Of a stretch of 64,000 nucleotides of DNA, positions 1-64,000 are shown one piece after another. The translations under genes and the position numbers were made by a program. The stretch's first letter is position 1. Every line of letters starts with the position of its first letter. The DNA is from Bacteroidota bacterium (GTDB lineage: Bacteria > Bacteroidota > Bacteroidia > Chitinophagales > BACL12), in the NCBI GenBank assembly GCA_016706865.1, contig JADJIS010000002.1, positions 972,768-1,036,767 on the forward strand, read 5' to 3'. A model generated the notes under the pieces. It worked only from the letters and a program-made list of their open reading frames with translations. It was not told the origin of the DNA and searched no databases.

Positions 1-935
1 TTTTCTTACTCTGGGTTACCCTAAATAAGAAAATTAAAGAGCATAATTCTCAACCCTGTGTTTTTATTACAAATTTTCTATTTAGGGTAAACCCTGAATA
101 GAAAATTCTCTGATACAATTTGGGCGGGATTAGTTTTCATGAAATATCAAATTATTTTGATAGGCAGGATCCCTTTGAATTTTCTTATTCAGGGTCTCAT
201 TTTGCAAAGTAAAAGTTTTAATGCCGTACATTTAACCACCAACAATTTTCTTACTCTGGGTTACCCTAAATAAGAAAATTAAAGAGCATAATTCTCAACC
301 CTATGTTTTTATTACTAATTTCCTATTTAGGGCGAATTCTGAATAGAAAATTCTCCAATACAATTTGGGCGGGATTAGTTTTCATGAAATATCAAATTAT
401 TTTGATAGGCAGGATCTCTTTGAATTTTCTTATTCAGGGTCTCATTTTGCAAAGTAAAAGTTTTAATGCCGTACATTTAACCACCAACAATTTTCTTACT
501 CTGGGTTACCCTAAATAAGAAAATTAAAGAGCATAATTCTCAACCCTATGTTTTTATTACTAATTTCCTATTTAGGGCGAATTCTGAATAGAAAATTCTC
601 TGATACAATTTGGGCGGGATTAGTTTTCATGAAATATCAAATTATTTTGATAGGCAGGATCTCTTTGAATTTTCTTATTCAGGGTCTCATTTTGCAAAGT
701 AAAAGTTTTAATGCCGTACATTTAACCACCAACAATTTTCTTACTCTGGGTTACCCTAAATAAGAAAATTAAAGAGCATAATTCTCAACCCTATGTTTTT
801 ATTACTAATTTCCTATTTAGGGCGAATTCTGAATAGAAAATTCTCTGATACAATTTGGGCGGGATTAGTTTTCATGAAATATCAAATTATTTTGATAGGC
901 AGGATCCCTTTGAATTTTCTTATTCAGGGTCTCAT
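1..935. repeat. Tandem array of a 245-bp unit (3 full copies plus 1 partial), running off the left window edge
   Basis: The unit start TTTTCTTACTCTGGGTTACCC recurs at 1, 246, 491 and 736. Copies 2-4 are nearly identical. Copy 1 differs mainly in one internal palindrome. The array ends near 935. Confidence 0.95.
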
Positions 936-1185
936 TTGGAAGATATTTAAATTGCATAAGTTATAAAATTGTATATAATCTTTCGGGTAAAATCGATCTC
1001 CAACAATTTTCGGAGATAGAGGAATGCTCACTTAGCGAGGTTTTTTGTTTTGTATTGTACCATTATTGAGACCTTCGCTGAGAGCGAAAGCCTCAATGCT
1101 TTGCATTAAAATTTTATCTTTTCACTCGAATGAATTATTAATTGGGATTAAATTTAAATAACATACTACATAAAAATTTCACAAA

Positions 1186-1372
1186 AAATTTAAACTCCTT
1201 TTTAAGTGTATCAGGTATCAAGAATCAAGTATCAGGAAATCAAACAGTGGAATCTGTTAAAATTTCGCAAGAAATTTAAACTCCTTTTTAAGTGTATCGG
1301 GTATCAAGAATCAAGTATCAGGAAAACAAACAGTGGAATCTGTTAAAATTTCGTCAGAAATTTAAACTCCTC
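1186..1372. repeat. 86-bp direct repeat (2 full copies plus the start of a third) containing GTATCAG-type heptamers
   Basis: ATTTAAACTCC recurs at 1188, 1274 and 1360. Each copy holds 4 in-phase heptamers (gtatcag gtatcaa gaatcaa gtatcag) and a small hairpin (aacagtggaatctgtt). The third copy start overlaps the uvrC stop codon. Confidence 0.9.
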
Positions 1373-3209
1373 CCTCCTTTCTCCTCTCTCCTCCCTCCTC
1401 GTCCGCAGGCAAAACCTTGGGATTAAAATAATTATTAATAAGCAACGCCTTCGCCTTGCCTACAACTTTAGCAAGTTCTTCCAGTGAAGTATTTTTGATC
1501 CGTTTTACGGATTTAAATTCTTTCATCAAAGCAGCTTTTGCTTTATCTCCTATTCCTTTTATATTATCAAGCTCAGACGTGATGGCAGCATTACTTCTTT
1601 TTAATCGATGAAAGGTAATTGCAAAACGATGTGCCTCATCGCGCATTTGTTGAATTACTTTCAGACTCTCGCTTTTTTTATTTATATATAAGGGCGTTTG
1701 GTCATCTGGAAAATAAATTTCCTCCAATCTTTTTGCAATGGAACAAATTGCAACCTTGCCATAAATATCTAATTCCTTTAGTGCTTCCACTGCTGCCGAC
1801 AATTGCCCTTTTCCACCATCCACCACAATTAATTGTGGAAGGGGAAGAGCTTCCTCCAATACACGTTTATATCTTCTGTGAACGATCTCGTGCATACTCG
1901 CAAAATCATCGGGACCTATTACTGTTTTAATATTAAAATGGCGATAATCTTTTTTACTTGGTTTCGCATTTTTAAAACAAACCATACTTGCTACCGGATT
2001 TGTTCCCTGTATGTTCGAATTATCAAAACATTCAATATGATAGGGTAGCGTAGTAAGTTTAAAATCGTTTTTGATGGTTTCCAGTATACGGATATTTTTA
2101 TTTTTATTTTCGCGCTTTTCTTTTCCGGCTTCCCTTTCTTCCCTCACATATAATGCATTTTTAAATGCAAGATCGAGCAACTTCTTTTTTTCTCCTGCCA
2201 ATGGAATAGTTTGCACAATAGTGTCATCACTTAATTCCGATTTAACAGGAACAATTATTTCTTTAGCATCACTGTTGAATTGTAAACGCAATTCTGTTAT
2301 TGCGATACTCAATAATTCTTCTTTCGACTCATCCAGTTTTTTAATGAGCTCCAAAGTTTTTGCCTGAGTAACCATTCCCTGCATTATTTTTAGATATCCT
2401 ATAACTGCAAAATTGCCTGCATCCGCAATGCTGAAAACATCCACATTATCAATATTGGTGTTTACAACAGTACTTCTTCCCTGATAGTCTTCAATGCTTG
2501 CAAGTTTTTTATTTAAAACTTCTGCCGCCTCAAATTCTAATCGCTCAACGTGCTCTTGCATTTTTTGTTTGAAACTGCTTTTTACAAAACTCAAATTACC
2601 TTTTAATATATTGATGATGTTATTTACATTATCCATATATTCTTGCTCGCTCATCAAACCCTCACATGGCCCTTTACAATTTCCTAAATGATATTCGAGA
2701 CAAATTTTGAATTTGTGATTTTTGATATTTGTTTCTGATAAAACATAATTACAGGTTCGTATCGGGAAAACGGATTTAATAAACTCGAAAATAGATTTTA
2801 CTTTCCCTTTGGAGGTAAAAGGGCCGAGATATTGTGAGCCGTCTTCAATCCTCTTTCGTGTAAAAAATATCCGTGGAAACCTTTCATTTTTTATTACAAT
2901 AAAGGGATATGTTTTTCCGTCCTTTAAATTAACATTGTATTTCGGTTGTTGTGTTTTTATTAAAGTGTTTTCCAATAAAAAGGCATCCGATTCTGAATTT
3001 ACAATGGTGAATTCAACTTTTTCAATTTGTTTCACCATCAATTTAATGCGCGCACTGTGATCTGTTTTTTGAAAATAACTGCTCACGCGTTTTTTTAAAT
3101 TTTTGGCTTTTCCAACATATAATAATTTAGACTCCCTGTCATAATACCGATATATACCAGGTTTATGAGGAAGTGTAATTTCTATATTATTGAATTGATC
3201 CAAATTCAT
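1362..3209 (-). CDS. uvrC: Excinuclease ABC subunit C (UvrC)
   Basis: GIY-YIG N-terminus (GIYRYYD..LYVGKAKNLKKRVSSYF), UvrC central region, C-terminal helix-hairpin-helix (IKGIGDKAKAALMKEF). I prefer the start at M22 (MNLDQF, ATG at 3209) over the ORF-track start at 3272. Confidence 0.95.
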   Translation of the reverse strand: MNLDQFNNIEITLPHKPGIYRYYDRESKLLYVGKAKNLKKRVSSYFQKTDHSARIKLMVKQIEKVEFTIVNSESDAFLLENTLIKTQQPKYNVNLKDGKTYPFIVIKNERFPRIFFTRKRIEDGSQYLGPFTSKGKVKSIFEFIKSVFPIRTCNYVLSETNIKNHKFKICLEYHLGNCKGPCEGLMSEQEYMDNVNNIINILKGNLSFVKSSFKQKMQEHVERLEFEAAEVLNKKLASIEDYQGRSTVVNTNIDNVDVFSIADAGNFAVIGYLKIMQGMVTQAKTLELIKKLDESKEELLSIAITELRLQFNSDAKEIIVPVKSELSDDTIVQTIPLAGEKKKLLDLAFKNALYVREEREAGKEKRENKNKNIRILETIKNDFKLTTLPYHIECFDNSNIQGTNPVASMVCFKNAKPSKKDYRHFNIKTVIGPDDFASMHEIVHRRYKRVLEEALPLPQLIVVDGGKGQLSAAVEALKELDIYGKVAICSIAKRLEEIYFPDDQTPLYINKKSESLKVIQQMRDEAHRFAITFHRLKRSNAAITSELDNIKGIGDKAKAALMKEFKSVKRIKNTSLEELAKVVGKAKALLINNYFNPKVLPADEEGGERRKEGGV

Positions 3210-3341
3210 TAATGCAAATATAACAGGTTGTGATTTCCTTCTCGCAGACCAAATTAAAGAAGTTGGTTCCAAGTCTTTACAGACTTAAATAAAAGGAATA
3301 AAAGACACTGAAGATGAAAACAAATTGCAATTGAAAAAAGT

Positions 3342-5630
3342 TTAATTATATCCTTCCATCAATTCTTCATACTGGTTTATCTGATTATTATTGTATTTGC
3401 CACAATTTAATTCGATAGTTGGAGTGCCCTCAAAGGGTGAGAATCGCGCAGCCGGATCTATCCCGATGGATTTATCGGCGTACACTCTTTTCATAAAGAA
3501 CCCATAAATAGGCAATGCCATGTTTGCTCCTTGTCCTAATGCCGTGGAACGAAAATGTACCACAGGATCATCTGCGCCAACCCATACGCCACAAACTAAC
3601 TGTGGCACCATTCCCATGAACCAACCATCAGTATTTTCCTGTGTTGTACCGGTTTTTCCGGCTACCTCTGAAGTAATTCCACCGTATTCCTGTCGGCGCA
3701 ACCTTTGGCCGGTTCCATTGTTTACAACATATTTCATCATTTCAAGCATTACCGCTGAAATTTCTTCGCGCATAACTTCCACTCTTTTGGCAGGAAATTC
3801 AGCAATAATATTTCCATTTTTATCTTCAATTCGCGACACAAAAACTGGGCGAACAGCAACACCTTTATTTGCAAAGGCCGAATATGCCGCAGTCATTTCA
3901 TATACGGTAACCTCCGGAGTTCCCAAACAAATAGAGGGCTGAAATGGTATCTCTGATTCTATTCCCATGTTATGAGCAAGATCTATAACCGGTTGAATTC
4001 CAACTTCACGAAGTAAATATGCAGTAACCGTGTTTACCGATTTTCCCAATCCCTGAGATAAGGTTAACATACCGCCATAACTTCCATCTGAGTTTTTAGG
4101 TGTCCAATCGGAAACCAGGCTCCACTTTTTACCCTTTTCGAAGGTAACAGGGAGATTCGGTATCTGATAACAGGGCGAAAATCCCTTATCTGCGATAGCT
4201 GCCGTATATACAAAAGGTTTAAATGTTGAACCTACCTGTCGCCCCTGAGAGGGTTTTACGTGATCCAACTGATAATAACGCATATCAACACCACCAACCC
4301 AAGCCTTGATCTCCCCTGTATGCGGATCCATTGCCATAAAACCCGGCTGCAATGTTTTCTTTACATATTTAATAGAATCATAAGGCGACATTACTGTATC
4401 AAGATCATAGTTTTTTGCAAACCATGAAAAAACCGTCATCGTATCCTTTTTCTGAAATGCTGTGTTTATTTCGTCCTCACTTTTGCCTGCTTTTTTCATT
4501 TTGCGATAACGCTCACTCTGTTTCATCGCATTATCAATTAATCCTGGATTTGTTCTGCCACTATAAGGATAAGCCCAGGGTTCGTATTTATTTCCTTTCC
4601 AATGTGCGTTAAAATCCTTTTGCAATTTTGTGAGCCATTGACTGGTAGCCTGTTCTGCATAACTTTGCATGCGGCTGTCAATAGTTGTATAGATCTTTAA
4701 TCCATCCTTATAAATATCCCATTTTCCACCATCGGGTTTTTCATTTTCTTCCACCCAATCACCAAGCCATTGGCGTAAATATTCTCGGAAATAAGTTCCA
4801 TTTCCGGCTTTATGGTCTTGTCGTTTAAAATCAAGTGCAATGGGTTTTTGTTTATATACATCATATTCTTCCTGACTCAGATCTCCCGTTTCCACCATGG
4901 AATGAAGTACTATATTTCTTCTTTCCAAACATCTTTCCGGAAAACGCACAGGATTAAAAAGGGAAGGATTATTTACCATTCCTACCAGGATCGCTGACTC
5001 ATCAATGGAAAGTGAATCGACAGTTTTATTAAAAAAAGTTTTAGAAGCAGTTTTAATTCCGCTGGCATCGTAGATGTATGGAATAGTATTCAAATACATT
5101 ACAATAATTTCTTCTTTGGTATATCTGCGCTCCAATTTAGCCGCTGTAACCCACTCCTTTAATTTTATTACTGCCAATGAAAATTTATTACTTGCAACAG
5201 GTCTGCCATATAAATTTTTTGCAAGTTGTTGTGTAAGTGTACTTCCACCACCCGCTTCCTCCTGACGCAATATCAAAGTCTTAATTATAACACGCATTAC
5301 GCTTTTTGCATCAATACCGCTGTGTTCATAAAATCTTCTGTCTTCCGTAGCAACTAAAGCCTGAATTAAATGCGGAGGAATTTCTTTTAAGGTTGCATTG
5401 GTTCTGTTCTCTCTATAAAATCTTCCTAACAACTCTCCATCTGATGTTAATATTTGTGTTGCAAGACTACTTTGAGGATTTTCTAATTCATCAAAAGAAG
5501 GCAATTTGCCAAACACACCCAAGGATAATAACAGGATAAATAACGCCATTACTCCGGCACCGATAAAAAAGATCCGCCAAAACCATTTTATCTGTTTTTT
5601 GTATACAGCTAATTCTTCTTTTACCGACAT
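3342..5630 (-). CDS. Class A penicillin-binding protein (transglycosylase/transpeptidase, PBP1A-like)
   Basis: N-terminal TM segment, GT51 motifs (EDRRFYEHSGID, GGSTLTQQ), transpeptidase motifs STFKP and KTGTT. Confidence 0.93.
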   Translation of the reverse strand: MSVKEELAVYKKQIKWFWRIFFIGAGVMALFILLLSLGVFGKLPSFDELENPQSSLATQILTSDGELLGRFYRENRTNATLKEIPPHLIQALVATEDRRFYEHSGIDAKSVMRVIIKTLILRQEEAGGGSTLTQQLAKNLYGRPVASNKFSLAVIKLKEWVTAAKLERRYTKEEIIVMYLNTIPYIYDASGIKTASKTFFNKTVDSLSIDESAILVGMVNNPSLFNPVRFPERCLERRNIVLHSMVETGDLSQEEYDVYKQKPIALDFKRQDHKAGNGTYFREYLRQWLGDWVEENEKPDGGKWDIYKDGLKIYTTIDSRMQSYAEQATSQWLTKLQKDFNAHWKGNKYEPWAYPYSGRTNPGLIDNAMKQSERYRKMKKAGKSEDEINTAFQKKDTMTVFSWFAKNYDLDTVMSPYDSIKYVKKTLQPGFMAMDPHTGEIKAWVGGVDMRYYQLDHVKPSQGRQVGSTFKPFVYTAAIADKGFSPCYQIPNLPVTFEKGKKWSLVSDWTPKNSDGSYGGMLTLSQGLGKSVNTVTAYLLREVGIQPVIDLAHNMGIESEIPFQPSICLGTPEVTVYEMTAAYSAFANKGVAVRPVFVSRIEDKNGNIIAEFPAKRVEVMREEISAVMLEMMKYVVNNGTGQRLRRQEYGGITSEVAGKTGTTQENTDGWFMGMVPQLVCGVWVGADDPVVHFRSTALGQGANMALPIYGFFMKRVYADKSIGIDPAARFSPFEGTPTIELNCGKYNNNQINQYEELMEGYN

Positions 5631-5639
5631 AATTTTAAA

Positions 5640-8291
5640 TTAATCTTTTATATAATTATCCTCGAAGAAAACTTCATAACCCGTAACGTCTTTTGCCTTG
5701 TAAAACTGAACGTAATTTGATTTTGAAATTACCATTGGGGTAAATGCCTCTTTTGTAAGTTCATTAAAAACGCTGGCGTTATCTTTTATTGTATAATAGT
5801 AAGTTAAAGCTTTTGCAGCACTTGAAAATGATTTTACCATAATGATACTATTTTCCTTGCCCAATAATAAACTACTGATCTTCAGGTTATCGCTGCCGAA
5901 ATTGGAGGCATCAAAAGTTGCTATATTATTTTTCATAGTGGTGGCATCTTTACCGGTTGCCCCCATCAAAAATAAAAAGTAATGTTCTTCCTCCGGTTTA
6001 TAAGTATAATTAATAGTAGGCGCAACTTTTTCAACCGCATCCATTACACTTCCTCTGCGCAGATAATCGAGAATTTCCTGAGCGCGAATTCCAACCTCGT
6101 GCGTTGGGTATTTTATTGCTACCTTTTGCAATTCATTTTTGAAAATATCTACACTGTCTGCATCTGCAAATGTTAATGCATTTAGCATTTCAAACTTTGG
6201 TTTATAGGGATTGGGCACGAATAAACTATCCGCTATATGAGATCTGTTTTTAACTTCCACATAGTTTTTTTGTTGGAGCAGATCATAGGTTTGCGTATAA
6301 AAAATGTCCAATGCGTTCTTTTTTTCATCCCTTTTTTTGAAATAGTCGGGGTCGTCTATGATTTTGGCATAATCTGATTCAGGATATTTTGACAGGATAG
6401 CATTTTTATATGTCTCTTGTTTGGGATTTCCTGTCAATCGGTATAATTGATAGTATGCCTGAACCTCGTAAGAATTTGCAGGATAGTCTGTTACATTTTC
6501 CTCAAAATATTGTATAGCTTTTGGTTTATTGGAAAAATTTTCTTTATAAATTATTCCTGCTCTGAATAATGCACCTGCAATTTTTGCATTGGAAGATGCA
6601 ATTTGTTCGGGTGTTTTTGGGAGACTTGCAGTAATGGCATCAATCGTAATATTTTTACCTGTAAGGTCAATTGTTTTTGTTGCAGCAGTATCAACAGCTG
6701 CAGTTTCTTCTTCACCAAAACTTCCTTTTTCACTGCGTCTCCAATTATCCTCCAATTTTCGGGTATCCCATTTTTTCTTGAATTCGGAAAATCCGCGAGA
6801 GCGTAAAGTGATATTGTAAAAATAAAAATCACCACCAGTATTTGTTCCGGCTTGCACTACATTATTGGGATCAATAATTTCATTATTTACGGTGTCTTTT
6901 TCTTCTTCCTCAACAATTATTTTTTCCAATTCTTTGAGTAATTCCTTTTCAGATAATCCTGCCCAATACTGTAACTTTTTTTCAGTGTCGATTATAGTCA
7001 ATTCATCCACCAATAATTTTAAATTATCGCGTAACATTTTCACCTCCTCAAAACGGGGTTGATCTTTTGGAAGATTTAATACAGTGCTGTCATAATATGC
7101 ATATGCTGATTTATATTCCACATCAGCATAATAAATATCACCTAAACGCATGTAAGAAGTGCCTTTTTGTTTTCCTTCGTTTGTACTTCTTACAGATTTA
7201 TTCAGATATTCAATTCCAAGTTCTTTTTGTTTATCAGCGAGTGCAATATCCGCAAGTGTATAATAAATAAGTCCGTAGAATTCAATATACTTTTCATCCT
7301 TAAGCAGGCTCAATAATTCGTCTTTGGATTCTTTTCCGGAAACACCGTAATTTTCCATGGTTAATTTAGCCATATTTAATTTGGCATAAAAATCCATGTC
7401 GTAAGTTGGTTTGCCATCCAATACCAACTGGTAGGTGGCAAGTGCCTTTTCGTAATTATTTTGTTCGGAATATAATTGTGCTAAAATAAAATTATATCGA
7501 ACAATAAGTTTTTTGTCATCAGTATTTTCAATAGCTGCCATTAAAGGTTCAATGGCATTTGCACGCTGATTTTCTTTTATATAACAATCGGCTTCTACAG
7601 CATATAATTCCCCTAACAACCAAGTAGGAAAATTTTCACGGCTTTTTAAAACGCTTAATACAGTATGTGCATCGCTATATTTTTTTTGTTCAATAAGTGA
7701 GCGTGCCACCCAAATTCCGGCTTGACTTGCAACAGGTTGATGTTTTAATCTTTCTGCAAAATTCAATTCGCCATCTTCATCCTCCTTTACACGCTTATTT
7801 GCCGATTGTTTTTCAATGATGTCGGAATATTCAGAAACTATGTATTGAAAAGTGGTTAGGGCATCCTCATAATTGCGTTTATAAAAACTCGATTTACCTA
7901 TCAGAAAGTAACTATCATCCACCCATTTGCTTTTTTTATGCATTTGGATCACAAATGAGGTCTTTTTTACGATCTCATCCATGGCAGGTTGAACCCCGGA
8001 GGCCTGTTCCTGAGTGCCATACTTGAAAATGGGTAAAATTTCTTCGTAGTTATCCGTTTGACCTTCCCAAAGCGTGCGCTCATTCTCCTTCATGCTCAAA
8101 CGGGCGTTAAAATACCCGTTATCCCTTGCTATGAGGTCGTCGATACTGCGTACAACAATATTATTATTGCCATTTTTGCTTGAACTGCAGGCAGAAACAA
8201 AAAAAAGAATTAAAATTGTAGCGATAAATAGGGAAAAATTTCGTTTCACAGTCAATAGTTTGTTGCCGGGTATATAACTTATTTCCGACAA
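5640..8291 (-). CDS. TPR-repeat lipoprotein, possibly the T9SS periplasmic lipoprotein SprE/PorW
   Basis: Lipoprotein-type signal (LFFVSAC SS), about 880 aa with repeated TPR-like helical segments, N-terminal DNGYFNA motif as I remember it from SprE/PorW. The family assignment is from memory only. Confidence 0.45.
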   Translation of the reverse strand: MSEISYIPGNKLLTVKRNFSLFIATILILFFVSACSSSKNGNNNIVVRSIDDLIARDNGYFNARLSMKENERTLWEGQTDNYEEILPIFKYGTQEQASGVQPAMDEIVKKTSFVIQMHKKSKWVDDSYFLIGKSSFYKRNYEDALTTFQYIVSEYSDIIEKQSANKRVKEDEDGELNFAERLKHQPVASQAGIWVARSLIEQKKYSDAHTVLSVLKSRENFPTWLLGELYAVEADCYIKENQRANAIEPLMAAIENTDDKKLIVRYNFILAQLYSEQNNYEKALATYQLVLDGKPTYDMDFYAKLNMAKLTMENYGVSGKESKDELLSLLKDEKYIEFYGLIYYTLADIALADKQKELGIEYLNKSVRSTNEGKQKGTSYMRLGDIYYADVEYKSAYAYYDSTVLNLPKDQPRFEEVKMLRDNLKLLVDELTIIDTEKKLQYWAGLSEKELLKELEKIIVEEEEKDTVNNEIIDPNNVVQAGTNTGGDFYFYNITLRSRGFSEFKKKWDTRKLEDNWRRSEKGSFGEEETAAVDTAATKTIDLTGKNITIDAITASLPKTPEQIASSNAKIAGALFRAGIIYKENFSNKPKAIQYFEENVTDYPANSYEVQAYYQLYRLTGNPKQETYKNAILSKYPESDYAKIIDDPDYFKKRDEKKNALDIFYTQTYDLLQQKNYVEVKNRSHIADSLFVPNPYKPKFEMLNALTFADADSVDIFKNELQKVAIKYPTHEVGIRAQEILDYLRRGSVMDAVEKVAPTINYTYKPEEEHYFLFLMGATGKDATTMKNNIATFDASNFGSDNLKISSLLLGKENSIIMVKSFSSAAKALTYYYTIKDNASVFNELTKEAFTPMVISKSNYVQFYKAKDVTGYEVFFEDNYIKD

Positions 8292-8334
8292 AAATATTTT
8301 AAATAAAGTAAATAAAATAGCGTTTTACGCAGTA

Positions 8335-9216
8335 ATGGCGAAAGGTAACAAAAAAACCAATCTTTGGTTGGAGAAATTGCGCACTAAATACAAGTTAGTG
8401 CTCATGCACGACAAGACTTTTGAGGTGCAAACCTCTTTGCGCCTGAGCTTGTTGAATGTGATCATACTTTTCAGCACTTTATTGGTTTTGGTGGGGATGA
8501 TCGTATATCTCGCCATTGTTTTCACTCCCCTGAAAAATCTGGTGGTGGGTTATAGCGAGGTAAATACCACCCGTCAGATCACCAAAAACAACAGGACTAC
8601 CGATTCCATGCTGCTTTCGCTCAAGGCTTACGATATCTATTTCGCGAACCTGCAAAAACGATTAAGTGGTGAAATTGATACTATTGTGCCCTTGGATAGC
8701 ATCGAAAAGAAGGATTATTCCAACATTCAGATAGGGGAAGCCTCCGAAACGGATAAAATGTTACGTGATCAGGTGTCGCAGGAGGACCTATTTAATCTTA
8801 GTCTTGCCGATCCCAGGGAGGTTACGAGCGATCAGAATCTGGAATCATTGCACTTTTTTCCTCCTGTGAAGGGTTCTGTCACTTCCGAATTCAGTTCGAG
8901 AGAGAAACATTACGGAATTGATATCGTGGCGCCCGAAAACACTCCGGTAAAGGCTTGTCTTAGTGGGGTTGTTATCGATAGTTATTGGAGTCTCGAAAGC
9001 GGAAACGTGATCATACTTCAACATGACCATGGACTTATCTCCTTTTATAAACACAATTCTCAGATACTTAAAAAAACGGGAAACTCGGTGAAAGCCGGTG
9101 ATGTTATAGCTGTAATTGGAAATACCGGTGAGTTGAGTAGCGGTCCGCACCTGCATTTTGAACTTTGGCATCAAAAAAATCCTATAAATCCAAAAGATTA
9201 TATTAACTTCAACTAA
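8335..9216 (+). CDS. M23/LytM family metallopeptidase (membrane-anchored)
   Basis: N-terminal TM helix. C-terminal LytM motifs HYGIDI, GNTGELSSGPHLHFEL. Confidence 0.9.
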   Translation: MAKGNKKTNLWLEKLRTKYKLVLMHDKTFEVQTSLRLSLLNVIILFSTLLVLVGMIVYLAIVFTPLKNLVVGYSEVNTTRQITKNNRTTDSMLLSLKAYDIYFANLQKRLSGEIDTIVPLDSIEKKDYSNIQIGEASETDKMLRDQVSQEDLFNLSLADPREVTSDQNLESLHFFPPVKGSVTSEFSSREKHYGIDIVAPENTPVKACLSGVVIDSYWSLESGNVIILQHDHGLISFYKHNSQILKKTGNSVKAGDVIAVIGNTGELSSGPHLHFELWHQKNPINPKDYINFN

Positions 9217-9228
9217 AATTTAAAAACT

Positions 9229-9639
9229 ATGTTTGGGAATAAAAATTCAACAACCCAGTCTGCACCCAACTCTTTTATTTCAAACAGGATCAATCTAGGA
9301 ACTATTGTGGAAGGAACAATAGAAAGTGACGGCGACCTCAGGATTGAGGGCACCATACGCGGAACTTTGCGCACAAAAGCAAAGGTGGCAGTTGGGCCTA
9401 CCGGATTGATCGAGGGTGATGTGCATTGTAAAAGTGCGGATATTGAGGGTAGAATTACGGGCGATATTGAGGTAAGCGAGGTATTAACGTTAAAATCTTC
9501 CTCCATTGTTGAAGGAAATATTTATACTGCAAAGATTGTTATTGAAAATGGAGCTCATTTCGACGGCATATGCAATATGGGTGCTAAAGAAACTAAAATA
9601 GTAGATGCCAGACCGCAATACCAGGAAGCCACGATTTGA
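9229..9639 (+). CDS. Bactofilin (polymer-forming cytoskeletal protein, CcmA-like)
   Basis: Repetitive beta-helix pattern (IEGTIESDGDLRIEGTIRGTL..IEGDVHCKSADIEGRITGDIE..VEGNIY) typical of DUF583/bactofilin. Confidence 0.85.
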   Translation: MFGNKNSTTQSAPNSFISNRINLGTIVEGTIESDGDLRIEGTIRGTLRTKAKVAVGPTGLIEGDVHCKSADIEGRITGDIEVSEVLTLKSSSIVEGNIYTAKIVIENGAHFDGICNMGAKETKIVDARPQYQEATI

Positions 9640-9829
9640 TAATTATTTTAAATATTCTGCTATGGCATTTCAGCTATTTGCAGGAATATTTATTGGCGTG
9701 TGGGGCGGAATTAAATTAGACGCTTTGCTGAACACAAAACCGTGGTTTACGGTTATACTTTCATTATTGGGAGTAGCCGCAGGTATGTACGCCGTGCTCA
9801 AAGATTTTATTAAGCCGAATAAAAAATGA
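9605..9829 (+). CDS. AtpZ/AtpI family small membrane protein
   Basis: 74 aa with two TM helices. The YFKYSAMAFQLFAGIFIGVWGG..LD pattern resembles the ATPase_gene1 family. The start is uncertain and overlaps the bactofilin 3' end. Confidence 0.6.
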   Translation: MPDRNTRKPRFDNYFKYSAMAFQLFAGIFIGVWGGIKLDALLNTKPWFTVILSLLGVAAGMYAVLKDFIKPNKK

Positions 9830-9860
9830 ATGCGTTGATTTTAAAAGAAAAAATTAGTTT

Positions 9861-10271
9861 ATGATTTTGGGTGCGTTTAAACGATTGATCTTATTTGCAG
9901 TATTTATTGCAGCAGTGTTGTTTATTTTGAGTTTTTTCAAAAATTTCAAATCAGTAATGGCATTTGCCTGGGTACTTTATTTTGTGTTTCTTGTGTTGAG
10001 TTTTGCAACTTTATATCTTTCTGGAAAAACAATGACGGGCAAATTAAGTGGGTTTATGAATATTTTTTTTGTAAGTATTTTTTCTAAACTAATAATTACT
10101 GCCATAATTGTTATGGTATATAAAAAAAATGCCGAACCAACATCAGACATCAACTTTATAATTCCTTTTGCAATTATATATTTTTCCTTTTTGTTTTTTG
10201 AAACTTATGAGCTTGTAAAAATGTCGCGTAGGATCGGTAACAATCAAAAAAATGCAACCGGCAAAAAATGA
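9861..10271 (+). CDS. Hypothetical 4-TM membrane protein (AtpI-like size and topology)
   Basis: 136 aa with four hydrophobic segments. Its stop overlaps the next start (ATGA). Confidence 0.5.
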   Translation: MILGAFKRLILFAVFIAAVLFILSFFKNFKSVMAFAWVLYFVFLVLSFATLYLSGKTMTGKLSGFMNIFFVSIFSKLIITAIIVMVYKKNAEPTSDINFIIPFAIIYFSFLFFETYELVKMSRRIGNNQKNATGKK

Positions 10272-12214
10272 GAATAATATATTTTATCATAATTGTGTTC
10301 TCTCTTTTTTTAATTGCGACTGCAAATGCACAGTCTGCTCCATTGTTAAATTTCGAGCGCGATGTGATTAAGTCTGAACAGAATATTGCATCGGCTAAAC
10401 TCACTGTATTTAATGCTGCCCCAACCGATAATTATGATCTTAAATATGTGCGTTGCGAGTGGAATATTTCCCCCGACACACTAACTATTTCAGGCGCAAT
10501 AACTTCCTATTTTACAATATTGGAAAATAGTGATCTGATCTATTTTGATGCAAGTGATTCACTTATTATTGACTCAGTTATTTATCATAACGACGAACTT
10601 ATTTTTCAACACCTAAATAATGAAATTGAAATATCACTCCCTGAATCATTAACTACAGGAATTTTTGATTCAATTTGTGTTTATTATCACGGTACACCTG
10701 TTTCTTCAGGCTTCGGTTCCTTTGAAATTACGCCACATGAAACAGGTAATACCATTTGGACATTATCAGAACCATACGGAGCAAGCGATTGGTGGCCTTG
10801 TAAGCAAACAATTACCGATAAGATCGATTCCGCTGATATTTTGGTAACCACTCCTTCGGCCTATAGATCGGGAGGGCCCGGTTTATTAATTAATGAAATT
10901 GTGGATGGAGATTTTACTACATATCATTGGAGAACTAAATATCCAATGGCAACTTATTTGATTGGAATATCAGTTAGTAATTTTGAAGTGTATTCTTTTT
11001 ATGCTCCTCATCATGAAGATTCTGTTTTATTTTATAATTTAATTTATCCGGAAACATTTGAATCCGCTGTTCCGTCAATAGATTTAATTGTACCTTCCTT
11101 TGAATTGTTTTCCGATATTTATTCCGATTATCCCTATCCCGATGAAAAATATGGCCATATGCAATTTGGTTGGGGTGGAGGAATGGAACATCAGACTATG
11201 AGTTCAGTTTCTAATTTTAATTACGAATTGCTTGTGCATGAAATGGCACACCAATGGTTTGGTGATAAAATTACTTGCGGCACCTGGAGAGATATCTGGT
11301 TGAATGAAGGTTTTGCTACCTATAGTACATGGTTGAGTTTCGATTTTTCTGAAGACCCAAATAACTATTTTGAAGCATGGCTTACCGGAACCAGAAATTC
11401 CATTATTTCAAAACCAGATGGATCTGTTTGGGTAGATGATACTACCACTACGGCCAGAATATTTGATGGAAGATTAACGTATTATAAAGGTGCCTGGTTA
11501 TTACACATGCTAAGATGGGAATTAGGTGATTCTATATTTTTTAAAGCTATAAAAAATTATATTACAGATCCTGAATTGATCTACAATTTTGCAGTAACAG
11601 ATGATTTGAAAAAACATTTGGAGTCTGAAGGTGATACAATGCTCACTCAATATTTTAATGATTGGTTTTACGGACAGGGATACCCAACATATTATTTATT
11701 ATGGAACCAGGATGAAAATGATCTTTTGAAAATAGCATTGAACCAAACAACCTCCGATGCTTCCGTAGATTTTTTTGAAATGAAAGTTCCCGTGCGGTTA
11801 TATGGTGAAAACGATTCGCTTGATGTTGTTTTGGAGCATAAAAAAATAGGTCAGTTATTCCAATTTGAAGTGCCTTTTGAAATTACAGGTATTGTATTGG
11901 ATCCTGATATTAAATTATTGCACGCCAATGATATTATTACACATACGGAATTGCCTGACGGCCCTTTACAATTGATAACGTATCCGAATCCTGCTGATAC
12001 AGAATTAAATATTCAAATGTTCAACATACGTCTTAGTGATTATTCGGTTGAATTATATAATAATGCTTCTCAAATTGTATACAGCACCCATACTCGTCTT
12101 GATGATACACGTGGTCTCCTTAAAATTGATATTTCTCAACTTGCTCCCGGGCCTTATGTATTATCGGTGAAGGATGATGTTAATGATATTGTAGTGAAAC
12201 TTATCATTAAATAG
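10268..12214 (+). CDS. M1 family zinc metallopeptidase with a T9SS C-terminal sorting domain
   Basis: Signal peptide, HEMAHQWFGD (HEXXH) plus NEGFATY glutamate motif. The C-terminal ~80 aa fit a type A Por sorting domain (ITYPNPADTELNIQ ... GPYVLSV ... VVKLIIK). Confidence 0.88.
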   Translation: MRIIYFIIIVFSLFLIATANAQSAPLLNFERDVIKSEQNIASAKLTVFNAAPTDNYDLKYVRCEWNISPDTLTISGAITSYFTILENSDLIYFDASDSLIIDSVIYHNDELIFQHLNNEIEISLPESLTTGIFDSICVYYHGTPVSSGFGSFEITPHETGNTIWTLSEPYGASDWWPCKQTITDKIDSADILVTTPSAYRSGGPGLLINEIVDGDFTTYHWRTKYPMATYLIGISVSNFEVYSFYAPHHEDSVLFYNLIYPETFESAVPSIDLIVPSFELFSDIYSDYPYPDEKYGHMQFGWGGGMEHQTMSSVSNFNYELLVHEMAHQWFGDKITCGTWRDIWLNEGFATYSTWLSFDFSEDPNNYFEAWLTGTRNSIISKPDGSVWVDDTTTTARIFDGRLTYYKGAWLLHMLRWELGDSIFFKAIKNYITDPELIYNFAVTDDLKKHLESEGDTMLTQYFNDWFYGQGYPTYYLLWNQDENDLLKIALNQTTSDASVDFFEMKVPVRLYGENDSLDVVLEHKKIGQLFQFEVPFEITGIVLDPDIKLLHANDIITHTELPDGPLQLITYPNPADTELNIQMFNIRLSDYSVELYNNASQIVYSTHTRLDDTRGLLKIDISQLAPGPYVLSVKDDVNDIVVKLIIK

Positions 12215-12241
12215 ACAATCTTCCTCCTGAATTAATATTTT

Positions 12242-13534
12242 TCAAAAAGCATATTTCAAATGCAGAGAAAATGCATCCTGAAATCCTTTAACACTTTCTT
12301 CACCTGCAATAGTTAATGCACGATCGTAAAGCAGCTCCAGATAATATTTATTAATAAGAGTTACGCCCCCACCTGCAATAAAAGAAACATGAAAATTATT
12401 TTTGTCAATTTCATTTTCAAGAGCGTAATTTTCAATCGTATGGATATAAATATTTTCCTCCATAATTTTCTGAGTGTTATCATTTGTTATTGAGTAGGCT
12501 CCTCCAAAACCAATTTTAAAATAGGGTTTAAATTTGGGAGTGTTCATTTGAACCTTAAGAGCTGTGGTTAATGCTACATCAAGTATGTCGAAATTTATTT
12601 CTTCTTCTCTATAAAATGATCCCGAAGTGTAAGCTGCGAATCCTGTTGAGCTGATTTTCTTAATAGCCAATTCATTATTCAACCAAAGTGTTTGTCGTCG
12701 GCCTTCAAAGTCAATATCGTAAAATAAGCCGGCATCATATCCATTTCCATAACTATATTCAGCACGACCATAACCTGGACCACTGTCACCTGTAGTGAAT
12801 GTAATTTTTGTTTTGGAAACTCCAAGCATTAAACCAAAATATTCTTGAGATTTTGGTTTAATAAATTGATATGAAATTTCATTTGCCCGACATTTATTAA
12901 AATCTATTATTATCGAAGCGATTTCATTAGAAGTAAATCTGCAACGATCAATTTTTCCAAGTAACTTCGGACATCTTTTTGTTATCCTTGCCAATTGATT
13001 TTTATATTCCGCAACTTTAATTCCTGATTTAAGTTCTTCATCATAATAATAGATATACAATAATTCCACAATGGAATCACCATATATCGCAAAAAAATGA
13101 TTTTTTTCATTTGCGCTGTAATGATATAAACTAATACCTTCTTCTGATACCACAATAGCCTTAAGCGCAATTGTATCCTTTTCAAGTAACTGAACATATC
13201 CAAGTCCCAATTTATAAAGATCAACAGGTGTATTATCAATTATAACCTGTCGGCATATATATTCTGTGTTTTCCACTGAAACACTTTTTAAAGTATGCGG
13301 AGTGAATGTTTCTACAACTGCATCCTTTGATTTTTTGAAACGAAATGTTTCAGGACTGTCGGCCCAATCTCTGAAATCAATTAATCCTTGTAAGGTATCA
13401 TCCTGATTGGTGATAATAGTGCCTGGAACAAAATTTTCCTGAGCGTTCAACCATCCATGCAGGAAAATAACGACAAAAAGCAAACTAAATCGAAAAATAT
13501 TCGGAGGAAGGATATTATTATTTTTGTGTTTCAT
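12242..13534 (-). CDS. Hypothetical secreted/outer-membrane protein (C-terminal beta-barrel-like)
   Basis: Signal peptide, alternating hydrophobic pattern in the C-terminal half, terminal aromatic residue (..HLKYAF). Confidence 0.5.
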   Translation of the reverse strand: MKHKNNNILPPNIFRFSLLFVVIFLHGWLNAQENFVPGTIITNQDDTLQGLIDFRDWADSPETFRFKKSKDAVVETFTPHTLKSVSVENTEYICRQVIIDNTPVDLYKLGLGYVQLLEKDTIALKAIVVSEEGISLYHYSANEKNHFFAIYGDSIVELLYIYYYDEELKSGIKVAEYKNQLARITKRCPKLLGKIDRCRFTSNEIASIIIDFNKCRANEISYQFIKPKSQEYFGLMLGVSKTKITFTTGDSGPGYGRAEYSYGNGYDAGLFYDIDFEGRRQTLWLNNELAIKKISSTGFAAYTSGSFYREEEINFDILDVALTTALKVQMNTPKFKPYFKIGFGGAYSITNDNTQKIMEENIYIHTIENYALENEIDKNNFHVSFIAGGGVTLINKYYLELLYDRALTIAGEESVKGFQDAFSLHLKYAF

Positions 13535-13561
13535 TTTTGCTAAATTAGCACAAAAATATAC

Positions 13562-14734
13562 ATGAAAAAGATACTATTGTTAGGAAGTGGTGAATTGGGA
13601 AAAGAGTTCGTAATCGCATGCAAAAGATTAGGTGAATATGTGATTGCAGTTGACTCCTATAACAACGCACCTGCACAACAAGTTGCCGATGAAAGAGAAG
13701 TTATTAATATGTTGGATGGAGATGCATTGGATGCAATTGTAAAAAAACACAAACCGGATATTATTGTTCCTGAAATAGAAGCAATAAGAACGGAACGATT
13801 TTATGAATATGAAAAATGGAATATTCAGGTTGTTCCCAGTGCACGTGCGGCAAATTTCACCATGAACAGAAAAGCGATCAGAGATCTTGCTGCGATAGAA
13901 TTGGGTGTTAAAACTGCAAAATATGCTTATGCTACAAGTTTGGAGGAATTAAAAAGGGCAGTTGCAGAAATTGGAATTCCTTGTGTTATTAAACCGTTGA
14001 TGAGTTCCAGTGGTAAAGGACAATCTACCATTAAATCGGAATCGGATATTGAAAAAAGCTGGAATTATTCGCAGGAAGCAAAACGCGGGGATATAGCAGA
14101 AGTGATAGTTGAAGAATTTATTTCATTTGATTCAGAAATTACTTTATTAACAGTGACGCAAAAAAACGGTCCCACTTTATTTTGTGCACCAATTGGACAT
14201 CGACAGGAGCGGGGTGATTATCAGGAAAGTTGGCAACCTGCATTAATTTCTTCCGAACATATTAAAGAAGCACAGGAAATTGCAAAAAAGGTTACAGAAG
14301 CATTAACAGGTGCCGGAATTTGGGGAGTGGAATTTTTCCTAAGCGCAAAAAATGGTGTGTATTTTTCAGAGTTGAGTCCGCGCCCTCACGATACCGGAAT
14401 GGTTACACTTGCTGAGACACAAAATTTAAATGAATTTGAATTACATGCCCGTGCAGTTTTGGGATTGCCTATACCGGAAATTGAATTATTAAAAATTGGA
14501 GCTAGTGCAGTAATTCTTGCTCCGGAAGAAATGCAAAAATTCACATTTGAAGGAATTGAAAAAGTTTTGGAGAGTTCGCAAACAGATATCCGTATCTTCG
14601 GTAAACAAACTACAAGAAAATATCGGCGTATGGGAGTAGTGTTGGTAAATGGAAATTTAGGAGGAGATGTGAATCAGGTAAAAGAAAAAGCTATGGATCT
14701 GGCGAAATTAGTGAGCTTAAAAAAAATGGATTAA
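13562..14734 (+). CDS. purT: Formate-dependent phosphoribosylglycinamide formyltransferase (GAR transformylase 2)
   Basis: N-terminus [16 protein letters not shown]-grasp architecture, full-length collinearity with PurT as I recognise it. Confidence 0.9.
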
Positions 14735-14766
14735 ATTTGATTTATTAACCTTTTAAAAATAGAATT

Positions 14767-15261
14767 ATGATCACATTAGAACAATATGCCGACCTCTGTG
14801 TATTGATGAGCGACACAGCAGGAGATGAATCCAAAGAAATTGCCATTGCCGAAGCAAATGGTGTAAGCGGAGCTGAATGGCTCGAATCAAAAAAAGGATA
14901 TACAGCTAAAATGAGCGATCCCGCCGACATGGGAAAAACTGCAGTTGCCTTCATGCCATTATACCAAGCAGCACTAGACAAAAAACGCGGAGGTGGAGAA
15001 CCCTGCACCTTAGAATTATATACCAAGATCCATGCAGAAATGGCGTTCAGAAAAGATCCGAACGATCCAACTAAAAAAATTGACTACAACATCGTTTTAG
15101 CGGAAAACGGCTATACCCATCAAACCTGGCTTGAATGTGAAAGTTACTGGACTCCACGCGTAGGTGCCGACACCGAACCAAAATATATTCCGGAACTCGG
15201 TGCCAAATTCAGAGTTTTAATGCAGCAGGAGAGTGATAGGATTTTTGGGATTGTGAGGTGA
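14767..15261 (+). CDS. Hypothetical protein with an internal two-fold duplication
   Basis: 164-aa ORF with no recognised family. The halves align (TLEQYADLCVLM..ANGVSGAEWLESKKGYTAKM versus TLELYTKIHAEM..ENGYTHQTWLECESYWTPRV). Confidence 0.55.
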   Translation: MITLEQYADLCVLMSDTAGDESKEIAIAEANGVSGAEWLESKKGYTAKMSDPADMGKTAVAFMPLYQAALDKKRGGGEPCTLELYTKIHAEMAFRKDPNDPTKKIDYNIVLAENGYTHQTWLECESYWTPRVGADTEPKYIPELGAKFRVLMQQESDRIFGIVR

Positions 15262-15279
15262 GGGGAATAATCTTAATAT

Positions 15280-15690
15280 GCCCCCACAAATTCTACTCAC
15301 ACCTATAAAAATCAATTATATCCGTGAGGGACTGTGTGGCGTTCCGGATATTTTCGTCCCCAATTCCGCCAGAGTCCCACTTGAAAAATACATTAAAATT
15401 TAATGATTGATTTTCTGTGTAGATTCTGGCGGGGCAGTCGTAGGCCATAGCGTAGAGAAAGCCCCCACATAGTCTGCTCACACCTATAAAAAATCAATTA
15501 TACCCGTGAGGGACTGTGTGGATTCGGAGGACTAAATTTCATCCTAAAAGTGTTTATTTAGGGAATATAAAATCAATTATATCCAGCTTGGCCACGAGTA
15601 TTTTCGTCCCAATTCCGCCAGAGTCCCACTTGAAAAATTTACAAACATCAAATGATTTGTTTTCTGTGTAGACTCTGGCGGGGCAGATCA
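15280..15690. repeat. REP/REPIN-like composite hairpin units upstream of the RAYT gene (one short 181-bp unit plus one interrupted unit)
   Basis: E1 hairpin (GCCCCCACATAGTCTACTCACACC..CCCGTGAGGGACTGTGTGG) at 15280 and 15461. E2 hairpin (CCGCCAGAGTC ... GTAGACTCTGGCGGGGCAG) at 15355-15446 and 15601-15686. Confidence 0.9.
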
Positions 15691-15700
15691 AGGGAATAAC

Positions 15701-16363
15701 ATGGAGAAATATTATTTAATTTTAGTATCTCAATTAAATAAAAATTTTATGACAGTCCGCACCTTAAAAACAGAAACAGGAATTTGTTATTATTGTACAT
15801 TTACTTGTTATAAATGGCTTCCTTTATTTGAATTAACAAAAATTCACGATGCAATTTATAGGTGGTTTGACTACTTGGTTGAAAATGGTCATCAAATTGT
15901 TGGATTCGTAATAATGAATAATCATATGCATTGTATTATTCATATAAAAAAAGGAGGACCTACTATTAATCGCATTATTGGAAATGCCAAACGATTATTA
16001 GCTTATGAAATAGTGGAGCGGTTGAAAAATATTAAAAGAGAGGATATATTACACATTATGCAAGAAGGCGTTTCAGATAAAGAAAAATTAAAAGGTGTTA
16101 AACATAAAGTATTTGAAGCCTCTTTTGATGGAAAGGAATGTTTTACCTACGATTTTTTAATTGAGAAATTGCGGTATATACATAATAATCCAGTAAAGGC
16201 AGGATTAGTTACTTTTCCGGAAGAATATATTCATTCCTCAGCGAAATTTTATTTCACAAATGAACAAGGTATTTATCCTGTTACTCATTTTATAGAAATA
16301 TTTGATGGGAGAGAGGTGTATGAATTTTCTATAGGGATAAAAAAGAAAGATTCGCAGGAATAA
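15701..16363 (+). CDS. HUH/Y1 transposase-like protein of the REP-associated tyrosine transposase (RAYT, IS200/IS605 TnpA-related) type
   Basis: HUH motif in NNHMHCIIH and catalytic-Tyr motif RYIHNNPVKAGLV. No terminal inverted repeats or tnpB. The gene is bracketed by inverted REP-like arms. The start may be M17 (15749). Confidence 0.8.
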   Translation: MEKYYLILVSQLNKNFMTVRTLKTETGICYYCTFTCYKWLPLFELTKIHDAIYRWFDYLVENGHQIVGFVIMNNHMHCIIHIKKGGPTINRIIGNAKRLLAYEIVERLKNIKREDILHIMQEGVSDKEKLKGVKHKVFEASFDGKECFTYDFLIEKLRYIHNNPVKAGLVTFPEEYIHSSAKFYFTNEQGIYPVTHFIEIFDGREVYEFSIGIKKKDSQE

Positions 16364-17766
16364 ATTTAATCCTAAAAGTGTTCTAGAATTGAAATATAAA
16401 TTCAATTATATCCGTGATGGCCAATGATATTTTCGTCCCCATTTCCGCCAGAGTCCCACTTGAAAAATTTACAAACATCAAATGATTTATTTTCTGTGTA
16501 GATTCTGGCGGGGCATTCATAGGCCATAGCGCAGAGAAAGCCCCCACATAGTCTACTCACACCTATAAAAAATCAATTATACCCGTGAGGGACTGTGTGG
16601 ATTCGGAGGAGAAAATTTCATTCTAAAAGTGTTTACGAATGGAAATATAAAATCAATTATATCCATTATAGCCCTGGAAATTTTCGTCCTCAATTCCGCC
16701 AGAGTCCCACGTGAAAAATAATTAAAATTAAATGATTTATTTTCTGTGTAGACTCTGGCGGGGCAGTCGTAGGCCATAGCGCAGAGCAAGCCCCCACATA
16801 GTCTACTCACACCTATAAAAATCAATTATACCCGTGAGGGACTGTGGGCTTCGGAGGAGAAAATTTCATTCTAAAAGTGTTTACGAATGGAAATATAAAA
16901 TCAATTATATCCATTATAACTCTGGATATTTTCGTCCCCATTTCCGCCAGAGTCCCACTTGAAAAATACATTAAAATTTAATGATTGATTTTCTGTGTAG
17001 ACTCTGGCGGGGCAGTCGTAGGCCATAGCGCAGAGAAAGCCCCCACATAGTCTACTCACACCTATAAAAAATCAATTATACCCGTGAGGGACTGTGTGGA
17101 TTCGGAGGAGAAAATTTCATTCTAAAAGTGTTTACGAATGGAAATATAAAATCAATTATATCCATTATAGCCCTGGAAATTTTCGTCCTCAATTCCGCCA
17201 GAGTCCCACGTGAAAAATAATTAAAATTAAATGATTTATTTTCTGTGTAGACTCTGGCGGGGCAGTCGTAGGCCATAGCGCAGAGCAAGCCCCCACATAG
17301 TCTACTCACACCTATAAAAATCAATTATACCCGTGAGGGACTGTGTGGCTTCGGAGGAGAAAATTTCATTCTAAAAGTGTTTACGAATGGAAATATAAAA
17401 TCAATTATATCCATTATAACTCTGGATATTTTCGTCCCCAATTCCGCCAGAGTCCCACTTGAAAAATACATTAAAATTTAATGATTGATTTTCTGTGTAG
17501 ACTCTGGCGGGGCAGTCGTAGGCCATAGCGAAGAGAAAGCCCCCACATAGTCTACTCACACCTATAAAAAATCAATTATACCCGTGAGGGACTGTGTGGA
17601 TTCGGAGGACTAAATTTCATCCTAAAAGTGTTTATTTAGGGAATATAAAATCAATTATATCCAGCTTGGCCACGAGTATTTTCGACCCAATTCCGCCAGA
17701 GTCCCACATGGAAAGTAGAATAAAATTAAATGATTTATTTTCTGTGTAGACTCTGGCGGGGCAGTT
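16364..17766. repeat. Tandem array of ~250-bp composite hairpin units (about 5.5 units) downstream of the RAYT gene
   Basis: TTTCTGTGTAGACTCTGGCGG recurs at 16491, 16741, 16990, 17240, 17490 and 17739. Alternating variants form a ~499-bp higher-order repeat. Confidence 0.95.
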
Positions 17767-17787
17767 GAAAGTTAGGAAATAATACCC

Positions 17788-19530
17788 CTATTTTTCATCT
17801 AACTTTTTCAACTCCATCTTAAGTTCTTCGAGAGTATATTCTGACATTATAATTTCAAATGTTTTATTTTCTGTCTTGATTTTTTGCATTCCAAGGTAGG
17901 GAACCTGATCGCGGTATTGAATGGCAACTATCCAAACTTCCTCACCTTTGGGAATGCCTTTAAATACATAATTTTTTTTATCGGGGGTTCCGGGAAATAC
18001 ACTCCTGCTGTTTATAAATACTAACTTGCAATCGGTAAATTCATTAGGTCTAATATTAACTTTCAAATCTACAGGATTTCTTATAGTTTTAAAATCATCT
18101 AAATTACTCCATCCGAAATTTGATGTATTATATATATAATAACTGAAATCATCAAATGCAATGGACTTATTTCCATAATTCATTTCTATTGTATTAATTT
18201 TTTCCTGCTCCATTAATATAGCTAATTCCTCCATGGTAGTTGCACCATATTTATCAAGCAGTGGTTTATTTATAGCATATACAAGGTCTTTTATATTATC
18301 AACTCCATATTTAACAAACATATCATACATCCATTGACAACTGTTTTCGTTATATGTGGGTCTGCTGTTGATAATGGAATCTGCATTTATATTGACATTC
18401 AGATTTACATTGCCGTTTTTGATCCTTCGTTCAAATTTTCTTGTTTCACGCGCATCCCGGCGAAGTTTTCGTTGGCATTCTCTGAATCTTTTATTTTGTT
18501 GATGTTGTGCGGAATTAAATATTCCTCTAAACCCTTCATCAAGTCTCCTGCACCTGCAGAAAAAATAATCCGATTTGTTAAACGCATATTTACACCTGCT
18601 GCAACCGGGATAAACTCCTCCACATAAAAAAGCACCACAACCAATAACTTGCTCTAATGTGAAATCATTTAATTGACTATTATTATTTACTGTCCAGTTA
18701 ATTTGATCGTGTATCTCTTCACCGGTGAAAACTTTTAAACCAGGAACGATGGTATCAGTTGGAGTCATCACCAGATAATCTGTTTTGGACTTAAGGTTTA
18801 ATTTTTTATCGCCCTGAACTGCCTGTACATATACCATCCCCTGCGATTCTAAAATTTTATCACCCGACATGGTTGTGATGTTATCCAATATCATGTCCGA
18901 TTTTAAATATTCTTCCTTTACCTGTATAATTACGCAATCAGTTGATTTTGCATTATAAATAATAGTATTTCCTTTGATATAAACGATAGTCCCATACTCA
19001 CATATTATTATGGTATCCTTTGTAGGATCTATGCAAAATTCCTGTAAATCGCGTTTGCTTTTTTTATAAAAATCTGCGATAGTTGTTGTGGAAGTTTCTT
19101 CCGGAAAAATTTCATCTAAAATTGATTTTCTGACAATTCCGGAAATAATAATATCTACACGTCGGTTTCTTTGTTTTCCTTCTTCAGTTTCATTTTCTGC
19201 AATGGGTTTATTTTCACCATACCAATTGGTGGTGATATTTTTTTCCGGTATGGAATTTAATAATAAATACTGATTAACACTTGTGCACCTTTTTTGTGAT
19301 AATTGCAAATTATATACACTATCTGCATCTGAATCTGTATTGCCGCGTATCAACAATTTATAGGTCTTATAACCCGCAATAGAATCAATCACAGTTTTTA
19401 GTATACTGCTATCTGCAAAATCCAGATTAAATTTATCAGTTTCAAAGTAAACAGATGTTTTATAAAAATTAGATTGGCAGAATGAATGCTGAATTAGCAA
19501 TAGGAAAAAAATAGCTGTAAATATTTTCAT
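17788..19530 (-). CDS. OmpA-domain protein with a large uncharacterised C-terminal region
   Basis: Signal peptide from M27 (MKIFTAIFFLLLIQHSFC), N-terminal OmpA-like peptidoglycan-binding domain (GNTDSDADSVYNLQLSQKR..NRRVDIII), then ~440 aa with no recognised motif, including a Cys cluster. Confidence 0.7.
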   Translation of the reverse strand: MKIFTAIFFLLLIQHSFCQSNFYKTSVYFETDKFNLDFADSSILKTVIDSIAGYKTYKLLIRGNTDSDADSVYNLQLSQKRCTSVNQYLLLNSIPEKNITTNWYGENKPIAENETEEGKQRNRRVDIIISGIVRKSILDEIFPEETSTTTIADFYKKSKRDLQEFCIDPTKDTIIICEYGTIVYIKGNTIIYNAKSTDCVIIQVKEEYLKSDMILDNITTMSGDKILESQGMVYVQAVQGDKKLNLKSKTDYLVMTPTDTIVPGLKVFTGEEIHDQINWTVNNNSQLNDFTLEQVIGCGAFLCGGVYPGCSRCKYAFNKSDYFFCRCRRLDEGFRGIFNSAQHQQNKRFRECQRKLRRDARETRKFERRIKNGNVNLNVNINADSIINSRPTYNENSCQWMYDMFVKYGVDNIKDLVYAINKPLLDKYGATTMEELAILMEQEKINTIEMNYGNKSIAFDDFSYYIYNTSNFGWSNLDDFKTIRNPVDLKVNIRPNEFTDCKLVFINSRSVFPGTPDKKNYVFKGIPKGEEVWIVAIQYRDQVPYLGMQKIKTENKTFEIIMSEYTLEELKMELKKLDEK

Positions 19531-19594
19531 ATGAAATTGGGTAAAAAAAAAGCAGGTTAAAATAAACCTGCCATTAAAGATAATAATAATTTTC

Positions 19595-20941
19595 TCACTC
19601 CAGATCACTCAGATCAAACCCATTCATAAAGCTTGTATCAAATACCCCAGCCCTGAATTTTGGATCACGCATGAGCTTTTTGTGGAAAGGAATGGTTGTT
19701 TTAATTCCCTCTACAATAAATTCATCTAAGGCTCTTTGCATTTTTAATATTACTTCTTCACGTGTGCGCGCCTTGCAAATTAATTTAGCGATCATGCTAT
19801 CGTAATAAGGTGGGATGGTATAGCCTGCATACACAGCAGTATCTACACGAACTCCATGTCCTTTCGGAGAATGGAAACTGGTTATTTTACCCGGACTCGG
19901 AGAAAAATTTCTTGTGGGATCCTCCGCATTTATTCTGCATTCCATTGCGTGTAATAACGGGAAATAATTTTTTCCGGAAATTTTTTCTCCCGTTGCAATT
20001 TTAATTTGTTCTTTAATTAAATCGAAATCTACCACTTCTTCCGTAACAGTATGTTCAACCTGAATACGTGTATTCATTTCCATGAAATAAAAATTCTTGT
20101 GTTTGTCAACAAGAAATTCTATTGTTCCTACACCTTCATATTTAATACTTTCTGCAGCTTTAACCGCTGCATCACCCATTTTTTTTCTCAGCTTCTCATC
20201 AAGAAATGGTGAAGGACTTTCTTCAACTAATTTTTGATGTCTTCTTTGTATGGAACAGTCTCTTTCACTTAAATGACAAGCTCTTCCATATTGATCACCC
20301 GCTATCTGAATTTCGATATGACGTGGTTCCTCAATATATTTTTCCATATATAAACCATCATTATTAAATGATGCTTTTGCTTCCATGCTTGCGGTATCAA
20401 ATGCACTTTCCACTTCATCCTCTTTCCAAACAATACGCATTCCTTTTCCACCACCACCGGCAGTAGCTTTCATGATAACCGGATATCCTATTTTTTTGGC
20501 TAATTTTTTAGCTTCAGCCACATCTTTTAATAATCCTTCACTTCCTGGAATTACAGGAACACCTGCTTTTTTCATGGTTTCCTTCGCTGTGATCTTATCG
20601 CCCATTTTGCGGATCTGATCAGCGGTAGGTCCAATAAATTTAATTCCGTATTTGGTGCATATCTCAGAAAAAGTTGCATTCTCACTTAAAAAACCATAAC
20701 CAGGATGTATGGCATCCGCATTGGTAATTTCCGCAGCGGCCATAATTTTCGGAATACTTAAATACGATTCTTTGGAAGATGGAGGTCCTATACAAACTGC
20801 TTCATCGGCAAAACGTACAGGCAAACTTTCTTTATCGGCAGTGGAATAAACAGCAACGGTTTTAATTCCCATTTCTTTTGCTGTTCTAATAACCCTTAAA
20901 GCTATTTCGCCGCGATTTGCTATTAGTATTTTTTTGAACAT
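19595..20941 (-). CDS. accC: Acetyl-CoA carboxylase biotin carboxylase subunit
   Basis: [20 protein letters not shown].. with ATP-grasp motifs across the full length. Confidence 0.97.
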
Positions 20942-21009
20942 CTTATTTTAAATATCTAATGTACAAATTTGCCAATGTGCAAATTCAAAGTGTGTAATAA
21001 AAGAAAAGA

Positions 21010-21501
21010 TTATTTGGTCTCAATTAAAAACAATGGTTGATCATATTCCACGGGACTTGCATCATCCACAAGAATTTTTGCGATCTTACCCGAAACTTCA
21101 CTTTCAATTTCGTTGAATAGTTTCATTGCTTCAATGATACATAATTTTGAACCAACGGAAATTTCATCACCAACTTTCACAAAAACATCTTTATCAGGTC
21201 CGGGAGAACGATAAAATGTTCCAACGATCGGTGATTTAATTGTCATTGTATTTTCTGCTGCAACTGCTTCAGATTTTGATTCTTCTGATGTGCTTTGCGT
21301 AGTTTTTTCTGCAGTTATTTGTTGCGTTTGTGCAACTTGTTGCATCTGCGGTTGTTGCATCATCATCGGAACTTGCATAACTCCGGAAGAAGCTAAGGCA
21401 GTTTTAATTTTAATGCGAAAATCTTGATTTTCGATAGTGAGTTCAGCGATGTTATTTTTATTAACCATCCTGATTAACTCCTGAATTTCTTTAAAGTCCA
21501 T
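21010..21501 (-). CDS. accB: Biotin carboxyl carrier protein
   Basis: C-terminal biotinyl domain with the EAMKL motif. Q/P-rich linker. Sits directly upstream of accC. Confidence 0.93.
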
Positions 21502-21508
21502 AGTAAGG

Positions 21509-22072
21509 TTATTTTACACGTTCAACATATTCAAATGAGCGGGTGTCAATTTTAATTACATCACCCGAATTAACAAACATAGGAACCATAATACTTGCTC
21601 CGGTTTCCAATGTTGCATTTTTAAATGCATTTGTTGCAGTATTGCCTTTCACACTCTGCTCTGCAAATGTAACTTCTAAAATGATATGTGCAGGTAACTC
21701 ACAGAACAAAGGTTTTTCCGTTTCAGCATGAAATAAAATATCTATCTCCTGACCTTCCTTAAAAAATTCCTTTCCTTCCACCATTGCCTCATCCAAGGTA
21801 ACCTGGTCGAAAGTTTCCTGATTCATGAAACTATAACCGGTTTCATCCTTGTATAAATATTGAAATGTGCGACGTTCAACTCTTACAGTATTGATAGTAG
21901 CGCCTGATGGAAAGGTATTTTCCAAAACCTTACCCGTTGTTAAACTTTTGATCTTCGTGCGCACAAAGGCATTGCCTTTACCCGGTTTCACATGCTGAAA
22001 ATCAACCACCTGCCAAACATCATTGTTAAAGTCGATGCAAAGTCCTTTTCGAATATCTGCTGTATTTGCCAT
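21509..22072 (-). CDS. efp: Elongation factor P
   Basis: N-terminus ..[26 protein letters not shown], 187 aa. Confidence 0.95.
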
Positions 22073-22125
22073 TTTATGTTAAGTGTTGTCCTGATGATTA
22101 GATCAGGATGTTTATTAATGTCATT

Positions 22126-22195
22126 AGTCAATAGTCAGGAGTCAATAGTCAGGGGTAACTCAAATTGTCAATTGTCAATTATCAATTATCAATTG
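22126..22195. repeat. Two in-phase heptamer arrays (AGTCAAT/AGTCAGG x4, TCAATTG/TCAATTA x4)
   Basis: Read directly: 22126-22153 and 22168-22195. The second array encodes the last residues and the stop codon of fabH. Confidence 0.9.
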
Positions 22196-23183
22196 AGTAA
22201 GCCCACTTTATCAGTGTTGCTCCCCAGGTAAATCCTCCGCCAAATGCTGCTAATACTATATTGTCTCCTTTTTTCAATTGCGGCTCCCATTCCCACAAAC
22301 ACAAAGGCAGCGTTCCCGCTGTTGTATTTCCGTATTTTTCAATATTGATCATCACTTTTTCTTTGGATAATCCCATACGGTCGGCTGTGGCGTCAATAAT
22401 TCTCAAATTTGCCTGATGCGGAACCAGCCAGGCAATATCTTCACTCACCAGATTATTGCGTTTCATGATCTCCTCCGAAACATCTGCCATATTTTTAACG
22501 GCGAATTTGAACACTGTTTTACCTTCCTGATAAACGGTGTGCTCATTGCTGTCAACTGTTTCGTGACTTGCAGGTTTTAATGAACCACCTGCCTTCTGAT
22601 GTAGGTAATGTCTTCCTGAACCGTCAGAACGCAAAATGGAATCAATAATCCCCGTTCCATCTTCACTAGGCTCAAGCATTACAGCTCCGGCACCATCTCC
22701 AAATATAACACAGGTAGTGCGATCATTATAATTTATGATGGACGACATTTTATCCGCCCCAACAATTACAACTCTCTTATATGTTCCGGTTTCAATAAAT
22801 TTTGCACCCGTGGTGAGGGCGTATAAAAAACCGCTGCATGCAGCACTAATATCGTAACTTAAAATATGCCCACAGCCTAATTTATCACAAACAATATTCG
22901 CTGTTGCGGGAAAGGCCATGTCGGGCGTAGTAGTTGCCACGATCAGCATTTCAATATCTGTAGCTTTTAATCCTTTTTTTTCAAGCAACCCCTTTACAGC
23001 TTCAACAGCCATATCGCTGGTTGCCAGTCCCTCTCCCTTTAAGATCCGGCGTTCTTTTATACCGGTTCTCGACATGATCCACTCGTCAGAGGTGTCTACC
23101 ATTTTCTCGAGTTCGGCGTTGGTGAGCCTGTATTCAGGAACATAACCGTAGACACCGGTTATTGCTGCAAGTGGTTTATTCAT
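22182..23183 (-). CDS. fabH: 3-oxoacyl-ACP synthase III
   Basis: [10 protein letters not shown].., active-site Cys context ([11 protein letters not shown]), C-terminal GGGFTWGA. Confidence 0.95.
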
Positions 23184-23237
23184 GCCTGTAGTTGGTTTTA
23201 ACTAATGGAATACCTCGAATTATACGAGGAATTAAGA

Positions 23238-23417
23238 TCAGGCTTTCTTTTCGATTGCTATTTTTCCTCTGTATGTTCCACATTCAGGGCACACACGGTG
23301 ATACAAAGTTGGAGCACCGCAATTGGCACAATTGATCACATTTGGCGCTTCAACACCATGATGTGTTCTGCGTGTGCGGGTTCTTTGTTTCGAGTGACGT
23401 CGTTTTGGATTCGGCAT
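23238..23417 (-). CDS. rpmF: 50S ribosomal protein L32
   Basis: Not in the ORF track (59 aa). My own translation is MPNPKRRHSKQRTRTRRTHHGVEAPNVINCANCGAPTLYHRVCPECGTYRGKIAIEKKA, with the two CxxC pairs and the position between yceD and fabH. Confidence 0.9.
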   Translation of the reverse strand: MPNPKRRHSKQRTRTRRTHHGVEAPNVINCANCGAPTLYHRVCPECGTYRGKIAIEKKA

Positions 23418-23429
23418 TGTATTCTAGTT

Positions 23430-23963
23430 TTAATTTTTACTCAAATTATTTAAAATATCCCAACGGGGATCAATTTCCTTTTTGTCTTCTTCTTCCTTTT
23501 CTGTTGCTAACAGCTTTAATATTTCAGGATCACACCCAGGGTCACCATTCTTTTTGTCGGGATGGGTCTTTTTTATGGGAATAGATAAATGAACAAATTC
23601 ATAGATCATCTCCGAAACATCCAAAACCGAATCCCCATCTGATATCCAGATCACATCTTCATTATCTTTATCCTCCTCGCGCTCATCTCCCACCTTTACA
23701 TACATGGTATAATTTCCATGTATAGGAAGGTCAAATGCTTGTCCACAACGGTCGCACTCGGAGGCAACACTGCCTGAAATATCAAAATTAAGAACGAACA
23801 ATCTATCCTTTTTATCAAAAATCAGATCTACGAAAACCTTGCCCTGCTTAACCAGGCTATCCTCGAAGTGACTAAAAAATGCGTCTTCCAGCACAAAATT
23901 AAAGTGGTGCTCTTCCAACTTTAGTCCAACAAACGGTATCTGGTATGCCCTCAAATCTTTCAC
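23430..23963 (-). CDS. YceD/DUF177 family protein
   Basis: CDRCGQAFDLPI motif and the conserved position immediately upstream of rpmF. Confidence 0.8.
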   Translation of the reverse strand: MKDLRAYQIPFVGLKLEEHHFNFVLEDAFFSHFEDSLVKQGKVFVDLIFDKKDRLFVLNFDISGSVASECDRCGQAFDLPIHGNYTMYVKVGDEREEDKDNEDVIWISDGDSVLDVSEMIYEFVHLSIPIKKTHPDKKNGDPGCDPEILKLLATEKEEEDKKEIDPRWDILNNLSKN

Positions 23964-24069
23964 GACCCAACTGTTTTAAAAAAGGCTGACAAAGGTAGTG
24001 AACAAAAGGCAAAAAGGGGAAAGATTTTGATTATATTGGTCAAAGAAGCATGAATTTGACCATTTTTAG

Positions 24070-24483
24070 TCAATTATCACCCTCTAAACGTGTAATTTCC
24101 GCTTTGATCTGCTCGGGAACAGGTGTTTTTTGATTTGTATTAAAATCATACATCACCAAAATATCTGTACCGATGGTAGACAATTCACCTTTTCCGCTAA
24201 AAATCTGATGCTGAAGCCCAAAACTGGTGTTTTTTATAAAAGAGACAGTAGTTTCAATTCTAATATTATCGGGATAATACAGTGGTTTTTTATATTCCAG
24301 CGCCGAGGATGCCAGCATAAATCCAACTTTATCCTCCTCCAGCATTTTCATTATCCCTATTTTCTCAACAAAATTGACCCGCGCAGATTGAATGTACTTG
24401 GCATACATCACATTATTAATATGACCAAACAGGTCCATTTCACTCCAATCAACTCTTAATGTTAAAATTATCGGTGTTGCCAT
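24070..24483 (-). CDS. Acyl-CoA thioesterase (4HBT/YbgC-like hotdog fold)
   Basis: 137 aa with an N-terminal V.W...D.FGHINNV.Y motif. Confidence 0.8.
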   Translation of the reverse strand: MATPIILTLRVDWSEMDLFGHINNVMYAKYIQSARVNFVEKIGIMKMLEEDKVGFMLASSALEYKKPLYYPDNIRIETTVSFIKNTSFGLQHQIFSGKGELSTIGTDILVMYDFNTNQKTPVPEQIKAEITRLEGDN

Positions 24484-24498
24484 TTGCTTGTTCTCCGA

Positions 24499-25551
24499 TT
24501 ATCTTTCTGCCTCAACGTAAGACCTTTTCAGGGGGTTTTTAGTGCTTTCAGCATATGAAACCCTTCGGTTACAGATGTCGATGGCAGCAAAAATGGCGTG
24601 TAGTATACTCTCTCCGGAAGCTTCATTCTTTCCCGCTATATCATAGGCAGTTCCATGGTCGGGCGAAGTGCGCACAAAAGGTAAACCGGCGGTAAAATTG
24701 ATACCACTGCCAAAACTCAGGCTTTTAAACCCTACCAGTCCCTGATCGTGATACATTGCGAGTATTGCGTCAAATTTCTGGTAATTTCCACTGCCAAAAA
24801 ATCCATCAGCAGCGAAAGGACCAACCACATATATTTTTTTGTCCTGAGCAGCTTTGATAGCAGGTATGATGATATTTTTTTCTTCATCACCAAGCAATCC
24901 TCCATCACCTGAATGTGGGTTCAATGCCAAAACTGCAATAGTAGGATTAAAAATAGCAAAATCCTGTTTCAAACTATGGTTAATAAGTTCGATCTTCTGC
25001 AGTATTTTTTCCTTTGTAATTGCTGCAGGAATTTCTTTTATTGCTAAATGATTTGTTACTAATCCAACACGTAAATTCTCGTTCATCAACAACATAACAC
25101 TTTCTTTATCTCCGGCCTTTGCATTAAAATATTCCGTATGACCGTGATAATTAAAACCACTTTGTTGCATGTTATTTTTATTGATAGGTGCAGTTACAAG
25201 TGCATCTATTTTTTTCGCTAAAAGATCTTGCGTAGCGGCTTCCAGGCTTATCAGTGCAGTCTTTCCGCCTATCGCAGTGTCTTGCCCGGGTTGTAAAATA
25301 ATATCATCGGTAATACAATTAATTATGTTCACCGATTTTGTATTAGATTGATCTGCATCAACACAAGTTGTATAATTAAATCCTTCTATATTGAACATTT
25401 TTTTATAAAAAGATAAAATTCTGTTTGATCCATAAATTACAGGAGTACATAATTTTAATATACGATTGTCGTCGAGTGCTTTTATGAGTACTTCGGGACC
25501 AATTCCATTAACATCTCCGAGTGTGAATCCTATCTTTAATTTATTGTCCAT
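24499..25551 (-). CDS. pdxA: 4-hydroxythreonine-4-phosphate dehydrogenase
   Basis: GDVNGIGPEVLIKA.., HTEYF, C-terminal SPDHGTAYDIAGK. Confidence 0.92.
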   Translation of the reverse strand: MDNKLKIGFTLGDVNGIGPEVLIKALDDNRILKLCTPVIYGSNRILSFYKKMFNIEGFNYTTCVDADQSNTKSVNIINCITDDIILQPGQDTAIGGKTALISLEAATQDLLAKKIDALVTAPINKNNMQQSGFNYHGHTEYFNAKAGDKESVMLLMNENLRVGLVTNHLAIKEIPAAITKEKILQKIELINHSLKQDFAIFNPTIAVLALNPHSGDGGLLGDEEKNIIIPAIKAAQDKKIYVVGPFAADGFFGSGNYQKFDAILAMYHDQGLVGFKSLSFGSGINFTAGLPFVRTSPDHGTAYDIAGKNEASGESILHAIFAAIDICNRRVSYAESTKNPLKRSYVEAER

Positions 25552-25646
25552 CGATGTAAAATTAGATAACCATCCGAAGATTTTTTAATCCTTATCACGA
25601 ATTAATGCGAAGTTTGCAGAATCCTCTAGTTCAAATATCAAAATAT

Positions 25647-26426
25647 ATGCAACACAGTTTTCACCATAAAAAATCGCTCGGCCAACATTTTTTAAAAAGT
25701 GAGGCCACTGCTTTGGAAATTGTGCAAGCTCTGAAACCCGAAAATGATACTATTCCGATTCTGGAAATTGGTCCGGGTCTGGGAATTTTATCAAAACACC
25801 TTTTACAGCTTCCAAACCCGATCTTTTTTAGTGAACTGGATGCAAGAGTAATTTCCTTTCTAGAGGAGGAGCTGAAAATTGATCCCTCCTATATTATATA
25901 TGGTGATTTTTTAAAATTGGATCTATCCAGATACTTTACCGGGGAATTTTTAGTGATAGGCAATTTCCCCTACAATATTTCCTCCCAAATACTTTTCAAA
26001 ATTCTTGATTTTAAGGAGCAAGTACCCGTTTTAACAGGCATGTTTCAAAAGGAAATGGCCAAAAGAGTGGTTGCAAAACATGGCAATAAAGAATATGGGG
26101 TGATAACGGTAATTGTTCAGGCCTATTACGATTGCACTTACTTATTTGAACTTCCACCCACCGCATTTGATCCTCCACCGAAAGTAAATTCCGCAGTAAT
26201 AAGACTTTCCAGAAAAGCGACGGCATTAAATTGTGATGAAAAACTGTTCAAACAAATAGTTAAAGCCGGCTTCAATCAAAGGAGAAAAAAACTTTCAAAT
26301 GCACTTTCGGGAATTCCGGGATCAAAAGAAAAACTAATAGCCCTTAACTTTGCCGACAAAAGGGCCGAACAACTGAGTGTTGAAGATTTTATTGAACTGA
26401 CCAAATCTTTTACAACTGTCCAATAA
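25647..26426 (+). CDS. rsmA: 16S rRNA (adenine1518/1519-N6)-dimethyltransferase
   Basis: KKSLGQHFL, EIGPGLG SAM motif, GNFPYNISS. I prefer the start at M15 (25647) over 25605. Confidence 0.92.
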   Translation: MQHSFHHKKSLGQHFLKSEATALEIVQALKPENDTIPILEIGPGLGILSKHLLQLPNPIFFSELDARVISFLEEELKIDPSYIIYGDFLKLDLSRYFTGEFLVIGNFPYNISSQILFKILDFKEQVPVLTGMFQKEMAKRVVAKHGNKEYGVITVIVQAYYDCTYLFELPPTAFDPPPKVNSAVIRLSRKATALNCDEKLFKQIVKAGFNQRRKKLSNALSGIPGSKEKLIALNFADKRAEQLSVEDFIELTKSFTTVQ

Positions 26427-26454
26427 ATTTATTACTCCTATTATATATATGTAA

Positions 26455-27402
26455 ATGTTGAAAAAAGTAATCATTACTGATCATCTTCACCCTTACCTGG
26501 AGCAACAATTGACAAAACTTGGTTATGAGGTAGATGTTCAGCAGGATATAACAAATGAGCAACTCTTTGAAATAATTGATCAATACTTCGGTCTTGTTCT
26601 CAGCACCAAAATAAAAGTAACTCCTGCATTACTTGATAAGGCAACAAAACTCGTATTCATAGCAAGAGCCGGCAGTGGTATGGAGAATATTGATATTGAA
26701 TATGCACTTGCCAAAAATATCCAGGTAATTAACTCACCGGAGGGAAATTCGAATGCAGTAGCTGAACATGCAGGTGGAACTCTTTTAGCCTTAATTAATA
26801 ATATTACCCGATCAGATAGAGAAATAAGAGCAGGAATATGGCGCCGTGAACAAAACCGTGGTATAGAACTGGAAGGGAAAACAATTGCAATTATCGGATA
26901 CGGTAATACCGGATCTGCATTTGCTTTAAAATTGCAGTCCTTTAATATGCAGGTCTTAGCATATGATAAATTTAGATCCGGATTTGGATCCCCTGGCGTA
27001 AAGGAATCTGATCTTGCCGAAATTAAAGAGAAGGCTGATATTGTTTCCTTTCATTTGCCATTAACAGACGAAACGTTCCATTTCCTCGACGATGCTTTCA
27101 TTTCAGATATGAGAAAGAATTTTTGGGTGATAAATACTTCCCGTGGGAAAGTGGTTGATTCTCGTTCTTTATTGAAAGGTTTAATTTCCGGAAAGATACT
27201 TGGAGCAGGTTTGGATGTTTTTGAAAATGAGCAATTTTATCAGCTAAAGGGAGATGATAAGCTGATTATGGAAAAAATGTGCAGTTTCGAAAATATTATT
27301 CTAACCCCGCATATAGCAGGTTGGACCCATGAATCCTACTTTAAAATCTCCAAAATATTGGCTGAAAGGATTGAGGTGCTTACACTTCCAAATGTTAAGT
27401 GA
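26455..27402 (+). CDS. D-isomer-specific 2-hydroxyacid dehydrogenase (phosphoglycerate dehydrogenase-like)
   Basis: NAD fold GYGNTGSAFA, catalytic-domain pattern ..NTSRG..VD...L, PHIAG. Confidence 0.8.
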   Translation: MLKKVIITDHLHPYLEQQLTKLGYEVDVQQDITNEQLFEIIDQYFGLVLSTKIKVTPALLDKATKLVFIARAGSGMENIDIEYALAKNIQVINSPEGNSNAVAEHAGGTLLALINNITRSDREIRAGIWRREQNRGIELEGKTIAIIGYGNTGSAFALKLQSFNMQVLAYDKFRSGFGSPGVKESDLAEIKEKADIVSFHLPLTDETFHFLDDAFISDMRKNFWVINTSRGKVVDSRSLLKGLISGKILGAGLDVFENEQFYQLKGDDKLIMEKMCSFENIILTPHIAGWTHESYFKISKILAERIEVLTLPNVK

Positions 27403-27520
27403 CAAAAATATGATACTAAAGTGACGGGTGTATGACGGGAAAATTAATTAAAGGATATACTTTTGTTTTCAATTATTTACATAATTTAGCGACTCTTAAC
27501 AAATTTTAAATTTTCGGTCT

Positions 27521-30500
27521 ATGAATAAACTCCTTTACGCACTCGTTGTACTAGTTTTGTGTGTTGGTTCGGCAAATGCCCAATCCGGTGAGATTCAGGG
27601 AAAAGTTCTGAATGATAAAGCAGAGGGAATTCCCTTCGCGAATGTGGTTGCCTATAAAAATGGTGTACTTGTTACAGGTGCCACCACCGATTTTGATGGT
27701 AAATACGCAATTCCGGCATTGGAACCAGGTACCTATGAAATTGAAGCTTCCTATGTTGGATTAAAAAAACGTCTTACAGGTATTACCGTTTCTCAGGGTA
27801 TCGTTTTCCTCGACGACATTTTGCTGAGCGATAAGATACTCGATGTGGTTATTATTAAATACCAGGCTCCTTTGGTTGACAAAGGAAATACCAGTACCGG
27901 TGGTGTGGTTACAAAAGAAGACATCCAAAAAATAGCGACAAGGAACGTAACATCTATTGCAGCTACCAAAGAAGGAGTTTACCAAAGTGATGAAGGTGGT
28001 GGACTGAACATCAAGGGTTCACGTGGTGATGCAACGGAATATATTATAGATGGTGTTCGTGTTTCAGGTTCTCTTAAATTACCTCAGGATGCCATTGAAC
28101 AATTAGAGGTAATTACCGGTGGTGTGGATCCTAAATATGGTGATGCAACAGGTGGTTTTATCACTATTACAACAAGAGGTCCATCTAAAAATTACAATGG
28201 AAGTATGGAATTAGCTACTTCAGAAGTTTTGGATGACTATGGATATAACCTCGCAAGTTTATTTTTAACAGGACCTATCATCATGAAAGATAAAGGTACC
28301 GACTCTGCTCAGGCAAAATTCGGTTTCTTTATTGCGGGTGAATTAGAAATGGAAAGAGATCCCGATCCTTCCGCAATCGGAAATTTTCAGGTTAAGGATG
28401 ATGTGATGAATAGTTTAACTGTTGATCCATTGCGTCCATCGGTTACCGGTTTAGGATTTAATAAAAATTCAGAATTTATAACTGATGACGATATTGAAGC
28501 AATTCCTTACCGTTTAAATACAAGCAATCGCGGACTTGCTCTATCAACCAAATTAGATTATAAGTTTTCACGTAATACAAATCTTCAGGTGGGTTTATCT
28601 TGGAGAAATTTTCATGGCAATACTTATGCAAGAACATTTGCATTGTTTAATTCAGAAAATAATCCGGTAGATGATCAAAATACCTATCGCGGATATTTAA
28701 GATTTACTCAGCGTTTTCCAGAAAAAAAATCTGCATCAACAAAAGAATCCGTTGTAGGTAATGCTTATTACTCTATTCAATTGGATTATACCAAATTTAT
28801 TAGTACTCGTCAGGACGGCGATCATCAAATGAATCCGTTTGCTTATGGTTATATCGGACAATACAATACTTATAAAGCTCCCGTATATTTTTATACCACC
28901 GACGAAACTACCGGTTTAACCGGTTGGGTACTTGCAGGCTATGCTGATACTTTGGTGGAATTTACAGCAGGAGAAGCAAATCCTGAATTAGCGGAATATA
29001 CTACGGAGTATTATGAAGGTAGTGGAATTCCTCCATCCAGTTTATTTGATATTCAGTTAGGCGGTGGATTATTAAATGGAGAATCTTCTTCCTTATTCCT
29101 TTCTACATATAATATGTGGTATAATGCAGGGGTTCCATGGTTCAATTATTCAAAAACAAATGAAGACCAGTACAGTTTAACTTTTGGAGCATCTTTGGAT
29201 CTTAAAAACCCGAATGCAACAAATGTTTCTAAACACGCAATCGAATTTGGATTTGAATTTCAACAACGCATTGAACGCTTTTATGGTGTAAATCCAATTG
29301 GATTATGGACAATAGCACGTCAGCTTGCCAACAAACATATTTTAACACTTGATACTGATAATCCATTACTTATAATTGATGGCGAAGAATATACTTATGA
29401 TGAATATATAAGTACTCCAGGTTTATACTTCGGTGAATTTGATACAATTACTTACGACAGATTATCACTTGGCGATGATCAGGCATATTTTGATCAACAA
29501 TTAAGAAACAGATTAAATGAAATGGGAATGCCGGTTGGCGATCTTGATTATATTAATATTGATAATCTTCCTTTAGATGCATTTTCCATGGATCTGTTCA
29601 GTGCGGATGAATTATTAAATCAAGGTAGTTCATTAGTATTTTATAATGGATACGATTATTTAGGAAATACTGTAACAGGTGCTCCATCATTCAACGATTT
29701 CTTCACACAAAAAAATGATGAAGGTTTATACACTCGTCCTATCGATGCATTCCGCCCGGTTTATACTGCCGGATATATTCAGGATAGATTCAATTTTAAT
29801 GATATCGTATTCCGTGTTGGTGTTCGTGTTGACCGTTATGATGCAAATAGAAAAGTGTTGAAAGATAAATATTCATTATATGATGTTTATTCAACCTCTG
29901 AAGTGGATGGTTCTCTTAATCCAAATGGTGCACATCCAGGAAATATCGGAGAAGATTTTGTTGTTTATGTCGATGATTTTAATAGCCCTAGTCCTACAGT
30001 TTTAGGATATCGCGATGAAGATGTTTGGTATAATGCAGATGGTCAGGAAGTATCTGATCCAAACGTTATTGCAATTACATCTTCAACAGGAACAATTACA
30101 CCTTATGTAATAGATCCTGATGCAAATATTAAAGATGAAAATTTTGATCCGAATTCATCATTTGAAGATTATACTCCACAGATCACTTTAATGCCGAGAA
30201 TTGCATTCTCTTTCCCTATCTCTAAAGTGAAAGACAGAGAAGCATTATTTTTTGCTCATTATGATATCTTAACTCAACGCCCTCCAACAGGAACTTCTGC
30301 AAGTCCTGCAGATTATTATTTCTTCCTGGAAAATGCAGGTGCATTAATTGATAACCCGGATCTTAAACCTGAAAAAACAATTGACTATCAGGTTGGTTTC
30401 CAACAACAATTATCACCTTCATCTGTAATTAAAATTTCTGCTTTCTATAAAGAATTGAGAGATATGATTCAGGTAGTAAACGTACCTTATGCATATCCAC

Positions 30501-31237
30501 TTTCATATTCCACTTATGGTAACCTCGATTTTGGAACTGTTAAAGGTTTAACTGTTTCTTATGATATTGCACGCAGAACAAGAAACCTGAAATTATCTAC
30601 AAGTTATACATTACAGTTTGCTGATGGAACAGGTTCAAGTGCAACTTCACAGATCAACCTTGTTGGTGCCGGTCAACCGAACTTAAGAACAATTATTCCT
30701 TTATCTTACGACTCACGCCACAGTGTGAAATTAGTTCTTGATTATCGTTTCGACGATCCTGAAGGTGGTCAACCAACCTGGTTAAATGACGTTGGTTTGA
30801 ATACAACCTTTAATGCGCGTTCAGGAGAACCTTACACGCGTCAGGCAAATCCACTTGCAACGGCACAATTTGGTGCCAACACAAGAGCAACTTTGGAAGG
30901 TGGTATAAATGGTTCTCGTTTGCCTTGGCATTACAGAACTGATATTAAACTTGATAAAGCATTCACTTTTGGTATTGGTAAAAACGACAGGCCGATAAGC
31001 ATGGACGTTTACTTATGGGTGCAAAACCTGTTTGATAACAGAAACGTGATCGCTGTTTACGCTTATACCGGAAACCCATTGGATGATGGATATTTAGCAT
31101 CTGCAGAAGGTCAGCAAATTGTAAGCACAGTATTAGATGCTCAATCTTTTACTGATCTCTATAATATAAAAGTTCAAAACCCTGATAACTATAGCATTCC
31201 AAGAAGAATACGTCTTGGTGTTGCATTTGATTTCTAA
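27521..31237 (+). CDS. TonB-dependent-receptor-like outer-membrane protein with an N-terminal carboxypeptidase-regulatory-like domain
   Basis: Signal peptide, CarboxypepD_reg-like segment (GKVLND..PFANVV..TDFDGKY..LEPGTYEIEASYVG), plug-like region (IKGSRG..YIIDGV), long barrel, terminal ..GVAFDF. Confidence 0.75.
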   Translation: MNKLLYALVVLVLCVGSANAQSGEIQGKVLNDKAEGIPFANVVAYKNGVLVTGATTDFDGKYAIPALEPGTYEIEASYVGLKKRLTGITVSQGIVFLDDILLSDKILDVVIIKYQAPLVDKGNTSTGGVVTKEDIQKIATRNVTSIAATKEGVYQSDEGGGLNIKGSRGDATEYIIDGVRVSGSLKLPQDAIEQLEVITGGVDPKYGDATGGFITITTRGPSKNYNGSMELATSEVLDDYGYNLASLFLTGPIIMKDKGTDSAQAKFGFFIAGELEMERDPDPSAIGNFQVKDDVMNSLTVDPLRPSVTGLGFNKNSEFITDDDIEAIPYRLNTSNRGLALSTKLDYKFSRNTNLQVGLSWRNFHGNTYARTFALFNSENNPVDDQNTYRGYLRFTQRFPEKKSASTKESVVGNAYYSIQLDYTKFISTRQDGDHQMNPFAYGYIGQYNTYKAPVYFYTTDETTGLTGWVLAGYADTLVEFTAGEANPELAEYTTEYYEGSGIPPSSLFDIQLGGGLLNGESSSLFLSTYNMWYNAGVPWFNYSKTNEDQYSLTFGASLDLKNPNATNVSKHAIEFGFEFQQRIERFYGVNPIGLWTIARQLANKHILTLDTDNPLLIIDGEEYTYDEYISTPGLYFGEFDTITYDRLSLGDDQAYFDQQLRNRLNEMGMPVGDLDYINIDNLPLDAFSMDLFSADELLNQGSSLVFYNGYDYLGNTVTGAPSFNDFFTQKNDEGLYTRPIDAFRPVYTAGYIQDRFNFNDIVFRVGVRVDRYDANRKVLKDKYSLYDVYSTSEVDGSLNPNGAHPGNIGEDFVVYVDDFNSPSPTVLGYRDEDVWYNADGQEVSDPNVIAITSSTGTITPYVIDPDANIKDENFDPNSSFEDYTPQITLMPRIAFSFPISKVKDREALFFAHYDILTQRPPTGTSASPADYYFFLENAGALIDNPDLKPEKTIDYQVGFQQQLSPSSVIKISAFYKELRDMIQVVNVPYAYPLSYSTYGNLDFGTVKGLTVSYDIARRTRNLKLSTSYTLQFADGTGSSATSQINLVGAGQPNLRTIIPLSYDSRHSVKLVLDYRFDDPEGGQPTWLNDVGLNTTFNARSGEPYTRQANPLATAQFGANTRATLEGGINGSRLPWHYRTDIKLDKAFTFGIGKNDRPISMDVYLWVQNLFDNRNVIAVYAYTGNPLDDGYLASAEGQQIVSTVLDAQSFTDLYNIKVQNPDNYSIPRRIRLGVAFDF

Positions 31238-31258
31238 AATAGATTTAAACTGTTGAAT

Positions 31259-34200
31259 ATGTTAAAAAATAAACTGAATTGGATTTTACTTTTCACCTTG
31301 TTTGCAAGCATGAATGTTTATGCTAAGGAGAACATTGGGATCACAGGTAAACGTTTAAATACCTATGCTAAACTAACGGCTGGATGTTCTGATGCCACTA
31401 CACAAGTGGATCTGGATATTAATAACGTGCGCTGCCGTTTATTAGGTGCCGGCGATTTTTGGTGGGATCTGCAAAATGATGCCAAATATGAAATTCCAAA
31501 GGTTGACCCTTCCACAGGAACTATTCCTGTGAGCTCCAGTTTTGCCGGTGCTCTTTGGGTTGGTGGTATTGATGCGGGTGGTCAACTAAAGATCGCAGCT
31601 CAAACATACCGCCAAAGCGGGAACGACTTCTGGCCTGGACCGCTCGACAACGACGGAACCATTGAAGAAGCAACTTGTAATGCTTACGACCGTCACTGGA
31701 AAGTAAACAGAACAGAAATTGATGATTTTTTTGAAACGATATTAGAATATGGTGGAAATCCGGGTGTTTCTGAAACACCGACCGAAATTCCGGAAAATAG
31801 AATTCCAACTATTATCCGCGAATGGCCAGGTTTAGGAAATCCTATGGCAACCGGTAAAGCAGGTGAATTATTAAATGTTACAAGAGACCTTGGCCCTTTC
31901 GTAGATGTAAATTTTAACGGTTACTATGAACCACAATTTGGAGAATATCCGGATATTGATGGTGATCAGGCAATTTTCTGGGTTTATAATGATAAAGGAA
32001 ATATTCACACTGAATCAGGTGGTGATGCAATTGGTTTAGAAATTCAGGCACTCGCTTTTGGATTTACAACTAACGATGAAATTAACGACATGACCTTTTA
32101 TCGCTACAAGGTTACCAATTTTGCAACTACTTCACTTGACTCTACTTATTTCGGTCAGTGGGTGGATTCAGATCTTGGAGCTTATGACGACGACTGGGTT
32201 GGATGCGATACTTTACTTTCTTTAGGTCTATGTTATAATGGTGACCTTGTAGATGGGCCTACTTCTCCAAATTACGGACCTAATCCTCCGATCTTTGGAA
32301 CAGACTTTTTTCAAGGTCCAATTAAATATACTTTGGATGATGGTGTTATTACTGACAGTGTGAGATTGGGTATGTCGTCATTCCTATATTATGATAATAA
32401 CTTCTTAATTACCGGTAATCCTGAGGTTGCGGCACATTATTATGGTTATATGTCAGGAACCTGGAAGGATGGTTCTCCATTTACATATGGCGGAAACGGA
32501 TATGGTGGAACTGAACGCACAAACTTCATATTCCCAAGCGATCCTTCCGATCCTACGGGATGGAGCGAGTGTACTGAAGGTAATACTGCTTTCGACAGAC
32601 GATATTTACAATCATCAGGTCCTTTCAGATTATTACCTGGTGCAAAAAATGAGATAGTAATGGGTGCAATATGGGTTCGCCCTCCGGTATCAGGTGGATG
32701 TCAAACCTCTTTTGATCTTGCTCGTTTGGCAGATCAAAAAGCACAGGCTTTATTTGATGCGAATTTCCAACTTATTGGTGGTCCTGATGCACCGGATCTA
32801 GGTATCCGCGAATTGGATCAGGCTTTAGTTCTATCATTAACAAATGGACCAACTTCAAATAATGTGGGTGAAGCTTATGTAGAAACAGATCCGTTGATAG
32901 TGAGTATTGTTAGTCAGTTACCTGATAGCATTATTGAAGCAAATCCTGGTATCACTGATACAACATATGGTTTTCAGGGATATAAGATCTATCAATTGGA
33001 AAATGCTCAGGTTTCTCCTTCCGAATATAGTGATGTAACCAAGGCGAAATTAATTTTCCAGAGTGATCTTAAAGACGGTATTGATAAGATCGTGAATTAT
33101 AGTTTCGACGTTACGATAGGCGCAGATGTTCCTGAATTAATGGTAGAAGGATCAGATGAGGGTGTTAAACACACTTTCTATGTTACCGATGATGCATTTG
33201 CAGCGGGGAATTCCAAACTTATCAATTTCAAAACATATTATTTTTCAGTAGTATCCTATGCGCATAACAACTTTTTGCAATATGATGTTACCAACCCGAA
33301 TTCTCAGAAACGACCTTATCTGGAAGGTAGGAAGAATATAAAAATCTATACTGCAATTCCGCACAAACCGGATCCTGAAAATGGAGGAATGGTTTTAAAT
33401 GCTGAATATGGTGACGGACCTGATATTACAAAAATTGAAGGTGTTGGAAATGGAGGCAACTTCCAGGAATTAACTGATGCTTCTGTAGAAACAATTCTTA
33501 GCAATTCATTTATGCTGGCTCCTGTTTACAAAGGACGTAAAGCTCCTATAGATGTAATGGTTTATGATCCTGTTCGTTTACCTGCCGCGGAATTTGAATT
33601 AAAAATGGTGGATTCAACAAACAGCAATCCATTGAATTCTGACAGTACCTGGTGGGTGCTTACTAATCTTACAGATGGTAGTTTCATTGTTTCTGATTTC
33701 CCTATAAACTTTGTGAACGAACAGATCATTCCTGAATGGGGATTATCGGTTACTGTTCATAATGTTCAAAACCCTGGAGGCCAAACAGTTAGTGGTTCTT
33801 TTATCGAAAAAGAAGAAAATAATGGTTTAATAGGTGCAACGTTTACTTACGATGATCCAAATAAACAATGGTTAACAGGAGTTCCTGATAATGACGGTAC
33901 CATTTTAGACTGGATTCGTTCAGGTATTGCTGATGGACTTTTTGCCGATGTATTACCTAACCCGGATGAAAATCAGGTGTTTGAAGGAATACTTGGTGGA
34001 ACCTGGGCTCCAACAGAATTGGTAGCTTTTAACACGGCTGATGTTCCTTATATGCCATTGCGTTCTATTGTTGGTTTACGCCCTCAAATTCCGATTGAAG
34101 AAACGATCGGCGTTGATGTGATTTTCACTCCAGACAGATCGAAATGGTCAAAATGTATAGTTGTGGAAAGTGGAGAAATTACAACTATCAGAGATGAATT

Positions 34201-35137
34201 AAAACTTGATTTACGTCAATTACCTTCTATGGATAGTACGGGAGAACTTTTAGGCGATGGCTCTATGGGTTACTCTTATTTCCCTGGTTATGCTATTGAT
34301 GTGGAAACAGGAACAAGGGTAAATATTTTCTTTGGAGAGGATGGTGGCTCAGGGCAACCTGATGGAAGAGGTAAAGATATGGTGTGGAATCCTTCTTCTA
34401 CTTTCTTTGATCAAACTGGGATTCCAATATATGGTGGTAAACATTATTTATATGTTACTAAAACCAAATACGACGAAGGTAAAAATATGCACGATTCATT
34501 ACAGTGGATCGGCGGGTCAAAACCGGAAACCTCTTATTATAAAGATGTTTTTGTGAACGTGGTTTGGATAACAATGCCATTCCTTCAACCGGGTTATTCT
34601 TCAGTTGTAGGTGAGCCTATGGAAATTCCTACTACCACTACTGTCCAGTTGAGAGTAACTAAACCATACTTGTCGCAATTTATTACAGGAGAGAATCTTG
34701 GTTTTCCGCTATATCGTTTCTCAACGGCCACTCTAGCTCCGGGTGTTAATGATACGGAGGTAGCTAGCAGCGCACTTGATCTTATACGCGTTGTTCCAAA
34801 TCCTTATTATGCATACTCTGCTTATGAGACGAGTTCGATCGATAATAATGTCAAGATCACAAATCTACCTCCACAATGTACTGTATCTATATTTACTTTG
34901 GACGGAACTTTAGTTAGAAGGTTTGAACGCGATGTTAGTGCCGATAATACAGCCGGTGGTGAGTTGAATGCTAAGGAATCGAATACTGATACCGCACTGG
35001 ATTGGGATCTAAAAAATGAGAAAAATGTTCCTTTGGCCAGCGGTATGTATATAGTGCATATTGATGCGGGACCTCTTGGAGAAAAAACAATTAAATGGTT
35101 TGGCGTAATGAGACCAATAGATCTGGATACTTTCTAA
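31259..35137 (+). CDS. Large (about 1290 aa) secreted hypothetical protein with a T9SS-CTD-like C-terminus
   Basis: Signal peptide (LLFTLFASMNVYA). No catalytic motif recognised. C-terminus VVPNPYYAYS..KITNLP..VSIFTLDGTLVRRF..GMYIVHIDAG..KTIKWF. The ORF-track start at 31253 is TTG; the ATG is at 31259. Confidence 0.6.
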   Translation: MLKNKLNWILLFTLFASMNVYAKENIGITGKRLNTYAKLTAGCSDATTQVDLDINNVRCRLLGAGDFWWDLQNDAKYEIPKVDPSTGTIPVSSSFAGALWVGGIDAGGQLKIAAQTYRQSGNDFWPGPLDNDGTIEEATCNAYDRHWKVNRTEIDDFFETILEYGGNPGVSETPTEIPENRIPTIIREWPGLGNPMATGKAGELLNVTRDLGPFVDVNFNGYYEPQFGEYPDIDGDQAIFWVYNDKGNIHTESGGDAIGLEIQALAFGFTTNDEINDMTFYRYKVTNFATTSLDSTYFGQWVDSDLGAYDDDWVGCDTLLSLGLCYNGDLVDGPTSPNYGPNPPIFGTDFFQGPIKYTLDDGVITDSVRLGMSSFLYYDNNFLITGNPEVAAHYYGYMSGTWKDGSPFTYGGNGYGGTERTNFIFPSDPSDPTGWSECTEGNTAFDRRYLQSSGPFRLLPGAKNEIVMGAIWVRPPVSGGCQTSFDLARLADQKAQALFDANFQLIGGPDAPDLGIRELDQALVLSLTNGPTSNNVGEAYVETDPLIVSIVSQLPDSIIEANPGITDTTYGFQGYKIYQLENAQVSPSEYSDVTKAKLIFQSDLKDGIDKIVNYSFDVTIGADVPELMVEGSDEGVKHTFYVTDDAFAAGNSKLINFKTYYFSVVSYAHNNFLQYDVTNPNSQKRPYLEGRKNIKIYTAIPHKPDPENGGMVLNAEYGDGPDITKIEGVGNGGNFQELTDASVETILSNSFMLAPVYKGRKAPIDVMVYDPVRLPAAEFELKMVDSTNSNPLNSDSTWWVLTNLTDGSFIVSDFPINFVNEQIIPEWGLSVTVHNVQNPGGQTVSGSFIEKEENNGLIGATFTYDDPNKQWLTGVPDNDGTILDWIRSGIADGLFADVLPNPDENQVFEGILGGTWAPTELVAFNTADVPYMPLRSIVGLRPQIPIEETIGVDVIFTPDRSKWSKCIVVESGEITTIRDELKLDLRQLPSMDSTGELLGDGSMGYSYFPGYAIDVETGTRVNIFFGEDGGSGQPDGRGKDMVWNPSSTFFDQTGIPIYGGKHYLYVTKTKYDEGKNMHDSLQWIGGSKPETSYYKDVFVNVVWITMPFLQPGYSSVVGEPMEIPTTTTVQLRVTKPYLSQFITGENLGFPLYRFSTATLAPGVNDTEVASSALDLIRVVPNPYYAYSAYETSSIDNNVKITNLPPQCTVSIFTLDGTLVRRFERDVSADNTAGGELNAKESNTDTALDWDLKNEKNVPLASGMYIVHIDAGPLGEKTIKWFGVMRPIDLDTF

Positions 35138-35148
35138 AACCGAAACAC

Positions 35149-36210
35149 ATGACAAAAATGAAAAAAATACTAGTTACCTTATTTATAGCGATTCCGGCAG
35201 TGCTTATGGCAGGAAACCCTGACCGTTCTGGAGAGGCGGGTGCATCAGAATTACTGATTAATCCCTGGGCTCAAAGTTCCGGATGGTATGGATTGAATAT
35301 TGCATCAGTTAGAGGTGTTGAAGCACCGAATATCAATGTTGCCGGTATGTCGTTCTTAGAAGGCAGTCAAATAGAATTTTGCAGGACCGAATGGTTAGTT
35401 GGATCTGAGATCAGTTTAACAACTTTCGGATTTGCCCAAAAGGTTGGCGATGGAGCTATTGGCCTAACACTTACATCCATGGATCTGGGTGAAATTGAGG
35501 TAACAACAACAGAAAGTCCGGACGGAACCGGTGCATACTATAAACCGCGTTTCTCAAATCTCGGATTATCATATTCCAGAAAATTTGCTGATTATTTGAG
35601 CGGTGGTGTAACCGTAAGGGTAATAACAGAAAGTATTTCAGATGTAAAGGCCATTGGAGTTTCCATGGACGTTGGAATACAGTATATTACTGGTCCAGCG
35701 GAACATCCCGAAAAGATCAAAATGGGTATTGCTTTAAAAAATATTGGAACTCCAATGAAATTCAGCGGAGATGGTCTCAGTTTCAGAGGAAATGTTCCGG
35801 ATGGTGATTACTCCATGACTCAGGATTTCAGGTCAGAAACTTTTGAATTGCCTTCCTTATTGACCATCGGTCTGTCGTACGATTTCTATTTTGGTCAGGA
35901 ACATAGGTTGACAGCAGTAGGAAATTTCGTTTCTAATTCTTTCTATAAAGATCAGTTTGGAGCAGGTTTGGAATATGCATTAAAGGTGAAAAATACCGAA
36001 ATGTTCATGTTGCGCACAGGTTACAGATACGAAAGCGGTATTACAAACGACGTAGATAGAACTTCAGCTTCCACAGGTATAGCAGCAGGTTTAACATTCC
36101 AATATCCTATCGACAAATTAGGAAATAATCTTGTAGCATTAAATTATTCTTACAGAACTTCACATCAATACGAAGGTTCCCATTGTTTCGGACTTCGTTT
36201 AAGTTTCTGA
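35149..36210 (+). CDS. PorV/PorQ-like outer-membrane beta-barrel protein
   Basis: Signal peptide from MTKMKKIL. The N-terminal GASELLINPWAQSSGWYG motif resembles the PorV/PorQ family signature as I remember it. Alternating beta pattern, terminal ..GLRLSF. Confidence 0.5.
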   Translation: MTKMKKILVTLFIAIPAVLMAGNPDRSGEAGASELLINPWAQSSGWYGLNIASVRGVEAPNINVAGMSFLEGSQIEFCRTEWLVGSEISLTTFGFAQKVGDGAIGLTLTSMDLGEIEVTTTESPDGTGAYYKPRFSNLGLSYSRKFADYLSGGVTVRVITESISDVKAIGVSMDVGIQYITGPAEHPEKIKMGIALKNIGTPMKFSGDGLSFRGNVPDGDYSMTQDFRSETFELPSLLTIGLSYDFYFGQEHRLTAVGNFVSNSFYKDQFGAGLEYALKVKNTEMFMLRTGYRYESGITNDVDRTSASTGIAAGLTFQYPIDKLGNNLVALNYSYRTSHQYEGSHCFGLRLSF

Positions 36211-36233
36211 TTAAATACTTTTTATAACTTTGC

Positions 36234-36270
36234 GGAAACGTTTCTCAACAGGAAACGTTTCTTTTTTTTT
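36234..36270 (+). terminator. Intrinsic terminator (10-11 bp stem, 5-nt loop, T9 tract)
   Basis: GGAAACGTTTCT caaca GGAAACGTTTC followed by TTTTTTTTT. It lies 24 nt after the PorV-like stop codon. Confidence 0.85.
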
Positions 36271-36287
36271 ATTTTAAAAACAATGTC

Positions 36288-36764
36288 ATGGGTGAAATAA
36301 GCTATTTGAGTAAAGAGGGAATGGAAAAACTGAAGATAGAAATTCAGGAATTAAAAACCAGTGGTCGCAAAGAAATGTCTCAACAAATTAATGAAGCCCG
36401 CGAAAAAGGGGATCTGGCAGAAAACGCCGAATACCATGCTGCAAAGGAGGCTCAGGGTTTAATGGAAATGAAGATCGCCAAACTGGAAGAGTTATTAATG
36501 AATGCAAGATTGTTGGATGAATCCAAAATTGATATTTCTAAAGTTTCAGTATTTACTACAGTTAAATTACATGATACTAAATTCAATAAAGATATAACTT
36601 ATAAATTAGTGTCTGAAAAAGAAGCAGATATTAAAACCGGAAAAATATCTGTAACCTCCCCAATCGGAAAGGGATTGTTGGGTAAAAGTGTGGGGGATGT
36701 AGTGAAAATTATAGTGCCTGCAGGTTCCATCGAATTTAAAATATTAGATATCTCTGTTGTATAA
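36288..36764 (+). CDS. greA: Transcription elongation factor GreA
   Basis: ..AREKGDLAENAEYHAAKE.. coiled-coil motif, 158 aa. Confidence 0.95.
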   Translation: MGEISYLSKEGMEKLKIEIQELKTSGRKEMSQQINEAREKGDLAENAEYHAAKEAQGLMEMKIAKLEELLMNARLLDESKIDISKVSVFTTVKLHDTKFNKDITYKLVSEKEADIKTGKISVTSPIGKGLLGKSVGDVVKIIVPAGSIEFKILDISVV

Positions 36765-37156
36765 TGCCGACTATTTTTACAAGAATAATAAATGGTGAAA
36801 TTCCCTGCCACAAAATTGCAGAGGATGAAAACTTTTTTGCATTTCTGGATATCATGCCACTGGCTCCGGGACATGTTTTAGTTGTTCCTAAAAAACAAAT
36901 TGATTACATTTTTGATATTGACGATGATTTGTTAAGTGGAATTTTACCATTTGCAAAAAAGATCGCGGAAGCAATGGAAAAGGTGATTACTTGTGAACGT
37001 ATAGGGATTTCAGTTATTGGATTGGAAGTGCCACATGCTCATTTGCACCTAATTCCACTTCGCACAATGGATGATATAAATTTCTCCAGGCCAAAATTGA
37101 AAATGTCGGAAAAAGAACTGGCGGAAATTGCAGCTAAAATTGTTGCTCAATTGTAG
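36764..37156 (+). CDS. HIT family (histidine triad) protein
   Basis: HAHLHLIP histidine triad, 130 aa. Confidence 0.9.
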   Translation: MPTIFTRIINGEIPCHKIAEDENFFAFLDIMPLAPGHVLVVPKKQIDYIFDIDDDLLSGILPFAKKIAEAMEKVITCERIGISVIGLEVPHAHLHLIPLRTMDDINFSRPKLKMSEKELAEIAAKIVAQL

Positions 37157-37199
37157 ATCCCCACCTGGGAAAAAATAATTTAAATGTTTTTTTAATCTG

Positions 37200-37766
37200 T
37201 TATTTTTTTACCTTGCCGGGGTTTGCTGTGATATAATCCGCCCATCCATTAAATTGTTTTCCCTTTAATGCAATTTTTTTTCCGGAGTTAAAATGACAAA
37301 CGGCCACTGCCAACGCATCCGTTGCGTCAAAATATTTTGGCATTTCAATGATCTTTAAAGTACTCTCCAGCATTTTTGCAACCTGTTCTTTAGATGCATT
37401 ACCTTTTCCTGTGATGGATTGTTTTATTCGGCGCGGACTGTATTCAATAACCGGTATATTATTATTTACACCTGCTATAATTGCAGCGCCCTGCGCCCGC
37501 CCCAATTTTAACATGGATTGTACATTTTTCCCAAAGAATGGTGCTTCAATTGCCAAGGCAGTTGGTTTGTATTCTATAATATAAGCAGTGAGTTTTTCAT
37601 AGATGATGCCTAAACGAATAAAATGATCATCCGTTTTTTTTAACTGGATAACTCCGTTTATTAATATTTTGATAGTATTTTTATCGGCACAAATAATACT
37701 ATAACCTAATATATTTGTTCCGGGGTCAACGCCCATTATTATTTGTTGTGGATTTTTTTCTGACAT
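37200..37766 (-). CDS. ruvC: Crossover junction endodeoxyribonuclease RuvC
   Basis: IMGVDPGT.. N-terminus, ..DATDALAVAVCH. Confidence 0.92.
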   Translation of the reverse strand: MSEKNPQQIIMGVDPGTNILGYSIICADKNTIKILINGVIQLKKTDDHFIRLGIIYEKLTAYIIEYKPTALAIEAPFFGKNVQSMLKLGRAQGAAIIAGVNNNIPVIEYSPRRIKQSITGKGNASKEQVAKMLESTLKIIEMPKYFDATDALAVAVCHFNSGKKIALKGKQFNGWADYITANPGKVKK

Positions 37767-37779
37767 TACTTGAAGCGAA

Positions 37780-38760
37780 TTGAAAACTAAAACGAATAGA
37801 TCTCTACTCTGGTCTCTCGCTATAAAAGTAGCGGTTTTACTTTTATTGGCTTTTGCACTTTATAAACAATTATACAAGAATGAGGATGTTTTGCAAATTC
37901 CTCAGTTACTAAGTGACCGTACGGGTGGCAATACATTCTTCATTCTTGTTATTTTGCTTTTTTTAATGTTCCTCAATTGGGGAATTGAAGCATATAAATG
38001 GAAATTGTTGATTCAGAAACTAAATCCCATTCGTTTTATCAGAACTTTTAAAGCTGTTTGGACCGGAGTTACACTCGGGCTTTTTACACCGAACCGGGTT
38101 GGTGAGTTTGGAGGGCGCATTTTATATGTTCCGCGTAAATTCCGAATTCCTGCCGTAATTGTTTCTTTGATTGGTAGTTTTAGTCAAAACCTGGCAACAA
38201 TAATTACCGGGGTAATCAGTATGATCATTTACCTCCATAAAGTGGAACATATTGCCTCATTTCTGTTTTTTTCAGTAATTCTGATAAGTTCTATTACCAT
38301 TATTTTACTCCTTCTTGCTTATTATAACCTCGATGTAGTGATTCAGGTGTTTAAAAGAAGTAAGTTTCTGAAAAGAATTTACTCTTATACCGAGGTGCTC
38401 AAAATCTACCACTCAACTGATGTTACGGTTCTTTTACTGTTATCCATTTTGAGATATGCAGTTTACGCGGCACAGTATTTGATTTTTCTCCGACTGTTTG
38501 GTGCGGAGATTGGTATTTTTGATGGGATTGTTGCAATAGGAGTTATTTATCTGGCACAAACAGTGGTTCCAAGTTTTGCGATAGTAGATCTGTTAACAAG
38601 GTTGCCGATCGCGACACTTATTTTTTCAAATTATAACGTTAATGTAGGAATTACACTGGCTGCAACTTCTAGTATCTGGATACTAAATCTGATCGTACCG
38701 GCAACATTGGGTTATATATTTATTTTTAAATATAATTTTTTTAAAAACAAACAATCATGA
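37780..38760 (+). CDS. Lysylphosphatidylglycerol-synthase-TM-like (UPF0104, flippase-like) membrane protein
   Basis: Polytopic membrane protein with a PNRVGEFGGR motif. TTG start in the ORF track. Confidence 0.55.
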   Translation: MKTKTNRSLLWSLAIKVAVLLLLAFALYKQLYKNEDVLQIPQLLSDRTGGNTFFILVILLFLMFLNWGIEAYKWKLLIQKLNPIRFIRTFKAVWTGVTLGLFTPNRVGEFGGRILYVPRKFRIPAVIVSLIGSFSQNLATIITGVISMIIYLHKVEHIASFLFFSVILISSITIILLLLAYYNLDVVIQVFKRSKFLKRIYSYTEVLKIYHSTDVTVLLLLSILRYAVYAAQYLIFLRLFGAEIGIFDGIVAIGVIYLAQTVVPSFAIVDLLTRLPIATLIFSNYNVNVGITLAATSSIWILNLIVPATLGYIFIFKYNFFKNKQS

Positions 38761-39605
38761 TCAAACCATTATTATTTGCATCCCTTTCTCTGGGAACTTT
38801 ATTTTCTGATAATAAAGAAAATGATTTTCCAACAACAGTTTTACCTGTTTCTGAAACTTGTGAAATTCCGCATATGGCATTTCAATCAGGCGAATCTTTA
38901 ACATACAAAGTATATTATAATTGGGGTGCAGTTTGGTTGAGCGGCGGTGAAGTTTATTTTAAACTTACCAGTGAAACTTACAAAGGTATTCCGGTTTTGC
39001 ATGCTGCAGGGGAAGCAAATAGTTATAAATCATTCGACTGGTTATTTAAGGTTCGTGATAAAGCAGATACCTGGATGAACAGTGAAACTCTGCAGTCATA
39101 TAAATTCAGCAGAGATGTATACGAAGGCGGATATACTTTCTACCGTTCGTATGATTGGGACAGAGATAAAAATATTATTTATTCTTATCAGGATAACCGC
39201 AAAGGAAAAAAAGTAACAAAAACAATAACAGATGTTGATCCATGTGGTGTTGATCTGCTCTCTACTTTTTATTGGATGAGGACATTGGATCTGTCGAAAG
39301 CAAAAACCGGAGATAAGATACATGTTAAAATGGCTATTGATGATGAGGAGTACGATATGTATGTGAGATATGATGGTAAAGAAGTATATGAAACCAAATT
39401 GGGAAAATTTAATTGCATAAAAATAAAACCTCTGCTAAAAGAAGGTGAAATATTTAAGGAAGGGGAGGGAATGACATTATGGTTAACAGATGATGAGAAC
39501 AGAATTCCTGTTCGCATTGAATCAGAATTACGTGTCGGCAGAATTACCTGCGATCTTAAATCATATGGTGGAAATAAATATCCTTTCACATCAAAAGTAG
39601 AATAA
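38757..39605 (+). CDS. DUF3108-like protein
   Basis: The GESLTYKVYYNWGAVWLSGGEVYFKL pattern resembles DUF3108. Its start overlaps the preceding gene (ATGA). Confidence 0.5.
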   Translation: MIKPLLFASLSLGTLFSDNKENDFPTTVLPVSETCEIPHMAFQSGESLTYKVYYNWGAVWLSGGEVYFKLTSETYKGIPVLHAAGEANSYKSFDWLFKVRDKADTWMNSETLQSYKFSRDVYEGGYTFYRSYDWDRDKNIIYSYQDNRKGKKVTKTITDVDPCGVDLLSTFYWMRTLDLSKAKTGDKIHVKMAIDDEEYDMYVRYDGKEVYETKLGKFNCIKIKPLLKEGEIFKEGEGMTLWLTDDENRIPVRIESELRVGRITCDLKSYGGNKYPFTSKVE

Positions 39606-39606
39606 A

Positions 39607-39638
39607 TAAAAAAACCGGTTTAACTACCGGTTTTTTTT
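39607..39638. terminator. Bidirectional intrinsic terminator between convergent genes
   Basis: AAAAAAACCGGT ttaact ACCGGTTTTTTTT: an A-run, a GC stem, then a T-run. Confidence 0.85.
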
Positions 39639-39662
39639 ATTGTATTTATCTTAAAAATAAAA

Positions 39663-40562
39663 TCATACATATATAAGAGTACTTTTTTCCGGATCTGTTG
39701 TCAACAATACTTCCCTGCCCAAATATAAAGCGCGATTGTCATCCTGATGCCCCGCAGGAAATCCGAAACATACGGGAATATTAAAATTCTTTACTTGTTC
39801 CAGAATGATCATTTCAACAGATTTGCCAAATGGAACTTGATTGTCTTTCAGATCTGTCATTCCACCTATTATCAATCCTTTAAGATTATCTAATTTGCCA
39901 GCGAGTTTCATGCTCCACATCATACGGTCAATATGGTACAGGTATTCATCAATATCCTCCAAAAATAATATTTTACCAGCAGTAGAAAATCCAAATTTTG
40001 TTCCTAAAAGTGAATAGAGAATGGATAAATTTCCGCCAATCAAAACACCGTTCGTTTCGCCAGAAATATTATATGAATTTGGTGAAATATTATATTCAGG
40101 TGCAATTCCAAATAAACAATTTTTTAATGTTTCTAAGGCAGCGGAACTATTTTTTTGAAAATTGAAGGCCATTGCTGAATGAATTACGGGCATTCCTAGT
40201 TTATCTGTAATGTGTGAAAATAAAACGGTCATATCACTATATCCACAAATAAATTTAGGTGCCTGCATAAAACCTGTAAAATCTATTTTATCCATGATCC
40301 TGATTGTACCATAACCACCTCGCGCAAAAATGATGGCTCTGATCTCGGGATCATCTAAAAAAGTTTGAAGATTATTAGCTCTAAGTGCATCATCTCCTGC
40401 AAATTGTCCATCTTTTGCCGAAATAGTTTCACCATATACCGGAATTAACCCCCAGGAACGCAACAACTGGTCGGCAAATTCAATTTCACTTCTTTCTATC
40501 CACCGGGCAGTAGAGAGGATACCAATTTTATCTCCGGGCTTCACAGCTAAACGGTTGAGCAT
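39663..40562 (-). CDS. LD-carboxypeptidase (peptidase S66, LdcA-like)
   Basis: KPGDKIGILS.., GYSD nucleophile motif (CGYSDMTVL), C-terminal GH. I prefer the start at M12 (40562). Confidence 0.8.
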   Translation of the reverse strand: MLNRLAVKPGDKIGILSTARWIERSEIEFADQLLRSWGLIPVYGETISAKDGQFAGDDALRANNLQTFLDDPEIRAIIFARGGYGTIRIMDKIDFTGFMQAPKFICGYSDMTVLFSHITDKLGMPVIHSAMAFNFQKNSSAALETLKNCLFGIAPEYNISPNSYNISGETNGVLIGGNLSILYSLLGTKFGFSTAGKILFLEDIDEYLYHIDRMMWSMKLAGKLDNLKGLIIGGMTDLKDNQVPFGKSVEMIILEQVKNFNIPVCFGFPAGHQDDNRALYLGREVLLTTDPEKSTLIYV

Positions 40563-40599
40563 ATTATTTATAATTTTGCAGTTCAAAATTGACAAAAAC

Positions 40600-42690
40600 T
40601 TGCAACACCCGGAAAGATATTTAATAACATCAGCACTGCCTTATGCAAACGGGCCATTACATATAGGCCATATAGCAGGAGCGTATTTGCCTGCGGATAT
40701 TTATGTCCGTTATCTTCGCCGAAGAAAAAGGGATGTGGTTTTTGTTTGTGGAAGCGATGAACATGGCGCTGCTATTACTATTCAGGCAAAAAAAGAAAAT
40801 ACCACCCCAGAGGCGATCATTGATAAATATCACGAGATCATTAAGAACGCATTTCAGGGGCTGGCCATTAGTTTTGATATATATCACCGCACATCCTCTC
40901 AAATTCATCATGAAACCTCAAGCGAATTCTTTCTGAATTTGTATAACAAAAATGTATTCGAGGAAAAAGAAAGTGAGCAGTATTTTGATGAAAAATTTCA
41001 ACAGTTTCTAGCCGACAGATATATAGTTGGAACTTGTCCCGTTTGCGCTAATCCAAATGCATTTGGCGATCAATGTGAAAAATGTGGCTCTTCACTTTCT
41101 CCCGACGACCTAATTGATCCTGTTTCTTCATTGAGTAATGAAAAGCCAATTAAAAGAAAAACCACTCATTGGTACTTACCATTAAATAAATACCAGGATT
41201 GGCTAACGAGTTGGATAATTGATGGGGAAGGAAGAACAGAGGAATGGAAAAAAAATGTTGTGGGTCAATGTTCAAGTTGGTTAAAACAAGGTTTACATCC
41301 GCGATCAATTACCAGAGATCTTGATTGGGGTGTGAAAGTTCCATTGAAAAATGCAGAAGGAAAAGTATTATATGTTTGGCTCGATGCACCCATCGGTTAC
41401 ATTAGTGCAACAAAACAATGGGCAATAGATAATAATAAAAACTGGGAGCCTTATTGGAAAGATAAAAACACAAAATTGTTGCATTTTATCGGTAAGGATA
41501 ATATAGTGTTTCATTGTTTGATATTTCCATGTATTTTAAAAAGTCACGGGGATTTTATAATACCCACAAATGTTCCGGCAAATGAATTTATGAATATGGA
41601 GGGAGATAAAATGTCAACTTCCCGAAACTGGAATATTCAATTGCATAAATATTTGGAAGAATTTCCGGATAAAGAAGATGTTTTGCGTTATGTATTATGT
41701 GCAAATATGCCCGAGACCAAAGACAGTGAATTCACCTGGAAAGACTATCAGGCGCGGAATAACAACGAATTGGTGGCTATTTTGGGAAATTATGCTAATC
41801 GTGTTTTAGTATTAACACATAAATATTTTGAAGGAAAAATTCCAACGGAAAAATCTGCGCTTTTAAGTGAGGAATATATCATCAATTATAAAAAGGATAT
41901 ACAAAAATTAATTGATGAGGTTTACGTTCCATCAATTGAAAATTATCGATTCAGAGATGCGCTTAATGCTATGATGGATGTTGTTAGACTTGGCAATAAA
42001 TTATTAACTGATTATGAGCCCTGGAAATTAATAAAAACCGATGTAGAAAAAACTGGTGCTGTTCTCAGAGTATGTTTGGAAAGTTTGTTGGATATAGCAA
42101 TTTTGTGCGAACCATTCTTGCCATTTACGGCCATTAAAATATTTAATACACTGGGAGTTAATAATGACCCCGGATTTGAATTATTAAATTCAAAACTCGA
42201 AACAAATGGACAAATTGGAGAGGCAGTTTATTTATTTGAAAAAGTGGAGGATGAAATAATAGAAGCAAAATTATCGGCACTTGAAGAAATTCGAATATCC
42301 AGGATTGAACAAAGTGAAAATAATAATGAACCAATAAAGAAAACGGAAAAACCGGTTTTAAAATCCACAATTCAATTTGAAGATTTTTCAAAATTGGATC
42401 TGCGAACCGGAATTATCATAACGGCAGAAAAAATTGATGGTGCCGATAAACTTTTGAAATTGTCTGTTGATCTGGGTTTTGAAACACGGATCATCGTATC
42501 GGGAATTGCCAAACATTTTGACCCTGCAACTTTGCCTGGAAAAAGAGTGATAGTATTGGTAAATCTGGCACCCCGAAAAATGCGTGGTGTAGAAAGCAAT
42601 GGAATGATCCTTATGGCAGAAGATCCATCCGGAAAGTTGTTTTTTGTGGCGGAGGAAGGCTCTTCTGAGCCCGGATTACCCATTAGTTAA
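40600..42690 (+). CDS. metG: Methionine--tRNA ligase
   Basis: ALPYANGPLHIGH (HIGH), zinc knuckles (CPVC..CEKCG), KMSTS, C-terminal tRNA-binding domain. The start is uncertain: TTG at 40600 gives a canonical N-terminus, while the ORF-track TTG at 40555 would overlap the divergent ldcA start. Confidence 0.93.
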   Translation: MQHPERYLITSALPYANGPLHIGHIAGAYLPADIYVRYLRRRKRDVVFVCGSDEHGAAITIQAKKENTTPEAIIDKYHEIIKNAFQGLAISFDIYHRTSSQIHHETSSEFFLNLYNKNVFEEKESEQYFDEKFQQFLADRYIVGTCPVCANPNAFGDQCEKCGSSLSPDDLIDPVSSLSNEKPIKRKTTHWYLPLNKYQDWLTSWIIDGEGRTEEWKKNVVGQCSSWLKQGLHPRSITRDLDWGVKVPLKNAEGKVLYVWLDAPIGYISATKQWAIDNNKNWEPYWKDKNTKLLHFIGKDNIVFHCLIFPCILKSHGDFIIPTNVPANEFMNMEGDKMSTSRNWNIQLHKYLEEFPDKEDVLRYVLCANMPETKDSEFTWKDYQARNNNELVAILGNYANRVLVLTHKYFEGKIPTEKSALLSEEYIINYKKDIQKLIDEVYVPSIENYRFRDALNAMMDVVRLGNKLLTDYEPWKLIKTDVEKTGAVLRVCLESLLDIAILCEPFLPFTAIKIFNTLGVNNDPGFELLNSKLETNGQIGEAVYLFEKVEDEIIEAKLSALEEIRISRIEQSENNNEPIKKTEKPVLKSTIQFEDFSKLDLRTGIIITAEKIDGADKLLKLSVDLGFETRIIVSGIAKHFDPATLPGKRVIVLVNLAPRKMRGVESNGMILMAEDPSGKLFFVAEEGSSEPGLPIS

Positions 42691-42852
42691 CTTTTTGTGA
42701 GCTTTGAACGGTCTCAGAATTTTAATTTGGTTGTCACGCAACGCAGTATCTCCACATTGTCGTCTTTCGAGGGTTGTCTAAGAATCACAACTCAAATTCA
42801 TGAAAGTCAAATTTGTTTTTCAACCTGTACTGGTTGATTGGTCGAATAGCTA

Positions 42853-42860
42853 TATCTTTG
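42853..42860 (+). promoter_or_regulatory. Bacteroidota-type -7 promoter box (TAnnTTTG) upstream of the polysaccharide locus
   Basis: TATCTTTG lies 21 nt upstream of the ATG at 42881. This supports the shorter start for the export protein. Confidence 0.5.
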
Positions 42861-42880
42861 CACGAAATTTTAAAAAAAGT

Positions 42881-45253
42881 ATGAAGAAGATTTCTTCGTT
42901 GGGCTTGATCTTATTAGTTGCAAGTACCATTTTTACCCTTAATGCACAAACGCCTGTTGTACCAGCTGTATCATCAGGAACACTTGAATCTTTGGGGTTC
43001 GACCAGACTGAGATTGATGCCATTATGGAAACTACCGGCACTTCAACTTCAACTGCCGTGGAATCTGCCACAATGATACAGGATGCGCAACAGTCGGCTG
43101 TTGATGCTGCCAATAGCCAAATAAACACCCTGGCACCAAATACTTCAGTTATTGCATCTCCTGCTGTTCAGGAGGCTATTGCAGAAGTTATCGGTGATGA
43201 ACCTGCCCCTGCTCCAATTTGGGGTCAGGACTTTTTTCGCAGCGGTTCGATAGACCTGTTTGAAAAAGTGCCAAACTCTAAGGTTGGAGACAACTATATT
43301 CTAGGCGAAGGCGACATGATAACCATTGCAGTATGGGGTTATGCTTATTATAATTCCAATTTTACGATCAATGAGGAAGGGTATATAACAACCATAGAAG
43401 TTGGTAGAATTTATTTGAAAGGGCTTACCTTCAGTGCCGCCAAACAGTTGCTGCGTCAGCGTTTTGCCTCGGCATTTGATCTTACCAATTCAAAATTTGA
43501 TGTTACACTTACCTACTCCAAAAGCATAAAAGTAAATATCGTTGGAGAGGTTGTAAATCCTGGATCTTATAATATTTCCTCCTTTAATACTGCTTTCAAT
43601 GCACTTGTTGCAGCTGGCGGTGTAACAGATATTGGTTCTGTGAGAAATATTCAGATAAAAAGAAATAATCGGGTGATACAAACTTTGGATGTGTATCAAT
43701 TCCTGATGAATCCGGGTGCAACGGATGATACTTACCTGGAAGCTAACGATTACATCGTGGTAAACGGGATAGGCAGAGTAGTGCAGGTAGAGGGAGAAGT
43801 AAACAGACCGACAAAATACGAATTGGTGCCCGGTGAAAACCTCAATGAACTTATTTATTACGCCGGCGGGTTAAAATCAACTGCTTACAAACGCAACGTT
43901 TCCATTTTCCGTTATGTTAACAACGAAAATGTTGTTCTCGATTTCAATCTGGATAGCGTAGAAAGAGAAAAAATTAATTTTCCGTTGATAAATGGAGACA
44001 GAATAGTTTTCTCTAAAATTCCGGAAGTAATTGAAAATATTGTTACCATTCAAGGAGCTTGTCGTTTTCCAGGGAACTATCAACTTACTGCAGATATGCG
44101 TATTTCCGACCTGATTGAAAAAGCAAAAGGTTTGAATTATGATGCATACACCGACCGTGCTTATTTAATTCGCAAGGATGCTAAAATGAATGATGTTTAT
44201 ATTCCTTTCGAATTGGATGAAGTATTGGCAAATTCAAATTCTCCTTTCAATTTTAAATTAGCAAAATTTGATGTTATTGATATATTTTCAAAGGAAGAAT
44301 TCAGAGAAACTTTTAATGTGTCAATAGATGGTGCGGTGAAAATGCCTGGATCATTTCCATATTATCAGCAAATGACCTTAAAGGATCTTCTTTATTATTC
44401 GGGCGGATTAAAGGTAGAGGCTGCAAATAATAAAATAGAGGTTTCCCGTATCGTAAATTTTAGTGATGCGAGCAATCAAAATGAACCTACCAGAGTTGTT
44501 GTGCAATCAGTTTCAGTGGATAAAGCACTGGATGTGGATGATGCAGCAAATTCGTTTGTGCTTCAACCTTACGATCAGGTTTATGTAAGAACTACACCTG
44601 AATTTGAATATCAGAAAAATATTACCATTTTGGGTGAGGTTAAATATCCCGGAGTTTATACTTTATTATCGCGCACAGAAACTTTGGCAGATGTAATTGA
44701 AAGAGCAGGCGGTTTAACACAATGGGCTTATGCAGAAGGAACAACAATGAACAGATTGGATGTTACTTCTACCCTGGTTTTTCTTGGAAAGGCAATGGAA
44801 AATCCCGAATCGAAATATAATTATGTAATGCGGGCAGGTGATATTGTTACTGTTCCTAAACAAGGTGATCTTGTTGCATTAAAGGGAGAAATAAAATATC
44901 CGTTTATCGGTGATCCGGGAACTGTTGTAGTTCCTTTTGAAAAAGGTAGATCCGCTCGTCATTTTATCAAAAAATATGGTAAGAATTTCGATGATGATGC
45001 CAAAAGAAGTGAAACTTATGTAGTTGAACCAAATGGTTATGTTCACAGAACACATAATTTCCTATTTATACATTTTTATCCTAGAGTAAAAGTAAAAGGA
45101 AGCCAAATTGTAGTTCCACAGAAACCGGAAGAGAAAATTGAGATCGAACAAAATGTTGAACCAAAGGAACCATTTGATTGGAATACTTTTGCAACTACAT
45201 TTAGTGCAGGTATCTTGAGTTTTGCAACAATTTATGTTTTGTTACAACGCTGA
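42881..45253 (+). CDS. Polysaccharide export protein (Wza-like, multiple SLBB domains)
   Basis: Signal peptide from MKKISSLGL. Poly_export motif (YILGEGDMITIAVWG) followed by repeated SLBB-like modules (..GEV..PG.Y...). C-terminal TM segment. Confidence 0.8.
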   Translation: MKKISSLGLILLVASTIFTLNAQTPVVPAVSSGTLESLGFDQTEIDAIMETTGTSTSTAVESATMIQDAQQSAVDAANSQINTLAPNTSVIASPAVQEAIAEVIGDEPAPAPIWGQDFFRSGSIDLFEKVPNSKVGDNYILGEGDMITIAVWGYAYYNSNFTINEEGYITTIEVGRIYLKGLTFSAAKQLLRQRFASAFDLTNSKFDVTLTYSKSIKVNIVGEVVNPGSYNISSFNTAFNALVAAGGVTDIGSVRNIQIKRNNRVIQTLDVYQFLMNPGATDDTYLEANDYIVVNGIGRVVQVEGEVNRPTKYELVPGENLNELIYYAGGLKSTAYKRNVSIFRYVNNENVVLDFNLDSVEREKINFPLINGDRIVFSKIPEVIENIVTIQGACRFPGNYQLTADMRISDLIEKAKGLNYDAYTDRAYLIRKDAKMNDVYIPFELDEVLANSNSPFNFKLAKFDVIDIFSKEEFRETFNVSIDGAVKMPGSFPYYQQMTLKDLLYYSGGLKVEAANNKIEVSRIVNFSDASNQNEPTRVVVQSVSVDKALDVDDAANSFVLQPYDQVYVRTTPEFEYQKNITILGEVKYPGVYTLLSRTETLADVIERAGGLTQWAYAEGTTMNRLDVTSTLVFLGKAMENPESKYNYVMRAGDIVTVPKQGDLVALKGEIKYPFIGDPGTVVVPFEKGRSARHFIKKYGKNFDDDAKRSETYVVEPNGYVHRTHNFLFIHFYPRVKVKGSQIVVPQKPEEKIEIEQNVEPKEPFDWNTFATTFSAGILSFATIYVLLQR

Positions 45254-45289
45254 TAATAATCAATAAAGCAAAAAACGAGAACAAAGATT

Positions 45290-46435
45290 ATGCAGTACGA
45301 TCGTCCATATAATGATGAAATAAATATTGGTGATTTATTTACCAAATTCGGTGAATACCGCCGTTATATATTAAAAAAGTGGTGGGTTGTTTTAATAGTG
45401 GCAATTTTACTTGCCATTCTACTTCGCTTTTATTCTGTTTGGAAAAAAGAAAGTTATATTTCTCATGCAGATTTTGCCGTAAAAGGAACAGAAGGTTCTT
45501 CCACTTCCTCTTTGGCCTCACTGGCCAGTTCATTCGGTATCGGACTTGCAACAGGATCGGAGTTTACAAATGAATTATTTTTGGGAGTACTTCAATCAAG
45601 AACACTTGTAAAACAGGCACTTACTGAAAAAAGAACATTATCTGTAAAAAAAGGAGTTCCTCCACGCGAAGATTATCTTGCCAATTTCTATATCGAAATG
45701 TATCCGAAATGGTCGAAGAAAAAAAAGGTGAAGGATTTTAGATTGGAACATGGAAGTTTAGATTCTTTAACAAGAAAAGAGGATAGTTGTTTAACAGTTA
45801 TTTATGACGAATTTATTGAGAATGATATCACAACCGAATTCAGCGATGATCTCGGGATGAATCAAATGGAGGTTTCGTCACTCAGCAGAGATTTTTCATT
45901 TTATATGGCTGACTATCTCGCTTACGCAGGATCTGCTTATTATATCAGCACTCAAGTAAAAAATGAGGAAATAACCGTAAATTTTTTACAGACTAAATCG
46001 GATTCTTTAAGAAAATTATTGGAACAAAAGGAAGACCTATTAGCCAAATTGCAGGATAATTCCAGTTATCAGGTAAAATTTGCAGGTTATCTCGGTCAAA
46101 ACAGATTATTGCGCGACATAGGATTGGTTACCACGGAATATTCCACCACCTACGCTCAATTACAATTGGCTTTATTCGATCTTCAAAATAAAACACCACT
46201 AGTTGATATTATTGACCAACCAAAATATTCTACAATAAAGGAAAAAGAACAGACAACAATGTTCATGATAATTGGATTTATTTTGGGTGCATTTTTAACA
46301 AGTATAGGATTGGGTGTGCGCAAATATATTCGCGACTCTGTAGAGGAAGGCAAACAAAAGCAACTTGTGATCGAAAAATATAACAAGGAAAAAGCAAGTC
46401 AATCATTAATAGATACAGAAAGTAATAAAATTTGA
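45290..46435 (+). CDS. Polysaccharide co-polymerase / chain-length determinant-like protein (no kinase domain)
   Basis: N- and C-terminal TM helices flank a ~300-aa coiled-coil-rich domain. No P-loop seen. Position is directly after the Wza-like gene. Confidence 0.55.
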   Translation: MQYDRPYNDEINIGDLFTKFGEYRRYILKKWWVVLIVAILLAILLRFYSVWKKESYISHADFAVKGTEGSSTSSLASLASSFGIGLATGSEFTNELFLGVLQSRTLVKQALTEKRTLSVKKGVPPREDYLANFYIEMYPKWSKKKKVKDFRLEHGSLDSLTRKEDSCLTVIYDEFIENDITTEFSDDLGMNQMEVSSLSRDFSFYMADYLAYAGSAYYISTQVKNEEITVNFLQTKSDSLRKLLEQKEDLLAKLQDNSSYQVKFAGYLGQNRLLRDIGLVTTEYSTTYAQLQLALFDLQNKTPLVDIIDQPKYSTIKEKEQTTMFMIIGFILGAFLTSIGLGVRKYIRDSVEEGKQKQLVIEKYNKEKASQSLIDTESNKI

Positions 46436-46467
46436 CACTGAGGTGTAATTAAAGAATTTGTTGGAAA

Positions 46468-47940
46468 ATGGTTTTTAACTCTTTACATTTTTTAATTTTT
46501 TTACCGGCTGTTATCTTCCTGTACTTCGCCATTCCCTATAAATGGAGATGGTTGTTGTTATTATTCGTAAGTTATTATTTCTACATGTGTTGGAAAGCAG
46601 AATATGCTTTCCTGATAGTTCTTTCTACCTCCATCGACTATTTGTGCGGCTTGCAAATGTCGAAACACGAGGATAAAAAGAAACGAAAACCCTGGATGAT
46701 ATTGAGTATTGTGATGAATTTATCCATACTCTTTCTATTTAAATATTTTAATTTCTTTAACGATTCTGCACGCGTTGTATTCGATAGCCTAAATATTTTC
46801 TACAACGTTCCCGAATTTAAATTACTGCTGCCGGTAGGATTATCTTTTTATACATTTCAGGCAATCAGTTATACCGTGGATGTTTATAAGGGCACAGCAA
46901 AAGCAGAAAAGAATTTCGGTTTTTTTGCAACATTTGTTGCCTATTGGCCGCAATTGGTGGCAGGGCCAATTCAACGTAAAGAAGATTTTCTTCCCCAGTT
47001 AAAACAAAATTTCGATTTTGATTATGAAAGAGTAAAACAGGGGCTCATCAGGATCCTTTACGGTTTCTTTAAAAAGGTTGTAATAGCCGACAGGCTCGCA
47101 ATATTTGTAAGAGAAGTATATAATCAGCCGGGCGATCATGGTGGATTTGCTGTTATTCTGGCAACATGGTTATTTGCTATTCAGGTATATTGCGATTTTT
47201 CGGGATATTGTGATATAGCAATTGGTTCTTCCAGAATAATGGGTCATAATCTCAGGGAAAATTTTAAAACGCCATATTTCGCAAAATCTATCAGAGAATT
47301 CTGGGAACGATGGCATATCACCCTTACAGTTTGGGTGCGCGACTATCTCTATATACCTATGGGTGGAAGTAAAGTTTCGTTCCCGCGTATGCTATTTAAT
47401 AATTTAGCTGCCTTAACTATTATGGGATTTTGGCATGGAGCCAACTGGACTTTTATCATGTTCGGATTTGTGCATGGATCTTTTATTGTGATCTCACGAA
47501 TATGGGATAGATACTTTCCTAAAATTAATTTGCCTACACTTTTGCCAAAAGCAAAATGGCTGACAAATTTTTTATTGATGTTCTGGATATTCAATTTAAC
47601 ATGTATTCCGGATATTTTCTTTTGTTCCAGAAATATCAACGAATCATGGATAATTATTCAAAGTATATTTAATCATCCCGATACAACATGGGCGCTAATT
47701 AATTCAAGTTCGCCGGCTGGTTCAACACCTAGTGTGATAGATTTTTGGCTGTCAATATTTTTTGTAGCAATTTTATTATACACTGATTATAATTTATATA
47801 CGCATAAAGATGTAACGATAGAAAAAAGAATTGCTGCTAAACCGGTTTATTTAAGATGGGGATTTTACATTTTGATAACAGTATTGGTATCATGGTTTGC
47901 AGTTACAACAGATTCCGTATTTATTTATTTCCAATTTTAA
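46468..47940 (+). CDS. MBOAT family O-acyltransferase (AlgI/DltB-like)
   Basis: Polytopic membrane protein with FWERWHITL.. and the conserved His region (GFWHGANW). Confidence 0.85.
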   Translation: MVFNSLHFLIFLPAVIFLYFAIPYKWRWLLLLFVSYYFYMCWKAEYAFLIVLSTSIDYLCGLQMSKHEDKKKRKPWMILSIVMNLSILFLFKYFNFFNDSARVVFDSLNIFYNVPEFKLLLPVGLSFYTFQAISYTVDVYKGTAKAEKNFGFFATFVAYWPQLVAGPIQRKEDFLPQLKQNFDFDYERVKQGLIRILYGFFKKVVIADRLAIFVREVYNQPGDHGGFAVILATWLFAIQVYCDFSGYCDIAIGSSRIMGHNLRENFKTPYFAKSIREFWERWHITLTVWVRDYLYIPMGGSKVSFPRMLFNNLAALTIMGFWHGANWTFIMFGFVHGSFIVISRIWDRYFPKINLPTLLPKAKWLTNFLLMFWIFNLTCIPDIFFCSRNINESWIIIQSIFNHPDTTWALINSSSPAGSTPSVIDFWLSIFFVAILLYTDYNLYTHKDVTIEKRIAAKPVYLRWGFYILITVLVSWFAVTTDSVFIYFQF

Positions 47941-47943
47941 AAC

Positions 47944-49074
47944 ATGAAAAAATTATTTCTTAGGTTTGGGTTATTGGTTTTGATAGTTTTGGTTTTTAGC
48001 CAGATCGCTATCATTACTATGCCATTTTCCTGGGGGAATATCAGGCTTAACTCTAAATATGAATCATACGTTGAAAACAGCGATCAATATAATACGCTGT
48101 TTATTGGGGCAAGTACAACCTATAGGCATATTAATCCTGTGGAGTTCGATTCTATTGTGAATGCAGAGCGACCTGAATTAAAAATAAAGTCCTATAATTT
48201 CGGCATTCCTGCAAACAGAACTCCACAATCAGTTTACATGCTTGAAAACTTAATTAAGTATGATAAATCCAATTTGAAATACGTAGTGATAGACCTTTCC
48301 GAACTTACAAAGATGGGTGCAGATAATCTTCACAAAAAAGAAATGATATTTTGGTATACCCCGGATAATATTTTTGACGTGATGAAAGCTAGTTGGGAAT
48401 CAGAAAAAGGAATTGCAAAAAAAGTAAGTGTTCCGGGTTTACATGCCTTTTCGTTCTGTGAAAAATCATTAATGATCGGAATGGGAACTGCCATAGTTCA
48501 ACAGGCAACTGGAATGAATGTTGACGAAAGAACATTAGGGCCTGATAGAAGAGGATTTTATTCACTTGATCAGGAAATGAAAGATGATCCGGATGGAGAC
48601 CTTGCTGTGCGTTATTCTGAATTGCGCACTCCTGATACCATAGCTTTTCGCACACAACGTTGTCAGTTTTTATTCGATAAGTATGAAAATGCAACAGTAA
48701 ACCCGAATAAAACCATAGAAAAAAATCTCACCGACCTGATAAAATATTGTGAGCAAAATGATATTAAATTAATAATTATGCTTTCGCAGCGTTTAGGCGA
48801 CAGGTATGAATATTTGATCCCCCTTTACAATCAATTGCCTGCAGAAAATAAAATTGGTTTTCAGGACCCTTCTGCTTATCCAATGTTAAACGAAAGAGAA
48901 AATCTTTTTGATCTTGCACATTTAAATGCTCCTGGAGCAAAAATATTTACCGAAATATTTGTTGATGAATTTTTGCAGAGAATTGATATGCAAAATGGTA
49001 TTCAACCATCTGAAAATGCCAAACCTGATAGTTTAACGATCATTCAAAATACTTCTGCGGATGATTCGTTATGA
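47944..49074 (+). CDS. SGNH/DltD-like partner of the MBOAT acyltransferase (hypothetical)
   Basis: N-terminal anchor, block-I-like LFIGASTTY, C-terminal DLAHLN (DxxH). Lies 3 nt after the MBOAT gene. Confidence 0.5.
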   Translation: MKKLFLRFGLLVLIVLVFSQIAIITMPFSWGNIRLNSKYESYVENSDQYNTLFIGASTTYRHINPVEFDSIVNAERPELKIKSYNFGIPANRTPQSVYMLENLIKYDKSNLKYVVIDLSELTKMGADNLHKKEMIFWYTPDNIFDVMKASWESEKGIAKKVSVPGLHAFSFCEKSLMIGMGTAIVQQATGMNVDERTLGPDRRGFYSLDQEMKDDPDGDLAVRYSELRTPDTIAFRTQRCQFLFDKYENATVNPNKTIEKNLTDLIKYCEQNDIKLIIMLSQRLGDRYEYLIPLYNQLPAENKIGFQDPSAYPMLNERENLFDLAHLNAPGAKIFTEIFVDEFLQRIDMQNGIQPSENAKPDSLTIIQNTSADDSL

Positions 49075-50585
49075 TCAGCAAACTTAAAAAGAAAATTGTA
49101 AGAAAATTTGGAGATCAGGATTTTTCTGAGATCTTTAAGAAGGGATTTTCCGGAACAATTATTAGTTTATTAGGAAGAGTGACCGGTTACCTGCTATTAA
49201 TGGTGATCGGATGGCTATATGGACAAGAAGCCATGGGAGTGTATACCGTTGGATTAAGTATTCTCAGTATTGTTGGAATTTTCGGAAGGTTTGGAGTGGA
49301 TATGGCCATGTCGAGATTTGTAGCACAGTATAGCGCAGCAAACCGTTGGGACCTTGTGCAACATACTTACAAGATCGCATTAAAAATTGTAATACCTATT
49401 AGTGTATTTTTATCTGCAGCAACTTTTTTTATTATTCCTTTTTTTACCGATAATTTATTTGACCCTACGGCACCCGATTTCGAAAAATATACATTGTACA
49501 TGCAAATTTTTGCAGTGTCAATTTTGTTTTATGTATTGGGAGGATTAAGTGAGGAATGTATTAAAGGCCTCAAAAAAACAAAACAATTTAATTGGATTTC
49601 ACAAGTTGTAAATCAGTTAGTTGCTATTTTGTTTTTATTATTATTCGGATTATTTTCCAAAGATCAGTTATGGGTTAATTTATCTTATTGTATAGGAATT
49701 TTTGTCGCATTTTTAATCGCTCAGTTTTTATGGATTTTCTATTTAAAAAATCCTGTAATTGCGAAAAGTGAGTTTTTTGTAAAAAAAGAAAAAAAGAACA
49801 AAAAGGATCTGCCTTCCCAAGCTGCCCTTAATGCTATTATAGAATCGCATGAAAAAATCACCACCCCTGAATTACTTAAGGTTTCTGCTCCTATGATGTC
49901 GGCGAAATATCTTACCATGATATATACCTGGCTTGATATTTTGATTTTGGCGTGGTACGCTACTGAACCTATGGTTGCAATTTACAGAGTGGCAACCCGA
50001 TTAACCTCATTGGCTACAATTCCACTCATTTCAATAAATGCAATTGCGGGACCTAAATTCGCGGAGGCGTACGGTGCCAAGGATGATAAACGTCTTCAAA
50101 ACAGTGTCAGGCAAGCAACCCGACTTATATTCTGGTCGTGTATTCCATTTCTTTTCTTATTTTTAGTTTTTCCTAAATTTTGTTTGTGGACTTTCGGAAA
50201 AGGTTTTACAACGGAAGAGGCAATTATTGTATTTATTATTGTAACGCTCGGGCAGGCGGTAAACGTTTTAACAGGACCGGTTACAGTGTTACTTAATATG
50301 ACCGGCCGCCAAAAGGTTACCATGTATTATGCACTGGCAACGGTTGTGATAGATGTTGGATTAAATTTGATATTAATTCCCATGTATGGAATTATTGGAG
50401 CGGCTATCGCAACAGCAGTCTCACGAACAATTTTAAATTTGGGATGTGCGCTGCAGATCTATTTTACAATGGGTATCAATACAATTTATAATCCATTTGC
50501 CGATATTGCCGCTGCGTTTAGTAAAAAGAAGAAAAAGAATAATAATAATGTTTCTGAAATAAATAACGATACGGAAATTGAATGA
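49071..50585 (+). CDS. Oligosaccharide/polysaccharide flippase (Wzx-like, MOP superfamily)
   Basis: About 12-14 TM segments, size and locus context. Start overlaps the previous stop. Confidence 0.6.
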   Translation: MISKLKKKIVRKFGDQDFSEIFKKGFSGTIISLLGRVTGYLLLMVIGWLYGQEAMGVYTVGLSILSIVGIFGRFGVDMAMSRFVAQYSAANRWDLVQHTYKIALKIVIPISVFLSAATFFIIPFFTDNLFDPTAPDFEKYTLYMQIFAVSILFYVLGGLSEECIKGLKKTKQFNWISQVVNQLVAILFLLLFGLFSKDQLWVNLSYCIGIFVAFLIAQFLWIFYLKNPVIAKSEFFVKKEKKNKKDLPSQAALNAIIESHEKITTPELLKVSAPMMSAKYLTMIYTWLDILILAWYATEPMVAIYRVATRLTSLATIPLISINAIAGPKFAEAYGAKDDKRLQNSVRQATRLIFWSCIPFLFLFLVFPKFCLWTFGKGFTTEEAIIVFIIVTLGQAVNVLTGPVTVLLNMTGRQKVTMYYALATVVIDVGLNLILIPMYGIIGAAIATAVSRTILNLGCALQIYFTMGINTIYNPFADIAAAFSKKKKKNNNNVSEINNDTEIE

Positions 50586-51492
50586 TGTAAAAAACAGATG
50601 GCCCAATTTTTTAATAGTCGGCACAGCACGTGCAGGTACTACTTCGTTGCATGAATTTCTTGGCAATCATGATGATATTTTTATGCCTCTTCAAAAGGAA
50701 CCATGCTTTTTTACTTTCTTCAATCAGGATCCGCAGTATAAAGATATGCGTCATAGATATACAACTACTATCGATGCCTATCAGGAATTATTTAATGGTC
50801 ATGAGGAGAAAATTGCTGGGGAGTCTTCCACTCCATATTTATATTTTCATGAACAAACAATTTCCAATATAAAAAAACTGGTACCGGAATATAGAAAAAT
50901 AAAAATATTAATTGTTCTGCGTGATCCTTCTGAACGCGCTTATTCGCAATACATGCACAACAGGAGAGATCTTCGGGAACCATTAACCTTTGAAGAAGCG
51001 ATAAAGGAAGAAGAAATTCGGAAAAAAGAAAACTGGCACTTCGATTTTTTTTATACTGATAAAGGATTTTATTATGAACAGGTGAAAAACTATCTCGACA
51101 ATTTTGATGATGTGAAAATTGTATTTTACGACACCCTTGAAAAAAATCCGGATAAATTATTAGAAGATATTTATTCCTTTCTTCAAGTTAAGGGTTCTGA
51201 AAAAAAGGAAATGATAAGAAGAAACCAGAGCGGAGAAATGAAGGTGAAGTGGTTTAAACAAATAATTACAACAAGAAAAAATCCCGTTCTGAATTTTTTT
51301 AGAAAAGGAATGAACAGGGAAACAAAGAAAAAATTACGCAATTGGATCAAAGATAAATTGTTGCGCTACAATCTGAAAAAAACAGAGATGGATCCGAAAA
51401 CGAGACAATTGCTTATTAAAAAATACAAAGAGGATATTTTAAAATTACAAACTATTGTGGAAAGAGATCTGAGCGATTGGCTCAGGGTATAA
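50578..51492 (+). CDS. Sulfotransferase (PAPS-dependent, Sulfotransfer_1/3-like)
   Basis: 5'-PSB loop LIVGTARAGTTSL and 3'-PB motif VLRDPSERAYSQY. TTG start overlaps the flippase stop. Confidence 0.8.
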   Translation: MNDVKNRWPNFLIVGTARAGTTSLHEFLGNHDDIFMPLQKEPCFFTFFNQDPQYKDMRHRYTTTIDAYQELFNGHEEKIAGESSTPYLYFHEQTISNIKKLVPEYRKIKILIVLRDPSERAYSQYMHNRRDLREPLTFEEAIKEEEIRKKENWHFDFFYTDKGFYYEQVKNYLDNFDDVKIVFYDTLEKNPDKLLEDIYSFLQVKGSEKKEMIRRNQSGEMKVKWFKQIITTRKNPVLNFFRKGMNRETKKKLRNWIKDKLLRYNLKKTEMDPKTRQLLIKKYKEDILKLQTIVERDLSDWLRV

Positions 51493-51493
51493 T

Positions 51494-52372
51494 ATGAAAG
51501 AGCTGAAACAAAATTTCATTTGTATAGGTGCGCAAAAAGCTGGCACTACAACCCTGGCAGATATTTTATATCAGCATAGTGAAATTTGTATTCCTCCCAT
51601 TAAAGAAACAAAGTTTTTTTTATTTGATACCGATTATCAAAAAGGCAACTCTTTTTATAATAGTTATTTTACAAATTATCAGGGACAAAAAGCAGTTGGA
51701 GAATTTGACCCTGATTATTTATTGTTCCCATTTACTGCAAAACGCATTGCAGAAACACTTGGCGAAAAAGTAAAAATAATTGTTGTTTTAAGAAATCCTG
51801 CCGACAGGGCATATTCTCATTATCTTATGACCAGGAAAAAAGGGTTGGAGGATCTGGATTTTGAAAATGCAATTTTGGAGGAAAAAAATAGAAAACAGGA
51901 TATCAAAAAACAAAAAATATTTGCATATATAGAAAGAGGGATGTATGGCAAACATTTAAATGAATTTTTAAAAGTATTCCCGCCTGAAAATTTTCTTTTT
52001 TTGGTATTTGAGGAAGATTTTATACAAAACAAAGAAAATACGATTAAAAAGGTCCAGGAATTTTTGAATGTGGCCTATGAAGCCCTGGATATTAATATTC
52101 ATAGCAATGAGGCCGGGGAAGCGCAAAACGAGATTATCAGAGATTTGGTAAGAAAACCTAATTTTGCGAAGAAATTTTTGAAGTTTGTTCTTCCTTCCAA
52201 GGAGGCCAGAAAAAACATAAGAAAATTTTTCATCCGCAAGAATATCCAAAAAGTAGCCAGTCCTAAATTATCACAGGAAGTGAGAAGTAGAATTTTGCTG
52301 ACATATTTTATAGATGATATTCATTTAACAGAACAATTAATAAACCGCAACCTGGGAGTTTGGTATAAATAA
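51494..52372 (+). CDS. Sulfotransferase (PAPS-dependent)
   Basis: ICIGAQKAGTTTL and VLRNPADRAYSHY. Confidence 0.8.
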   Translation: MKELKQNFICIGAQKAGTTTLADILYQHSEICIPPIKETKFFLFDTDYQKGNSFYNSYFTNYQGQKAVGEFDPDYLLFPFTAKRIAETLGEKVKIIVVLRNPADRAYSHYLMTRKKGLEDLDFENAILEEKNRKQDIKKQKIFAYIERGMYGKHLNEFLKVFPPENFLFLVFEEDFIQNKENTIKKVQEFLNVAYEALDINIHSNEAGEAQNEIIRDLVRKPNFAKKFLKFVLPSKEARKNIRKFFIRKNIQKVASPKLSQEVRSRILLTYFIDDIHLTEQLINRNLGVWYK

Positions 52373-52373
52373 A

Positions 52374-53711
52374 ATGGGGATATTAGCACAGGAAAAAGGT
52401 ATATTTAAAGAACCAATATCCGTTTTTGGTAAAACGGTTATATTGATCATATTTATTTTATTTACAACAAGGATTTTAACACGAACCCCACTTGTAGACT
52501 ACTACACTCCATTTGAAATTCTTTGGTATTTATTTATTATCAGTTTTACAGTCGTATACGCTCTCTATATTTTTATGGTGCGTAAAACAATTGATGAAAT
52601 TAACTATTATTATGTAATGATAATTGTTCTTCCGGTCTGGGCAGGACTTGCCGCTGTAATTAGTGAAGGGCAAAATTTCATGATCGGACTTTCTTCGCAA
52701 CGCCATTGGTACGGAATAAGCGGAATTTTCGTAATTATTTACCTGCTGCAAACACGTTTTATTACCATCGGCGACCTCTATAGAGCACTTATTTGGCTTG
52801 GATGGGGAACAATGATTTATTTTATCATGTGTTATTTATTTCTCGACCCAAAAGCTTATCTGGATTATTCTTTTGTTGGATTTAGCGATATTAAAGGTGG
52901 ATATCGATTTAAATTTGGAATTGACTTTATTGCATTCCTTTCAGTATACTATACGGTTAAATATGTTAAACAACGCGATAGAGTAAGTTTATGGTTTTCT
53001 GTAATCAATTTGTCGTATCTCTTTTTCCTCCATCAGGGACGCTCCGTAATGCTTTCCGTTATAGCTACACTTTTTGTATTTTACATGTTTGAAGTGAACT
53101 GGCAGCGAGCAGTCAGGATTTTCACCTCTATTGGAGTTGGATTTCTTGTGATCATGGGTATTATGTATGCCATTATTCCTGATCGGGTAAGTGAATATAT
53201 TTTTCAATATACCAGTTTATTTGCCTTAATTTTTACCGGCGATGTCACGGGAGAAAGTTCTGTTGATGCGCGCATCGAAGAGATAGGTATTTTATTGATC
53301 TATCTGCAGGATTATGCCATCGGCTGGTGGATAGGAGTGGGAAAACTTGGAGCTGAAACTCAAACCTCTTCAGGAGTTAATGATATAACAACGGTTCCTC
53401 CGGGTGATATCGGAATTCTGGGTTCTATTATGACTTATGGAATTCTGGGATCTTTGGTAATTTATTTTCAATTTTTGATCGCGTTCAGAAGCTTTAAATT
53501 TATCAGAAGATATAAACATGAGCCATTTATGATTGCCTCAAAATATTTTTTGATATTTTGTTTTTTATCTTCGTTGGCGAAAGGATATTTATTTATGCAA
53601 CCAGGTTCTACTGCTGTATTTATTCTAATAATTTATGCATATAAATTGTTAGAGGTGCAAATGGATAAACAAGGTTTGCCTGAAACTATAGCACTTAAAA
53701 ATTCATTTTAA
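52374..53711 (+). CDS. O-antigen polymerase/ligase-like polytopic membrane protein (Wzy-like)
   Basis: About 10-12 TM segments with a larger loop in the C-terminal third, plus locus context. Confidence 0.5.
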   Translation: MGILAQEKGIFKEPISVFGKTVILIIFILFTTRILTRTPLVDYYTPFEILWYLFIISFTVVYALYIFMVRKTIDEINYYYVMIIVLPVWAGLAAVISEGQNFMIGLSSQRHWYGISGIFVIIYLLQTRFITIGDLYRALIWLGWGTMIYFIMCYLFLDPKAYLDYSFVGFSDIKGGYRFKFGIDFIAFLSVYYTVKYVKQRDRVSLWFSVINLSYLFFLHQGRSVMLSVIATLFVFYMFEVNWQRAVRIFTSIGVGFLVIMGIMYAIIPDRVSEYIFQYTSLFALIFTGDVTGESSVDARIEEIGILLIYLQDYAIGWWIGVGKLGAETQTSSGVNDITTVPPGDIGILGSIMTYGILGSLVIYFQFLIAFRSFKFIRRYKHEPFMIASKYFLIFCFLSSLAKGYLFMQPGSTAVFILIIYAYKLLEVQMDKQGLPETIALKNSF

Positions 53712-53728
53712 ATTTAAATTTGTAAAGC

Positions 53729-54727
53729 ATGCAATTGATCGACAAGGAAAAAAAAATACTCGTAATTGGATCCCTAAATGCCAATCCTGCCGATAGAGAA
53801 ATTAGTCGTGACAATATTCGTTCTATGCAACTCATTGATGAGGATACTAAAATAGTGCCCGTAAATTTTTTTAATGCATGGGGAGACCTTGGCATGAGTA
53901 GCATGTGTTGGCACGAGAATGATCCTTATGTCCTATATATCGCTTCCAGTAATGAAGTATTTCGTTTTATTTTAAAGGACAACCGGTACGAAAAATTGGA
54001 AATACCCAATCTTACCGATATTCATGAAATTACCATGATCGGAAAATTTATTTGGATATCCAATACAAAACATGATGAAATAGTAAGTTATAATATTGAA
54101 ACAAATTCAATTGGCGAACGCATAAATCTAACAGATTTTAAATCAAACGCTCCGGAAGAGGGTGAAAGTGATGCAGATACGGAAGTAGTGGATAAATTTC
54201 ATTGTAATCTTATTTTCGAAGGGTATGAAGGTGATCTTTATATTTTAGTTCATCATACTTCCGGCCGTCAATTAATGAAAAGAATTGCCCAAAAATTTAT
54301 TAAAAGTCAGGGAAATGGTGGAGTGGTGAATATTTCAAAAAGAAAAAGATTTCCGTTAAATTTTAAGGCTCCACATAGTGTAAGAAAGATAAATAATCAA
54401 TATTGGGTGTTTGACAGCGGACATTTTGAATTAAAAATATTTGATAAGAACTGGAATTTTTTAAGAACTATGGATACCAAAGGTTTTGGAAGAGGAGGAG
54501 ATCTGGATAGCAATAAAAATCTGTATTACGGTGGTGTAAGCGAAACACGAAAAAGATATCTCGGATTGTTTCCGGGTGGTGAAGCCGTTCCCAATATGGT
54601 GCAGGTAATTTCGGTGCCAGATTATAAATTGATTGGCTCTGTTAAAATCCCGAACATTGAACAAATAAACAACGTATATTGTTTGCAAAAAGATGTTGCC
54701 GATCTATTGTTGAACTTTAAAGCATAA
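53729..54727 (+). CDS. Hypothetical protein (no family recognised)
   Basis: 332-aa ORF embedded co-directionally in the polysaccharide locus. No signal peptide or TM segment evident. Confidence 0.5.
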   Translation: MQLIDKEKKILVIGSLNANPADREISRDNIRSMQLIDEDTKIVPVNFFNAWGDLGMSSMCWHENDPYVLYIASSNEVFRFILKDNRYEKLEIPNLTDIHEITMIGKFIWISNTKHDEIVSYNIETNSIGERINLTDFKSNAPEEGESDADTEVVDKFHCNLIFEGYEGDLYILVHHTSGRQLMKRIAQKFIKSQGNGGVVNISKRKRFPLNFKAPHSVRKINNQYWVFDSGHFELKIFDKNWNFLRTMDTKGFGRGGDLDSNKNLYYGGVSETRKRYLGLFPGGEAVPNMVQVISVPDYKLIGSVKIPNIEQINNVYCLQKDVADLLLNFKA

Positions 54728-55687
54728 ATGGAGAACTATAAAACCATATTGCCTACATTTATTGTTGTTGGCGCCAATAAAGGCGGCACAACTTCTATAT
54801 ATCATTATTTAAAACAACATAAACAGGTTTATTTATCCCCTGTAAAGGAACCCCATTTTTTTTCGAAGGATATAGATGTGAATTTATTTAAAAGAGAATT
54901 CGCACAAAATAAATTGCAGGATATCGATAAGTATGTGAACGGCGAAATGAAGGAAGAATTTCATGCTGCTTTCATAAGAGATGTCGAGCAGTATAAAAAA
55001 TTATTTTCTAAAGTACAAGACCAAAAAGCTGTTGGAGAACTAAGCACGTCCTATTTATTTTCAGAAGTAGCAGCAAAGGAAATTAAAGCTTTGATACCTG
55101 ACTGTAAGATCATTATTTGTTTGAGAAATCCTTTCGATAGAGCGTATTCTCATTACAGAATGAATTTGTGGACCGGAAACAGCAACGAATTTGATTTTTA
55201 TAAGGCTTTGGTAGAAGATTATGATTATAAACCTAAAGTTTGGGGTAATGCCCATTTGTATACAGAGATCGGTTTATATTATCAACAGGTAAAACGATAT
55301 TTAGATCTATTTGGTAAGGATAATGTGAAGATCATTTTTACTGAGGATATGAAAAAGAATGCGGCTCAGGTTGTAAAAGAATTATATGAATTTATTGGGG
55401 TGGATAGTTCCTTCGTGCCCGATACCTCTACAAGGTACAATGAAGTATTTACTCCAAAATATAAAAATATTACCTGGTTTCTCAATAAATCAGGTATTCG
55501 GCCGTTGATGAAAAGATTATCACCGCAGGTGCTGAAAAATATTTTTGTAAAAGTATTTTATAAGGGAAAGGGAGAAAAAGGTGAAATACCTGCAAACGCT
55601 AAACAATTTATGTTAGAAAAGTTTTCCGAAGATATTTCCAAGTTATCCGTATTGTTGAACAAAGACCTGTCAAACTGGATTAAATGA
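54728..55687 (+). CDS. Sulfotransferase (PAPS-dependent)
   Basis: FIVVGANKGGTTSI and CLRNPFDRAYSHY. Confidence 0.8.
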   Translation: MENYKTILPTFIVVGANKGGTTSIYHYLKQHKQVYLSPVKEPHFFSKDIDVNLFKREFAQNKLQDIDKYVNGEMKEEFHAAFIRDVEQYKKLFSKVQDQKAVGELSTSYLFSEVAAKEIKALIPDCKIIICLRNPFDRAYSHYRMNLWTGNSNEFDFYKALVEDYDYKPKVWGNAHLYTEIGLYYQQVKRYLDLFGKDNVKIIFTEDMKKNAAQVVKELYEFIGVDSSFVPDTSTRYNEVFTPKYKNITWFLNKSGIRPLMKRLSPQVLKNIFVKVFYKGKGEKGEIPANAKQFMLEKFSEDISKLSVLLNKDLSNWIK

Positions 55688-56736
55688 CCCTAAACATGAA
55701 TCCAAAAGTTTGTATAGTTCTGGTTAATTACAAAACCTGGCAAGATACTATTGAATGCATGGAAAGCATTTTAAAAAGTGATTATCGCAATTACCAGATC
55801 GTTGTTGTAGAAAATGGAAGTGAAGATGAAAGCTGGGAAAAATTTTTAAAATGGGCGCGGGGAGAGGTGAATACCTCCTTGACTGCTGATAATAAATTAT
55901 TAAATTTATCTTGTCCACCGGCGCACAAACCACTTCTTTATTTTAGGGCGGAGTCTGGTGAATCTGATACCATGCGACTGGGTCCCTTGGATGGTATAAT
56001 GCCTATATTATTTATTAAAAGCAAAATAAACCTTGGATTTGCCGGAGGTAATAATACCGGAATGCGTTATGCACTCAACAGTAATTTCGATTATGTTTGG
56101 CTGTTGAATAACGATACTGTGATAGAAAAAAATGCTATTTCCGAACTGGTAAAATATGCAGAAATAAAAAGGCAGGAAAAACAAAATATTGGCATTATTG
56201 GAAGTAAATTAATGTTATATCATAAACCTGAAATTTTTCAGGGCGTGGGCGCTGTTTTTAATAAATATTCAGGAAAATCAAATATTATCGGTGCACAGGA
56301 AAAAGATAATGGACAGTACGATAACGTGGAAATTGAATGTAACTATGTAATAGGTGCATCCATGTTTGTGAGTTCAGCATTTTTATTGGATGTGGGATTA
56401 ATGAGTGAAGAGTATTTTCTGTACAATGAAGAAAATGATTGGAGCGCAAGAGCAAAATTAAAGGGATGGAAAGTTGGTGTGGCAACTCAAAGCAAAGTTT
56501 ATCATAAACAAGGGGCATCCACCGGCAACAGTCCTAAAAAAAGTAAATGGCAACTCAAAGCATTAAATTATAAATACAGAGGAAAAATAAAATTATATAA
56601 AAAATATTATCGCCCTCAGTTATTTTTTTTATATCTTCATCTGATCACAAGAAGTTTAAAATATATTTCAAAAGGAAATATGAGTGAAGCAAAAGTGATC
56701 TATAAGGCCATTTTTAATACCAAATTTGAATCATGA
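55684..56736 (+). CDS. Family 2 glycosyltransferase
   Basis: CIVLVNYKTWQDT.., GFAGGNNTG, LLNNDT (DxD-like). ATGA overlaps at both ends. Confidence 0.8.
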   Translation: MTLNMNPKVCIVLVNYKTWQDTIECMESILKSDYRNYQIVVVENGSEDESWEKFLKWARGEVNTSLTADNKLLNLSCPPAHKPLLYFRAESGESDTMRLGPLDGIMPILFIKSKINLGFAGGNNTGMRYALNSNFDYVWLLNNDTVIEKNAISELVKYAEIKRQEKQNIGIIGSKLMLYHKPEIFQGVGAVFNKYSGKSNIIGAQEKDNGQYDNVEIECNYVIGASMFVSSAFLLDVGLMSEEYFLYNEENDWSARAKLKGWKVGVATQSKVYHKQGASTGNSPKKSKWQLKALNYKYRGKIKLYKKYYRPQLFFLYLHLITRSLKYISKGNMSEAKVIYKAIFNTKFES

Positions 56737-57464
56737 TCATAAGTCACAAACATAAATACATTTTTGTAGAACTGCCACAAACGGCAAGTAGTGCTATTGC
56801 TAAAGAATTGAAAACGAATTACGATGGCCATGAAATTTTATTTAAACATGCACTCTACAGTACCGACTTTTTGAAGAAGGCCACCGCTGAAGAAAAAACC
56901 TTTAAAGTAATTAGTGGATTGCGCAACCCTATGGATATTTGTGTGAGCAACTACTTTAAATTTAAAACCGATCACGAAAACAGATATTCACAACCACGAT
57001 TAATGAAACATGGTTTTTTAAGAAAATATATCATGCGTTGGTGGAATGTGAGACAATACAAATCCATTATTGAAAAAGGAGAAAATTTCGAAGATTTTTT
57101 TATGCGTGCATATAGTTTTCCTTATGCAAGCTGGAGTATAATTGAACATAAACGCATGAATTTTATCATTCGTTTTGAGAATTTGAATAACGACTTTGCC
57201 GAAGCCTTAAAAATTATCGGAGTCGAAAAAGTAAGGGATATACCGGTGGCTAATAAAACCGCTGATAAAACAAAAACATTCTGGGAATACTACGAAAGCG
57301 ACAAAGCAAAAAAACGCGCTAAATATATTTTCGGACCCTATTTAAAACGTTGGAATTACGATTTTCCTGAAAGCTGGAATAATATCAAAGTACCATGGTA
57401 TTCATTTATGATGTATAATTGTATTAATGTGGCGAGGATCGTTTTTTGGAAATACCTTCGTTAA
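56733..57464 (+). CDS. Sulfotransferase family 2-like protein
   Basis: N-terminal YIFVELPQTASSAI resembles the hIPKtgGtS PAPS loop. IIRFENLNNDFAEALKIIG resembles the family-2 C-terminal motif. Confidence 0.5.
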   Translation: MIISHKHKYIFVELPQTASSAIAKELKTNYDGHEILFKHALYSTDFLKKATAEEKTFKVISGLRNPMDICVSNYFKFKTDHENRYSQPRLMKHGFLRKYIMRWWNVRQYKSIIEKGENFEDFFMRAYSFPYASWSIIEHKRMNFIIRFENLNNDFAEALKIIGVEKVRDIPVANKTADKTKTFWEYYESDKAKKRAKYIFGPYLKRWNYDFPESWNNIKVPWYSFMMYNCINVARIVFWKYLR

Positions 57465-57533
57465 TTGATACTTAACAATTGATAATTGACAATGATAGTC
57501 GGCATGATGATTAAGCTTCGGAGGTAATTGATA

Positions 57534-57645
57534 ACTCAGAACTCAAAACTCAGAACTCAGAACTCAAAACTCAGAACTCAGAACCCCGAACTCAGAACCC
57601 CGAACTCAGAACCCCGAACTCAGAACTAAAAATTCAGAACTAAAA
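57534..57645. repeat. Sixteen in-phase heptamers (ACTCAGA and variants ACTCAAA/ACCCCGA/ACTAAAA)
   Basis: Parsed base by base as 16 x 7 = 112 bp with no phase slip. The hierarchy is 21-mers x2, then 14-mers x3, then 14-mers x2. It ends 3 nt before the TTG at 57649. Confidence 0.95.
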
Positions 57646-57648
57646 ACA

Positions 57649-58593
57649 TTGCAAAACCTTCCAACATTTATAATTGTAGGTGCCGTGAAAGCGGGAACAA
57701 CTTCATTGCATGAGTACTTGCAATTGCATCCGGAGGTGTATATGTCGCCGATAAAGGAGACGAATTTTTTTAGTGATGCGGATATGATGTTTGATGATTT
57801 TAATGTGGATTACAAGCAAGATGTATCAATTAATGTAGATAAATTTCTTTCGGGTGATATGGAACATAAAATACATATTGCACATGTAAGAACCTGGGAG
57901 CAATATCAGAAATTATTCAGGAATATTAAAAATGAAAAGGCGATAGGTGAGGTTTCGAATTCGTATCTATATCTTCCATCCACCGCAACAGCAATTAAAA
58001 ATAAACTTCCCGAAGTTAAAATTGTAATGATATTAAGAGATCCTGTTGAAAGATTATATTCTCAGTTTTTAATGAATCTGAAATTGGGAAAAATAAAAGA
58101 AAAGGATCTTTTAAAAGAAATTGAAGCTGATCAGCAAAAACAAAAAAAGGGATGGGGAGTTAGTCATTTATATCTGGAAGTTGGAAATTATTATGAGCAG
58201 GTAAAAAGATATTACGATCAATTTCCCAAAGAACAGATCAAGGTGATCCTATTTGATGATTTTAAGAAAGATGCGAAAGGAACAATGAAGGATCTTTTTA
58301 AATTTTTAGGAGTGGATCCAGAATTTGAACTCGACATGAGCAAACGATATAATGAAGCCGGAATGCCGCGATTTGGGAAATTAAATTATTGGCTCACACA
58401 GATAGGTGTCTATGGCTTGGTAAAAAGAATTTTCCCTCCGGACCTAAAAAACAAAATAAAGGGATTGATCTACTCACAGGAAAACATACCAAAGATCACG
58501 GAGGCAGAAAAAAATCATCTTAAAGCATATTACCGTGAAGACCGGGCAAAACTCGCATCATTGATAGGCCGCGATCTCAGCAATTGGGACTGA
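57649..58593 (+). CDS. Sulfotransferase (PAPS-dependent)
   Basis: FIIVGAVKAGTTSL and ILRDPVERLYSQF. N-terminus is collinear with the 54728 paralog. TTG start. Confidence 0.8.
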   Translation: MQNLPTFIIVGAVKAGTTSLHEYLQLHPEVYMSPIKETNFFSDADMMFDDFNVDYKQDVSINVDKFLSGDMEHKIHIAHVRTWEQYQKLFRNIKNEKAIGEVSNSYLYLPSTATAIKNKLPEVKIVMILRDPVERLYSQFLMNLKLGKIKEKDLLKEIEADQQKQKKGWGVSHLYLEVGNYYEQVKRYYDQFPKEQIKVILFDDFKKDAKGTMKDLFKFLGVDPEFELDMSKRYNEAGMPRFGKLNYWLTQIGVYGLVKRIFPPDLKNKIKGLIYSQENIPKITEAEKNHLKAYYREDRAKLASLIGRDLSNWD

Positions 58594-58641
58594 TTCCCAT
58601 GGGTTTAACCCGATTATTTTGGTTATTTCAGGCTTTGTCCG

Positions 58642-58649
58642 TACCTTTG
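58642..58649 (+). promoter_or_regulatory. Bacteroidota-type -7 promoter box upstream of rpsP
   Basis: TACCTTTG lies about 77 nt upstream of the rpsP ATG. Confidence 0.5.
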
Positions 58650-58725
58650 CGCTCCAATCTCAACCCCTCCGTTCATCGGAGTTGATCTGAGACTTTTATT
58701 AACTTAAAAAAATACATGTTTTAAC

Positions 58726-59385
58726 ATGGCTACTAAAATCAGATTACAGCGTCACGGTAGAAAAAAAGCGCCTTTCTATCATATTGTTGTGGCAAACGTA
58801 AATTCTCCGCGCGACGGAAAATTTATCGAACGTTTAGGAACTTATAACCCTACAACCGTTCCAGCGCAAATTACCCTTAACGTTGATAAAACCGTTGATT
58901 GGATGCAGAAAGGCGCTCAGCCTACTACAACTGCCAATGCAATTTTGCGTTACAAAGGTGTTTTATACAAAAAACATTTATTACGTGGTGTGGCAAAAGG
59001 TGCTTTTACTTTGGATGTTGCCGAAACTAAATTTCAGGAATGGATCAAATCTCACGAAGGTGCGGTTATGGACCATGTGAAAAAAGTGGAAGATAGCATT
59101 GCTACTAAAAAAGCTGCTGAAGTTGCCCGTATCAATACAAAACGCCTTGAAGAAGCATCCAAAAAAGCTGCTGCTGCAAAAGCAATTGCTGATGAGGCTG
59201 CCGCTGAAGTTGCAACAACTGAGGTATCTAACGAGGTAGAAACTGCAGAAGTGGAAACACCTGAAGTGGAAAATACTGTGGTTGAAACTTCTGAGGTTGT
59301 TGATAATGTTGAAAATACAACAGAGGAAGCAGCGCCTGATGCAGTGGAAAATACCACCGAAGAAGAAAAACCAAACGAGCAATAA
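58726..59385 (+). CDS. rpsP: 30S ribosomal protein S16 with a long acidic C-terminal extension
   Basis: MATKIRLQRHGRKKAPFYHIVVA.. core of about 85 aa, followed by a tail of about 130 aa rich in A, E, V and T. Confidence 0.93.
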   Translation: MATKIRLQRHGRKKAPFYHIVVANVNSPRDGKFIERLGTYNPTTVPAQITLNVDKTVDWMQKGAQPTTTANAILRYKGVLYKKHLLRGVAKGAFTLDVAETKFQEWIKSHEGAVMDHVKKVEDSIATKKAAEVARINTKRLEEASKKAAAAKAIADEAAAEVATTEVSNEVETAEVETPEVENTVVETSEVVDNVENTTEEAAPDAVENTTEEEKPNEQ

Positions 59386-59895
59386 TTGGTGGGTGACGAA
59401 CTGACAGAGATCGGTTTCGTTATAAAAACCCACGGTGTGAAGGGTCAGCTTCGTATTGCTTTCAATGAAAATATTAAAGAGCTTTCGGTTTCGGAAGCTC
59501 TTTATTTTTTGGTGAAAGGTGTAAAAATGCCCTATTTTATTAAGCAGATCGAATATTTTAAAGACGGTGATGCACTTGTGCAGGTAGAAGAAATTACCAA
59601 TAAGGAGGACGCAGAATATTTTACTAAAAAACCTGTTTTCGGAAGTAAAACTTATCAATTATCGGAAGATGAGGAAGAAGTAACTCCCTTTTTAGGTTAT
59701 CAGGTTGTGGATGAAATTGCGGGTGAAATTGGAGGGGTGATAGGCTATTCAGATATGGGAGATTACGAATTAATTGAAGTAAATTTTAATGGTAAGGATA
59801 TTATGATCCCCATTCATGAGGATATTATCATCTCCATTGATGAAGAAAAGAATACACTTTACCTCCGGATCCCCGACGGATTACTGGACCTTTGA
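59386..59895 (+). CDS. rimM: 16S rRNA processing protein RimM
   Basis: IGFVIKTHGVKGQLRI.. plus a PRC barrel. TTG/GTG start at 59386/59389. Confidence 0.88.
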   Translation: MVGDELTEIGFVIKTHGVKGQLRIAFNENIKELSVSEALYFLVKGVKMPYFIKQIEYFKDGDALVQVEEITNKEDAEYFTKKPVFGSKTYQLSEDEEEVTPFLGYQVVDEIAGEIGGVIGYSDMGDYELIEVNFNGKDIMIPIHEDIIISIDEEKNTLYLRIPDGLLDL

Positions 59896-59934
59896 AATGT
59901 TTGCGACCCTTACTGTCGTTATTAAATCTCTCAT

Positions 59935-60615
59935 ATGCGAATCGATATCATTACCGTACTTCCCGAATTGTTGCGATCTCCTTTCGATCACTCCATTCTC
60001 AAAAGAGCAGCCGATAAAGGACTTTTGGAAATCAATATCGTAAATCTGAGAGACCATTCCACCTTTAAACATAATCAGGTGGATGATTATCAGTTTGGTG
60101 GTGGAGCGGGCATGGTAATGATGGTAGAGCCCATTTTTAATTGTATCAATAGTTTGAAGGCAGAAAGAAATTATGACGAAGTAATTTATCTGACCCCCGA
60201 TGGCGAAACTTTCAACCAAAAAATAGCAAACCGCCTATCCCTCTACAAAAATATCATCATTTTATGCGGTCATTATAAAGGTGTTGATGACCGGGTTCGT
60301 CAACACCTCATCACTCGCGAAATTTCCATTGGCGATTATGTTTTGAGCGGAGGCGAATTAGCAGCTGCAGTGCTTGTGGATGCAATCGGCAGGCTTATTC
60401 CCGGTGTTTTAAACGATGAAACTTCTGCTTTGTCTGATTCTTTTCAGGATGATTTGCTTGCTCCTCCTGTGTATACACGCCCGGCTGTGTTTAACGATTG
60501 GGAAGTTCCGGAGATACTTTTGAGCGGGCATACTGCAAAAATTGAGGAGTGGAGGCAGGAAGAGGCTTTGAAAAAAACAAAAGTAAGGAGGCCTGATTTG
60601 CTTGAAGATAAATAG
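59935..60615 (+). CDS. trmD: tRNA (guanine37-N1)-methyltransferase
   Basis: [13 protein letters not shown].., [19 protein letters not shown]. Confidence 0.95.
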
Positions 60616-60852
60616 TCTAACAAAATCGAGAAATCCTATCACTAAATACCTCACACAGTGCATAAAAAAGCCCCGCTCTATATCCAGTCCCGCAGGGACG
60701 AACCATCTTGTAACCACGGACTTCAGTCCGTGAGTATTAAAGGCGAAAAATATAATACGACTGAAAACCACGCGCGTCTGCACCGATTTTTTACTCACTT
60801 ATACCCCACGCTATAAATTGACGTAAAATTTGAATAAAAAATAAATTCCACG

Positions 60853-60860
60853 TATCTTTG
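60853..60860 (+). promoter_or_regulatory. Bacteroidota-type -7 promoter box upstream of rplS
   Basis: TATCTTTG lies 24 nt upstream of the rplS ATG. Confidence 0.5.
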
Positions 60861-60883
60861 CAGTCCACTTTTAAAAAAGGGTT

Positions 60884-61243
60884 ATGGATATTATAAAAAC
60901 ATTGGAATTAGACCTGATTGAACCAAGAGAAATTCCACAATTTAAGGCTGGTGACACTATTACCGTAAATTACAAGATCATTGAGGGTGATAAATCCAGA
61001 ACACAGGCCTTTAAAGGTGATGTGCTTCAGAGAAAAGGAACCGGCAGAACAGCTACATTTACTGTAAGAAAAATTTCTAACGGAGTTGGTGTAGAAAGAA
61101 TATTTCCATTATTTTCGCCTAATATCGAAAGTATCGAATTAAATAAAGTGGGTAAGGTACGCAGAGCTAAAATATTTTATCTTCGTGGATTAAAAGGTAA
61201 ATCAGCAAGAATTAAAGAAGCTAAAAGCGCTGTTACCAAATAA
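60884..61243 (+). CDS. rplS: 50S ribosomal protein L19
   Basis: ..[28 protein letters not shown].., [21 protein letters not shown]. Confidence 0.95.
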
Positions 61244-61275
61244 AGAGAGTTGTCTTGATTATATGTATATCAGTT

Positions 61276-61309
61276 GATCCCGGTTCGAAAGTTCCGGGAT
61301 CTTTTTTTT
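61276..61309 (+). terminator. Intrinsic terminator after rplS
   Basis: GATCCCGG ttcgaaagtt CCGGGATC followed by TTTTTTTT. The T-tract overlaps the stop codon of the convergent gene. Confidence 0.85.
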
Positions 61310-62036
61310 AGCATCCTGTGGTATTCCACTCCGCAACTTTTTTTACAAGTTCTCCGTTTTCTGAATCGCCTGATATTAATAAAGTAGTATTTCCTCTGTT
61401 GTAATGATTGGATAAATTCATAATTAGATCGGGTTTTTTATCGCGGTTTAAATCACCGATCCAAATAATTCCACCAATACTTCCTTCTAAATATGCCTCC
61501 GACATTAATAGTTGTTTTTTAGAAGGATCATTATTTTTATTGAAAAATAATTTGTAATCGATGATATCACGCCACTCCTGAAAAACTGTATCTGATTTAA
61601 TTCCGCTTGCTTCAAAAAAATATGTTTGATTGGATAAGGTAAATTCCATTTTTTCTCCCGGATCAAGATAATATTTTGATGGTAGTATTGCATCAATTGA
61701 TCCTTCAATTAACTTTAGTCCTGATATTAAAGTGATACATATATCGTCATTTTTAATACTTATAAATTTTCCGGATCTAATAGTGCTGTCTTCATCTAAT
61801 ATTACATCGTAAATAGCATCTATTTTTATTTTTGTTTTTTCGATATAACTTCCTTTGTCATTAGTAAATAATCCATACCACTCCAACTGTTCTGCATTTG
61901 CAATTACCTCGTCTCCGTGAAATTGTCCGGGATGCAGTAAGTGAATATCATCGTGCGTTTCATTTATTTTTAAAGGTGATGATATGTCACTTGTAAAAAT
62001 AAGGCTTGCAGTAAATAATAAACATTCAATCAGCAT
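61308..62036 (-). CDS. Hypothetical membrane-anchored protein
   Basis: N-terminal TM helix and one FG-GAP/VCBS-like motif (IGDLNRDKKPDLI). A start at M17 (62036) avoids overlap with bshB1. Confidence 0.5.
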   Translation of the reverse strand: MLIECLLFTASLIFTSDISSPLKINETHDDIHLLHPGQFHGDEVIANAEQLEWYGLFTNDKGSYIEKTKIKIDAIYDVILDEDSTIRSGKFISIKNDDICITLISGLKLIEGSIDAILPSKYYLDPGEKMEFTLSNQTYFFEASGIKSDTVFQEWRDIIDYKLFFNKNNDPSKKQLLMSEAYLEGSIGGIIWIGDLNRDKKPDLIMNLSNHYNRGNTTLLISGDSENGELVKKVAEWNTTGC

Positions 62037-62038
62037 TA

Positions 62039-62755
62039 TTAATATAATTGCGTGAGATCTTTTATACCAAACATTCTGCCACAAGTATATCCTTCAGCAT
62101 ATTTAAATCCGCTGCTCCTGCCCATTTCGCGGGCACGACTTTCTATCATGTCGAAAAATACTTTAGATGCAATATAAGTTTCCGGTTCGTTGGAATTGGG
62201 ATCGTAAAATTGGGAACGATGTGCCTTTATACTTTCCATTCGTTGTTCCCATACATCGGAAATATCAATTACAATATCAGGATTAATAAATCTATCCTGA
62301 ATATATGGTAAAACCATTTTGGGCCGCCAGGGTTTTTGAGATGTTCCATTTTCTTCGGTTTCAATTTTTACAAGCCCCGATAAAAAAACAGAATCTTCAA
62401 TTAATTTACAAGCGCGACCATGATCCGGATGACGATCTTCCGTTGCATTACATAAAATATATTCGGGTTGATATTTTCGTATTACAGAAATTACTTTTAT
62501 TTGAGTTTCACGATCGTTGCGAAAAAAACCATCTTCCAGATTTAAATTTTCGCGAATGGAGGCGCCTATAATTTTTCGTGCATCTTCTCCCTCCAGATCT
62601 CTGATATCCGCAGTTCCTCGGGAACCTAATTCTCCTCTTGTGAGATCAATTATTCCAGCGGTATTTCCTTTATTTATTTGGCTGATAAGAGTACCACTGC
62701 AACTTAATTCCACATCGTCGGGGTGTGCTCCAAAGGCAAGTATGTTCAGTTTCAT
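62039..62755 (-). CDS. bshB1: PIG-L family deacetylase, likely bacillithiol biosynthesis deacetylase BshB1
   Basis: ILAFGAHPDDVELSCSGT.., DLTRGELGSRGT.., HPDH. Confidence 0.65.
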   Translation of the reverse strand: MKLNILAFGAHPDDVELSCSGTLISQINKGNTAGIIDLTRGELGSRGTADIRDLEGEDARKIIGASIRENLNLEDGFFRNDRETQIKVISVIRKYQPEYILCNATEDRHPDHGRACKLIEDSVFLSGLVKIETEENGTSQKPWRPKMVLPYIQDRFINPDIVIDISDVWEQRMESIKAHRSQFYDPNSNEPETYIASKVFFDMIESRAREMGRSSGFKYAEGYTCGRMFGIKDLTQLY

Positions 62756-62777
62756 GTAACAAAGTTACAGGAACTTA

Positions 62778-63311
62778 TTAAAGTTTTTGAGCGGACAAGG
62801 CAGTATTTGAAGAGGTGGTTTTAACGGATAAAGCTTTTTCTATGGCACGCGTTATTTTTCTGTTTGTAGGATGACGGTAAGTAAAAAAATAATCTATTAC
62901 TTTTCCATCCCGGCCAATCAAATATTTGTAAAAATTCCAATAGGGAGAAGATTTTATTTTTCCATTCTGTTTTTTATCCGCAAAGAATTGAAATAGGGGA
63001 TGTGCGTGTTCGCCTTTTATATTCCCTTTTTCCATAATTGGAAAAGTAACTCCGTAATTAACGGAACAAAATTCATCAATAGCTTTTCCTTCCAATGGTT
63101 CCTGCGAGAATTGATCTGTGGGAAATCCTAATATAATTAATCCGGAATTTTTATATCGCTGATAAATTTCTTCCAACTCGGCTAATTGTGGTGTATGCCC
63201 ACAACCCGAAGCTGTATTTACAATAAGTAGAACTTTGTCTCTAAATTGATCGAATAAAATTTCTTTGCCTGCTGAATTCCGCGCAGTAAAACCATAAATT
63301 GTTTTTTCCAT
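62778..63311 (-). CDS. Glutathione peroxidase family protein
   Basis: LIVNTASGCGHTPQ, LGFPTDQFSQEP, VTFPIMEK..GEHAHPLFQF. Confidence 0.88.
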   Translation of the reverse strand: MEKTIYGFTARNSAGKEILFDQFRDKVLLIVNTASGCGHTPQLAELEEIYQRYKNSGLIILGFPTDQFSQEPLEGKAIDEFCSVNYGVTFPIMEKGNIKGEHAHPLFQFFADKKQNGKIKSSPYWNFYKYLIGRDGKVIDYFFTYRHPTNRKITRAIEKALSVKTTSSNTALSAQKL

Positions 63312-63363
63312 TCTATAATTGTAACACGCAGAATAAATAAATGTTCAGATGCAGAATAATTTC

Positions 63364-64000
63364 TTATTCAATTCCAACTTCCGTTAAATATCTTTCAGCA
63401 TCCAAAGCAGCCATACAGCCCGTTCCTGCTGCTGTAACTGCTTGTCGGTAATGTTTATCCTGCACATCTCCTGCGGCAAAAACACCTTCTATATTTGTTT
63501 TTGTAGAACCATTTTTTGTTACGATATATTTCTGTGCATCCATATCTATAATGCCTTCAAAAATAGATGTATTGGGTTGATGTCCGATAGCAACAAAAAA
63601 ACCGGTAATTGGAATTTCCGTTATTTCATTGTTGTTTGTATTTTTAATTTTAACAGCTGTAACTACTCCATCGCCAATTACCTCCACTGTTTCTGAATTC
63701 CAATACACCTTAATGTTTGGTGTATTTAATACACGATCCTGCATTATTTTACTTGCGCGAAAATGATCTTTTCTTACGATCATGTGTACTGTAGTACAAA
63801 GTTTAGCAAGATAAAGTGCTTCTTCACATGCAGTATCTCCGGCACCAACTAACGCCACTTCCTGATTGCGAAAGAAAAACCCATCACAAACAGCACATGC
63901 ACTTACACCGTTTCCATTTAATCGTTTTTCCGATTCCAATCCTAACCATTTTGCGCTTGCACCAGTACAAATAATAACAGTATATGCTTCTATGGATGTT
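63364..64000 (-). CDS. trxB: Thioredoxin-disulfide reductase (C-terminal part; N-terminus lies beyond the window edge)
   Basis: Redox-active CAVCDG, NADPH motif VGAGDTACEEA, C-terminal ..AAGDV.D..YRQ..TAAG.GCMAALDAE. The frame stays open to position 64000. Confidence 0.9.
   Translation of the reverse strand, partial: TSIEAYTVIICTGASAKWLGLESEKRLNGNGVSACAVCDGFFFRNQEVALVGAGDTACEEALYLAKLCTTVHMIVRKDHFRASKIMQDRVLNTPNIKVYWNSETVEVIGDGVVTAVKIKNTNNNEITEIPITGFFVAIGHQPNTSIFEGIIDMDAQKYIVTKNGSTKTNIEGVFAAGDVQDKHYRQAVTAAGTGCMAALDAERYLTEVGIE

Follow-up and report, generated by a model that had tools for sequence, protein, structure and literature searches.

The segment at 15280-17766 of the window (the whole 64,000-nt stretch of DNA analysed here) is best read as a REPtron, that is, a domesticated, transposase-like RAYT gene present as a single copy at a fixed locus within a cluster of its cognate REP-like hairpins, with local amplification resembling that of BIME-2. 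It would be a large-format counterpart of the REP/BIME clusters around the E. coli RAYT gene. We put the probability of this reading at about 75%. The debate on REP/BIME amplification and the role of RAYTs still draws mostly on in vitro data for E. coli and on Pseudomonas population genetics, and this locus from a wastewater Bacteroidota bacterium is a compact, fully assembled case outside Proteobacteria. With an enzyme, two candidate hairpin substrates and several natural alleles of the array length available, binding, cleavage and amplification are directly testable. That the locus represents a new kind of system is not established.

Layout of the array and its hairpins

The initial annotation described a RAYT gene inside a 2.5-kb tandem array of ~250-bp hairpin units, and both Tandem Repeats Finder and a repeat search confirm that the array is real. 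It has a period of 249/499 bp and contains eight copies of hairpin E2 and seven of hairpin E1. Downstream of the gene, Tandem Repeats Finder detects 16349-17765 with a period of 249 (5.7 copies, 91% matches, score 2321) and, over the same stretch, a period of 499 (2.8 copies, 94%), while the repeat search extends the units upstream of the gene to 15280. The 20-mer of the E2 3' arm occurs eight times at ≤1 mismatch and the 19-mer of the E1 3' arm seven times at ≤2 mismatches, all on the + strand and all within 15280-17766; shuffles expect 0 for each. The repeat unit runs E2, 22-nt linker, E1 (inverted) and 87-nt E3, reiterated. An OmpA-family gene converges on the RAYT gene, and the array is located between their 3' ends. 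The features are listed below with their strand (a dot where none is assigned).

15280..17766, +, whole putative REPtron (RAYT gene and tandem array); the same anchors flank every allele; bounded on the left by the first E1 at its 5' foot (GCCCCC...) and on the right by the last E2 at its 3' foot (...GGGGCAGT)
15280..15340,., E1 copy 1 at the left array end, an imperfect hairpin whose loop measures 24 nt; only 19 nt from E2 copy 1, forming the basic E1-E2 doublet
15359..15438,., E2 copy 1, 11-bp perfect stem CCGCCAGAGTC/GAYTCTGGCGG, C / TA internal loop, CAC/GTG, ~40-nt loop
15439..15460,., short linker of 22 nt (CGTAGGCCATAGCGYAGAGMAA), again at 16518, 16768, 17017, 17267 and 17517
15461..15521,., E1 copy 2
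15522..15607,., E3 copy (variant c), long linker, 3' half a decayed E1 fragment
15608..15687,., E2 copy 2, directly upstream of the gene
15688..15748, +, AT-rich leader from the E2 3' foot to the RAYT start codon, without significant homology to linker plus E1
15749..16363, +, predicted RAYT CDS (TnpA_REP-type HUH/Y1), 204 aa, last 5 codons entering the repeat unit (E3)
16349..16437,., E3 copy (variant g), in-phase restart of the array, its first 12 nt preceding the RAYT stop codon
16438..16517,., E2 copy 3
16540..16600,., E1 copy 3
16601..16687,., E3 copy (variant a)
16688..16767,., E2 copy 4
16790..16849,., E1 copy 4, with a 3' arm lacking 1 nt relative to L117-L119
16850..16936,., E3 copy (variant b)
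16937..17016,., E2 copy 5
17039..17099,., E1 copy 5
17100..17186,., E3 copy (variant a)
17187..17266,., E2 copy 6
17289..17348,., E1 copy 6
17349..17436,., E3 copy (variant b)
17437..17516,., E2 copy 7
17539..17599,., E1 copy 7
17600..17685,., E3 copy (variant c), sharing 98% identity with 15522-15607
17686..17765,., E2 copy 8, right array end

Since the two E3c copies are 98% identical, E1-E3c-E2 forms a direct repeat of ~230 bp around the gene and the inner array. The gene stands in place of the E1 of one unit and the array resumes in phase behind it, as originally proposed. The distance from E2 to E2 is 830 nt over the gene versus 248-251 nt at the other units, and the gene segment 15688-16348 (661 nt) occupies a slot that measures 81 nt (22-nt linker plus E1) in those units. 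The restart is at GATTCG (16349), 12 nt ahead of the stop codon at 16361-16363, and the end of the gene segment is exactly this foot, which otherwise comes after E1. In L035, a 56%-identical homologue, this foot, as ATTCGGAG, comes after its REP. The E2 foot ...GGGGCAG is continued in three different ways, by the linker, by the leader of the gene or by unique flanking sequence. Gene segment and array alike have their boundaries exactly at hairpin feet. The annotated ORF is present, but its 220 aa correspond to the longest ORF only; the homologues and the NCBI gene calls start at Met17, giving the 204-aa protein. We also considered the 5' leader and the 3' end of the gene as decayed E1 arms, with the gene in an E1 loop, and rejected this arrangement, as shuffles were equal or better in local alignment in 1261/2000 and 248/2000 cases.

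Both hairpins fold significantly as ssDNA (E1, -10.9 kcal/mol, z -3.9; E2, -16.8 kcal/mol, z -5.2), and the 500-nt double unit reaches -80.9 kcal/mol versus -45.5 kcal/mol in shuffles (z -7.1). The gene is embedded among REP-like imperfect hairpins, in line with the initial annotation, although its view of E1 and E2 as two different hairpins holds only in part. The arms of reverse-complemented E1 align with the E2 arms (z 4.2, 10/3000 shuffles), whereas the same-strand alignment gives a z of only 0.5, which makes E1 a diverged copy of E2 in inverted orientation. Nor is E3 a plain linker module, since its 3' half aligns locally with E1 (z 6.6-8.4, 0/3000 shuffles) and is a decayed E1 piece. Folding and alignment together establish that E1 and E2 are hairpins and that the two are inverted relative to each other. 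The 5' arm CCGCCAGAGTCCC is retained with unrelated loops in four genomes (that of the window and those of L015, L007 and L009), and in a sister species (L122) E1 is 98% identical, against 88-90% for the flanking genes.

Since E1 is an inverted and diverged E2 copy, the unit corresponds to a BIME/REPIN-like doublet plus spacers, and a unit of this kind argues for reading the whole locus as a REPtron with BIME-2-like amplification, as in E. coli. The cognate element would be a ~165-nt doublet of two inverted, diverged, bulged long-loop hairpins, running from the GCCCCC foot to the GGGGCAG foot and analogous to a BIME or REPIN. By the same analogy, this doublet together with the long spacer E3 appears to be amplified head-to-tail, like E. 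coli BIME-2 beside tnpA_REP.

The RAYT protein and known relatives

The NCBIfam model REP_Tyr_transpos matches the window protein with an E-value of 1.7e-20 and all 51 aligned homologues (best 1.2e-38), and the IS200 profile matches 12 of the 51 weakly. Searched against the PDB, a profile of the 51 sequences finds E. coli TnpA_REP (4ER8) at E 2e-14 and IS200/IS605 transposases at 0.004-0.0075, and the AF2 model (pLDDT 93.6) has 4er8_A as its top Foldseek match (E 2e-7). These matches bear out the RAYT-type HUH/Y1 identity first assigned to the protein. The scores of the window protein itself are 73.4 bits for NF047646, below the curated cut-off of 80, and 20 bits for PF01797, the family named for this check in the initial annotation, where a weak Y1_Tnp match is seen below the curated cut-off of 23 bits. 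The predicted motifs are the HUH motif H59-M-H61, the catalytic Y143 within YIHNNP and SS163-164, and H59, H61, Y143, N147, P148 and S163 are invariant in the 51 aligned homologues. In the scheme of Quentin et al. 2018 (PMC6006769), Y---NP marks class 2, and Met is allowed as the middle residue of HUH. Named homologue matches come from Panacibacter, Chitinophagales and Cyclobacteriaceae. The window contains no second RAYT copy and, as previously stated, no tnpB partner. Taken from sequence profiles, predicted fold, single copy and fixed locus, the predicted protein is a RAYT of the TnpA_REP type and not an IS200/IS605 transposase.

The closest parallel in organisation is the E. coli REPtron (tnpA_REP = yafM/rayT with BIME-2 borders; Ton-Hoang et al. 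2012, PMC3333891; 4ER8), where a single-copy Y1 HUH gene also resides at a fixed locus within hairpin clusters and the number of tandem units also differs by strain. BIME-2 consists of tandemly reiterated pairs of inverted REPs with alternating linkers in strain-dependent copy number (PMC3333891), and the present array likewise has two inverted REP-like hairpins with alternating short and long linkers in head-to-tail order. Stem mismatches or bulges are common to the hairpins of both systems, and the E. coli protein is the best profile and fold match of the window protein. The differences lie in size and in recognition features. The unit is ~250 bp here, whereas an E. coli REP measures 20-40 bp and the complete BIME substrate used in that system 116 nt (PMC3733652, PMC3333891); the hairpins are 60-80 nt with AT-rich loops of 24-45 nt, while those of E. 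coli are short; and the feet are GCCCCC and GGGGCAG, with no 5' GTAG foot. E. coli REPs have a high genome-wide copy number, in contrast to the 0 copies outside the array in ~70 kb here. Relative to 4ER8, the window protein has ~28 extra residues between profile positions 84 and 119 (helix C to strand 4). At the position aligned to E. coli W94-Q95, in the GTAG-contacting region of TnpA_REP, the window clade has F-E and distant homologues have W-Q, W-K or W-M; PMC6006769 gives W-Q as conserved in RAYT subclasses 2.2, 2.4, 2.5 and 2.7.

By its motifs only, the window RAYT seems closest to Bacteroidetes subclass 2.6 (Quentin et al. 2018, PMC6006769), which equals Bertels group 5 (PMC5581495). This subclass shares with our locus a Bacteroidetes host, a length of ~180-200 aa, an NH[LIV]H-type HUH (NHMH here, (P)NHLH in the family consensus), a YIH[QN]NP Tyr motif, an SS motif in the C-terminal tail (HSSA here), flanking atypical structures without GT[AG]G and a low intragenomic gene copy number. 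The 'WQ' tabulated for the subclass is F-E in the window clade, although distant homologues keep the W, and PMC6006769 finds no conservation of the adjoining region for GTAG recognition in subclass 2.6. Long-period tandem arrays around the genes are not described in the accessible text of that paper.

Compared with the REPIN-RAYT systems of Pseudomonas and Enterobacteria (Bertels and Rainey 2011, PMC3116915), the locus shares an inverted-REP doublet found beside the RAYT and a single-copy RAYT, which in those systems is vertically inherited (PMC3116915). REPINs are dispersed in tens to hundreds, whereas here we find local copies plus isolated doublets in related genomes, and each 'REP' here is itself a long-loop hairpin. 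With IS200/IS605 TnpA (IS608, ISDra2), the protein would share the HUH/Y1 fold, ssDNA hairpin recognition and presumably the cleavage chemistry. It differs in the Tyr motif (Y---NP here, Y---Q there), in its single copy, absent tnpB and mutually inverted flanking hairpins, and in a profile E-value 11 orders of magnitude weaker than that to TnpA_REP.

The claim of a distinct organisation is not supported in its original form, since Bacteroidetes RAYTs with GTAG-less 'atypical secondary structures' are already catalogued (subclass 2.6 and also 2.4, PMC6006769) and strain-variable BIME-2 is known from E. coli (PMC3333891). What stays unusual is a matter of degree, namely the 60-80-nt length of the long-loop hairpins, the 250-bp size of the composite unit and the high regularity. 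What is new here is the placement of long-loop hairpins in a composite unit, the repeated amplifications beside the gene across the clade and the whole-unit differences between strains.

Copy number, dispersal and length variation

The exact protein is present in 23 contigs, and all 10 places among the matches listed are the same locus, with the order purT / 164-aa ORF / RAYT / OmpA / accC conserved in at least 10 assemblies. GCA_963852155.1, GCA_016708595.1 and GCA_018062245.1 have one RAYT place each. The initial annotation had raised the question of single copy, and the search, which was by exact protein sequence and detects exact-sequence copies only, gives one place per assembly among the matches listed and one in the window. 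At the level of sequence, the enzyme class, the intact predicted catalytic residues and the single copy at a fixed locus are established.

Outside the array, 0 copies of E1 or E2 occur in 61.5 kb of the window and 8.6 kb of adjoining sequence (~70 kb). A protein-database search with a spurious ORF over linker and E2 returned the same locus only, the exact E2 24-mer had 0 matches in the JGI metagenome collection, and a scan of viral contigs gave one chance match inside a coding region. These null results make high-copy dispersal, which is the classic hallmark of REPs, unlikely at E. coli-like density. Zero copies in ~70 kb are expected at the abundance of group 5 (~31 copies per replicon, PMC5581495) but not at E. 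coli-like density. In a collection of genome contigs without the source genome, the E2 stem pattern had 29 matches, most of which are chance palindromes in Streptomyces and Komagataeibacter, and only L007, L009 and L015 are relevant. L015, from a related Bacteroidota MAG, carries an E1-E2 doublet at a non-homologous locus adjoining a coaD-like gene, with no RAYT in the 8-kb locus; the window has no coaD homologue and hence no empty site to compare with this insertion. The sister species L122 has a solo E1-E2 doublet and lacks the RAYT at the corresponding locus. On dispersed copies, by which the initial annotation would separate a REP/REPIN system from a local duplication, the evidence is divided: the ~70 kb of the source genome has none, and doublets are found in L015 and L122.

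The length of the locus between identical anchors is 2487/2488, 1488/1489, 1239 or 409 nt, with flanks 98.2-99.97% identical. The strain comparison suggested in the initial annotation does reveal whole-unit differences (2488, 1489, 1239 bp), which establishes array-length polymorphism. E2 units range from 8 to 4 or fewer across ~99%-identical strains, and the L134 allele is the full array minus exactly two units. The short alleles (L124, 1239 nt; L125, 409 nt, a possible RAYT-less allele) come from short-read assemblies of low coverage (~3x) and may be repeat collapses. The indel junctions lie within stretches identical between units and fit homologous exchange as well as enzyme action. A second hairpin array, at window 1-937, has a 245-bp period and no adjacent RAYT and is also polymorphic in copy number, so such arrays can arise and vary without an adjacent RAYT.

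Homologous loci behave alike. A significant inverted repeat spans the gene at 19/22 close homologue loci, and tandem amplification beside the gene is seen at 11/23 homologue loci. L037 has the same gene-in-array layout, with a 124/246-bp array on both sides. L001 and L004 each carry a duplicated segment made of the gene's 3' end and the REP, its right junction immediately 3' of the REP; the junctions in L001 show short A-rich microhomology, and over +/-6 kb in L001-L004 the REPs occur only beside the gene. In L003, hairpin, gene and hairpin form a compact unit of ~690 bp, and in L002 the gene is present in two tandem copies. Many homologues are on ~1-kb contigs or truncated. Since short-read assemblies break or collapse at such loci, they are under-reported. 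As a separate observation, the gene of L037 sits in a hairpin loop.

Alternative readings and proposed mechanism

A local satellite-like duplication, in which slippage or unequal homologous exchange alone builds the array, the RAYT is a passenger and E1 and E2 are not mobilised, would account for the lack of dispersed copies in the ~70 kb outside the array and among predicted ORFs, for the RAYT-less array at 1-937 with its similar period and variable copy number, for allele differences of whole units with junctions in identical stretches and for the A-rich microhomology at the L001 junctions. We nevertheless consider it unlikely. It leaves unexplained the L015 doublet beside a coaD-like gene without a RAYT and the solo doublet of L122, and it fits poorly with arms that are conserved while loops diverged, with invariant catalytic residues and with a gene segment and array that stop exactly at hairpin feet. 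Moreover, 19/22 homologues have inverted hairpins of their own that are specific to the lineage, a sign that enzyme and hairpins co-evolved.

Selection on the array as a functional non-coding locus (small RNAs, terminators, mRNA stabilisers or sites for nucleoid proteins or gyrase), with the repeat number selected and the RAYT secondary, is suggested by its place between convergent 3' ends, by the ~245-250-bp period that recurs among unrelated arrays and by the terminator, mRNA-stabiliser and protein- or gyrase-binding types of role of E. coli REPs/BIMEs (PMC3333891, PMC3733652). This is a very improbable account of the locus, as Rfam gave 0 matches at gathering score over the whole window, no T-run follows the hairpins and Pfam found no family in the ORFs inside the units. 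The change from 8 to 4 or fewer units in ~99%-identical strains also argues against a tightly selected repeat number. Scarcely credible, and already largely refuted, is an active IS200/IS605-type IS (tnpA only, as IS200) that transposes the gene itself and whose subterminal hairpins were duplicated. The HUH/Y1 fold with the weak Pfam Y1_Tnp match, the hairpin-flanked gene, the compact L003 unit and the tandem gene copies of L002 would suit it, but both profile and fold are much nearer to TnpA_REP, the Tyr motif is Y---NP and not Y---Q (PMC6006769), tnpB is absent, the flanking hairpins are mutually inverted, unlike IS200/IS605 ends, and the exact protein is at one locus per genome among the matches listed.

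For the REPtron reading, E. coli provides a mechanistic precedent, as TnpA_REP cleaves and transfers strands in vitro and models of the amplification have been put forward (PMC3333891). By analogy, we infer that the RAYT binds and cleaves E1 and E2, and that the amplification is due to this enzyme and not to host recombination. In a single-stranded region, e.g. the lagging-strand template, the RAYT would bind the bulged hairpins, cleave beside their feet via a 5'-phosphotyrosine intermediate and rejoin the ends, by which whole hairpin-to-hairpin segments could be excised, inserted or added. GC skew in the window tracks gene orientation and gives no usable replication direction. As the units are >90% identical, RecA-dependent unequal exchange or replication slippage may also act, in steps of 249 or 500 bp.

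A further proposal, which we regard as doubtful, is that the RAYT of this clade works mainly in cis, building and remodelling long-period tandem arrays of its hairpins, and even of the 3' end of its own gene, around that gene, and does not seed dispersed REPINs. If so, the array alleles of the wastewater strains would be a natural system for watching amplification, and the foot junctions that recur across independent lineages (the window, L001, L004, L035, L037 and L047) would be natural footprints of 'local amplification', so far modelled only for E. coli BIMEs.

Layout of the hairpin array and its RAYT gene

TRF, module copies, folding and spacing bear out the initial annotation: a real tandem array of great regularity occupies 15280-17766. 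Between 16349 and 17765, TRF reports a period of 249 (5.7 copies, 91% matches), and a period of 499 fits better (2.8 copies, 94%); a repeat search of the window places array modules also 5' of the RAYT ORF, back to 15280. The hairpins E1 and E2 and the longer module E3 make up the unit.

Features of the array
Array unit order: E2 (80 nt), 22-nt linker, E1 (61 nt), E3 (~87 nt)
15280-15438: left-most module, a bare doublet with E1 and E2 separated by just 19 nt
15688-16348: 661-nt segment with the RAYT gene, standing for 81 nt of linker and E1
15749-16363 (+): RAYT coding sequence

A window scan found eight copies of the E2 3' arm 20-mer and seven of the E1 3' arm 19-mer, all on the + strand and within the array, with none expected by chance. 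Predicted ssDNA folds are stable for E1 (-10.9 kcal/mol, z -3.9), E2 (-16.8 kcal/mol, z -5.2) and a two-unit stretch (z -7.1). The E2-to-E2 spacing is 830 nt over the RAYT gene versus 248-251 nt in the other units. The gene thus replaces E1, as first proposed, together with the linker, and the array is back in phase after it, the unit restarting at GATTCG, 12 nt 5' of the stop codon.

E1 and E2 had been described as two different hairpins, but they are not independent: once E1 is reverse-complemented, its arms can be aligned to those of E2 (TGAGTAGACTATGTGGGGGC against TGTGTAGACTCTGGCGGGGC, z 4.2, 10/3000 shuffles); on the same strand, the alignment is at background level. Inspection of the two sequences shows that each has a GTC/GAC segment in its stem and a second segment, CAC/GTG, besides an internal loop that is asymmetric (C / TA in E2) and an outer foot rich in G. 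The unit is thus a pair of inverted REP-like elements, i.e. a BIME/REPIN architecture. E3 is not a plain linker: its 3' half is a degenerate remnant of E1 (z 6.6-8.4). Window E1 is homologous, 3' foot ATTCGGAG included, to the REP of L035, a RAYT homologue locus.

Assignment of the protein

The annotated 220-aa ORF is present, but translation almost certainly starts at Met17 (15749), for a protein of 204 aa: every homologue begins at this residue, and so do the NCBI gene calls on other assemblies. The Pfam Y1_Tnp (PF01797) match, proposed as a check, is sub-threshold at 20 bits, and the NCBIfam RAYT model reaches E 1.7e-20 and 73 bits, below its cut-off of 80. The latter model matches 51/51 aligned homologues, only 12 of which are touched by the IS200 model. 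In a search with a profile of the 51 homologues, E-values are 2e-14 for E. coli TnpA_REP (4ER8) and only ~5e-3 for IS200/IS605 transposases. The best PDB match of the confident AlphaFold model (pLDDT 93.6) is 4er8_A, a RAYT in complex with a REP hairpin. H59, H61, Y143, N147, P148 and S163 are invariant among the aligned homologues, and Y---NP is the class-2 (RAYT) signature, versus Y---Q in IS200 (PMC6006769). Model, profile, fold and motif thus agree with the original RAYT-type assignment.

The motif set fits subclass 2.6 (Bertels group 5), except that the window clade has F-E where W-Q is given for the subclass. Subclass 2.6 is found mostly in Bacteroidetes, with 'atypical secondary structures' in the flanks and no GT[AG]G (PMC6006769). 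Clustered at 50% identity, the homologue clade is modest in size: 33 clusters at E<=1e-30, rising to 469 at E<=1e-10.

The RAYT gene is not an insertion sequence. The exact 204-aa protein occurs on 23 contigs of wastewater assemblies, and all 10 listed places are one locus (purT, 164-aa ORF, RAYT, OmpA-family gene, accC), with one place per genome assembly among them. The 64-kb window contains neither a second RAYT copy nor a tnpB.

Length alleles and homologous loci

With the RAYT and the adjacent 164-aa protein as handles, the locus was recovered from many assemblies, and allele length was taken as the distance between identical anchor sequences. At flank identities of 98.2-99.97%, these loci belong to strains of one species.

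Length alleles of the locus
2487/2488 nt: window, L117-L119, L129
1488/1489 nt: L120/L130 (128-kb contig of GCA_016708595.1), L121, L127
1239 nt: L124
409 nt: L125, 4766-5200; order UP, E1, E2, E1, E3, E2, DOWN; no RAYT gene

The suggested strain comparison revealed alleles that differ by whole units, in 500-bp steps downstream, and units 4 and 5 are exactly missing from one locus (L134, GCA_018062245.1). Junctions between alleles fall in stretches identical from unit to unit. Long contigs underlie the contrast of 2488 with 1489 nt, whereas short-read assemblies at ~3x coverage supplied the alleles of 1239 and 409 nt, and in these a path through repeats with up to ~150-170 nt of near-identical sequence can be chimeric. 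The 409-nt allele, whose contig has near-identical flanks, reflects either a deletion that arose naturally between the E1-E3c-E2 direct repeats bracketing the gene or a repeat collapse during short-read assembly. Compared with L117-L119, the window lacks 1 nt in the 3' arm of the E1 copy at 16790-16849 (GGGACTGTGGGC vs GGGACTGTGTGGC), and its second, RAYT-less hairpin array (array 1) keeps intact a unit that is internally deleted in GCA_963852155.1; the window therefore comes from yet another strain or assembly.

In a sister species (L122, 3026-3876; 88-90% identity in the flanks), the locus is without the RAYT and also without the 580-aa OmpA-family gene; a single E1-E2 doublet is present, its arms conserved and its E2 loop different. 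The same stretch has a further hairpin family (GACCC-N-GGGTC), and two ~240-270-nt copies, 79% identical, flank the solo doublet (3085-3790).

Among close-homologue loci (42-58% identity), 19/22 have a significant inverted repeat between upstream and downstream flanks, and the hairpin sequence differs by lineage. Tandem amplification beside the RAYT gene is common (11/23 loci).

Amplifications at RAYT homologue loci
L035/L036: 59-bp REPs, at least 5.8 copies, upstream of the gene
L047: 123 bp x 2.8 beside the gene
L002: entire gene and its REP duplicated
L001, 6337-7095: 3' part of the gene and downstream REP tandemly duplicated, two events
L004, 6484-6891: 3' part of the gene and downstream REP tandemly duplicated

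In L001 and L004, the right junction always lies a few nt 3' of the hairpin, with short A-rich microhomology at the duplication junction. L037 (53% identity) has a window-like layout, its gene lying within a 124/246-bp composite-hairpin array that runs past both contig ends and is back in phase at the stop codon. Given these amplifications and the L037 layout, the window is the best-assembled case of a recurring arrangement, not a one-off. Many RAYT homologues are on ~1-kb contigs or truncated to 90-150 aa, which fits short-read breakage at flanking repeats, so such arrays are probably under-reported.

Amplification, dispersal and other repeats

The E. coli REPtron model (PMC3333891) is the best-supported reading. 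The RAYT would recognise bulged hairpins on ssDNA, cleave near them and rejoin the strands, which could excise, insert or add BIME units; homologous exchange would then act too on near-identical units. Every structural discontinuity of the locus lies at a hairpin foot: the array opens at GCCCCC of E1 and closes at GGGGCAGT of E2, the E2 foot has three alternative continuations, and GATTCG, the foot of E1, marks the end of the gene segment. These positions give the model locus-specific support, though not proof of catalysis. We put the probability that the locus is a REPtron with BIME-2-like amplification at about three in four. Whether the RAYT or host recombination is the main driver of amplification is close to an even bet; array 1 is polymorphic without a RAYT, so similar arrays vary without an adjacent one.

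Outside the array, neither E1 nor E2 recurs in the remaining 61.5 kb of the window or in the 8.6 kb that precede it, and a search via predicted ORFs turned up no dispersed copies. A density like that of E. coli (~600 REPs per genome; PMC8266576) would put ~9 copies into 70 kb, which makes a high-copy family unlikely. In group 5, the commonest flanking 16-mer has ~31 occurrences per replicon (PMC5581495), at which abundance zero copies in ~70 kb is the expected outcome. Another Bacteroidota MAG (L015) has E2, 85-87% identical to window E2, and the start of the adjoining E1 next to a coaD-like gene, with no RAYT in the 8-kb locus. Two Chitinophagales MAGs (L007, L009) carry E2-type hairpins with the same 13-nt arm and unrelated loops, one as a tandem 74-nt array. 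These matches are evidence for mobility.

The earlier idea of a distinct organisation is not supported: the literature already describes Bacteroidetes RAYTs with atypical hairpins, BIMEs bordering the RAYT gene, tandem BIME arrays polymorphic among strains, and reiteration of REP dimers along with the DNA beside them (PMC6006769, PMC3333891, PMC3733652). In the texts read, we found no description of the 250-bp composite unit of 60-80-nt long-loop hairpins, the F-E clade, or recurrent in-situ amplification across the clade, including the gene's own 3' end.

Other repeats of the window
1-937, and ~30 nt further beyond the window start: array 1, period 245 bp, 3.8 copies, 98% identical
1173-1371: 86-bp direct repeat adjoining array 1, 2.3 copies, AAAATTTCGCAAGAAATTTAAACTCC...
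57533-57646: 14/21-nt tandem repeat AACTCAGAACTCAG, ~8 copies, intergenic, upstream of the ORF at 57649

In the unrelated MAG locus L015, a copy of the 86-bp repeat (7822-7884) lies directly beside the E2-E1 doublet, so that distinct families of repeats share intergenic sites. Array 1, flanked by uvrC and gldN and without a RAYT close by, is unrelated in sequence to the RAYT array, and its unit has two AT-rich long-loop hairpins with arms of one family. Its copy number is ~4 units in the window, L137 and L138; L139, L140 and L143 have a single unit. A ~245-250-bp period recurs in sequence-unrelated composite-hairpin arrays: 245 and 249 in the two window arrays, ~240-270 nt for the two copies around the L122 doublet, and 246 (2 x 124) in L037 (1-997).

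Follow-up and report, generated by a model that had tools for sequence, protein, structure and literature searches.

A conserved Bacteroidota operon encodes a TonB-dependent transporter, a putative T9SS-exported protein and a PorV/PorQ-family barrel that may act together in uptake

Introduction

Why should a large receptor-like outer-membrane barrel, a giant secreted protein and a barrel related to PorV and PorQ be encoded side by side, and do the three work together? The question is raised by three genes, here called g1, g2 and g3, in a 64,000-nucleotide stretch of Bacteroidota DNA that was analysed as a whole (the window). A first-pass annotation had read them as a dedicated surface-display or secretion-anchoring complex. 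The layout of the locus, its conservation and each of the three proteins are considered here in turn, and possible functions of the triad are then weighed.

Results

The three genes form one operon

The genes are co-directional on the (+) strand, with g1 at 27521..31237, g2 at 31259..35137 and g3 at 35149..36210, and the ORF listing and a reading of the junctions place gaps of only 21 and 11 nt between them. They encode a predicted TonB-dependent transporter of 1238 aa, a secreted protein of 1292 aa from an uncharacterised family and a predicted PorV/PorQ-family (FadL-like) outer-membrane barrel of 353 aa, respectively. All three begin with what reads as a Sec-type signal peptide without a lipobox. 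The most likely start of g2 is the ATG at 31259, which is favoured because the orthologues begin at MLKNK and which reproduces the 21-nt gap after g1; the 1294 aa given in the first-pass annotation are obtained only from a TTG upstream, at 31253. For g3 the ATG at 35149 (11-nt gap) is most likely, and its orthologues begin at the same site.

Downstream of g3, a terminator scan and RNA folding located an intrinsic terminator at 36234..36271 (+), formed by GGAAACGTTTCT-CAACA-GGAAACGTTTCT and a following run of nine T. The stem has 12 pairs (36234-36262) and the fold reaches −14 kcal/mol (z = −3.2), a stability that 0 of 200 shuffled sequences equalled. With its short gaps and single strong terminator, the triad is one operon, and the gene layout first proposed stands. 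Upstream of g1, the candidate Bacteroidota-type −7 promoter element TACTTTTG (27458..27465, +) was read from the sequence; it lies 55 nt ahead of the g1 start, inside a 118-nt intergenic region, and fits TAnnTTTG, the consensus of the −7 element in Bacteroidetes promoters. A −33 TTTG was not evident in this intergenic region, and a sigma-70 scan returned fewer sites than were found in shuffles. TACTTTTG is thus put forward as the g1 promoter element with low confidence.

The triad is conserved among housekeeping genes

Of 58 related loci that could be evaluated, 51 have g1, g2 and g3 in the same order and on the same strand, at identities as low as 40%; chance comes nowhere near explaining such adjacency. 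The arrangement recurs when the genes of a 43%-identical relative are called independently, and the upstream neighbours vary between loci while the three genes stay. The synteny check thus shows the triad to be co-conserved. Pairwise distances among the three proteins correlate with r = 0.81-0.86, compared with r = 0.55-0.76 against greA or HIT; shared phylogeny and the short length of these control proteins confound the comparison. The triad is broadly conserved and often present once per genome, and extra copies of g2 exist without additional g1 or g3. Loci carrying it bear the labels Chitinophagales, Flavobacteriales and Saprospiraceae; the 80 nearest species that have it are all uncultured MAGs.

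The neighbours of the triad are housekeeping genes (rsmA, 2-hydroxyacid dehydrogenase, greA, HIT and ruvC), unlike those of variable nutrient loci, and a search of the window found no enzyme, regulator, inner-membrane transporter or riboswitch accompanying it. All three proteins are strongly and broadly conserved, as would be expected more of a core envelope function than of a substrate-specific PUL. A T9SS is present in the same genome: PorW/SprE (525 bits) is encoded 20 kb from the triad, and the window also encodes an M1 peptidase with a canonical T9SS C-terminal domain (CTD).

g1 has the features of a TonB-dependent transporter

g1 is composed of a signal peptide, a CarboxypepD_reg domain (residues 25-95; 48.2 bits in Pfam), a plug (residues 129-212; PF07715, 37.2 bits with a cutoff of 23.9) and a barrel region of ~1000 residues, which agrees with the domains and the length of 1238 aa first assigned to it. 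The plug model is matched by 15 of 15 orthologues. A profile built from these 15 sequences matches PiuA and CirA in the plug (E = 1e-11 to 1e-10) and in the first strands of the barrel, the SusC homologue 9hfj in the N-terminal extension and, weakly, PhuR in the barrel (E = 0.028). PF00593 is matched by six of the 15 orthologues, at best with E = 2.7e-15; the copy in the window gives no match to it at E <= 1. A TonB-box-like strand, DVVIIKY (residues ~109-115), separates the N-terminal extension from the plug, and an alternating hydrophobic strand of this kind (DVVIIKY, EVVVEY and similar) is positionally conserved among the orthologues. The protein ends in the C-terminal signal ...RLGVAFDF, and every orthologue terminates in F. 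Judged by the plug, the TonB-box-like strand and the PF00593 matches of its orthologues, g1 is predicted to be a genuine TonB-dependent transporter.

Assignment of g1 to the SusC/RagA subfamily was rejected, as no signature model in NCBIfam matched at E <= 0.01; none of the other curated barrel families in Pfam or NCBIfam was matched either. A SusCD-type PUL was rejected as well: the downstream gene has neither SusD nor any other Pfam domain, and no CAZyme or regulator is present, so the earlier statement that this is not a classical PUL holds.

g3 falls into a third clade of the PorV/PorQ family

g3 passes the PorV/PorQ family model NF033709 with 138.8 bits (cutoff 90), aligned over model positions 4-326 of 326, and the profile of its orthologues finds F. 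johnsoniae PorV (6h3i_F) in the PDB with E = 1.5e-16. PorV proper was rejected, with 58.4 bits for NF033710 against a required 250 and an alignment of the N-terminal half alone, and so was PorQ proper, with 54 bits for NF033711 against 220. The mature protein has 332 residues, compared with 335 positions in the PorQ model, and its N-terminus, GN(P/K)DRxGxAGA, is conserved in the orthologue alignment. These profile scores place g3 in a third clade of the family, apart from the PorV and PorQ equivalogs; its first description as PorV/PorQ-like is right for the family but extends to neither equivalog.

The body of g2 is large and beta-rich and belongs to no characterised family

The 1292 residues of g2 are divided into a signal peptide (1-23, ending ...NVYA/KENIG), an N-terminal beta-supersandwich (~24-505), an Fn3-like region (~506-700), a beta-rich central region of ~450 residues without a PDB match (~701-1165) and the CTD. 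None of 14 family members has a Pfam match, and neither the single sequence nor a profile finds a sequence match in the PDB; g2 belongs to no characterised family, and the first-pass annotation had recognised no catalytic motif in it. The family itself is large, with > 4300 homologues found and 7133 clusters at 50% identity matched by the N-terminal half. Across loci g2 is 40-55% identical, and a 14-sequence alignment contains ~200 invariant positions; the N-terminal half carries ~100 invariant positions, many of which are acidic or histidine. A possible lipobox occurs in only 11 of 249 full-length relatives; a BamH-like surface lipoprotein was rejected, since no lipobox cysteine follows the signal peptide.

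AF2 models of g2 reached pLDDT values of 83 and 87. In Foldseek searches the N-terminal half matched N-domains of GH116, GH94 and dextran dextrinase with E = 1e-5, at a low TM of 0.2-0.26 over at most ~530 aligned columns and with non-catalytic accessory domains as the targets. From the known architecture of these enzymes, the matched part is presumably their N-terminal supersandwich. The model of g2 is almost all beta and therefore lacks a helical catalytic domain; given the low TM and the lack of an (alpha/alpha)6 catalytic domain after the supersandwich, the models argue against a GH116/GH94/GH15-like enzyme, and this candidate was rejected. The predicted carbohydrate-binding fold of the N-domain only suggests a glycan as ligand, and the body of g2 may hold one or more new carbohydrate-binding or carbohydrate-active folds.

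The g2 C-terminal domain resembles those retained by PorZ and PorU

The CTD (residues 1166-1292; 34754..35137, +) is a divergent, T9SS type-A-like beta-sandwich. Among NCBIfam models it scores 24.4 bits with the PorZ CTD, 20.4 bits with the PorU CTD and 21.1 bits with TIGR04183 (cutoff 23), an HMM that the first-pass annotation had named as a check; Pfam Por_Secre_tail (PF18962) gives 13.4 bits, below its cutoff of 27. The model of the domain matches PorZ (5m11) in Foldseek with E = 5e-6 and 25% identity, and further matches are to PorU and to the SprA-PorV-bound CTDs of NucA and RemZ. The CTD-like tail first noticed on g2 is thus seen in both sequence and structure. Of the features of a T9SS type A cargo, g2 has a Sec signal peptide and its genome encodes a T9SS; NCBI annotates the g2 homologue P0064 as a T9SS type A sorting domain protein. 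Full-length PorZ or PorU was rejected, as only the last ~100 residues align (18.6 against 260 and 14.7 against 420). Although divergent, the g2 CTD is of T9SS type, with that of PorZ as its closest counterpart, and it lies nearer to the retained CTDs of PorZ and PorU than to the generic model.

A variable insertion of ~30 aa interrupts the CTD, which also carries the conserved terminal extension KWFGVMRPIDLDTF. Its terminal tail, KWFGVMRPxDLDxF, is strongly conserved among the 249 g2 relatives and extends past the end of the PorZ and PorU model matches. The domain is the slowest-evolving part of g2, with a mean p-distance of 0.397 compared with 0.392 for greA and 0.592 for the central domain of g2. 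Between g2 paralogues of the same genome the CTDs are 82-94% identical, against 56-81% for the other domains.

Discussion

The points on which the first-pass annotation could have failed, namely co-conservation of the three genes, the PorV/PorQ model match of g3 and the uncharacterised nature of g2, all hold. The function suggested here is a different one. We propose that the operon builds an outer-membrane nutrient-uptake unit, with g1 as the gate and g2 as a capture protein docked on g3, a reading to which we give a little less than an even chance. g2 would be exported by the T9SS. Ordinary T9SS cargo has its C-terminal sorting domain removed; g2 probably keeps it. The CTD, together with the KWFGVMRPxDLDxF tail, would dock non-covalently on g3 as its cognate barrel, much as PorZ is retained on PorQ, and PorU on PorV. 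The large beta-sandwich body of g2, kept at the cell surface beside g1, would capture the ligand and pass it to the gate, and would thereby do for g1 the job of a SusD-type or BtuG-type lipoprotein. The proposal thus presumes import rather than export through g1, contacts of g2 with both g3 and g1, and a physical complex. Precedents exist for cognate PorV-like barrels that protect and hold CTDs (reviewed in PMC10202324) and for contact between PorV and a receptor, C. hutchinsonii PorV being co-purified with a TonB-dependent receptor (PMC8564354). The occurrence of this gene order in other uptake loci, described below, is a further precedent. Several observations speak against the proposal: the lack of accompanying enzyme, regulator or inner-membrane transporter genes and the housekeeping setting, the CTD scores below the TIGR04183 and PF18962 cutoffs, the missing PF00593 match of the g1 copy in the window, and the weak fold match of the g2 N-domain to accessory domains.

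As g1 is, by its features, a genuine TonB-dependent transporter, an uptake gate with a T9SS-anchored partner is likelier than a secretion-anchoring complex. The idea of surface display fits only the g2-g3 pair of the triad; the plug and TonB-box-like strand of g1 point to uptake. We suggest, more tentatively, that the triad could represent a widespread and unrecognised class of machine, in which a TonB transporter is combined with a never-processed T9SS substrate that its extended CTD, with the conserved tail, holds in a dedicated third-clade PorV/PorQ barrel. If so, Bacteroidota would have an alternative to SusCD that does without a lipoprotein, and the position of the triad among housekeeping genes and its slow evolution would point to a ubiquitous substrate that is taken up or processed, as opposed to a niche glycan.

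The triad might instead be a T9SS accessory resembling the attachment complex and acting on other cargo in processing, anchoring or quality control, with no import, which we regard as unlikely. Here g2 would be a PorZ/PorU-like protein on a PorQ-like g3, and g1 a receptor-type barrel of the PorF kind. The CTD of g2 is nearest to those of PorZ and PorU, the two components of the T9SS in which this domain is retained, but outside this domain g2 resembles neither the beta-propellers of PorZ nor the C25 peptidase of PorU, and the equivalog models fail widely. g3 is of PorQ size (332 against 335) and of the same family. In P. gingivalis, secretion depends on PorF, a receptor-like barrel, and in C. 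hutchinsonii a TonB-dependent receptor resembling PorF is pulled down with PorV; however, PorF lacks a plug (PMC8564354), whereas g1 combines a plug with a TonB-box-like strand, as an active transporter does. Broad conservation, frequent occurrence once per genome among housekeeping genes without a regulator, and PorW/SprE 20 kb away would suit such an accessory; against it, the triad is absent from the lists of T9SS components in the reviews consulted, its 80 nearest carrier species are all uncultured MAGs, and the same architecture is found within substrate-specific uptake loci.

It is also rather improbable that g2 is a surface coat, an adhesin or an S-layer-like protein displayed through g3, with g1 co-transcribed but independent in function, or no more than a membrane platform. 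Tannerella exports S-layer proteins of similar size by its T9SS. g2 is large and beta-rich, with sandwich and Fn3-like domains, its extra copies come without extra g1 or g3, and Foldseek gave weak matches to the Epf adhesin, the Fn3 domains of C5a-peptidase and the S-layer protein 7ptp, the last with a probability of only 0.30. Coats and adhesins usually evolve fast, however, whereas g2 holds 40-55% identity and its ~200 invariant positions, and strict adjacency to a transporter with gaps of 11-21 nt is hard to square with independent functions. Finally, g1 is most improbable as a TonB-dependent exporter running in reverse to release or position g2 or another product: it shares the CarboxypepD_reg, plug and large-barrel layout of Myxococcus Oar, a CarboxypepD_reg-containing receptor required for PopC secretion, and import-linked genes are absent nearby, but g2 bears a putative T9SS export signal of its own in a genome that has a T9SS, g1 matches none of the other curated barrel families in Pfam or NCBIfam, and the Oar system has no place for a partner of the PorV family.

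The proposed uptake unit shares parts with several known systems. In the PorZ-PorQ and PorU-PorV pairs of P. gingivalis, a T9SS-exported protein keeps its CTD and sits on a cognate 14-strand barrel of the PorV/PorQ family (PMC10202324). The CTD of g2 is nearest to those of PorZ and PorU by HMM and structure, and g3 is of the same barrel family; in contrast, the body of g2 is unrelated, g3 fails the PorV and PorQ equivalogs, and g2 has the extra tail. g2 and g3 are moreover adjacent and in an operon with a TonB-dependent transporter, unlike PorZ and PorQ, whose genes are, to our knowledge, non-adjacent in P. gingivalis. In BamG-BamH, the FadL/PorV-fold barrel BamG grips the surface-exposed BamH through extracellular loops (PMC12611786, PMC12578637). 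BamH, however, is a lipoprotein and not a T9SS cargo, whereas g2 has no lipobox; bamG and bamH lie apart (Fjoh_1412 and Fjoh_0823), whereas g2 and g3 adjoin, and g3 scores as PorV/PorQ family. PorF (PG0534) and CHU_1606 are likened to g1 by description, as outer-membrane receptor-type barrels tied to PorV or to secretion, but they are of ~91 kDa, compared with 138 kDa for g1, and the plugless PorF differs from the plugged g1 (PMC8564354).

The complex had been thought undescribed as a unit. The order of its genes has already been drawn in the alginate locus of Rhodothermus marinus, where a TonB receptor, a T9SS-CTD protein and a PorV/PorQ-family protein follow one another and the last gene is 1056 nt long, against 1062 nt for g3 (PMC9530828). 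A receptor is followed by a sorting-domain protein in the xylan locus Rmar_1070-1072 of the same species (PMC6987092), and T9SS sorting-domain and porV/Q genes appear in a figure of Porphyromonas hmu heme-uptake loci (PMC12106395). These papers list the genes and do not analyse the arrangement as a unit. The parallel is one of gene architecture only. The Rhodothermus and Porphyromonas strings lie in substrate-specific loci with enzymes and regulators, unlike the triad, and their middle proteins are much smaller than g2 (726 aa in the alginate locus).

The job proposed for g2 is most familiar from SusC/SusD and BtuB/BtuG, in which, as here, the gene for a presumed surface partner adjoins that for a large TonB-dependent transporter whose N-terminal extension is of the CarboxypepD_reg type; the extension of g1 resembles that of the SusC homologue 9hfj. 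The differences are that g2 is neither a lipoprotein nor SusD-like, that g1 is outside SusC/RagA and that, unlike at SusCD-type loci, no CAZymes or regulators lie near the triad. SusC/SusD and BtuB/BtuG use a lipid anchor, whereas g2 would reach the surface through the T9SS and be retained there by a separate barrel.

Organization and genomic context of the triad

Three co-directional genes, g1 (27521–31237, 1238 aa in the reading-frame listing), g2 (31259–35137, 1292 aa), and g3 (35149–36210, 353 aa), follow one another on the plus strand, separated by gaps of only 21 nt (g1/g2) and 11 nt (g2/g3). Both g2 and g3 most likely start at an ATG codon. A g2 length of 1294 aa results from an alternative TTG start two codons upstream; the ATG at 31259 is favored because the orthologues' N-terminus, MLKNK, matches the ATG-equivalent position. 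Downstream of g3, a terminator composed of a perfect 12-bp hairpin and nine following T residues (36234–36271, plus strand) folds at −14 kcal/mol, a stability equaled by none of 200 shuffled sequences in RNA folding. The reading frames, junctions, and folding results confirm the layout described in the first-pass annotation, namely three co-directional genes with 21- and 11-nt gaps and a closing terminator. A candidate −7 element, TACTTTTG, which fits the Bacteroidetes −7 consensus, lies within the 118 nt upstream of g1. A scan for sigma-70 promoters found sites to be rarer than in shuffled sequence and is thus uninformative for Bacteroidota. No riboswitch or other RNA leader was detected upstream of g1 when the whole 64-kb window was searched with Rfam at the gathering score, and the window has no tRNA genes. 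In the window, the triad has no accompanying gene for a regulator, a CAZyme, or an inner-membrane transporter, nor a riboswitch.

The window also encodes an 883-aa TPR lipoprotein-like PorW/SprE (5640–8291, minus strand) that scores 525 bits with NF052312 (cutoff 250), which shows that the organism possesses a type IX secretion system (T9SS). An M1-family metallopeptidase (10268–12214, plus strand) ends in a canonical T9SS type A sorting domain (Por_Secre_tail, 43 bits; TIGR04183, 29.9 bits), in contrast to the divergent C-terminal domain (CTD) of g2 from the same genome.

Several other features lie nearby. A 606-aa protein (17788–19608, minus strand) has an OmpA/Pal-like peptidoglycan-binding domain at residues 52–156 and ∼450 further residues that match no family. 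The cumulative GC skew reaches its minimum at ∼24000–26000, and gene orientation flips from mainly minus to mainly plus between pdxA (24499–25551, minus strand) and rsmA (25605–26426, plus strand); this may be a mere divergent gene boundary. A long run of plus-strand genes for polysaccharide export and biosynthesis (42800–58593) encodes a Wza-like Poly_export/SLBB protein, an MBOAT acyltransferase, a MatE/Polysacc_synt flippase, and a GT2 glycosyltransferase, together with a weak, sub-threshold match to DUF4915. The cluster also includes four separate sulfotransferase genes (50578–51492, 51494–52372, 54728–55687, and 57649–58593), which suggests that its product is a sulfated exopolysaccharide.

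The g1 transporter and the g3 barrel

The g1 protein has a signal peptide and, as its N-terminal extension, a CarboxypepD_reg domain; its Plug domain scores above threshold. Where a TonB box is expected there is a short strand of alternating hydrophobic residues, and the C-terminus reads ...RLGVAFDF. A profile of 15 g1 orthologues matches the plugs of PiuA and CirA in the PDB as well as the N-terminal extension of a SusC homologue; the PF00593 barrel model is reached by six of the 15. No match to the SusC/RagA subfamily was obtained for g1 with NCBIfam. By these sequence criteria, g1 is a TonB-dependent transporter outside the SusC/RagA subfamily.

The g3 protein aligns from end to end with the PorV/PorQ family model of NCBIfam and scores above its cutoff (138.8 versus 90 bits), which upholds the earlier suggestion of a PorV/PorQ-like barrel. 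It falls below both NCBIfam equivalog cutoffs (58 versus 250 bits for PorV, 54 versus 220 for PorQ). Since the family model is passed but both equivalogs are failed, g3 represents a third clade of FadL-like PorV/PorQ barrels. It has the size of PorQ, and a profile of its orthologues finds F. johnsoniae PorV with an E-value of 1.5e-16.

The g2 protein: an unclassified body and a PorZ-like C-terminal domain

The g2 protein carries a Sec signal peptide without a lipobox. None of 14 diverse family members contains a Pfam family, no PDB sequence match to g2 was found with either the single sequence or a profile, and searching the separate domains against Pfam at E ≤ 10 returned noise only. The first-pass annotation had recognized no catalytic motif in g2. 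As far as sequence comparison can tell, the g2 body belongs to no curated family searched (Pfam-A, NCBIfam). A longer variant of the family (P0156/P0267, 1687 aa) bears the NCBI name 'YCF48-related protein', from which it follows that some lineages carry an additional domain.

Because full-length g2 exceeds the prediction size limit, its structure was modeled as two overlapping halves with 55-sequence alignments (pLDDT 83 and 87). The N-terminal half is modeled as a β-supersandwich (N-domain, residues 24–505) followed by an Fn3-like domain. Its best structural matches in the PDB are GH116, GH94, GH149, and GH161 enzymes and a dextran dextrinase, with E-values of ∼1e-5 and TM-scores of only 0.2–0.26; we take the matched parts to be the N-terminal supersandwich domains of these enzymes. 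As the model is almost entirely β, the supersandwich is not followed by a helical catalytic domain. The g2 protein does contain many invariant acidic residues. The central region of ∼450 residues is confidently folded and β-rich in the model and has no significant structural match in the PDB by Foldseek.

The last ∼130 residues of g2 (CTD, residues 1166–1292) form a β-sandwich in the model, in line with the CTD-like tail noted at first reading. The best structural match is the CTD of PorZ (5m11, E = 5e-6, 25% identity); next come NucA and RemZ, whose CTDs are captured in structures of the SprA-PorV translocon, and after them PorU. In HMM searches, the domain scores highest with PorZ and PorU, whose models it matches at their CTD ends, and it reaches 21.1 bits with TIGR04183, just under the cutoff of 23. 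One g2 homologue is already labeled by NCBI as a T9SS type A sorting-domain protein. The g2 CTD is best described as a borderline T9SS type A domain. It contains a variable insertion of ∼30 residues and is extended past the canonical domain end by a family-specific tail, K-W-F-G-V-M-R-P-x-D-L-D-x-F, which in g2 itself ends in WFGVMRPIDLDTF. Of 249 full-length relatives, 239 keep the K of this tail, 232 the R, and 236 the D, and 221 have F or Y as their last residue.

The CTD is the slowest-evolving part of g2 across 50 genomes, with a mean p-distance of 0.397, compared with 0.592 for the central region and 0.392 for greA. Between two g2 paralogues of the same genome, the CTDs are 82–94% identical and the other domains 56–81%. 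That the CTD is the most constrained part of a protein of ∼1300 residues fits a permanent docking element rather than a signal that is cut off.

Conservation and distribution of the triad

Homologues of g2 gave more than 4300 matches in 90% clusters. At 50% identity, the clusters matched by the N-terminal half number 7133, of which 2436 lie below E = 1e-30, and a scan of one genome per species yielded at least 592 confirmed stretches matching g2. All 78 loci fetched derive from MAGs, mostly labeled Chitinophagales, with some Flavobacteriales, Saprospiraceae, and 'Bacteroidia'; no cultured carrier was present among the 80 best loci at the species level or among 10 cluster representatives at greater distance.

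The three genes are adjacent, in the same order and on the same strand, in 51 of the 58 loci in which both flanks could be judged, down to 40% identity, as co-conservation of the triad would have it. A relative at 43% identity shows the same arrangement by independent gene calls with Pfam labels. Downstream of the triad are usually greA and a HIT gene; upstream are often, not always, rsmA and a 2-hydroxyacid dehydrogenase. The analysis shows that g1, g2, and g3 form an operon that is inherited together as a unit in T9SS-bearing Bacteroidota.

The seven exceptions comprise two loci with a second g2 after g3, one with an insertion between g1 and g2, and four solitary g2 paralogues. The g1-g2-g3-g2' arrangement, with a second full-length g2, occurs in L032 (660–11984), L039 (2488–12020), and also L040 (6441–16088), where the central domain is the most divergent between copies (61–69% identity) and the CTD the least (83–94%). 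Solitary g2 genes, with no adjacent g1 or g3, are found in L048 (7908–11900), L056 (7869–11903), L062 (7947–11918), and L063 (7851–11882); at least one of the four comes from a MAG that also holds a full triad, L048 sharing its MAG with the full triad L031. The C-terminal tail is kept in all exceptional g2 copies. In L056 and L062, a protein of 807–808 aa is encoded ∼1.4–1.6 kb upstream of g2, with an opposite-strand gene in between; its N-terminus resembles a CarboxypepD_reg extension and its C-terminus is OMP-like (...LDF).

Pairwise distances of g1, g2, and g3 intercorrelate at r = 0.81–0.86, above their correlation with greA or HIT, which is weak support for co-evolution since shared ancestry and the shortness of the control proteins confound the comparison.

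A possible function in TonB-dependent uptake

In the triad, the gene for a TonB-dependent transporter stands beside one for a secreted multi-domain β protein that ends in a PorZ-like T9SS domain and one for a barrel of the PorV/PorQ family. We tentatively favor, at slightly less than an even chance, a function in uptake: g2 would be exported by the T9SS, would retain its CTD and be held by it on g3, and would work with g1 by capturing ligand at the surface, in the place that lipoproteins of the SusD/BtuG type take for other Bacteroidota transporters. The 'surface-display or secretion-anchoring complex' of the first-pass annotation survives in part: the g2-g3 pair would fit surface display, but g1 is read here as a probable uptake transporter. 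The main weakness of the uptake reading is that the locus is unlike a nutrient island. A core envelope role is also conceivable, since all three proteins are unusually conserved.

The triad could instead be an accessory of the T9SS itself, a module resembling the attachment complex. The PorZ/PorU-like CTD of g2, the housekeeping location, and the broad conservation speak for such a role, but g1 is a plug-bearing transporter and g2 is unlike PorZ or PorU outside the CTD, and we regard this as unlikely. Somewhat less likely still is that g2 is a displayed coat or adhesin and g1 an independent transporter, against which stand the slow evolution of g2 and the strict adjacency of the three genes. 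That g1 is an Oar-like exporter is very improbable, as g2 has a T9SS signal of its own.

TonB-dependent transporters of Bacteroidota are thought to be paired with surface lipoproteins such as SusD and BtuG, and the T9SS is thought either to release its cargo or to bind it covalently to lipopolysaccharide. If the uptake reading is correct, the triad would connect both of these hallmark systems of Bacteroidota through a private PorV-like anchor, extend the 'retained CTD' principle of PorZ-PorQ beyond the secretion machine, and account for uninterpreted gene strings in uptake loci of Rhodothermus and Porphyromonas. The g2 family, with ∼1300 residues, thousands of sequence clusters, and no Pfam-A or NCBIfam model match, and its conserved C-terminal tail offer concrete targets for curating the family, solving structures, and engineering surface display.

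Comparison with known systems

Three known systems were considered and rejected. The triad is not a PorU/PorV operon (porU and porV are adjacent in Flavobacterium), as a C25 domain is absent from g2 and only its CTD agrees with the PorU model. It is not a classical polysaccharide utilization locus, as had been recognized at first reading: SusD, CAZymes, and a regulator are absent. BamG/BamH offers a structural analogy to g3-g2 only, since the genes for the two proteins are not linked, BamH belongs to the lipoproteins (PMC12611786, PMC12578637), and g3 falls by score into the PorV/PorQ family.

Precedents exist for the individual principles. PorZ binds PorQ via a retained CTD and PorU keeps its CTD on PorV, and cognate PorV-like barrels have been proposed to shield CTDs from cleavage (reviewed in PMC10202324). 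PorV of C. hutchinsonii co-purifies with a TonB-dependent receptor (PMC8564354). In the alginate locus of R. marinus, the gene after that of a TonB-dependent receptor encodes a protein with a T9SS sorting domain, and the next one, of 1056 nt, a member of the PorV/PorQ family (PMC9530828); the xylan locus has a receptor and then a sorting-domain protein (PMC6987092), and a figure of Porphyromonas heme-uptake loci shows T9SS sorting-domain and porV/Q genes (PMC12106395). All three papers give these genes without interpretation, and a literature search for the triad as a described unit returned figure-legend mentions only; the gene order has been drawn previously but never analyzed. The parallel between these loci and the triad is one of gene content and order, and such gene strings in uptake loci, like the co-purification of PorV with a receptor, support the uptake reading. 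The combination is real, widespread, and uncharacterized, and each of its principles has a precedent: the triad would work as a hybrid of PorZ-PorQ anchoring and the transporter-partner pairing of SusCD, yet it is a member of neither system.

Follow-up and report, generated by a model that had tools for sequence, protein, structure and literature searches.

The 64-kb stretch of DNA analysed here, referred to as the window, originates from an uncultured wastewater Chitinophagales bacterium (Bacteroidota). It contains a chromosomal locus of 13 co-directional open reading frames (positions 42881–58593, forward strand), which is located between metG on one side and rpsP on the other and whose GC content equals that of its flanks. 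As described in an earlier sequence-only reading, most of the genes overlap or abut, with intergenic gaps of −8 to +36 nt and a single 184-nt spacer ahead of the last gene. The start at 42881, already chosen in that reading, is the better choice for the first gene since it yields the signal peptide MKKISSLGLILLVASTIFTLNAQ and a Bacteroidetes-type TAnnTTTG element precedes its ATG by about 20 nt. A terminator-like hairpin (58600–58612) is found downstream of the last gene. The locus comprises the following features:

42881–45253, +: Wza/OPX-type outer-membrane polysaccharide exporter, 790 residues (PF02563, 6e-20; signal peptide)
45290–46435, +: PCP-like (Wzz/KpsE-like) co-polymerase, two TM segments, 381 residues (sub-threshold profile matches, topology)
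46468–47940, +: MBOAT membrane O-acyltransferase, DltB/AlgI-like (PF03062, 1.9e-28)
47944–49074, +: SGNH-fold DltD-like MBOAT partner, N-terminally anchored, periplasmic (triad, fold matches)
49071–50585, +: Wzx-type flippase, MOP superfamily (PF01943, 5e-13; PF13440, MatE, MurJ)
50578–51492, +: ST1, heparan-sulfate-type sulfotransferase (PF00685, 57.3 bits; PF13469, 48 bits)
51494–52372, +: ST2, heparan-sulfate-type sulfotransferase (PF00685, 71.6 bits; PF13469, 45.6 bits)
52374–53711, +: Wzy-like polymerase (O-antigen polymerase/ligase superfamily), polytopic membrane protein (TM segments, homology)
53729–54727, +: DUF4915/TIGR03032-like beta-propeller, cytoplasmic (PF16261, 34.5 bits, cutoff 35)
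54728–55687, +: ST3, heparan-sulfate-type sulfotransferase (PF00685, 71.1 bits; PF13469, 53 bits)
55684–56736, +: GT2 (GT-A) glycosyltransferase, soluble, the only one of the locus (PF00535, 1.2e-14; PF13641)
56733–57464, +: fifth sulfotransferase, divergent Sulfotransfer_2-family protein (PF00685, E 0.0033; family relatives)
57465–57648, no strand: variable spacer containing two tandem arrays of heptanucleotide repeats, directly upstream of ST4
57649–58593, +: ST4, heparan-sulfate-type sulfotransferase (PF13469, 61.9 bits; PF00685, 57.4 bits)

ST1 to ST4 exceed the gathering scores of both relevant families, with 57–72 bits for PF00685 compared to a threshold of 22 bits, and 46–62 bits for PF13469 compared to 27 bits. 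The sequence-only reading had proposed four clear PAPS-type sulfotransferases with two shared motifs and had regarded a failure in PAPS-binding models as evidence against its claim; all four proteins pass these models and both motifs are literally present in each. ST1 contains GTARAGTTS, with an Arg in the 5'-PSB loop, KEPCFF and RDPSERAYS; ST2 GAQKAGTTT, KETKFF and RNPADRAYS; ST3, assigned by order of listing, GANKGGTTS and RNPFDRAYS; and ST4 GAVKAGTTS, KETNFF and RDPVERLYS. A profile built from 22 related sulfotransferases shows G15, G20, T21, T22, E41, R133, P135 and S141 to be invariant, and the Glu of its KEpxFF motif aligns with that of QEIHFF in 3-OST-5. This profile matches the bacterial sulfotransferase 3rnl at 2e-83 and the heparan-sulfate enzymes 3-OST-5, 3-OST-3A1, 3-OST-1 and NDST1 at 1e-25 to 1e-21, compared to 2e-12 or weaker for cytosolic SULTs, and the PDB matches of ST3 are led by 3rnl (2e-49), followed by NDST and 3-OST. 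Judged by these comparisons, ST1 to ST4 are closest to heparan-sulfate 3-O/N-sulfotransferases, and they retain the PAPS loops together with a Glu that is a candidate for catalysis. Their best sequence and profile matches, the animal 3-OST/NDST enzymes and 3rnl, have the 5'-PSB loop, the 3'-PB motif RxPxxRxxS and the Glu of (K/Q)ExxFF in common with them; 3rnl is a structural-genomics entry with no acceptor assigned. However, the animal counterparts reside in the Golgi lumen as type II membrane proteins and have the finished polymer as substrate, whereas neither a signal peptide nor a TM segment was detected in any of the five sulfotransferases or the beta-propeller of the locus. The sulfotransferases are on this basis soluble and cytoplasmic, with a lipid-linked oligosaccharide as presumable substrate. 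Each paralog is 28–44% identical to the others, with about 42% identity between the paralogs ST3 and ST4, and is retained as a 1:1 ortholog in the clade, which argues for non-redundant specificities.

The acceptor is suggested by the genomic context and the similarity to heparan-sulfate enzymes. Instead of a polysaccharide, it could be a sulfolipid-like lipid, a metabolite or a protein, in which case the position in the operon would be incidental, or the enzymes could be inactive with no PAPS being made, a set of explanations that we regard as very improbable. Bacterial PF00685/PF13469 enzymes do include lipid, Nod-factor and polyketide sulfotransferases, with CurM and a PKS sulfotransferase matching the 22-sequence profile at about 1e-9, and the window is devoid of PAPS genes. 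Still, carbohydrate (heparan-sulfate) enzymes are the best structural relatives by at least 13 orders of magnitude in E-value, and the sulfotransferase genes are translationally coupled to or abut those of Wzx, Wzy and GT2, in an interleaving that all 11 genomes share and that is seen again in other phyla. Moreover, decay is excluded by the strong purifying selection on all five sulfotransferases, and related loci carry cysDNC or cysC.

The fifth sulfotransferase reaches no Pfam threshold, with PF00685 as its sole match (17.3 compared to 22 bits). It has 825 representative relatives, and 44 of the 56 that were aligned match PF03567, thus sustaining its previous description as family-2-like, which requires correction with respect to the PAPS loop, where a Gln replaces the usual Lys/Arg. 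This position (16) is occupied by R, H, L or Q across the family and by Q in 10 of 10 clade orthologs. In the family alignment R64 and P66 are invariant and S72 and E149 nearly so, and the dN/dS of 0.013–0.017 is the lowest of the locus. The claim of a single glycosyltransferase was confirmed. This GT2 protein shows weak matches to rhamnosyl- and galactofuranosyl-transferase families and one internal hydrophobic segment (222–240), which is read as non-membrane. Its full-length orthologs in the related loci L013, L016 and L017 are 36–38% identical, a range that also holds for ST3 in L013, L014, L016 and L017. The protein formerly listed as unknown turned out to be a conserved DUF4915-like beta-propeller recurrent in polysaccharide loci. 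Most of its 98 homologs carry a prior PF16261 annotation, and H99, E100, H158, N160, H175, H216, R255, R274, R276 and Y277 are invariant. Its AF2 model (pLDDT 92.5) retrieves only generic propeller folds (TM about 0.5). Sulfotransferases lie next to the propeller in L013, L014, L016 and L017, and the same holds for 15 of 38 genomes outside the clade. In other phyla, the propeller recurs together with GT2 and an ST3/ST4-type sulfotransferase.

Among the membrane-associated components, the Wza-like exporter, the Wzx-like flippase and the MBOAT–SGNH pair recognised earlier were all recovered. Wza combines its Poly_export domain with five SLBB domains (PF10531, 5e-49, five stretches) and a C-terminal hydrophobic helix, its hydrophobic segments covering residues 4–22 and 770–788, and Wzx contains about ten hydrophobic segments. 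The MBOAT finds its best NCBIfam match in DltB (TIGR04091, 4.8e-48, below the equivalog cutoff) and is 39% identical to its counterparts in L013 and L017. Its SGNH partner, for which no Pfam match was found, can be specified as DltD-like. Here, G55-x-S57 and D323-x-x-H326 are invariant, defining an S57/D323/H326 triad, and the top Foldseek matches of its AF2 model (pLDDT 84) are the DltD structures 6pfx, 6o93 and 7dxm (E 1e-4, TM of just 0.34–0.37), followed by TesA SGNH hydrolases (TM 0.6 normalised to the target). This arrangement, in which a polytopic MBOAT directly precedes a periplasmic, membrane-anchored protein bearing a Ser/Asp/His triad, resembles DltB/DltD, AlgI/AlgJ–AlgX and PatA/PatB. 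In contrast to the Dlt and Alg systems, the window pair lacks a DltA/DltC carrier system and AlgF, and its SGNH protein departs from DltD in the low TM-score, the absent Pfam model and its narrow family (43 matches, nearly all within the same Chitinophagales clade).

The two remaining assignments also hold but belong, with those of the SGNH partner, the fifth sulfotransferase and the beta-propeller, to the weaker ones. The classification as PCP-like builds on sub-threshold matches to Wzz (PF02706, E 0.0018) and KpsE (TIGR01010, 8e-7), on an hhalign match to the N-terminus of Wzc (probability 79%, E 1.6e-5) and on a topology with two TM segments (32–50 and 325–343); neither a tyrosine-kinase domain nor a PDB sequence match was detected in this protein. 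The classification as Wzy-like builds on at least eight TM segments and on homology to Wzy_C-positive proteins; the window protein has no Pfam match of its own, its ortholog in L015 shows a weak Wzy_C match, and a PF04932-positive protein of L017 aligns with it over the entire length at 26% identity (E 6e-17).

The locus is carried by 20 species-level genomes. In 11 of 11 related Chitinophagales genomes with sufficient flank, the order of the 13 genes is identical, with no glycosyltransferase gained, and wherever flanks are visible it resides between metG and rpsP. In one relative (L009), the wzy gene is missing. The dN/dS of every gene (0.013–0.09) is similar to that of the neighbouring housekeeping genes rimM and trmD. 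From these comparisons, the locus is a vertically inherited chromosomal operon, fixed and strongly constrained across the clade. The spacer preceding ST4 differs in repeat copy number and length among L001–L003 (arrays at 57462–57497 and 57533–57641), and its heptanucleotide repeats were not found in more distant relatives.

Such strong conservation across species is unusual and more reminiscent of a 'common antigen' than of a variable capsule. The same enzymes might thus synthesise a sulfated O-antigen-like or lipid/LPS-anchored glycan instead of a released polysaccharide or capsule, which we consider unlikely. The 381-residue protein, which has the size and topology of Wzz and no kinase, would then control chain length. 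For the Wzy-like protein, both a polymerase and a ligase of the WaaL type would be conceivable, as the Wzy_C superfamily is common to both and the window protein shows no diagnostic match. However, the locus contains just one Wzy_C-like gene, so that either polymerase or ligase would be missing, and the operon opens with a large Wza/OPX exporter, which is conserved in all complete loci. OPX proteins serve the export of capsules and extracellular polysaccharides and not Lpt-dependent LPS transport.

In agreement with the sequence-only reading, no cysD/N/C, priming phosphoglycosyltransferase, nucleotide-sugar or Wzc kinase genes were found in the whole window; further glycosyltransferase genes were likewise absent from it. 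Adjacent sequence, about 10 kb on the 3' side and about 2 kb on the 5' side, was equally devoid of PAPS-synthesis, priming transferase, nucleotide-sugar and further glycosyltransferase genes. PAPS genes and sulfotransferases within one cluster have served as criterion for sulfated clusters (PMC11641403), and at the window locus itself the two are not found together. In the comparative genomics proposed earlier, missing parts are present in related sulfotransferase-rich Wzx/Wzy loci. In L012 (a Cryomorpha MAG), cysN-cysD-cysC adjoins a Bac_transf phosphoglycosyltransferase, Wzx, five sulfotransferases, Wzy, two glycosyltransferases, Wzc and Wza, and in L014/L069 (Desulfotruncus) a sulfotransferase, the propeller and Wzx occur with an APS kinase (cysC). 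Since the priming transferase has to be encoded off-locus, other glycosyltransferases may be as well. The locus could then represent one half of a split pathway, responsible for modification and export, with several off-locus glycosyltransferases building a larger repeat unit over which four to five sulfates are spread, an explanation with somewhat less than even chances that concerns a hypersulfated disaccharide rather than sulfation as such. Additional GT4 or WecG transferases in L013, L017 and L012 would be in line with this scenario. Conversely, the 13-gene set is invariant in the 11 genomes, and a low glycosyltransferase count recurs in L016, an apparently complete Wzx/Wzy/Wzc/Wza cluster with a phosphoglycosyltransferase, a single GT2 and three sulfotransferases, and in L011, with four sulfotransferases and one glycosyltransferase.

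Collectively, family assignments at the level of HMMs, profiles and folds and comparative genomics support the initial proposal of a sulfated exopolysaccharide pathway, and the locus most likely, and in our view probably, directs the synthesis of a Wzx/Wzy-dependent capsular or extracellular polysaccharide that is polysulfated in the cytoplasm and O-acylated in the periplasm. An off-locus priming phosphoglycosyltransferase would place the first sugar on undecaprenyl phosphate and the GT2, judged by its family, would add the next. The four heparan-sulfate-type enzymes, and probably also the fifth family-2 enzyme, would subsequently add sulfate groups at distinct sites of the lipid-linked unit in the cytoplasm, in line with their family, PAPS motifs and location, with PAPS presumably provided by genes elsewhere. 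At the same stage the beta-propeller might, speculatively, act as modifying enzyme or scaffold. Wzx would then flip the sulfated unit for polymerisation by the Wzy-like protein, export would be mediated by the long Wza and the PCP-like protein, which has no kinase, and O-acylation of the polymer by the MBOAT and its DltD-like partner would take place in the periplasm. Given the ratio of four to five sulfotransferases to one glycosyltransferase, the product is expected to carry a very high charge, as glycosaminoglycans do.

A close parallel in organisation is found in the synechan xss cluster of Synechocystis sp. PCC 6803 (Maeda et al. 2021, PMC8205485), which is likewise Wzx/Wzy-dependent, contains sulfotransferases among glycosyltransferase, Wzx, Wzy and PCP genes, presumably sulfates a cytoplasmic lipid-linked unit and has one component off-cluster, the OPX protein instead of the priming transferase. 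However, xss combines two sulfotransferases with eight glycosyltransferases for an eight-sugar repeat and resides on a megaplasmid with its own regulators, whereas the window locus, from Bacteroidota, combines four to five with one and is placed in the chromosome between housekeeping genes, with an OPX protein, an MBOAT/DltD-like pair and the beta-propeller but no phosphoglycosyltransferase. In marine Gammaproteobacteria (Vibrio sp. KMM 8419, PMC11641403; Cobetia marina KMM 1449, PMC11766843), sulfotransferases are also found inside capsule loci, concomitant with O-acylation of the polymer, and the sulfated structures were proven chemically, whereas the window locus is known from its genes. 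The Vibrio capsule uses an ABC-transporter (Kps) route encoded in a strain-variable 80-gene region with mobile elements, its own cysNDC and few sulfotransferases relative to glycosyltransferases, in contrast to the compact Wzx/Wzy-type window locus, which contains no cys genes and whose conservation extends over several species. Predicted, chemically unresolved sulfated loci were also described for Pontiella sulfatireligans (PMC7356697) and Actinoplanes missouriensis, whose wps-1 (PMC13390465) similarly contains, next to Wzx, Wzy and Wzz, one sulfotransferase of the heparan-sulfate type and one from a second family. These loci from other phyla differ in containing one or two sulfotransferases and many glycosyltransferases, and, as far as the available text of both reports extends, neither a DUF4915-like protein nor an MBOAT pair is listed.

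Sulfated glycosaminoglycan-like polymers have been documented chemically in the extracellular matrix of sludge, with producers and genes described as unknown (PMC10483923, PMC7356697). The locus provides a concrete genetic candidate for such polymers of sewage sludge, and exact copies of the window proteins are found in wastewater metagenomes.

The genes proposed to direct the synthesis of a sulfated polysaccharide occupy the interval between metG and rpsP-rimM-trmD, where 13 open reading frames on the + strand follow each other at distances of -8 to +36 nt, overlapping or abutting, the sole larger gap being a 184-nt spacer ahead of the last gene, which encodes the sulfotransferase ST4. The features referred to in the following are:

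40555-42690, metG, upstream flank of the 13-gene locus
42881-58593 (+), the 13-gene candidate sulfated-polysaccharide operon
53729-54727 (+), beta-propeller protein resembling DUF4915/TIGR03032
56733-57464, family-2-like protein, the putative fifth sulfotransferase
58726-60615, rpsP-rimM-trmD, downstream flank of the 13-gene locus

The GC content of the locus (0.34-0.39) is the same as in the remainder of the window, which contains ordinary Bacteroidota housekeeping genes (uvrC, class A PBP, accC/accB, fabH, efp, pdxA, ksgA, greA, ruvC) together with T9SS-tailed proteins. In this remainder, a TonB-dependent receptor-like protein of 1238 residues with CarboxypepD_reg and Plug domains is followed by open reading frames of 1294 and 371 residues (27521-36210, +), both with zero Pfam matches. 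The start of the first gene at 42881 is still preferred over that of a longer open reading frame, since it provides a signal peptide and, about 20 nt upstream, a TAnnTTTG element, a putative promoter motif of the type typical of Bacteroidetes. Scans for sigma-70 promoters (81 versus 73 expected) and terminators (13 versus 12) remained at background with a sigma-70 model that is unsuited to Bacteroidota, and an Rfam search of the window returned no RNA family.

The four heparan-sulfate-type sulfotransferases ST1-ST4 had been recognized as clear PAPS-type enzymes in the sequence-only reading, and this assignment is borne out by profile searches, in which all four exceed the gathering cutoffs of both PF00685 (57-72 bits, cutoff 22 bits) and PF13469 (46-62 bits, cutoff 27 bits). 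The two motifs named at that stage, a G-x-x-(K/R)-(A/G)-G-T-T(S/T) loop and R(D/N)P-x-(D/E)R-x-YS, are found verbatim in ST1-ST4 (4/4) and in every ortholog, and the same holds for the 5'-phosphosulfate-binding loop (K/R-x-G-T-T/S) and the 3'-phosphate motif (R-x-P-x-x-R-x-x-S), with G20, T21, T22, R133, P135 and S141 being invariant across 22 related sulfotransferase sequences. A profile built from these 22 sequences and searched against the PDB matches the bacterial structure 3rnl (E 2e-83), the heparan-sulfate enzymes 3-OST-5, 3-OST-3A1, 3-OST-1 and NDST1 (E 1e-25 to 1e-21) and cytosolic SULTs (E 2e-12 or weaker). Equally invariant is E41 of a KExxFF motif, which aligns to the glutamate in QEIHFF of 3-OST-5 and which, from established knowledge of 3-OST and NDST enzymes, we presume to be the catalytic base. 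In the carbohydrate subgroup such a glutamate follows the loop lysine by about 22 residues, and ST1-ST4 conform to this subgroup, being closest to 3-OST and NDST. Pfam scores, motifs, the ranking of PDB matches and the glutamate alignment thus all point to carbohydrate-type, PAPS-type enzymes, which is what ST1-ST4 are predicted to be by every sequence criterion. The sulfotransferase paralogs are mutually 28-44% identical and each is kept 1:1 across the clade of related Chitinophagales genomes carrying the locus, which argues for distinct positions or acceptors that they would serve, rather than for redundancy.

The proposed family-2-like sulfotransferase retains its assignment by virtue of its relatives, of which 44 of 56 sampled (26-54% identity) match PF03567 with a best value of 3e-13, but the window protein itself stays below Pfam thresholds, with PF00685 as its only match (17.3 bits, cutoff 22), and its phosphosulfate-binding loop, LPQTASSA, carries a glutamine at the Lys/Arg position of the P-K/R-T-G/A-S/T-T consensus. 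The same glutamine is present in the window protein and all 10 clade orthologs, and across the family, which is large with 825 representatives after clustering at 50%, the position is occupied by R (25), H (17), L (5), Q (4) or N (3). The 3'-PB-like motif R64-N-P...S72 is conserved, and a sequence search of the PDB yielded only a spurious match to a designed protein. A glutamine in the loop might be taken as the mark of a pseudogene, a reading that we reject because the dN/dS of this gene is the lowest in the locus. The fifth protein is thus functional, though perhaps not as a canonical sulfotransferase.

Most of the remaining genes would belong to the proposed Wzx/Wzy pathway. The exporter was confirmed as a Wza/OPX protein with PF02563 and five SLBB domains, the flippase as a Wzx-like protein matching PF01943, PF13440 and MatE, and the single glycosyltransferase (GT) of the locus as a GT2 matching PF00535, whose one internal hydrophobic segment we read as non-membrane and whose sequence found no match in the PDB. 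The PCP-like partner of the clearly identified OPX protein lacks a kinase domain, as described earlier. It has a two-TM topology and is aligned by hhalign with the N-terminal part of the Wzc proteins that related loci encode (probability 79%, E 1.6e-5), but its Wzz and KpsE matches lie below thresholds; a PDB sequence search gave no match, and no kinase is encoded separately anywhere in the window. Similarly, the putative Wzy-like polymerase is polytopic and homologous to a Wzy_C-positive protein (E 6e-17), and its ortholog shows a weak Wzy_C match, but a Pfam match of its own is absent. In one clade member, L009 (DAIMYJ010000126.1, 2046-2606), only about 560 nt separate the ST2 and propeller genes and the wzy-like gene is missing, reflecting either a deletion or an artefact of MAG assembly. 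The MBOAT protein is evident from PF03062 (1.9e-28), from DltB as nearest NCBIfam model and from a conserved histidine motif, WHITL, visible in the translation. For its proposed SGNH partner, a Pfam match is absent, but the family alignment contains an invariant Ser/Asp/His triad (G-x-S57 and D323-x-x-H326), and an AF2 model (pLDDT 84) shows DltD as best fold (E 1e-4) followed by TesA-type SGNH hydrolases, at modest TM-scores of 0.34-0.37 when normalised to the query and 0.6 when normalised to TesA. The invariant residues and the fold matches of the model thus support a candidate SGNH protein with DltD as its nearest analogue.

As anticipated, neither an initiating phosphoglycosyltransferase (PGT) nor PAPS-synthesis genes were found. 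In tblastn and HMM searches cysC, cysD and cysN were absent from the window and from the flanks that were reached through exact-protein look-ups, about 10 kb on the 3' side and about 2 kb on the 5' side, and the same holds for a PGT, of the Bac_transf or another type. The co-occurrence of cysD/N/C and sulfotransferases in one polysaccharide cluster has been proposed as the hallmark of sulfated-polysaccharide clusters (PMC11641403); the window locus does not show it, cys genes being absent from the window and from the flanks reached. In polysaccharide loci of other taxa (L013, L014/L069, L016 and L017), distant homologs of the propeller protein are located between or beside sulfotransferase genes, and two more loci rich in sulfotransferases (L011 and L012) were retrieved with ST3 as query. 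Among these related loci, the hallmark is found in L012 (cysN-cysD-cysC) and L014/L069 (cysC), and a PGT is present in L012 and L016. The loci are composed as follows (ST, sulfotransferase):

L011: gene order Wzx, four sulfotransferases, Wzy, GH5, GT4
L012, Cryomorpha MAG: cysN-cysD-cysC; divergently PGT, Wzx, five sulfotransferases, Wzy, WecG-type GT, GT4, Wzc, Wza
L013, Vicingaceae: ST, propeller, ST, GT2, ST, Wzy-like, MBOAT, partner; plus Wza, Wzc, Wzx and GT4s
L014/L069, Desulfotruncus arcticus (cultured strain DSM 17038): ST, propeller, Wzx, APS kinase, nucleotide-sugar genes
L016, JGI metagenome contig: Wzi, ST, propeller, ST; Wzy-like, GT2, ST, acetyltransferase, Wzx, Wzc, Wza, Bac_transf PGT
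L017, second JGI metagenome contig: four sulfotransferases, GT2, GT4, MBOAT

A high ratio of sulfotransferases to glycosyltransferases, and PAPS genes and a PGT placed either inside or outside of the locus, are thus traits of the family. Full-length identities of 36-42% link the window proteins to the GT2, a sulfotransferase of the ST3/ST4 type, the MBOAT protein and the propeller of related loci, which define a recurrent core. The GH5 gene of L011 (13280-14467, a cellulase family), directly following Wzy in this locus of four sulfotransferases, may encode a chain-trimming hydrolase for a sulfated polymer.

The protein previously left as unknown can now be described as DUF4915/TIGR03032-like, but its scores remain below thresholds for both PF16261 (DUF4915; 34.5 bits, cutoff 35, covering the C-terminal part only) and TIGR03032 (33.5 bits, cutoff 251.5). 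A precomputed PF16261 match is found on nearly all of its homologs, and its AF2 model shows a confident beta-propeller fold (pLDDT 92.5) with many invariant His, Glu and Arg residues. Since a Foldseek search of the PDB matched only generic propellers of 6-8 blades (lactonase-like, YVTN, NHL, WD40; TM about 0.5), no function can be transferred to it, and our literature search retrieved no paper mentioning DUF4915 or TIGR03032. Its position among sulfotransferase genes might suggest a strictly sulfation-specific role. A sulfotransferase is indeed encoded within the fetched flank in 15 of 38 non-clade genomes, within 1 kb in nine of them, but the remaining 23, notably Balneolaceae, show no detectable sulfotransferase within 10 kb, which led us to reject this view. 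Balneola sp. EhC07 and Gracilimonas mengyeensis DSM 21985 are cultured strains in which the propeller is present and a sulfotransferase absent. The propeller is thus polysaccharide-associated and linked to sulfation often but not obligatorily. A Gammaproteobacteria MAG (L074, CAVOGN010000001.1) carries propeller, GT2, family-2 sulfotransferase and heparan-sulfate-type sulfotransferase in the order of the window, and the propeller of a Pseudomonadales MAG (L044) shares 57% identity with that of the window; both observations suggest that the module was transferred between phyla. In a long-read MAG (L007/L039, JADKEK010000002.1, about 9000-10000), two open reading frames make up the propeller gene, of which tblastn covers no more than 182 residues in a single piece, probably owing to a sequencing-error frameshift rather than to decay into a pseudogene.

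A pronounced feature of the locus is its conservation. It is found in 20 species-level genomes with propeller identities of 65-94%, the closest loci coming from MAGs that bear Chitinophagales or Bacteroidota labels. Assemblies with the locus include GCA_016703275.1, JADKEK01 (591-kb contig), JACJXO01 (HK-STAS-BACT-14), CAYXBK01 and JBGAWP01. All 11 loci with sufficient flank contain these 13 genes in an unchanged order, partial loci other than L009, which is devoid of wzy, are consistent with this order, and the flanking genes, where visible, do not differ either, with metG upstream and rpsP downstream. Compared to the two closest relatives, dN/dS amounts to 0.013-0.09 for every gene of the locus, values that are approximate with dS near saturation and that are comparable to those of rimM and trmD. 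A recent horizontal acquisition is at odds with the flank-like GC content, the same chromosomal site across the clade and the housekeeping-like constraint, and was thus rejected. Surface-polysaccharide loci are normally hypervariable, and the observed fixation, unusual for such a locus, suggests that its physiological role is conserved. Proteins of the window recur as exact copies in many metagenome assemblies, one of them labelled wastewater, and, judging by their names, several of the MAGs would originate from activated sludge.

Collectively, the protein families, PAPS motifs, operon-like packing and purifying selection uphold the original proposal of a candidate pathway for a sulfated polysaccharide. 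All five sulfotransferases and the propeller are predicted to be cytoplasmic, and the other proteins show membrane or periplasmic topology. In the Wzx/Wzy pathway that we infer, an unlinked PGT would prime undecaprenyl phosphate and the GT2 would extend it, the sulfotransferases would use PAPS to modify the lipid-linked unit prior to flipping, Wzy would polymerise, and the PCP-like protein and Wza would export the product, which may be a capsule, a released EPS or a lipid-anchored glycan. Further GTs encoded elsewhere may enlarge the repeat unit. The MBOAT/DltD-like pair would acylate the polymer outside the cytoplasm, most likely with acetyl groups, D-alanylation being unlikely because DltA and DltC are absent; any role of the propeller in the pathway is speculative. 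A far-reaching joint reading, which we consider rather improbable as a whole, is that the operon, with only PGT and PAPS provided in trans, would produce a polymer of disaccharide repeats with at least two sulfates per sugar, a bacterial heparin-like hypersulfated glycan built on a lipid carrier before export, that the 'sulfated glycosaminoglycan-like' signal measured in EPS of activated sludge would have a main source in the clade, and that the conserved DUF4915-like propeller would represent a new class of enzymes for making sulfated glycans, present in several phyla.

Among known systems, the closest characterised one is the plasmid-borne xss cluster for synechan, a Wzx/Wzy system with two sulfotransferases to eight GTs (PMC8205485). 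Loci for sulfated CPS are also found in Vibrio KMM 8419, which is of the Kps/ABC type with cysNDC in the cluster (PMC11641403), and in Cobetia, and predicted sulfated-polysaccharide clusters exist in Pontiella and Actinoplanes. In contrast to these systems, the window locus resides in a different phylum, encodes an MBOAT/DltD-like pair and a conserved propeller, contains neither PGT nor cys genes and shows a housekeeping-like fixation across species, and its ratio of sulfotransferases to GTs (4-5:1) is the highest among the clusters compared. Two accounts still describe the sulfation of bacterial polysaccharides as rare except in cyanobacteria (PMC8205485, PMC13390465). According to the literature on wastewater sludge EPS, GAG-like polymers carrying sulfate are common and have repeatedly been measured there, with neither their genes nor their producers known (PMC10483923, PMC7356697), which lends practical relevance to the locus: its 13 conserved genes form a defined candidate in a Chitinophagales clade that is widespread in wastewater. 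GT2, heparan-sulfate-type sulfotransferase and propeller recur in several phyla, cultured strains included. If the proposal holds, the locus would offer soluble bacterial sulfotransferases that act on carbohydrates with distinct regiospecificity, which would help to engineer heparin-like and other sulfated polymers, and it would give treatment plants a genetic marker of sulfated EPS.

Two observations concern the 3' part of the locus and its surroundings. Because N-sulfation would need a de-N-acetylase, we record a PIG-L family GlcNAc de-N-acetylase gene on the opposite strand, 3.4 kb downstream of the locus (62039-62755, -). It adjoins a glutathione peroxidase gene, a position kept in L019 and L020, and is probably a thiol-cofactor (bacillithiol-type) gene unrelated to the locus. 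The spacer ahead of ST4 contains about four copies of AATTGAY just past the stop codon of the fifth sulfotransferase (57462-57497) and about 15 heptamers of the AACTCAG/AACCCCG type (57533-57641), the latter array stopping 8 nt short of the start of ST4. In the closest relatives (L001-L003) the spacer is longer (318-401 nt) and holds the same heptamer types in different copy numbers, and in more distant relatives it measures 9-92 nt or the genes overlap, with repeats being absent. These arrays could form an element that varies by strand slippage and thereby controls ST4.
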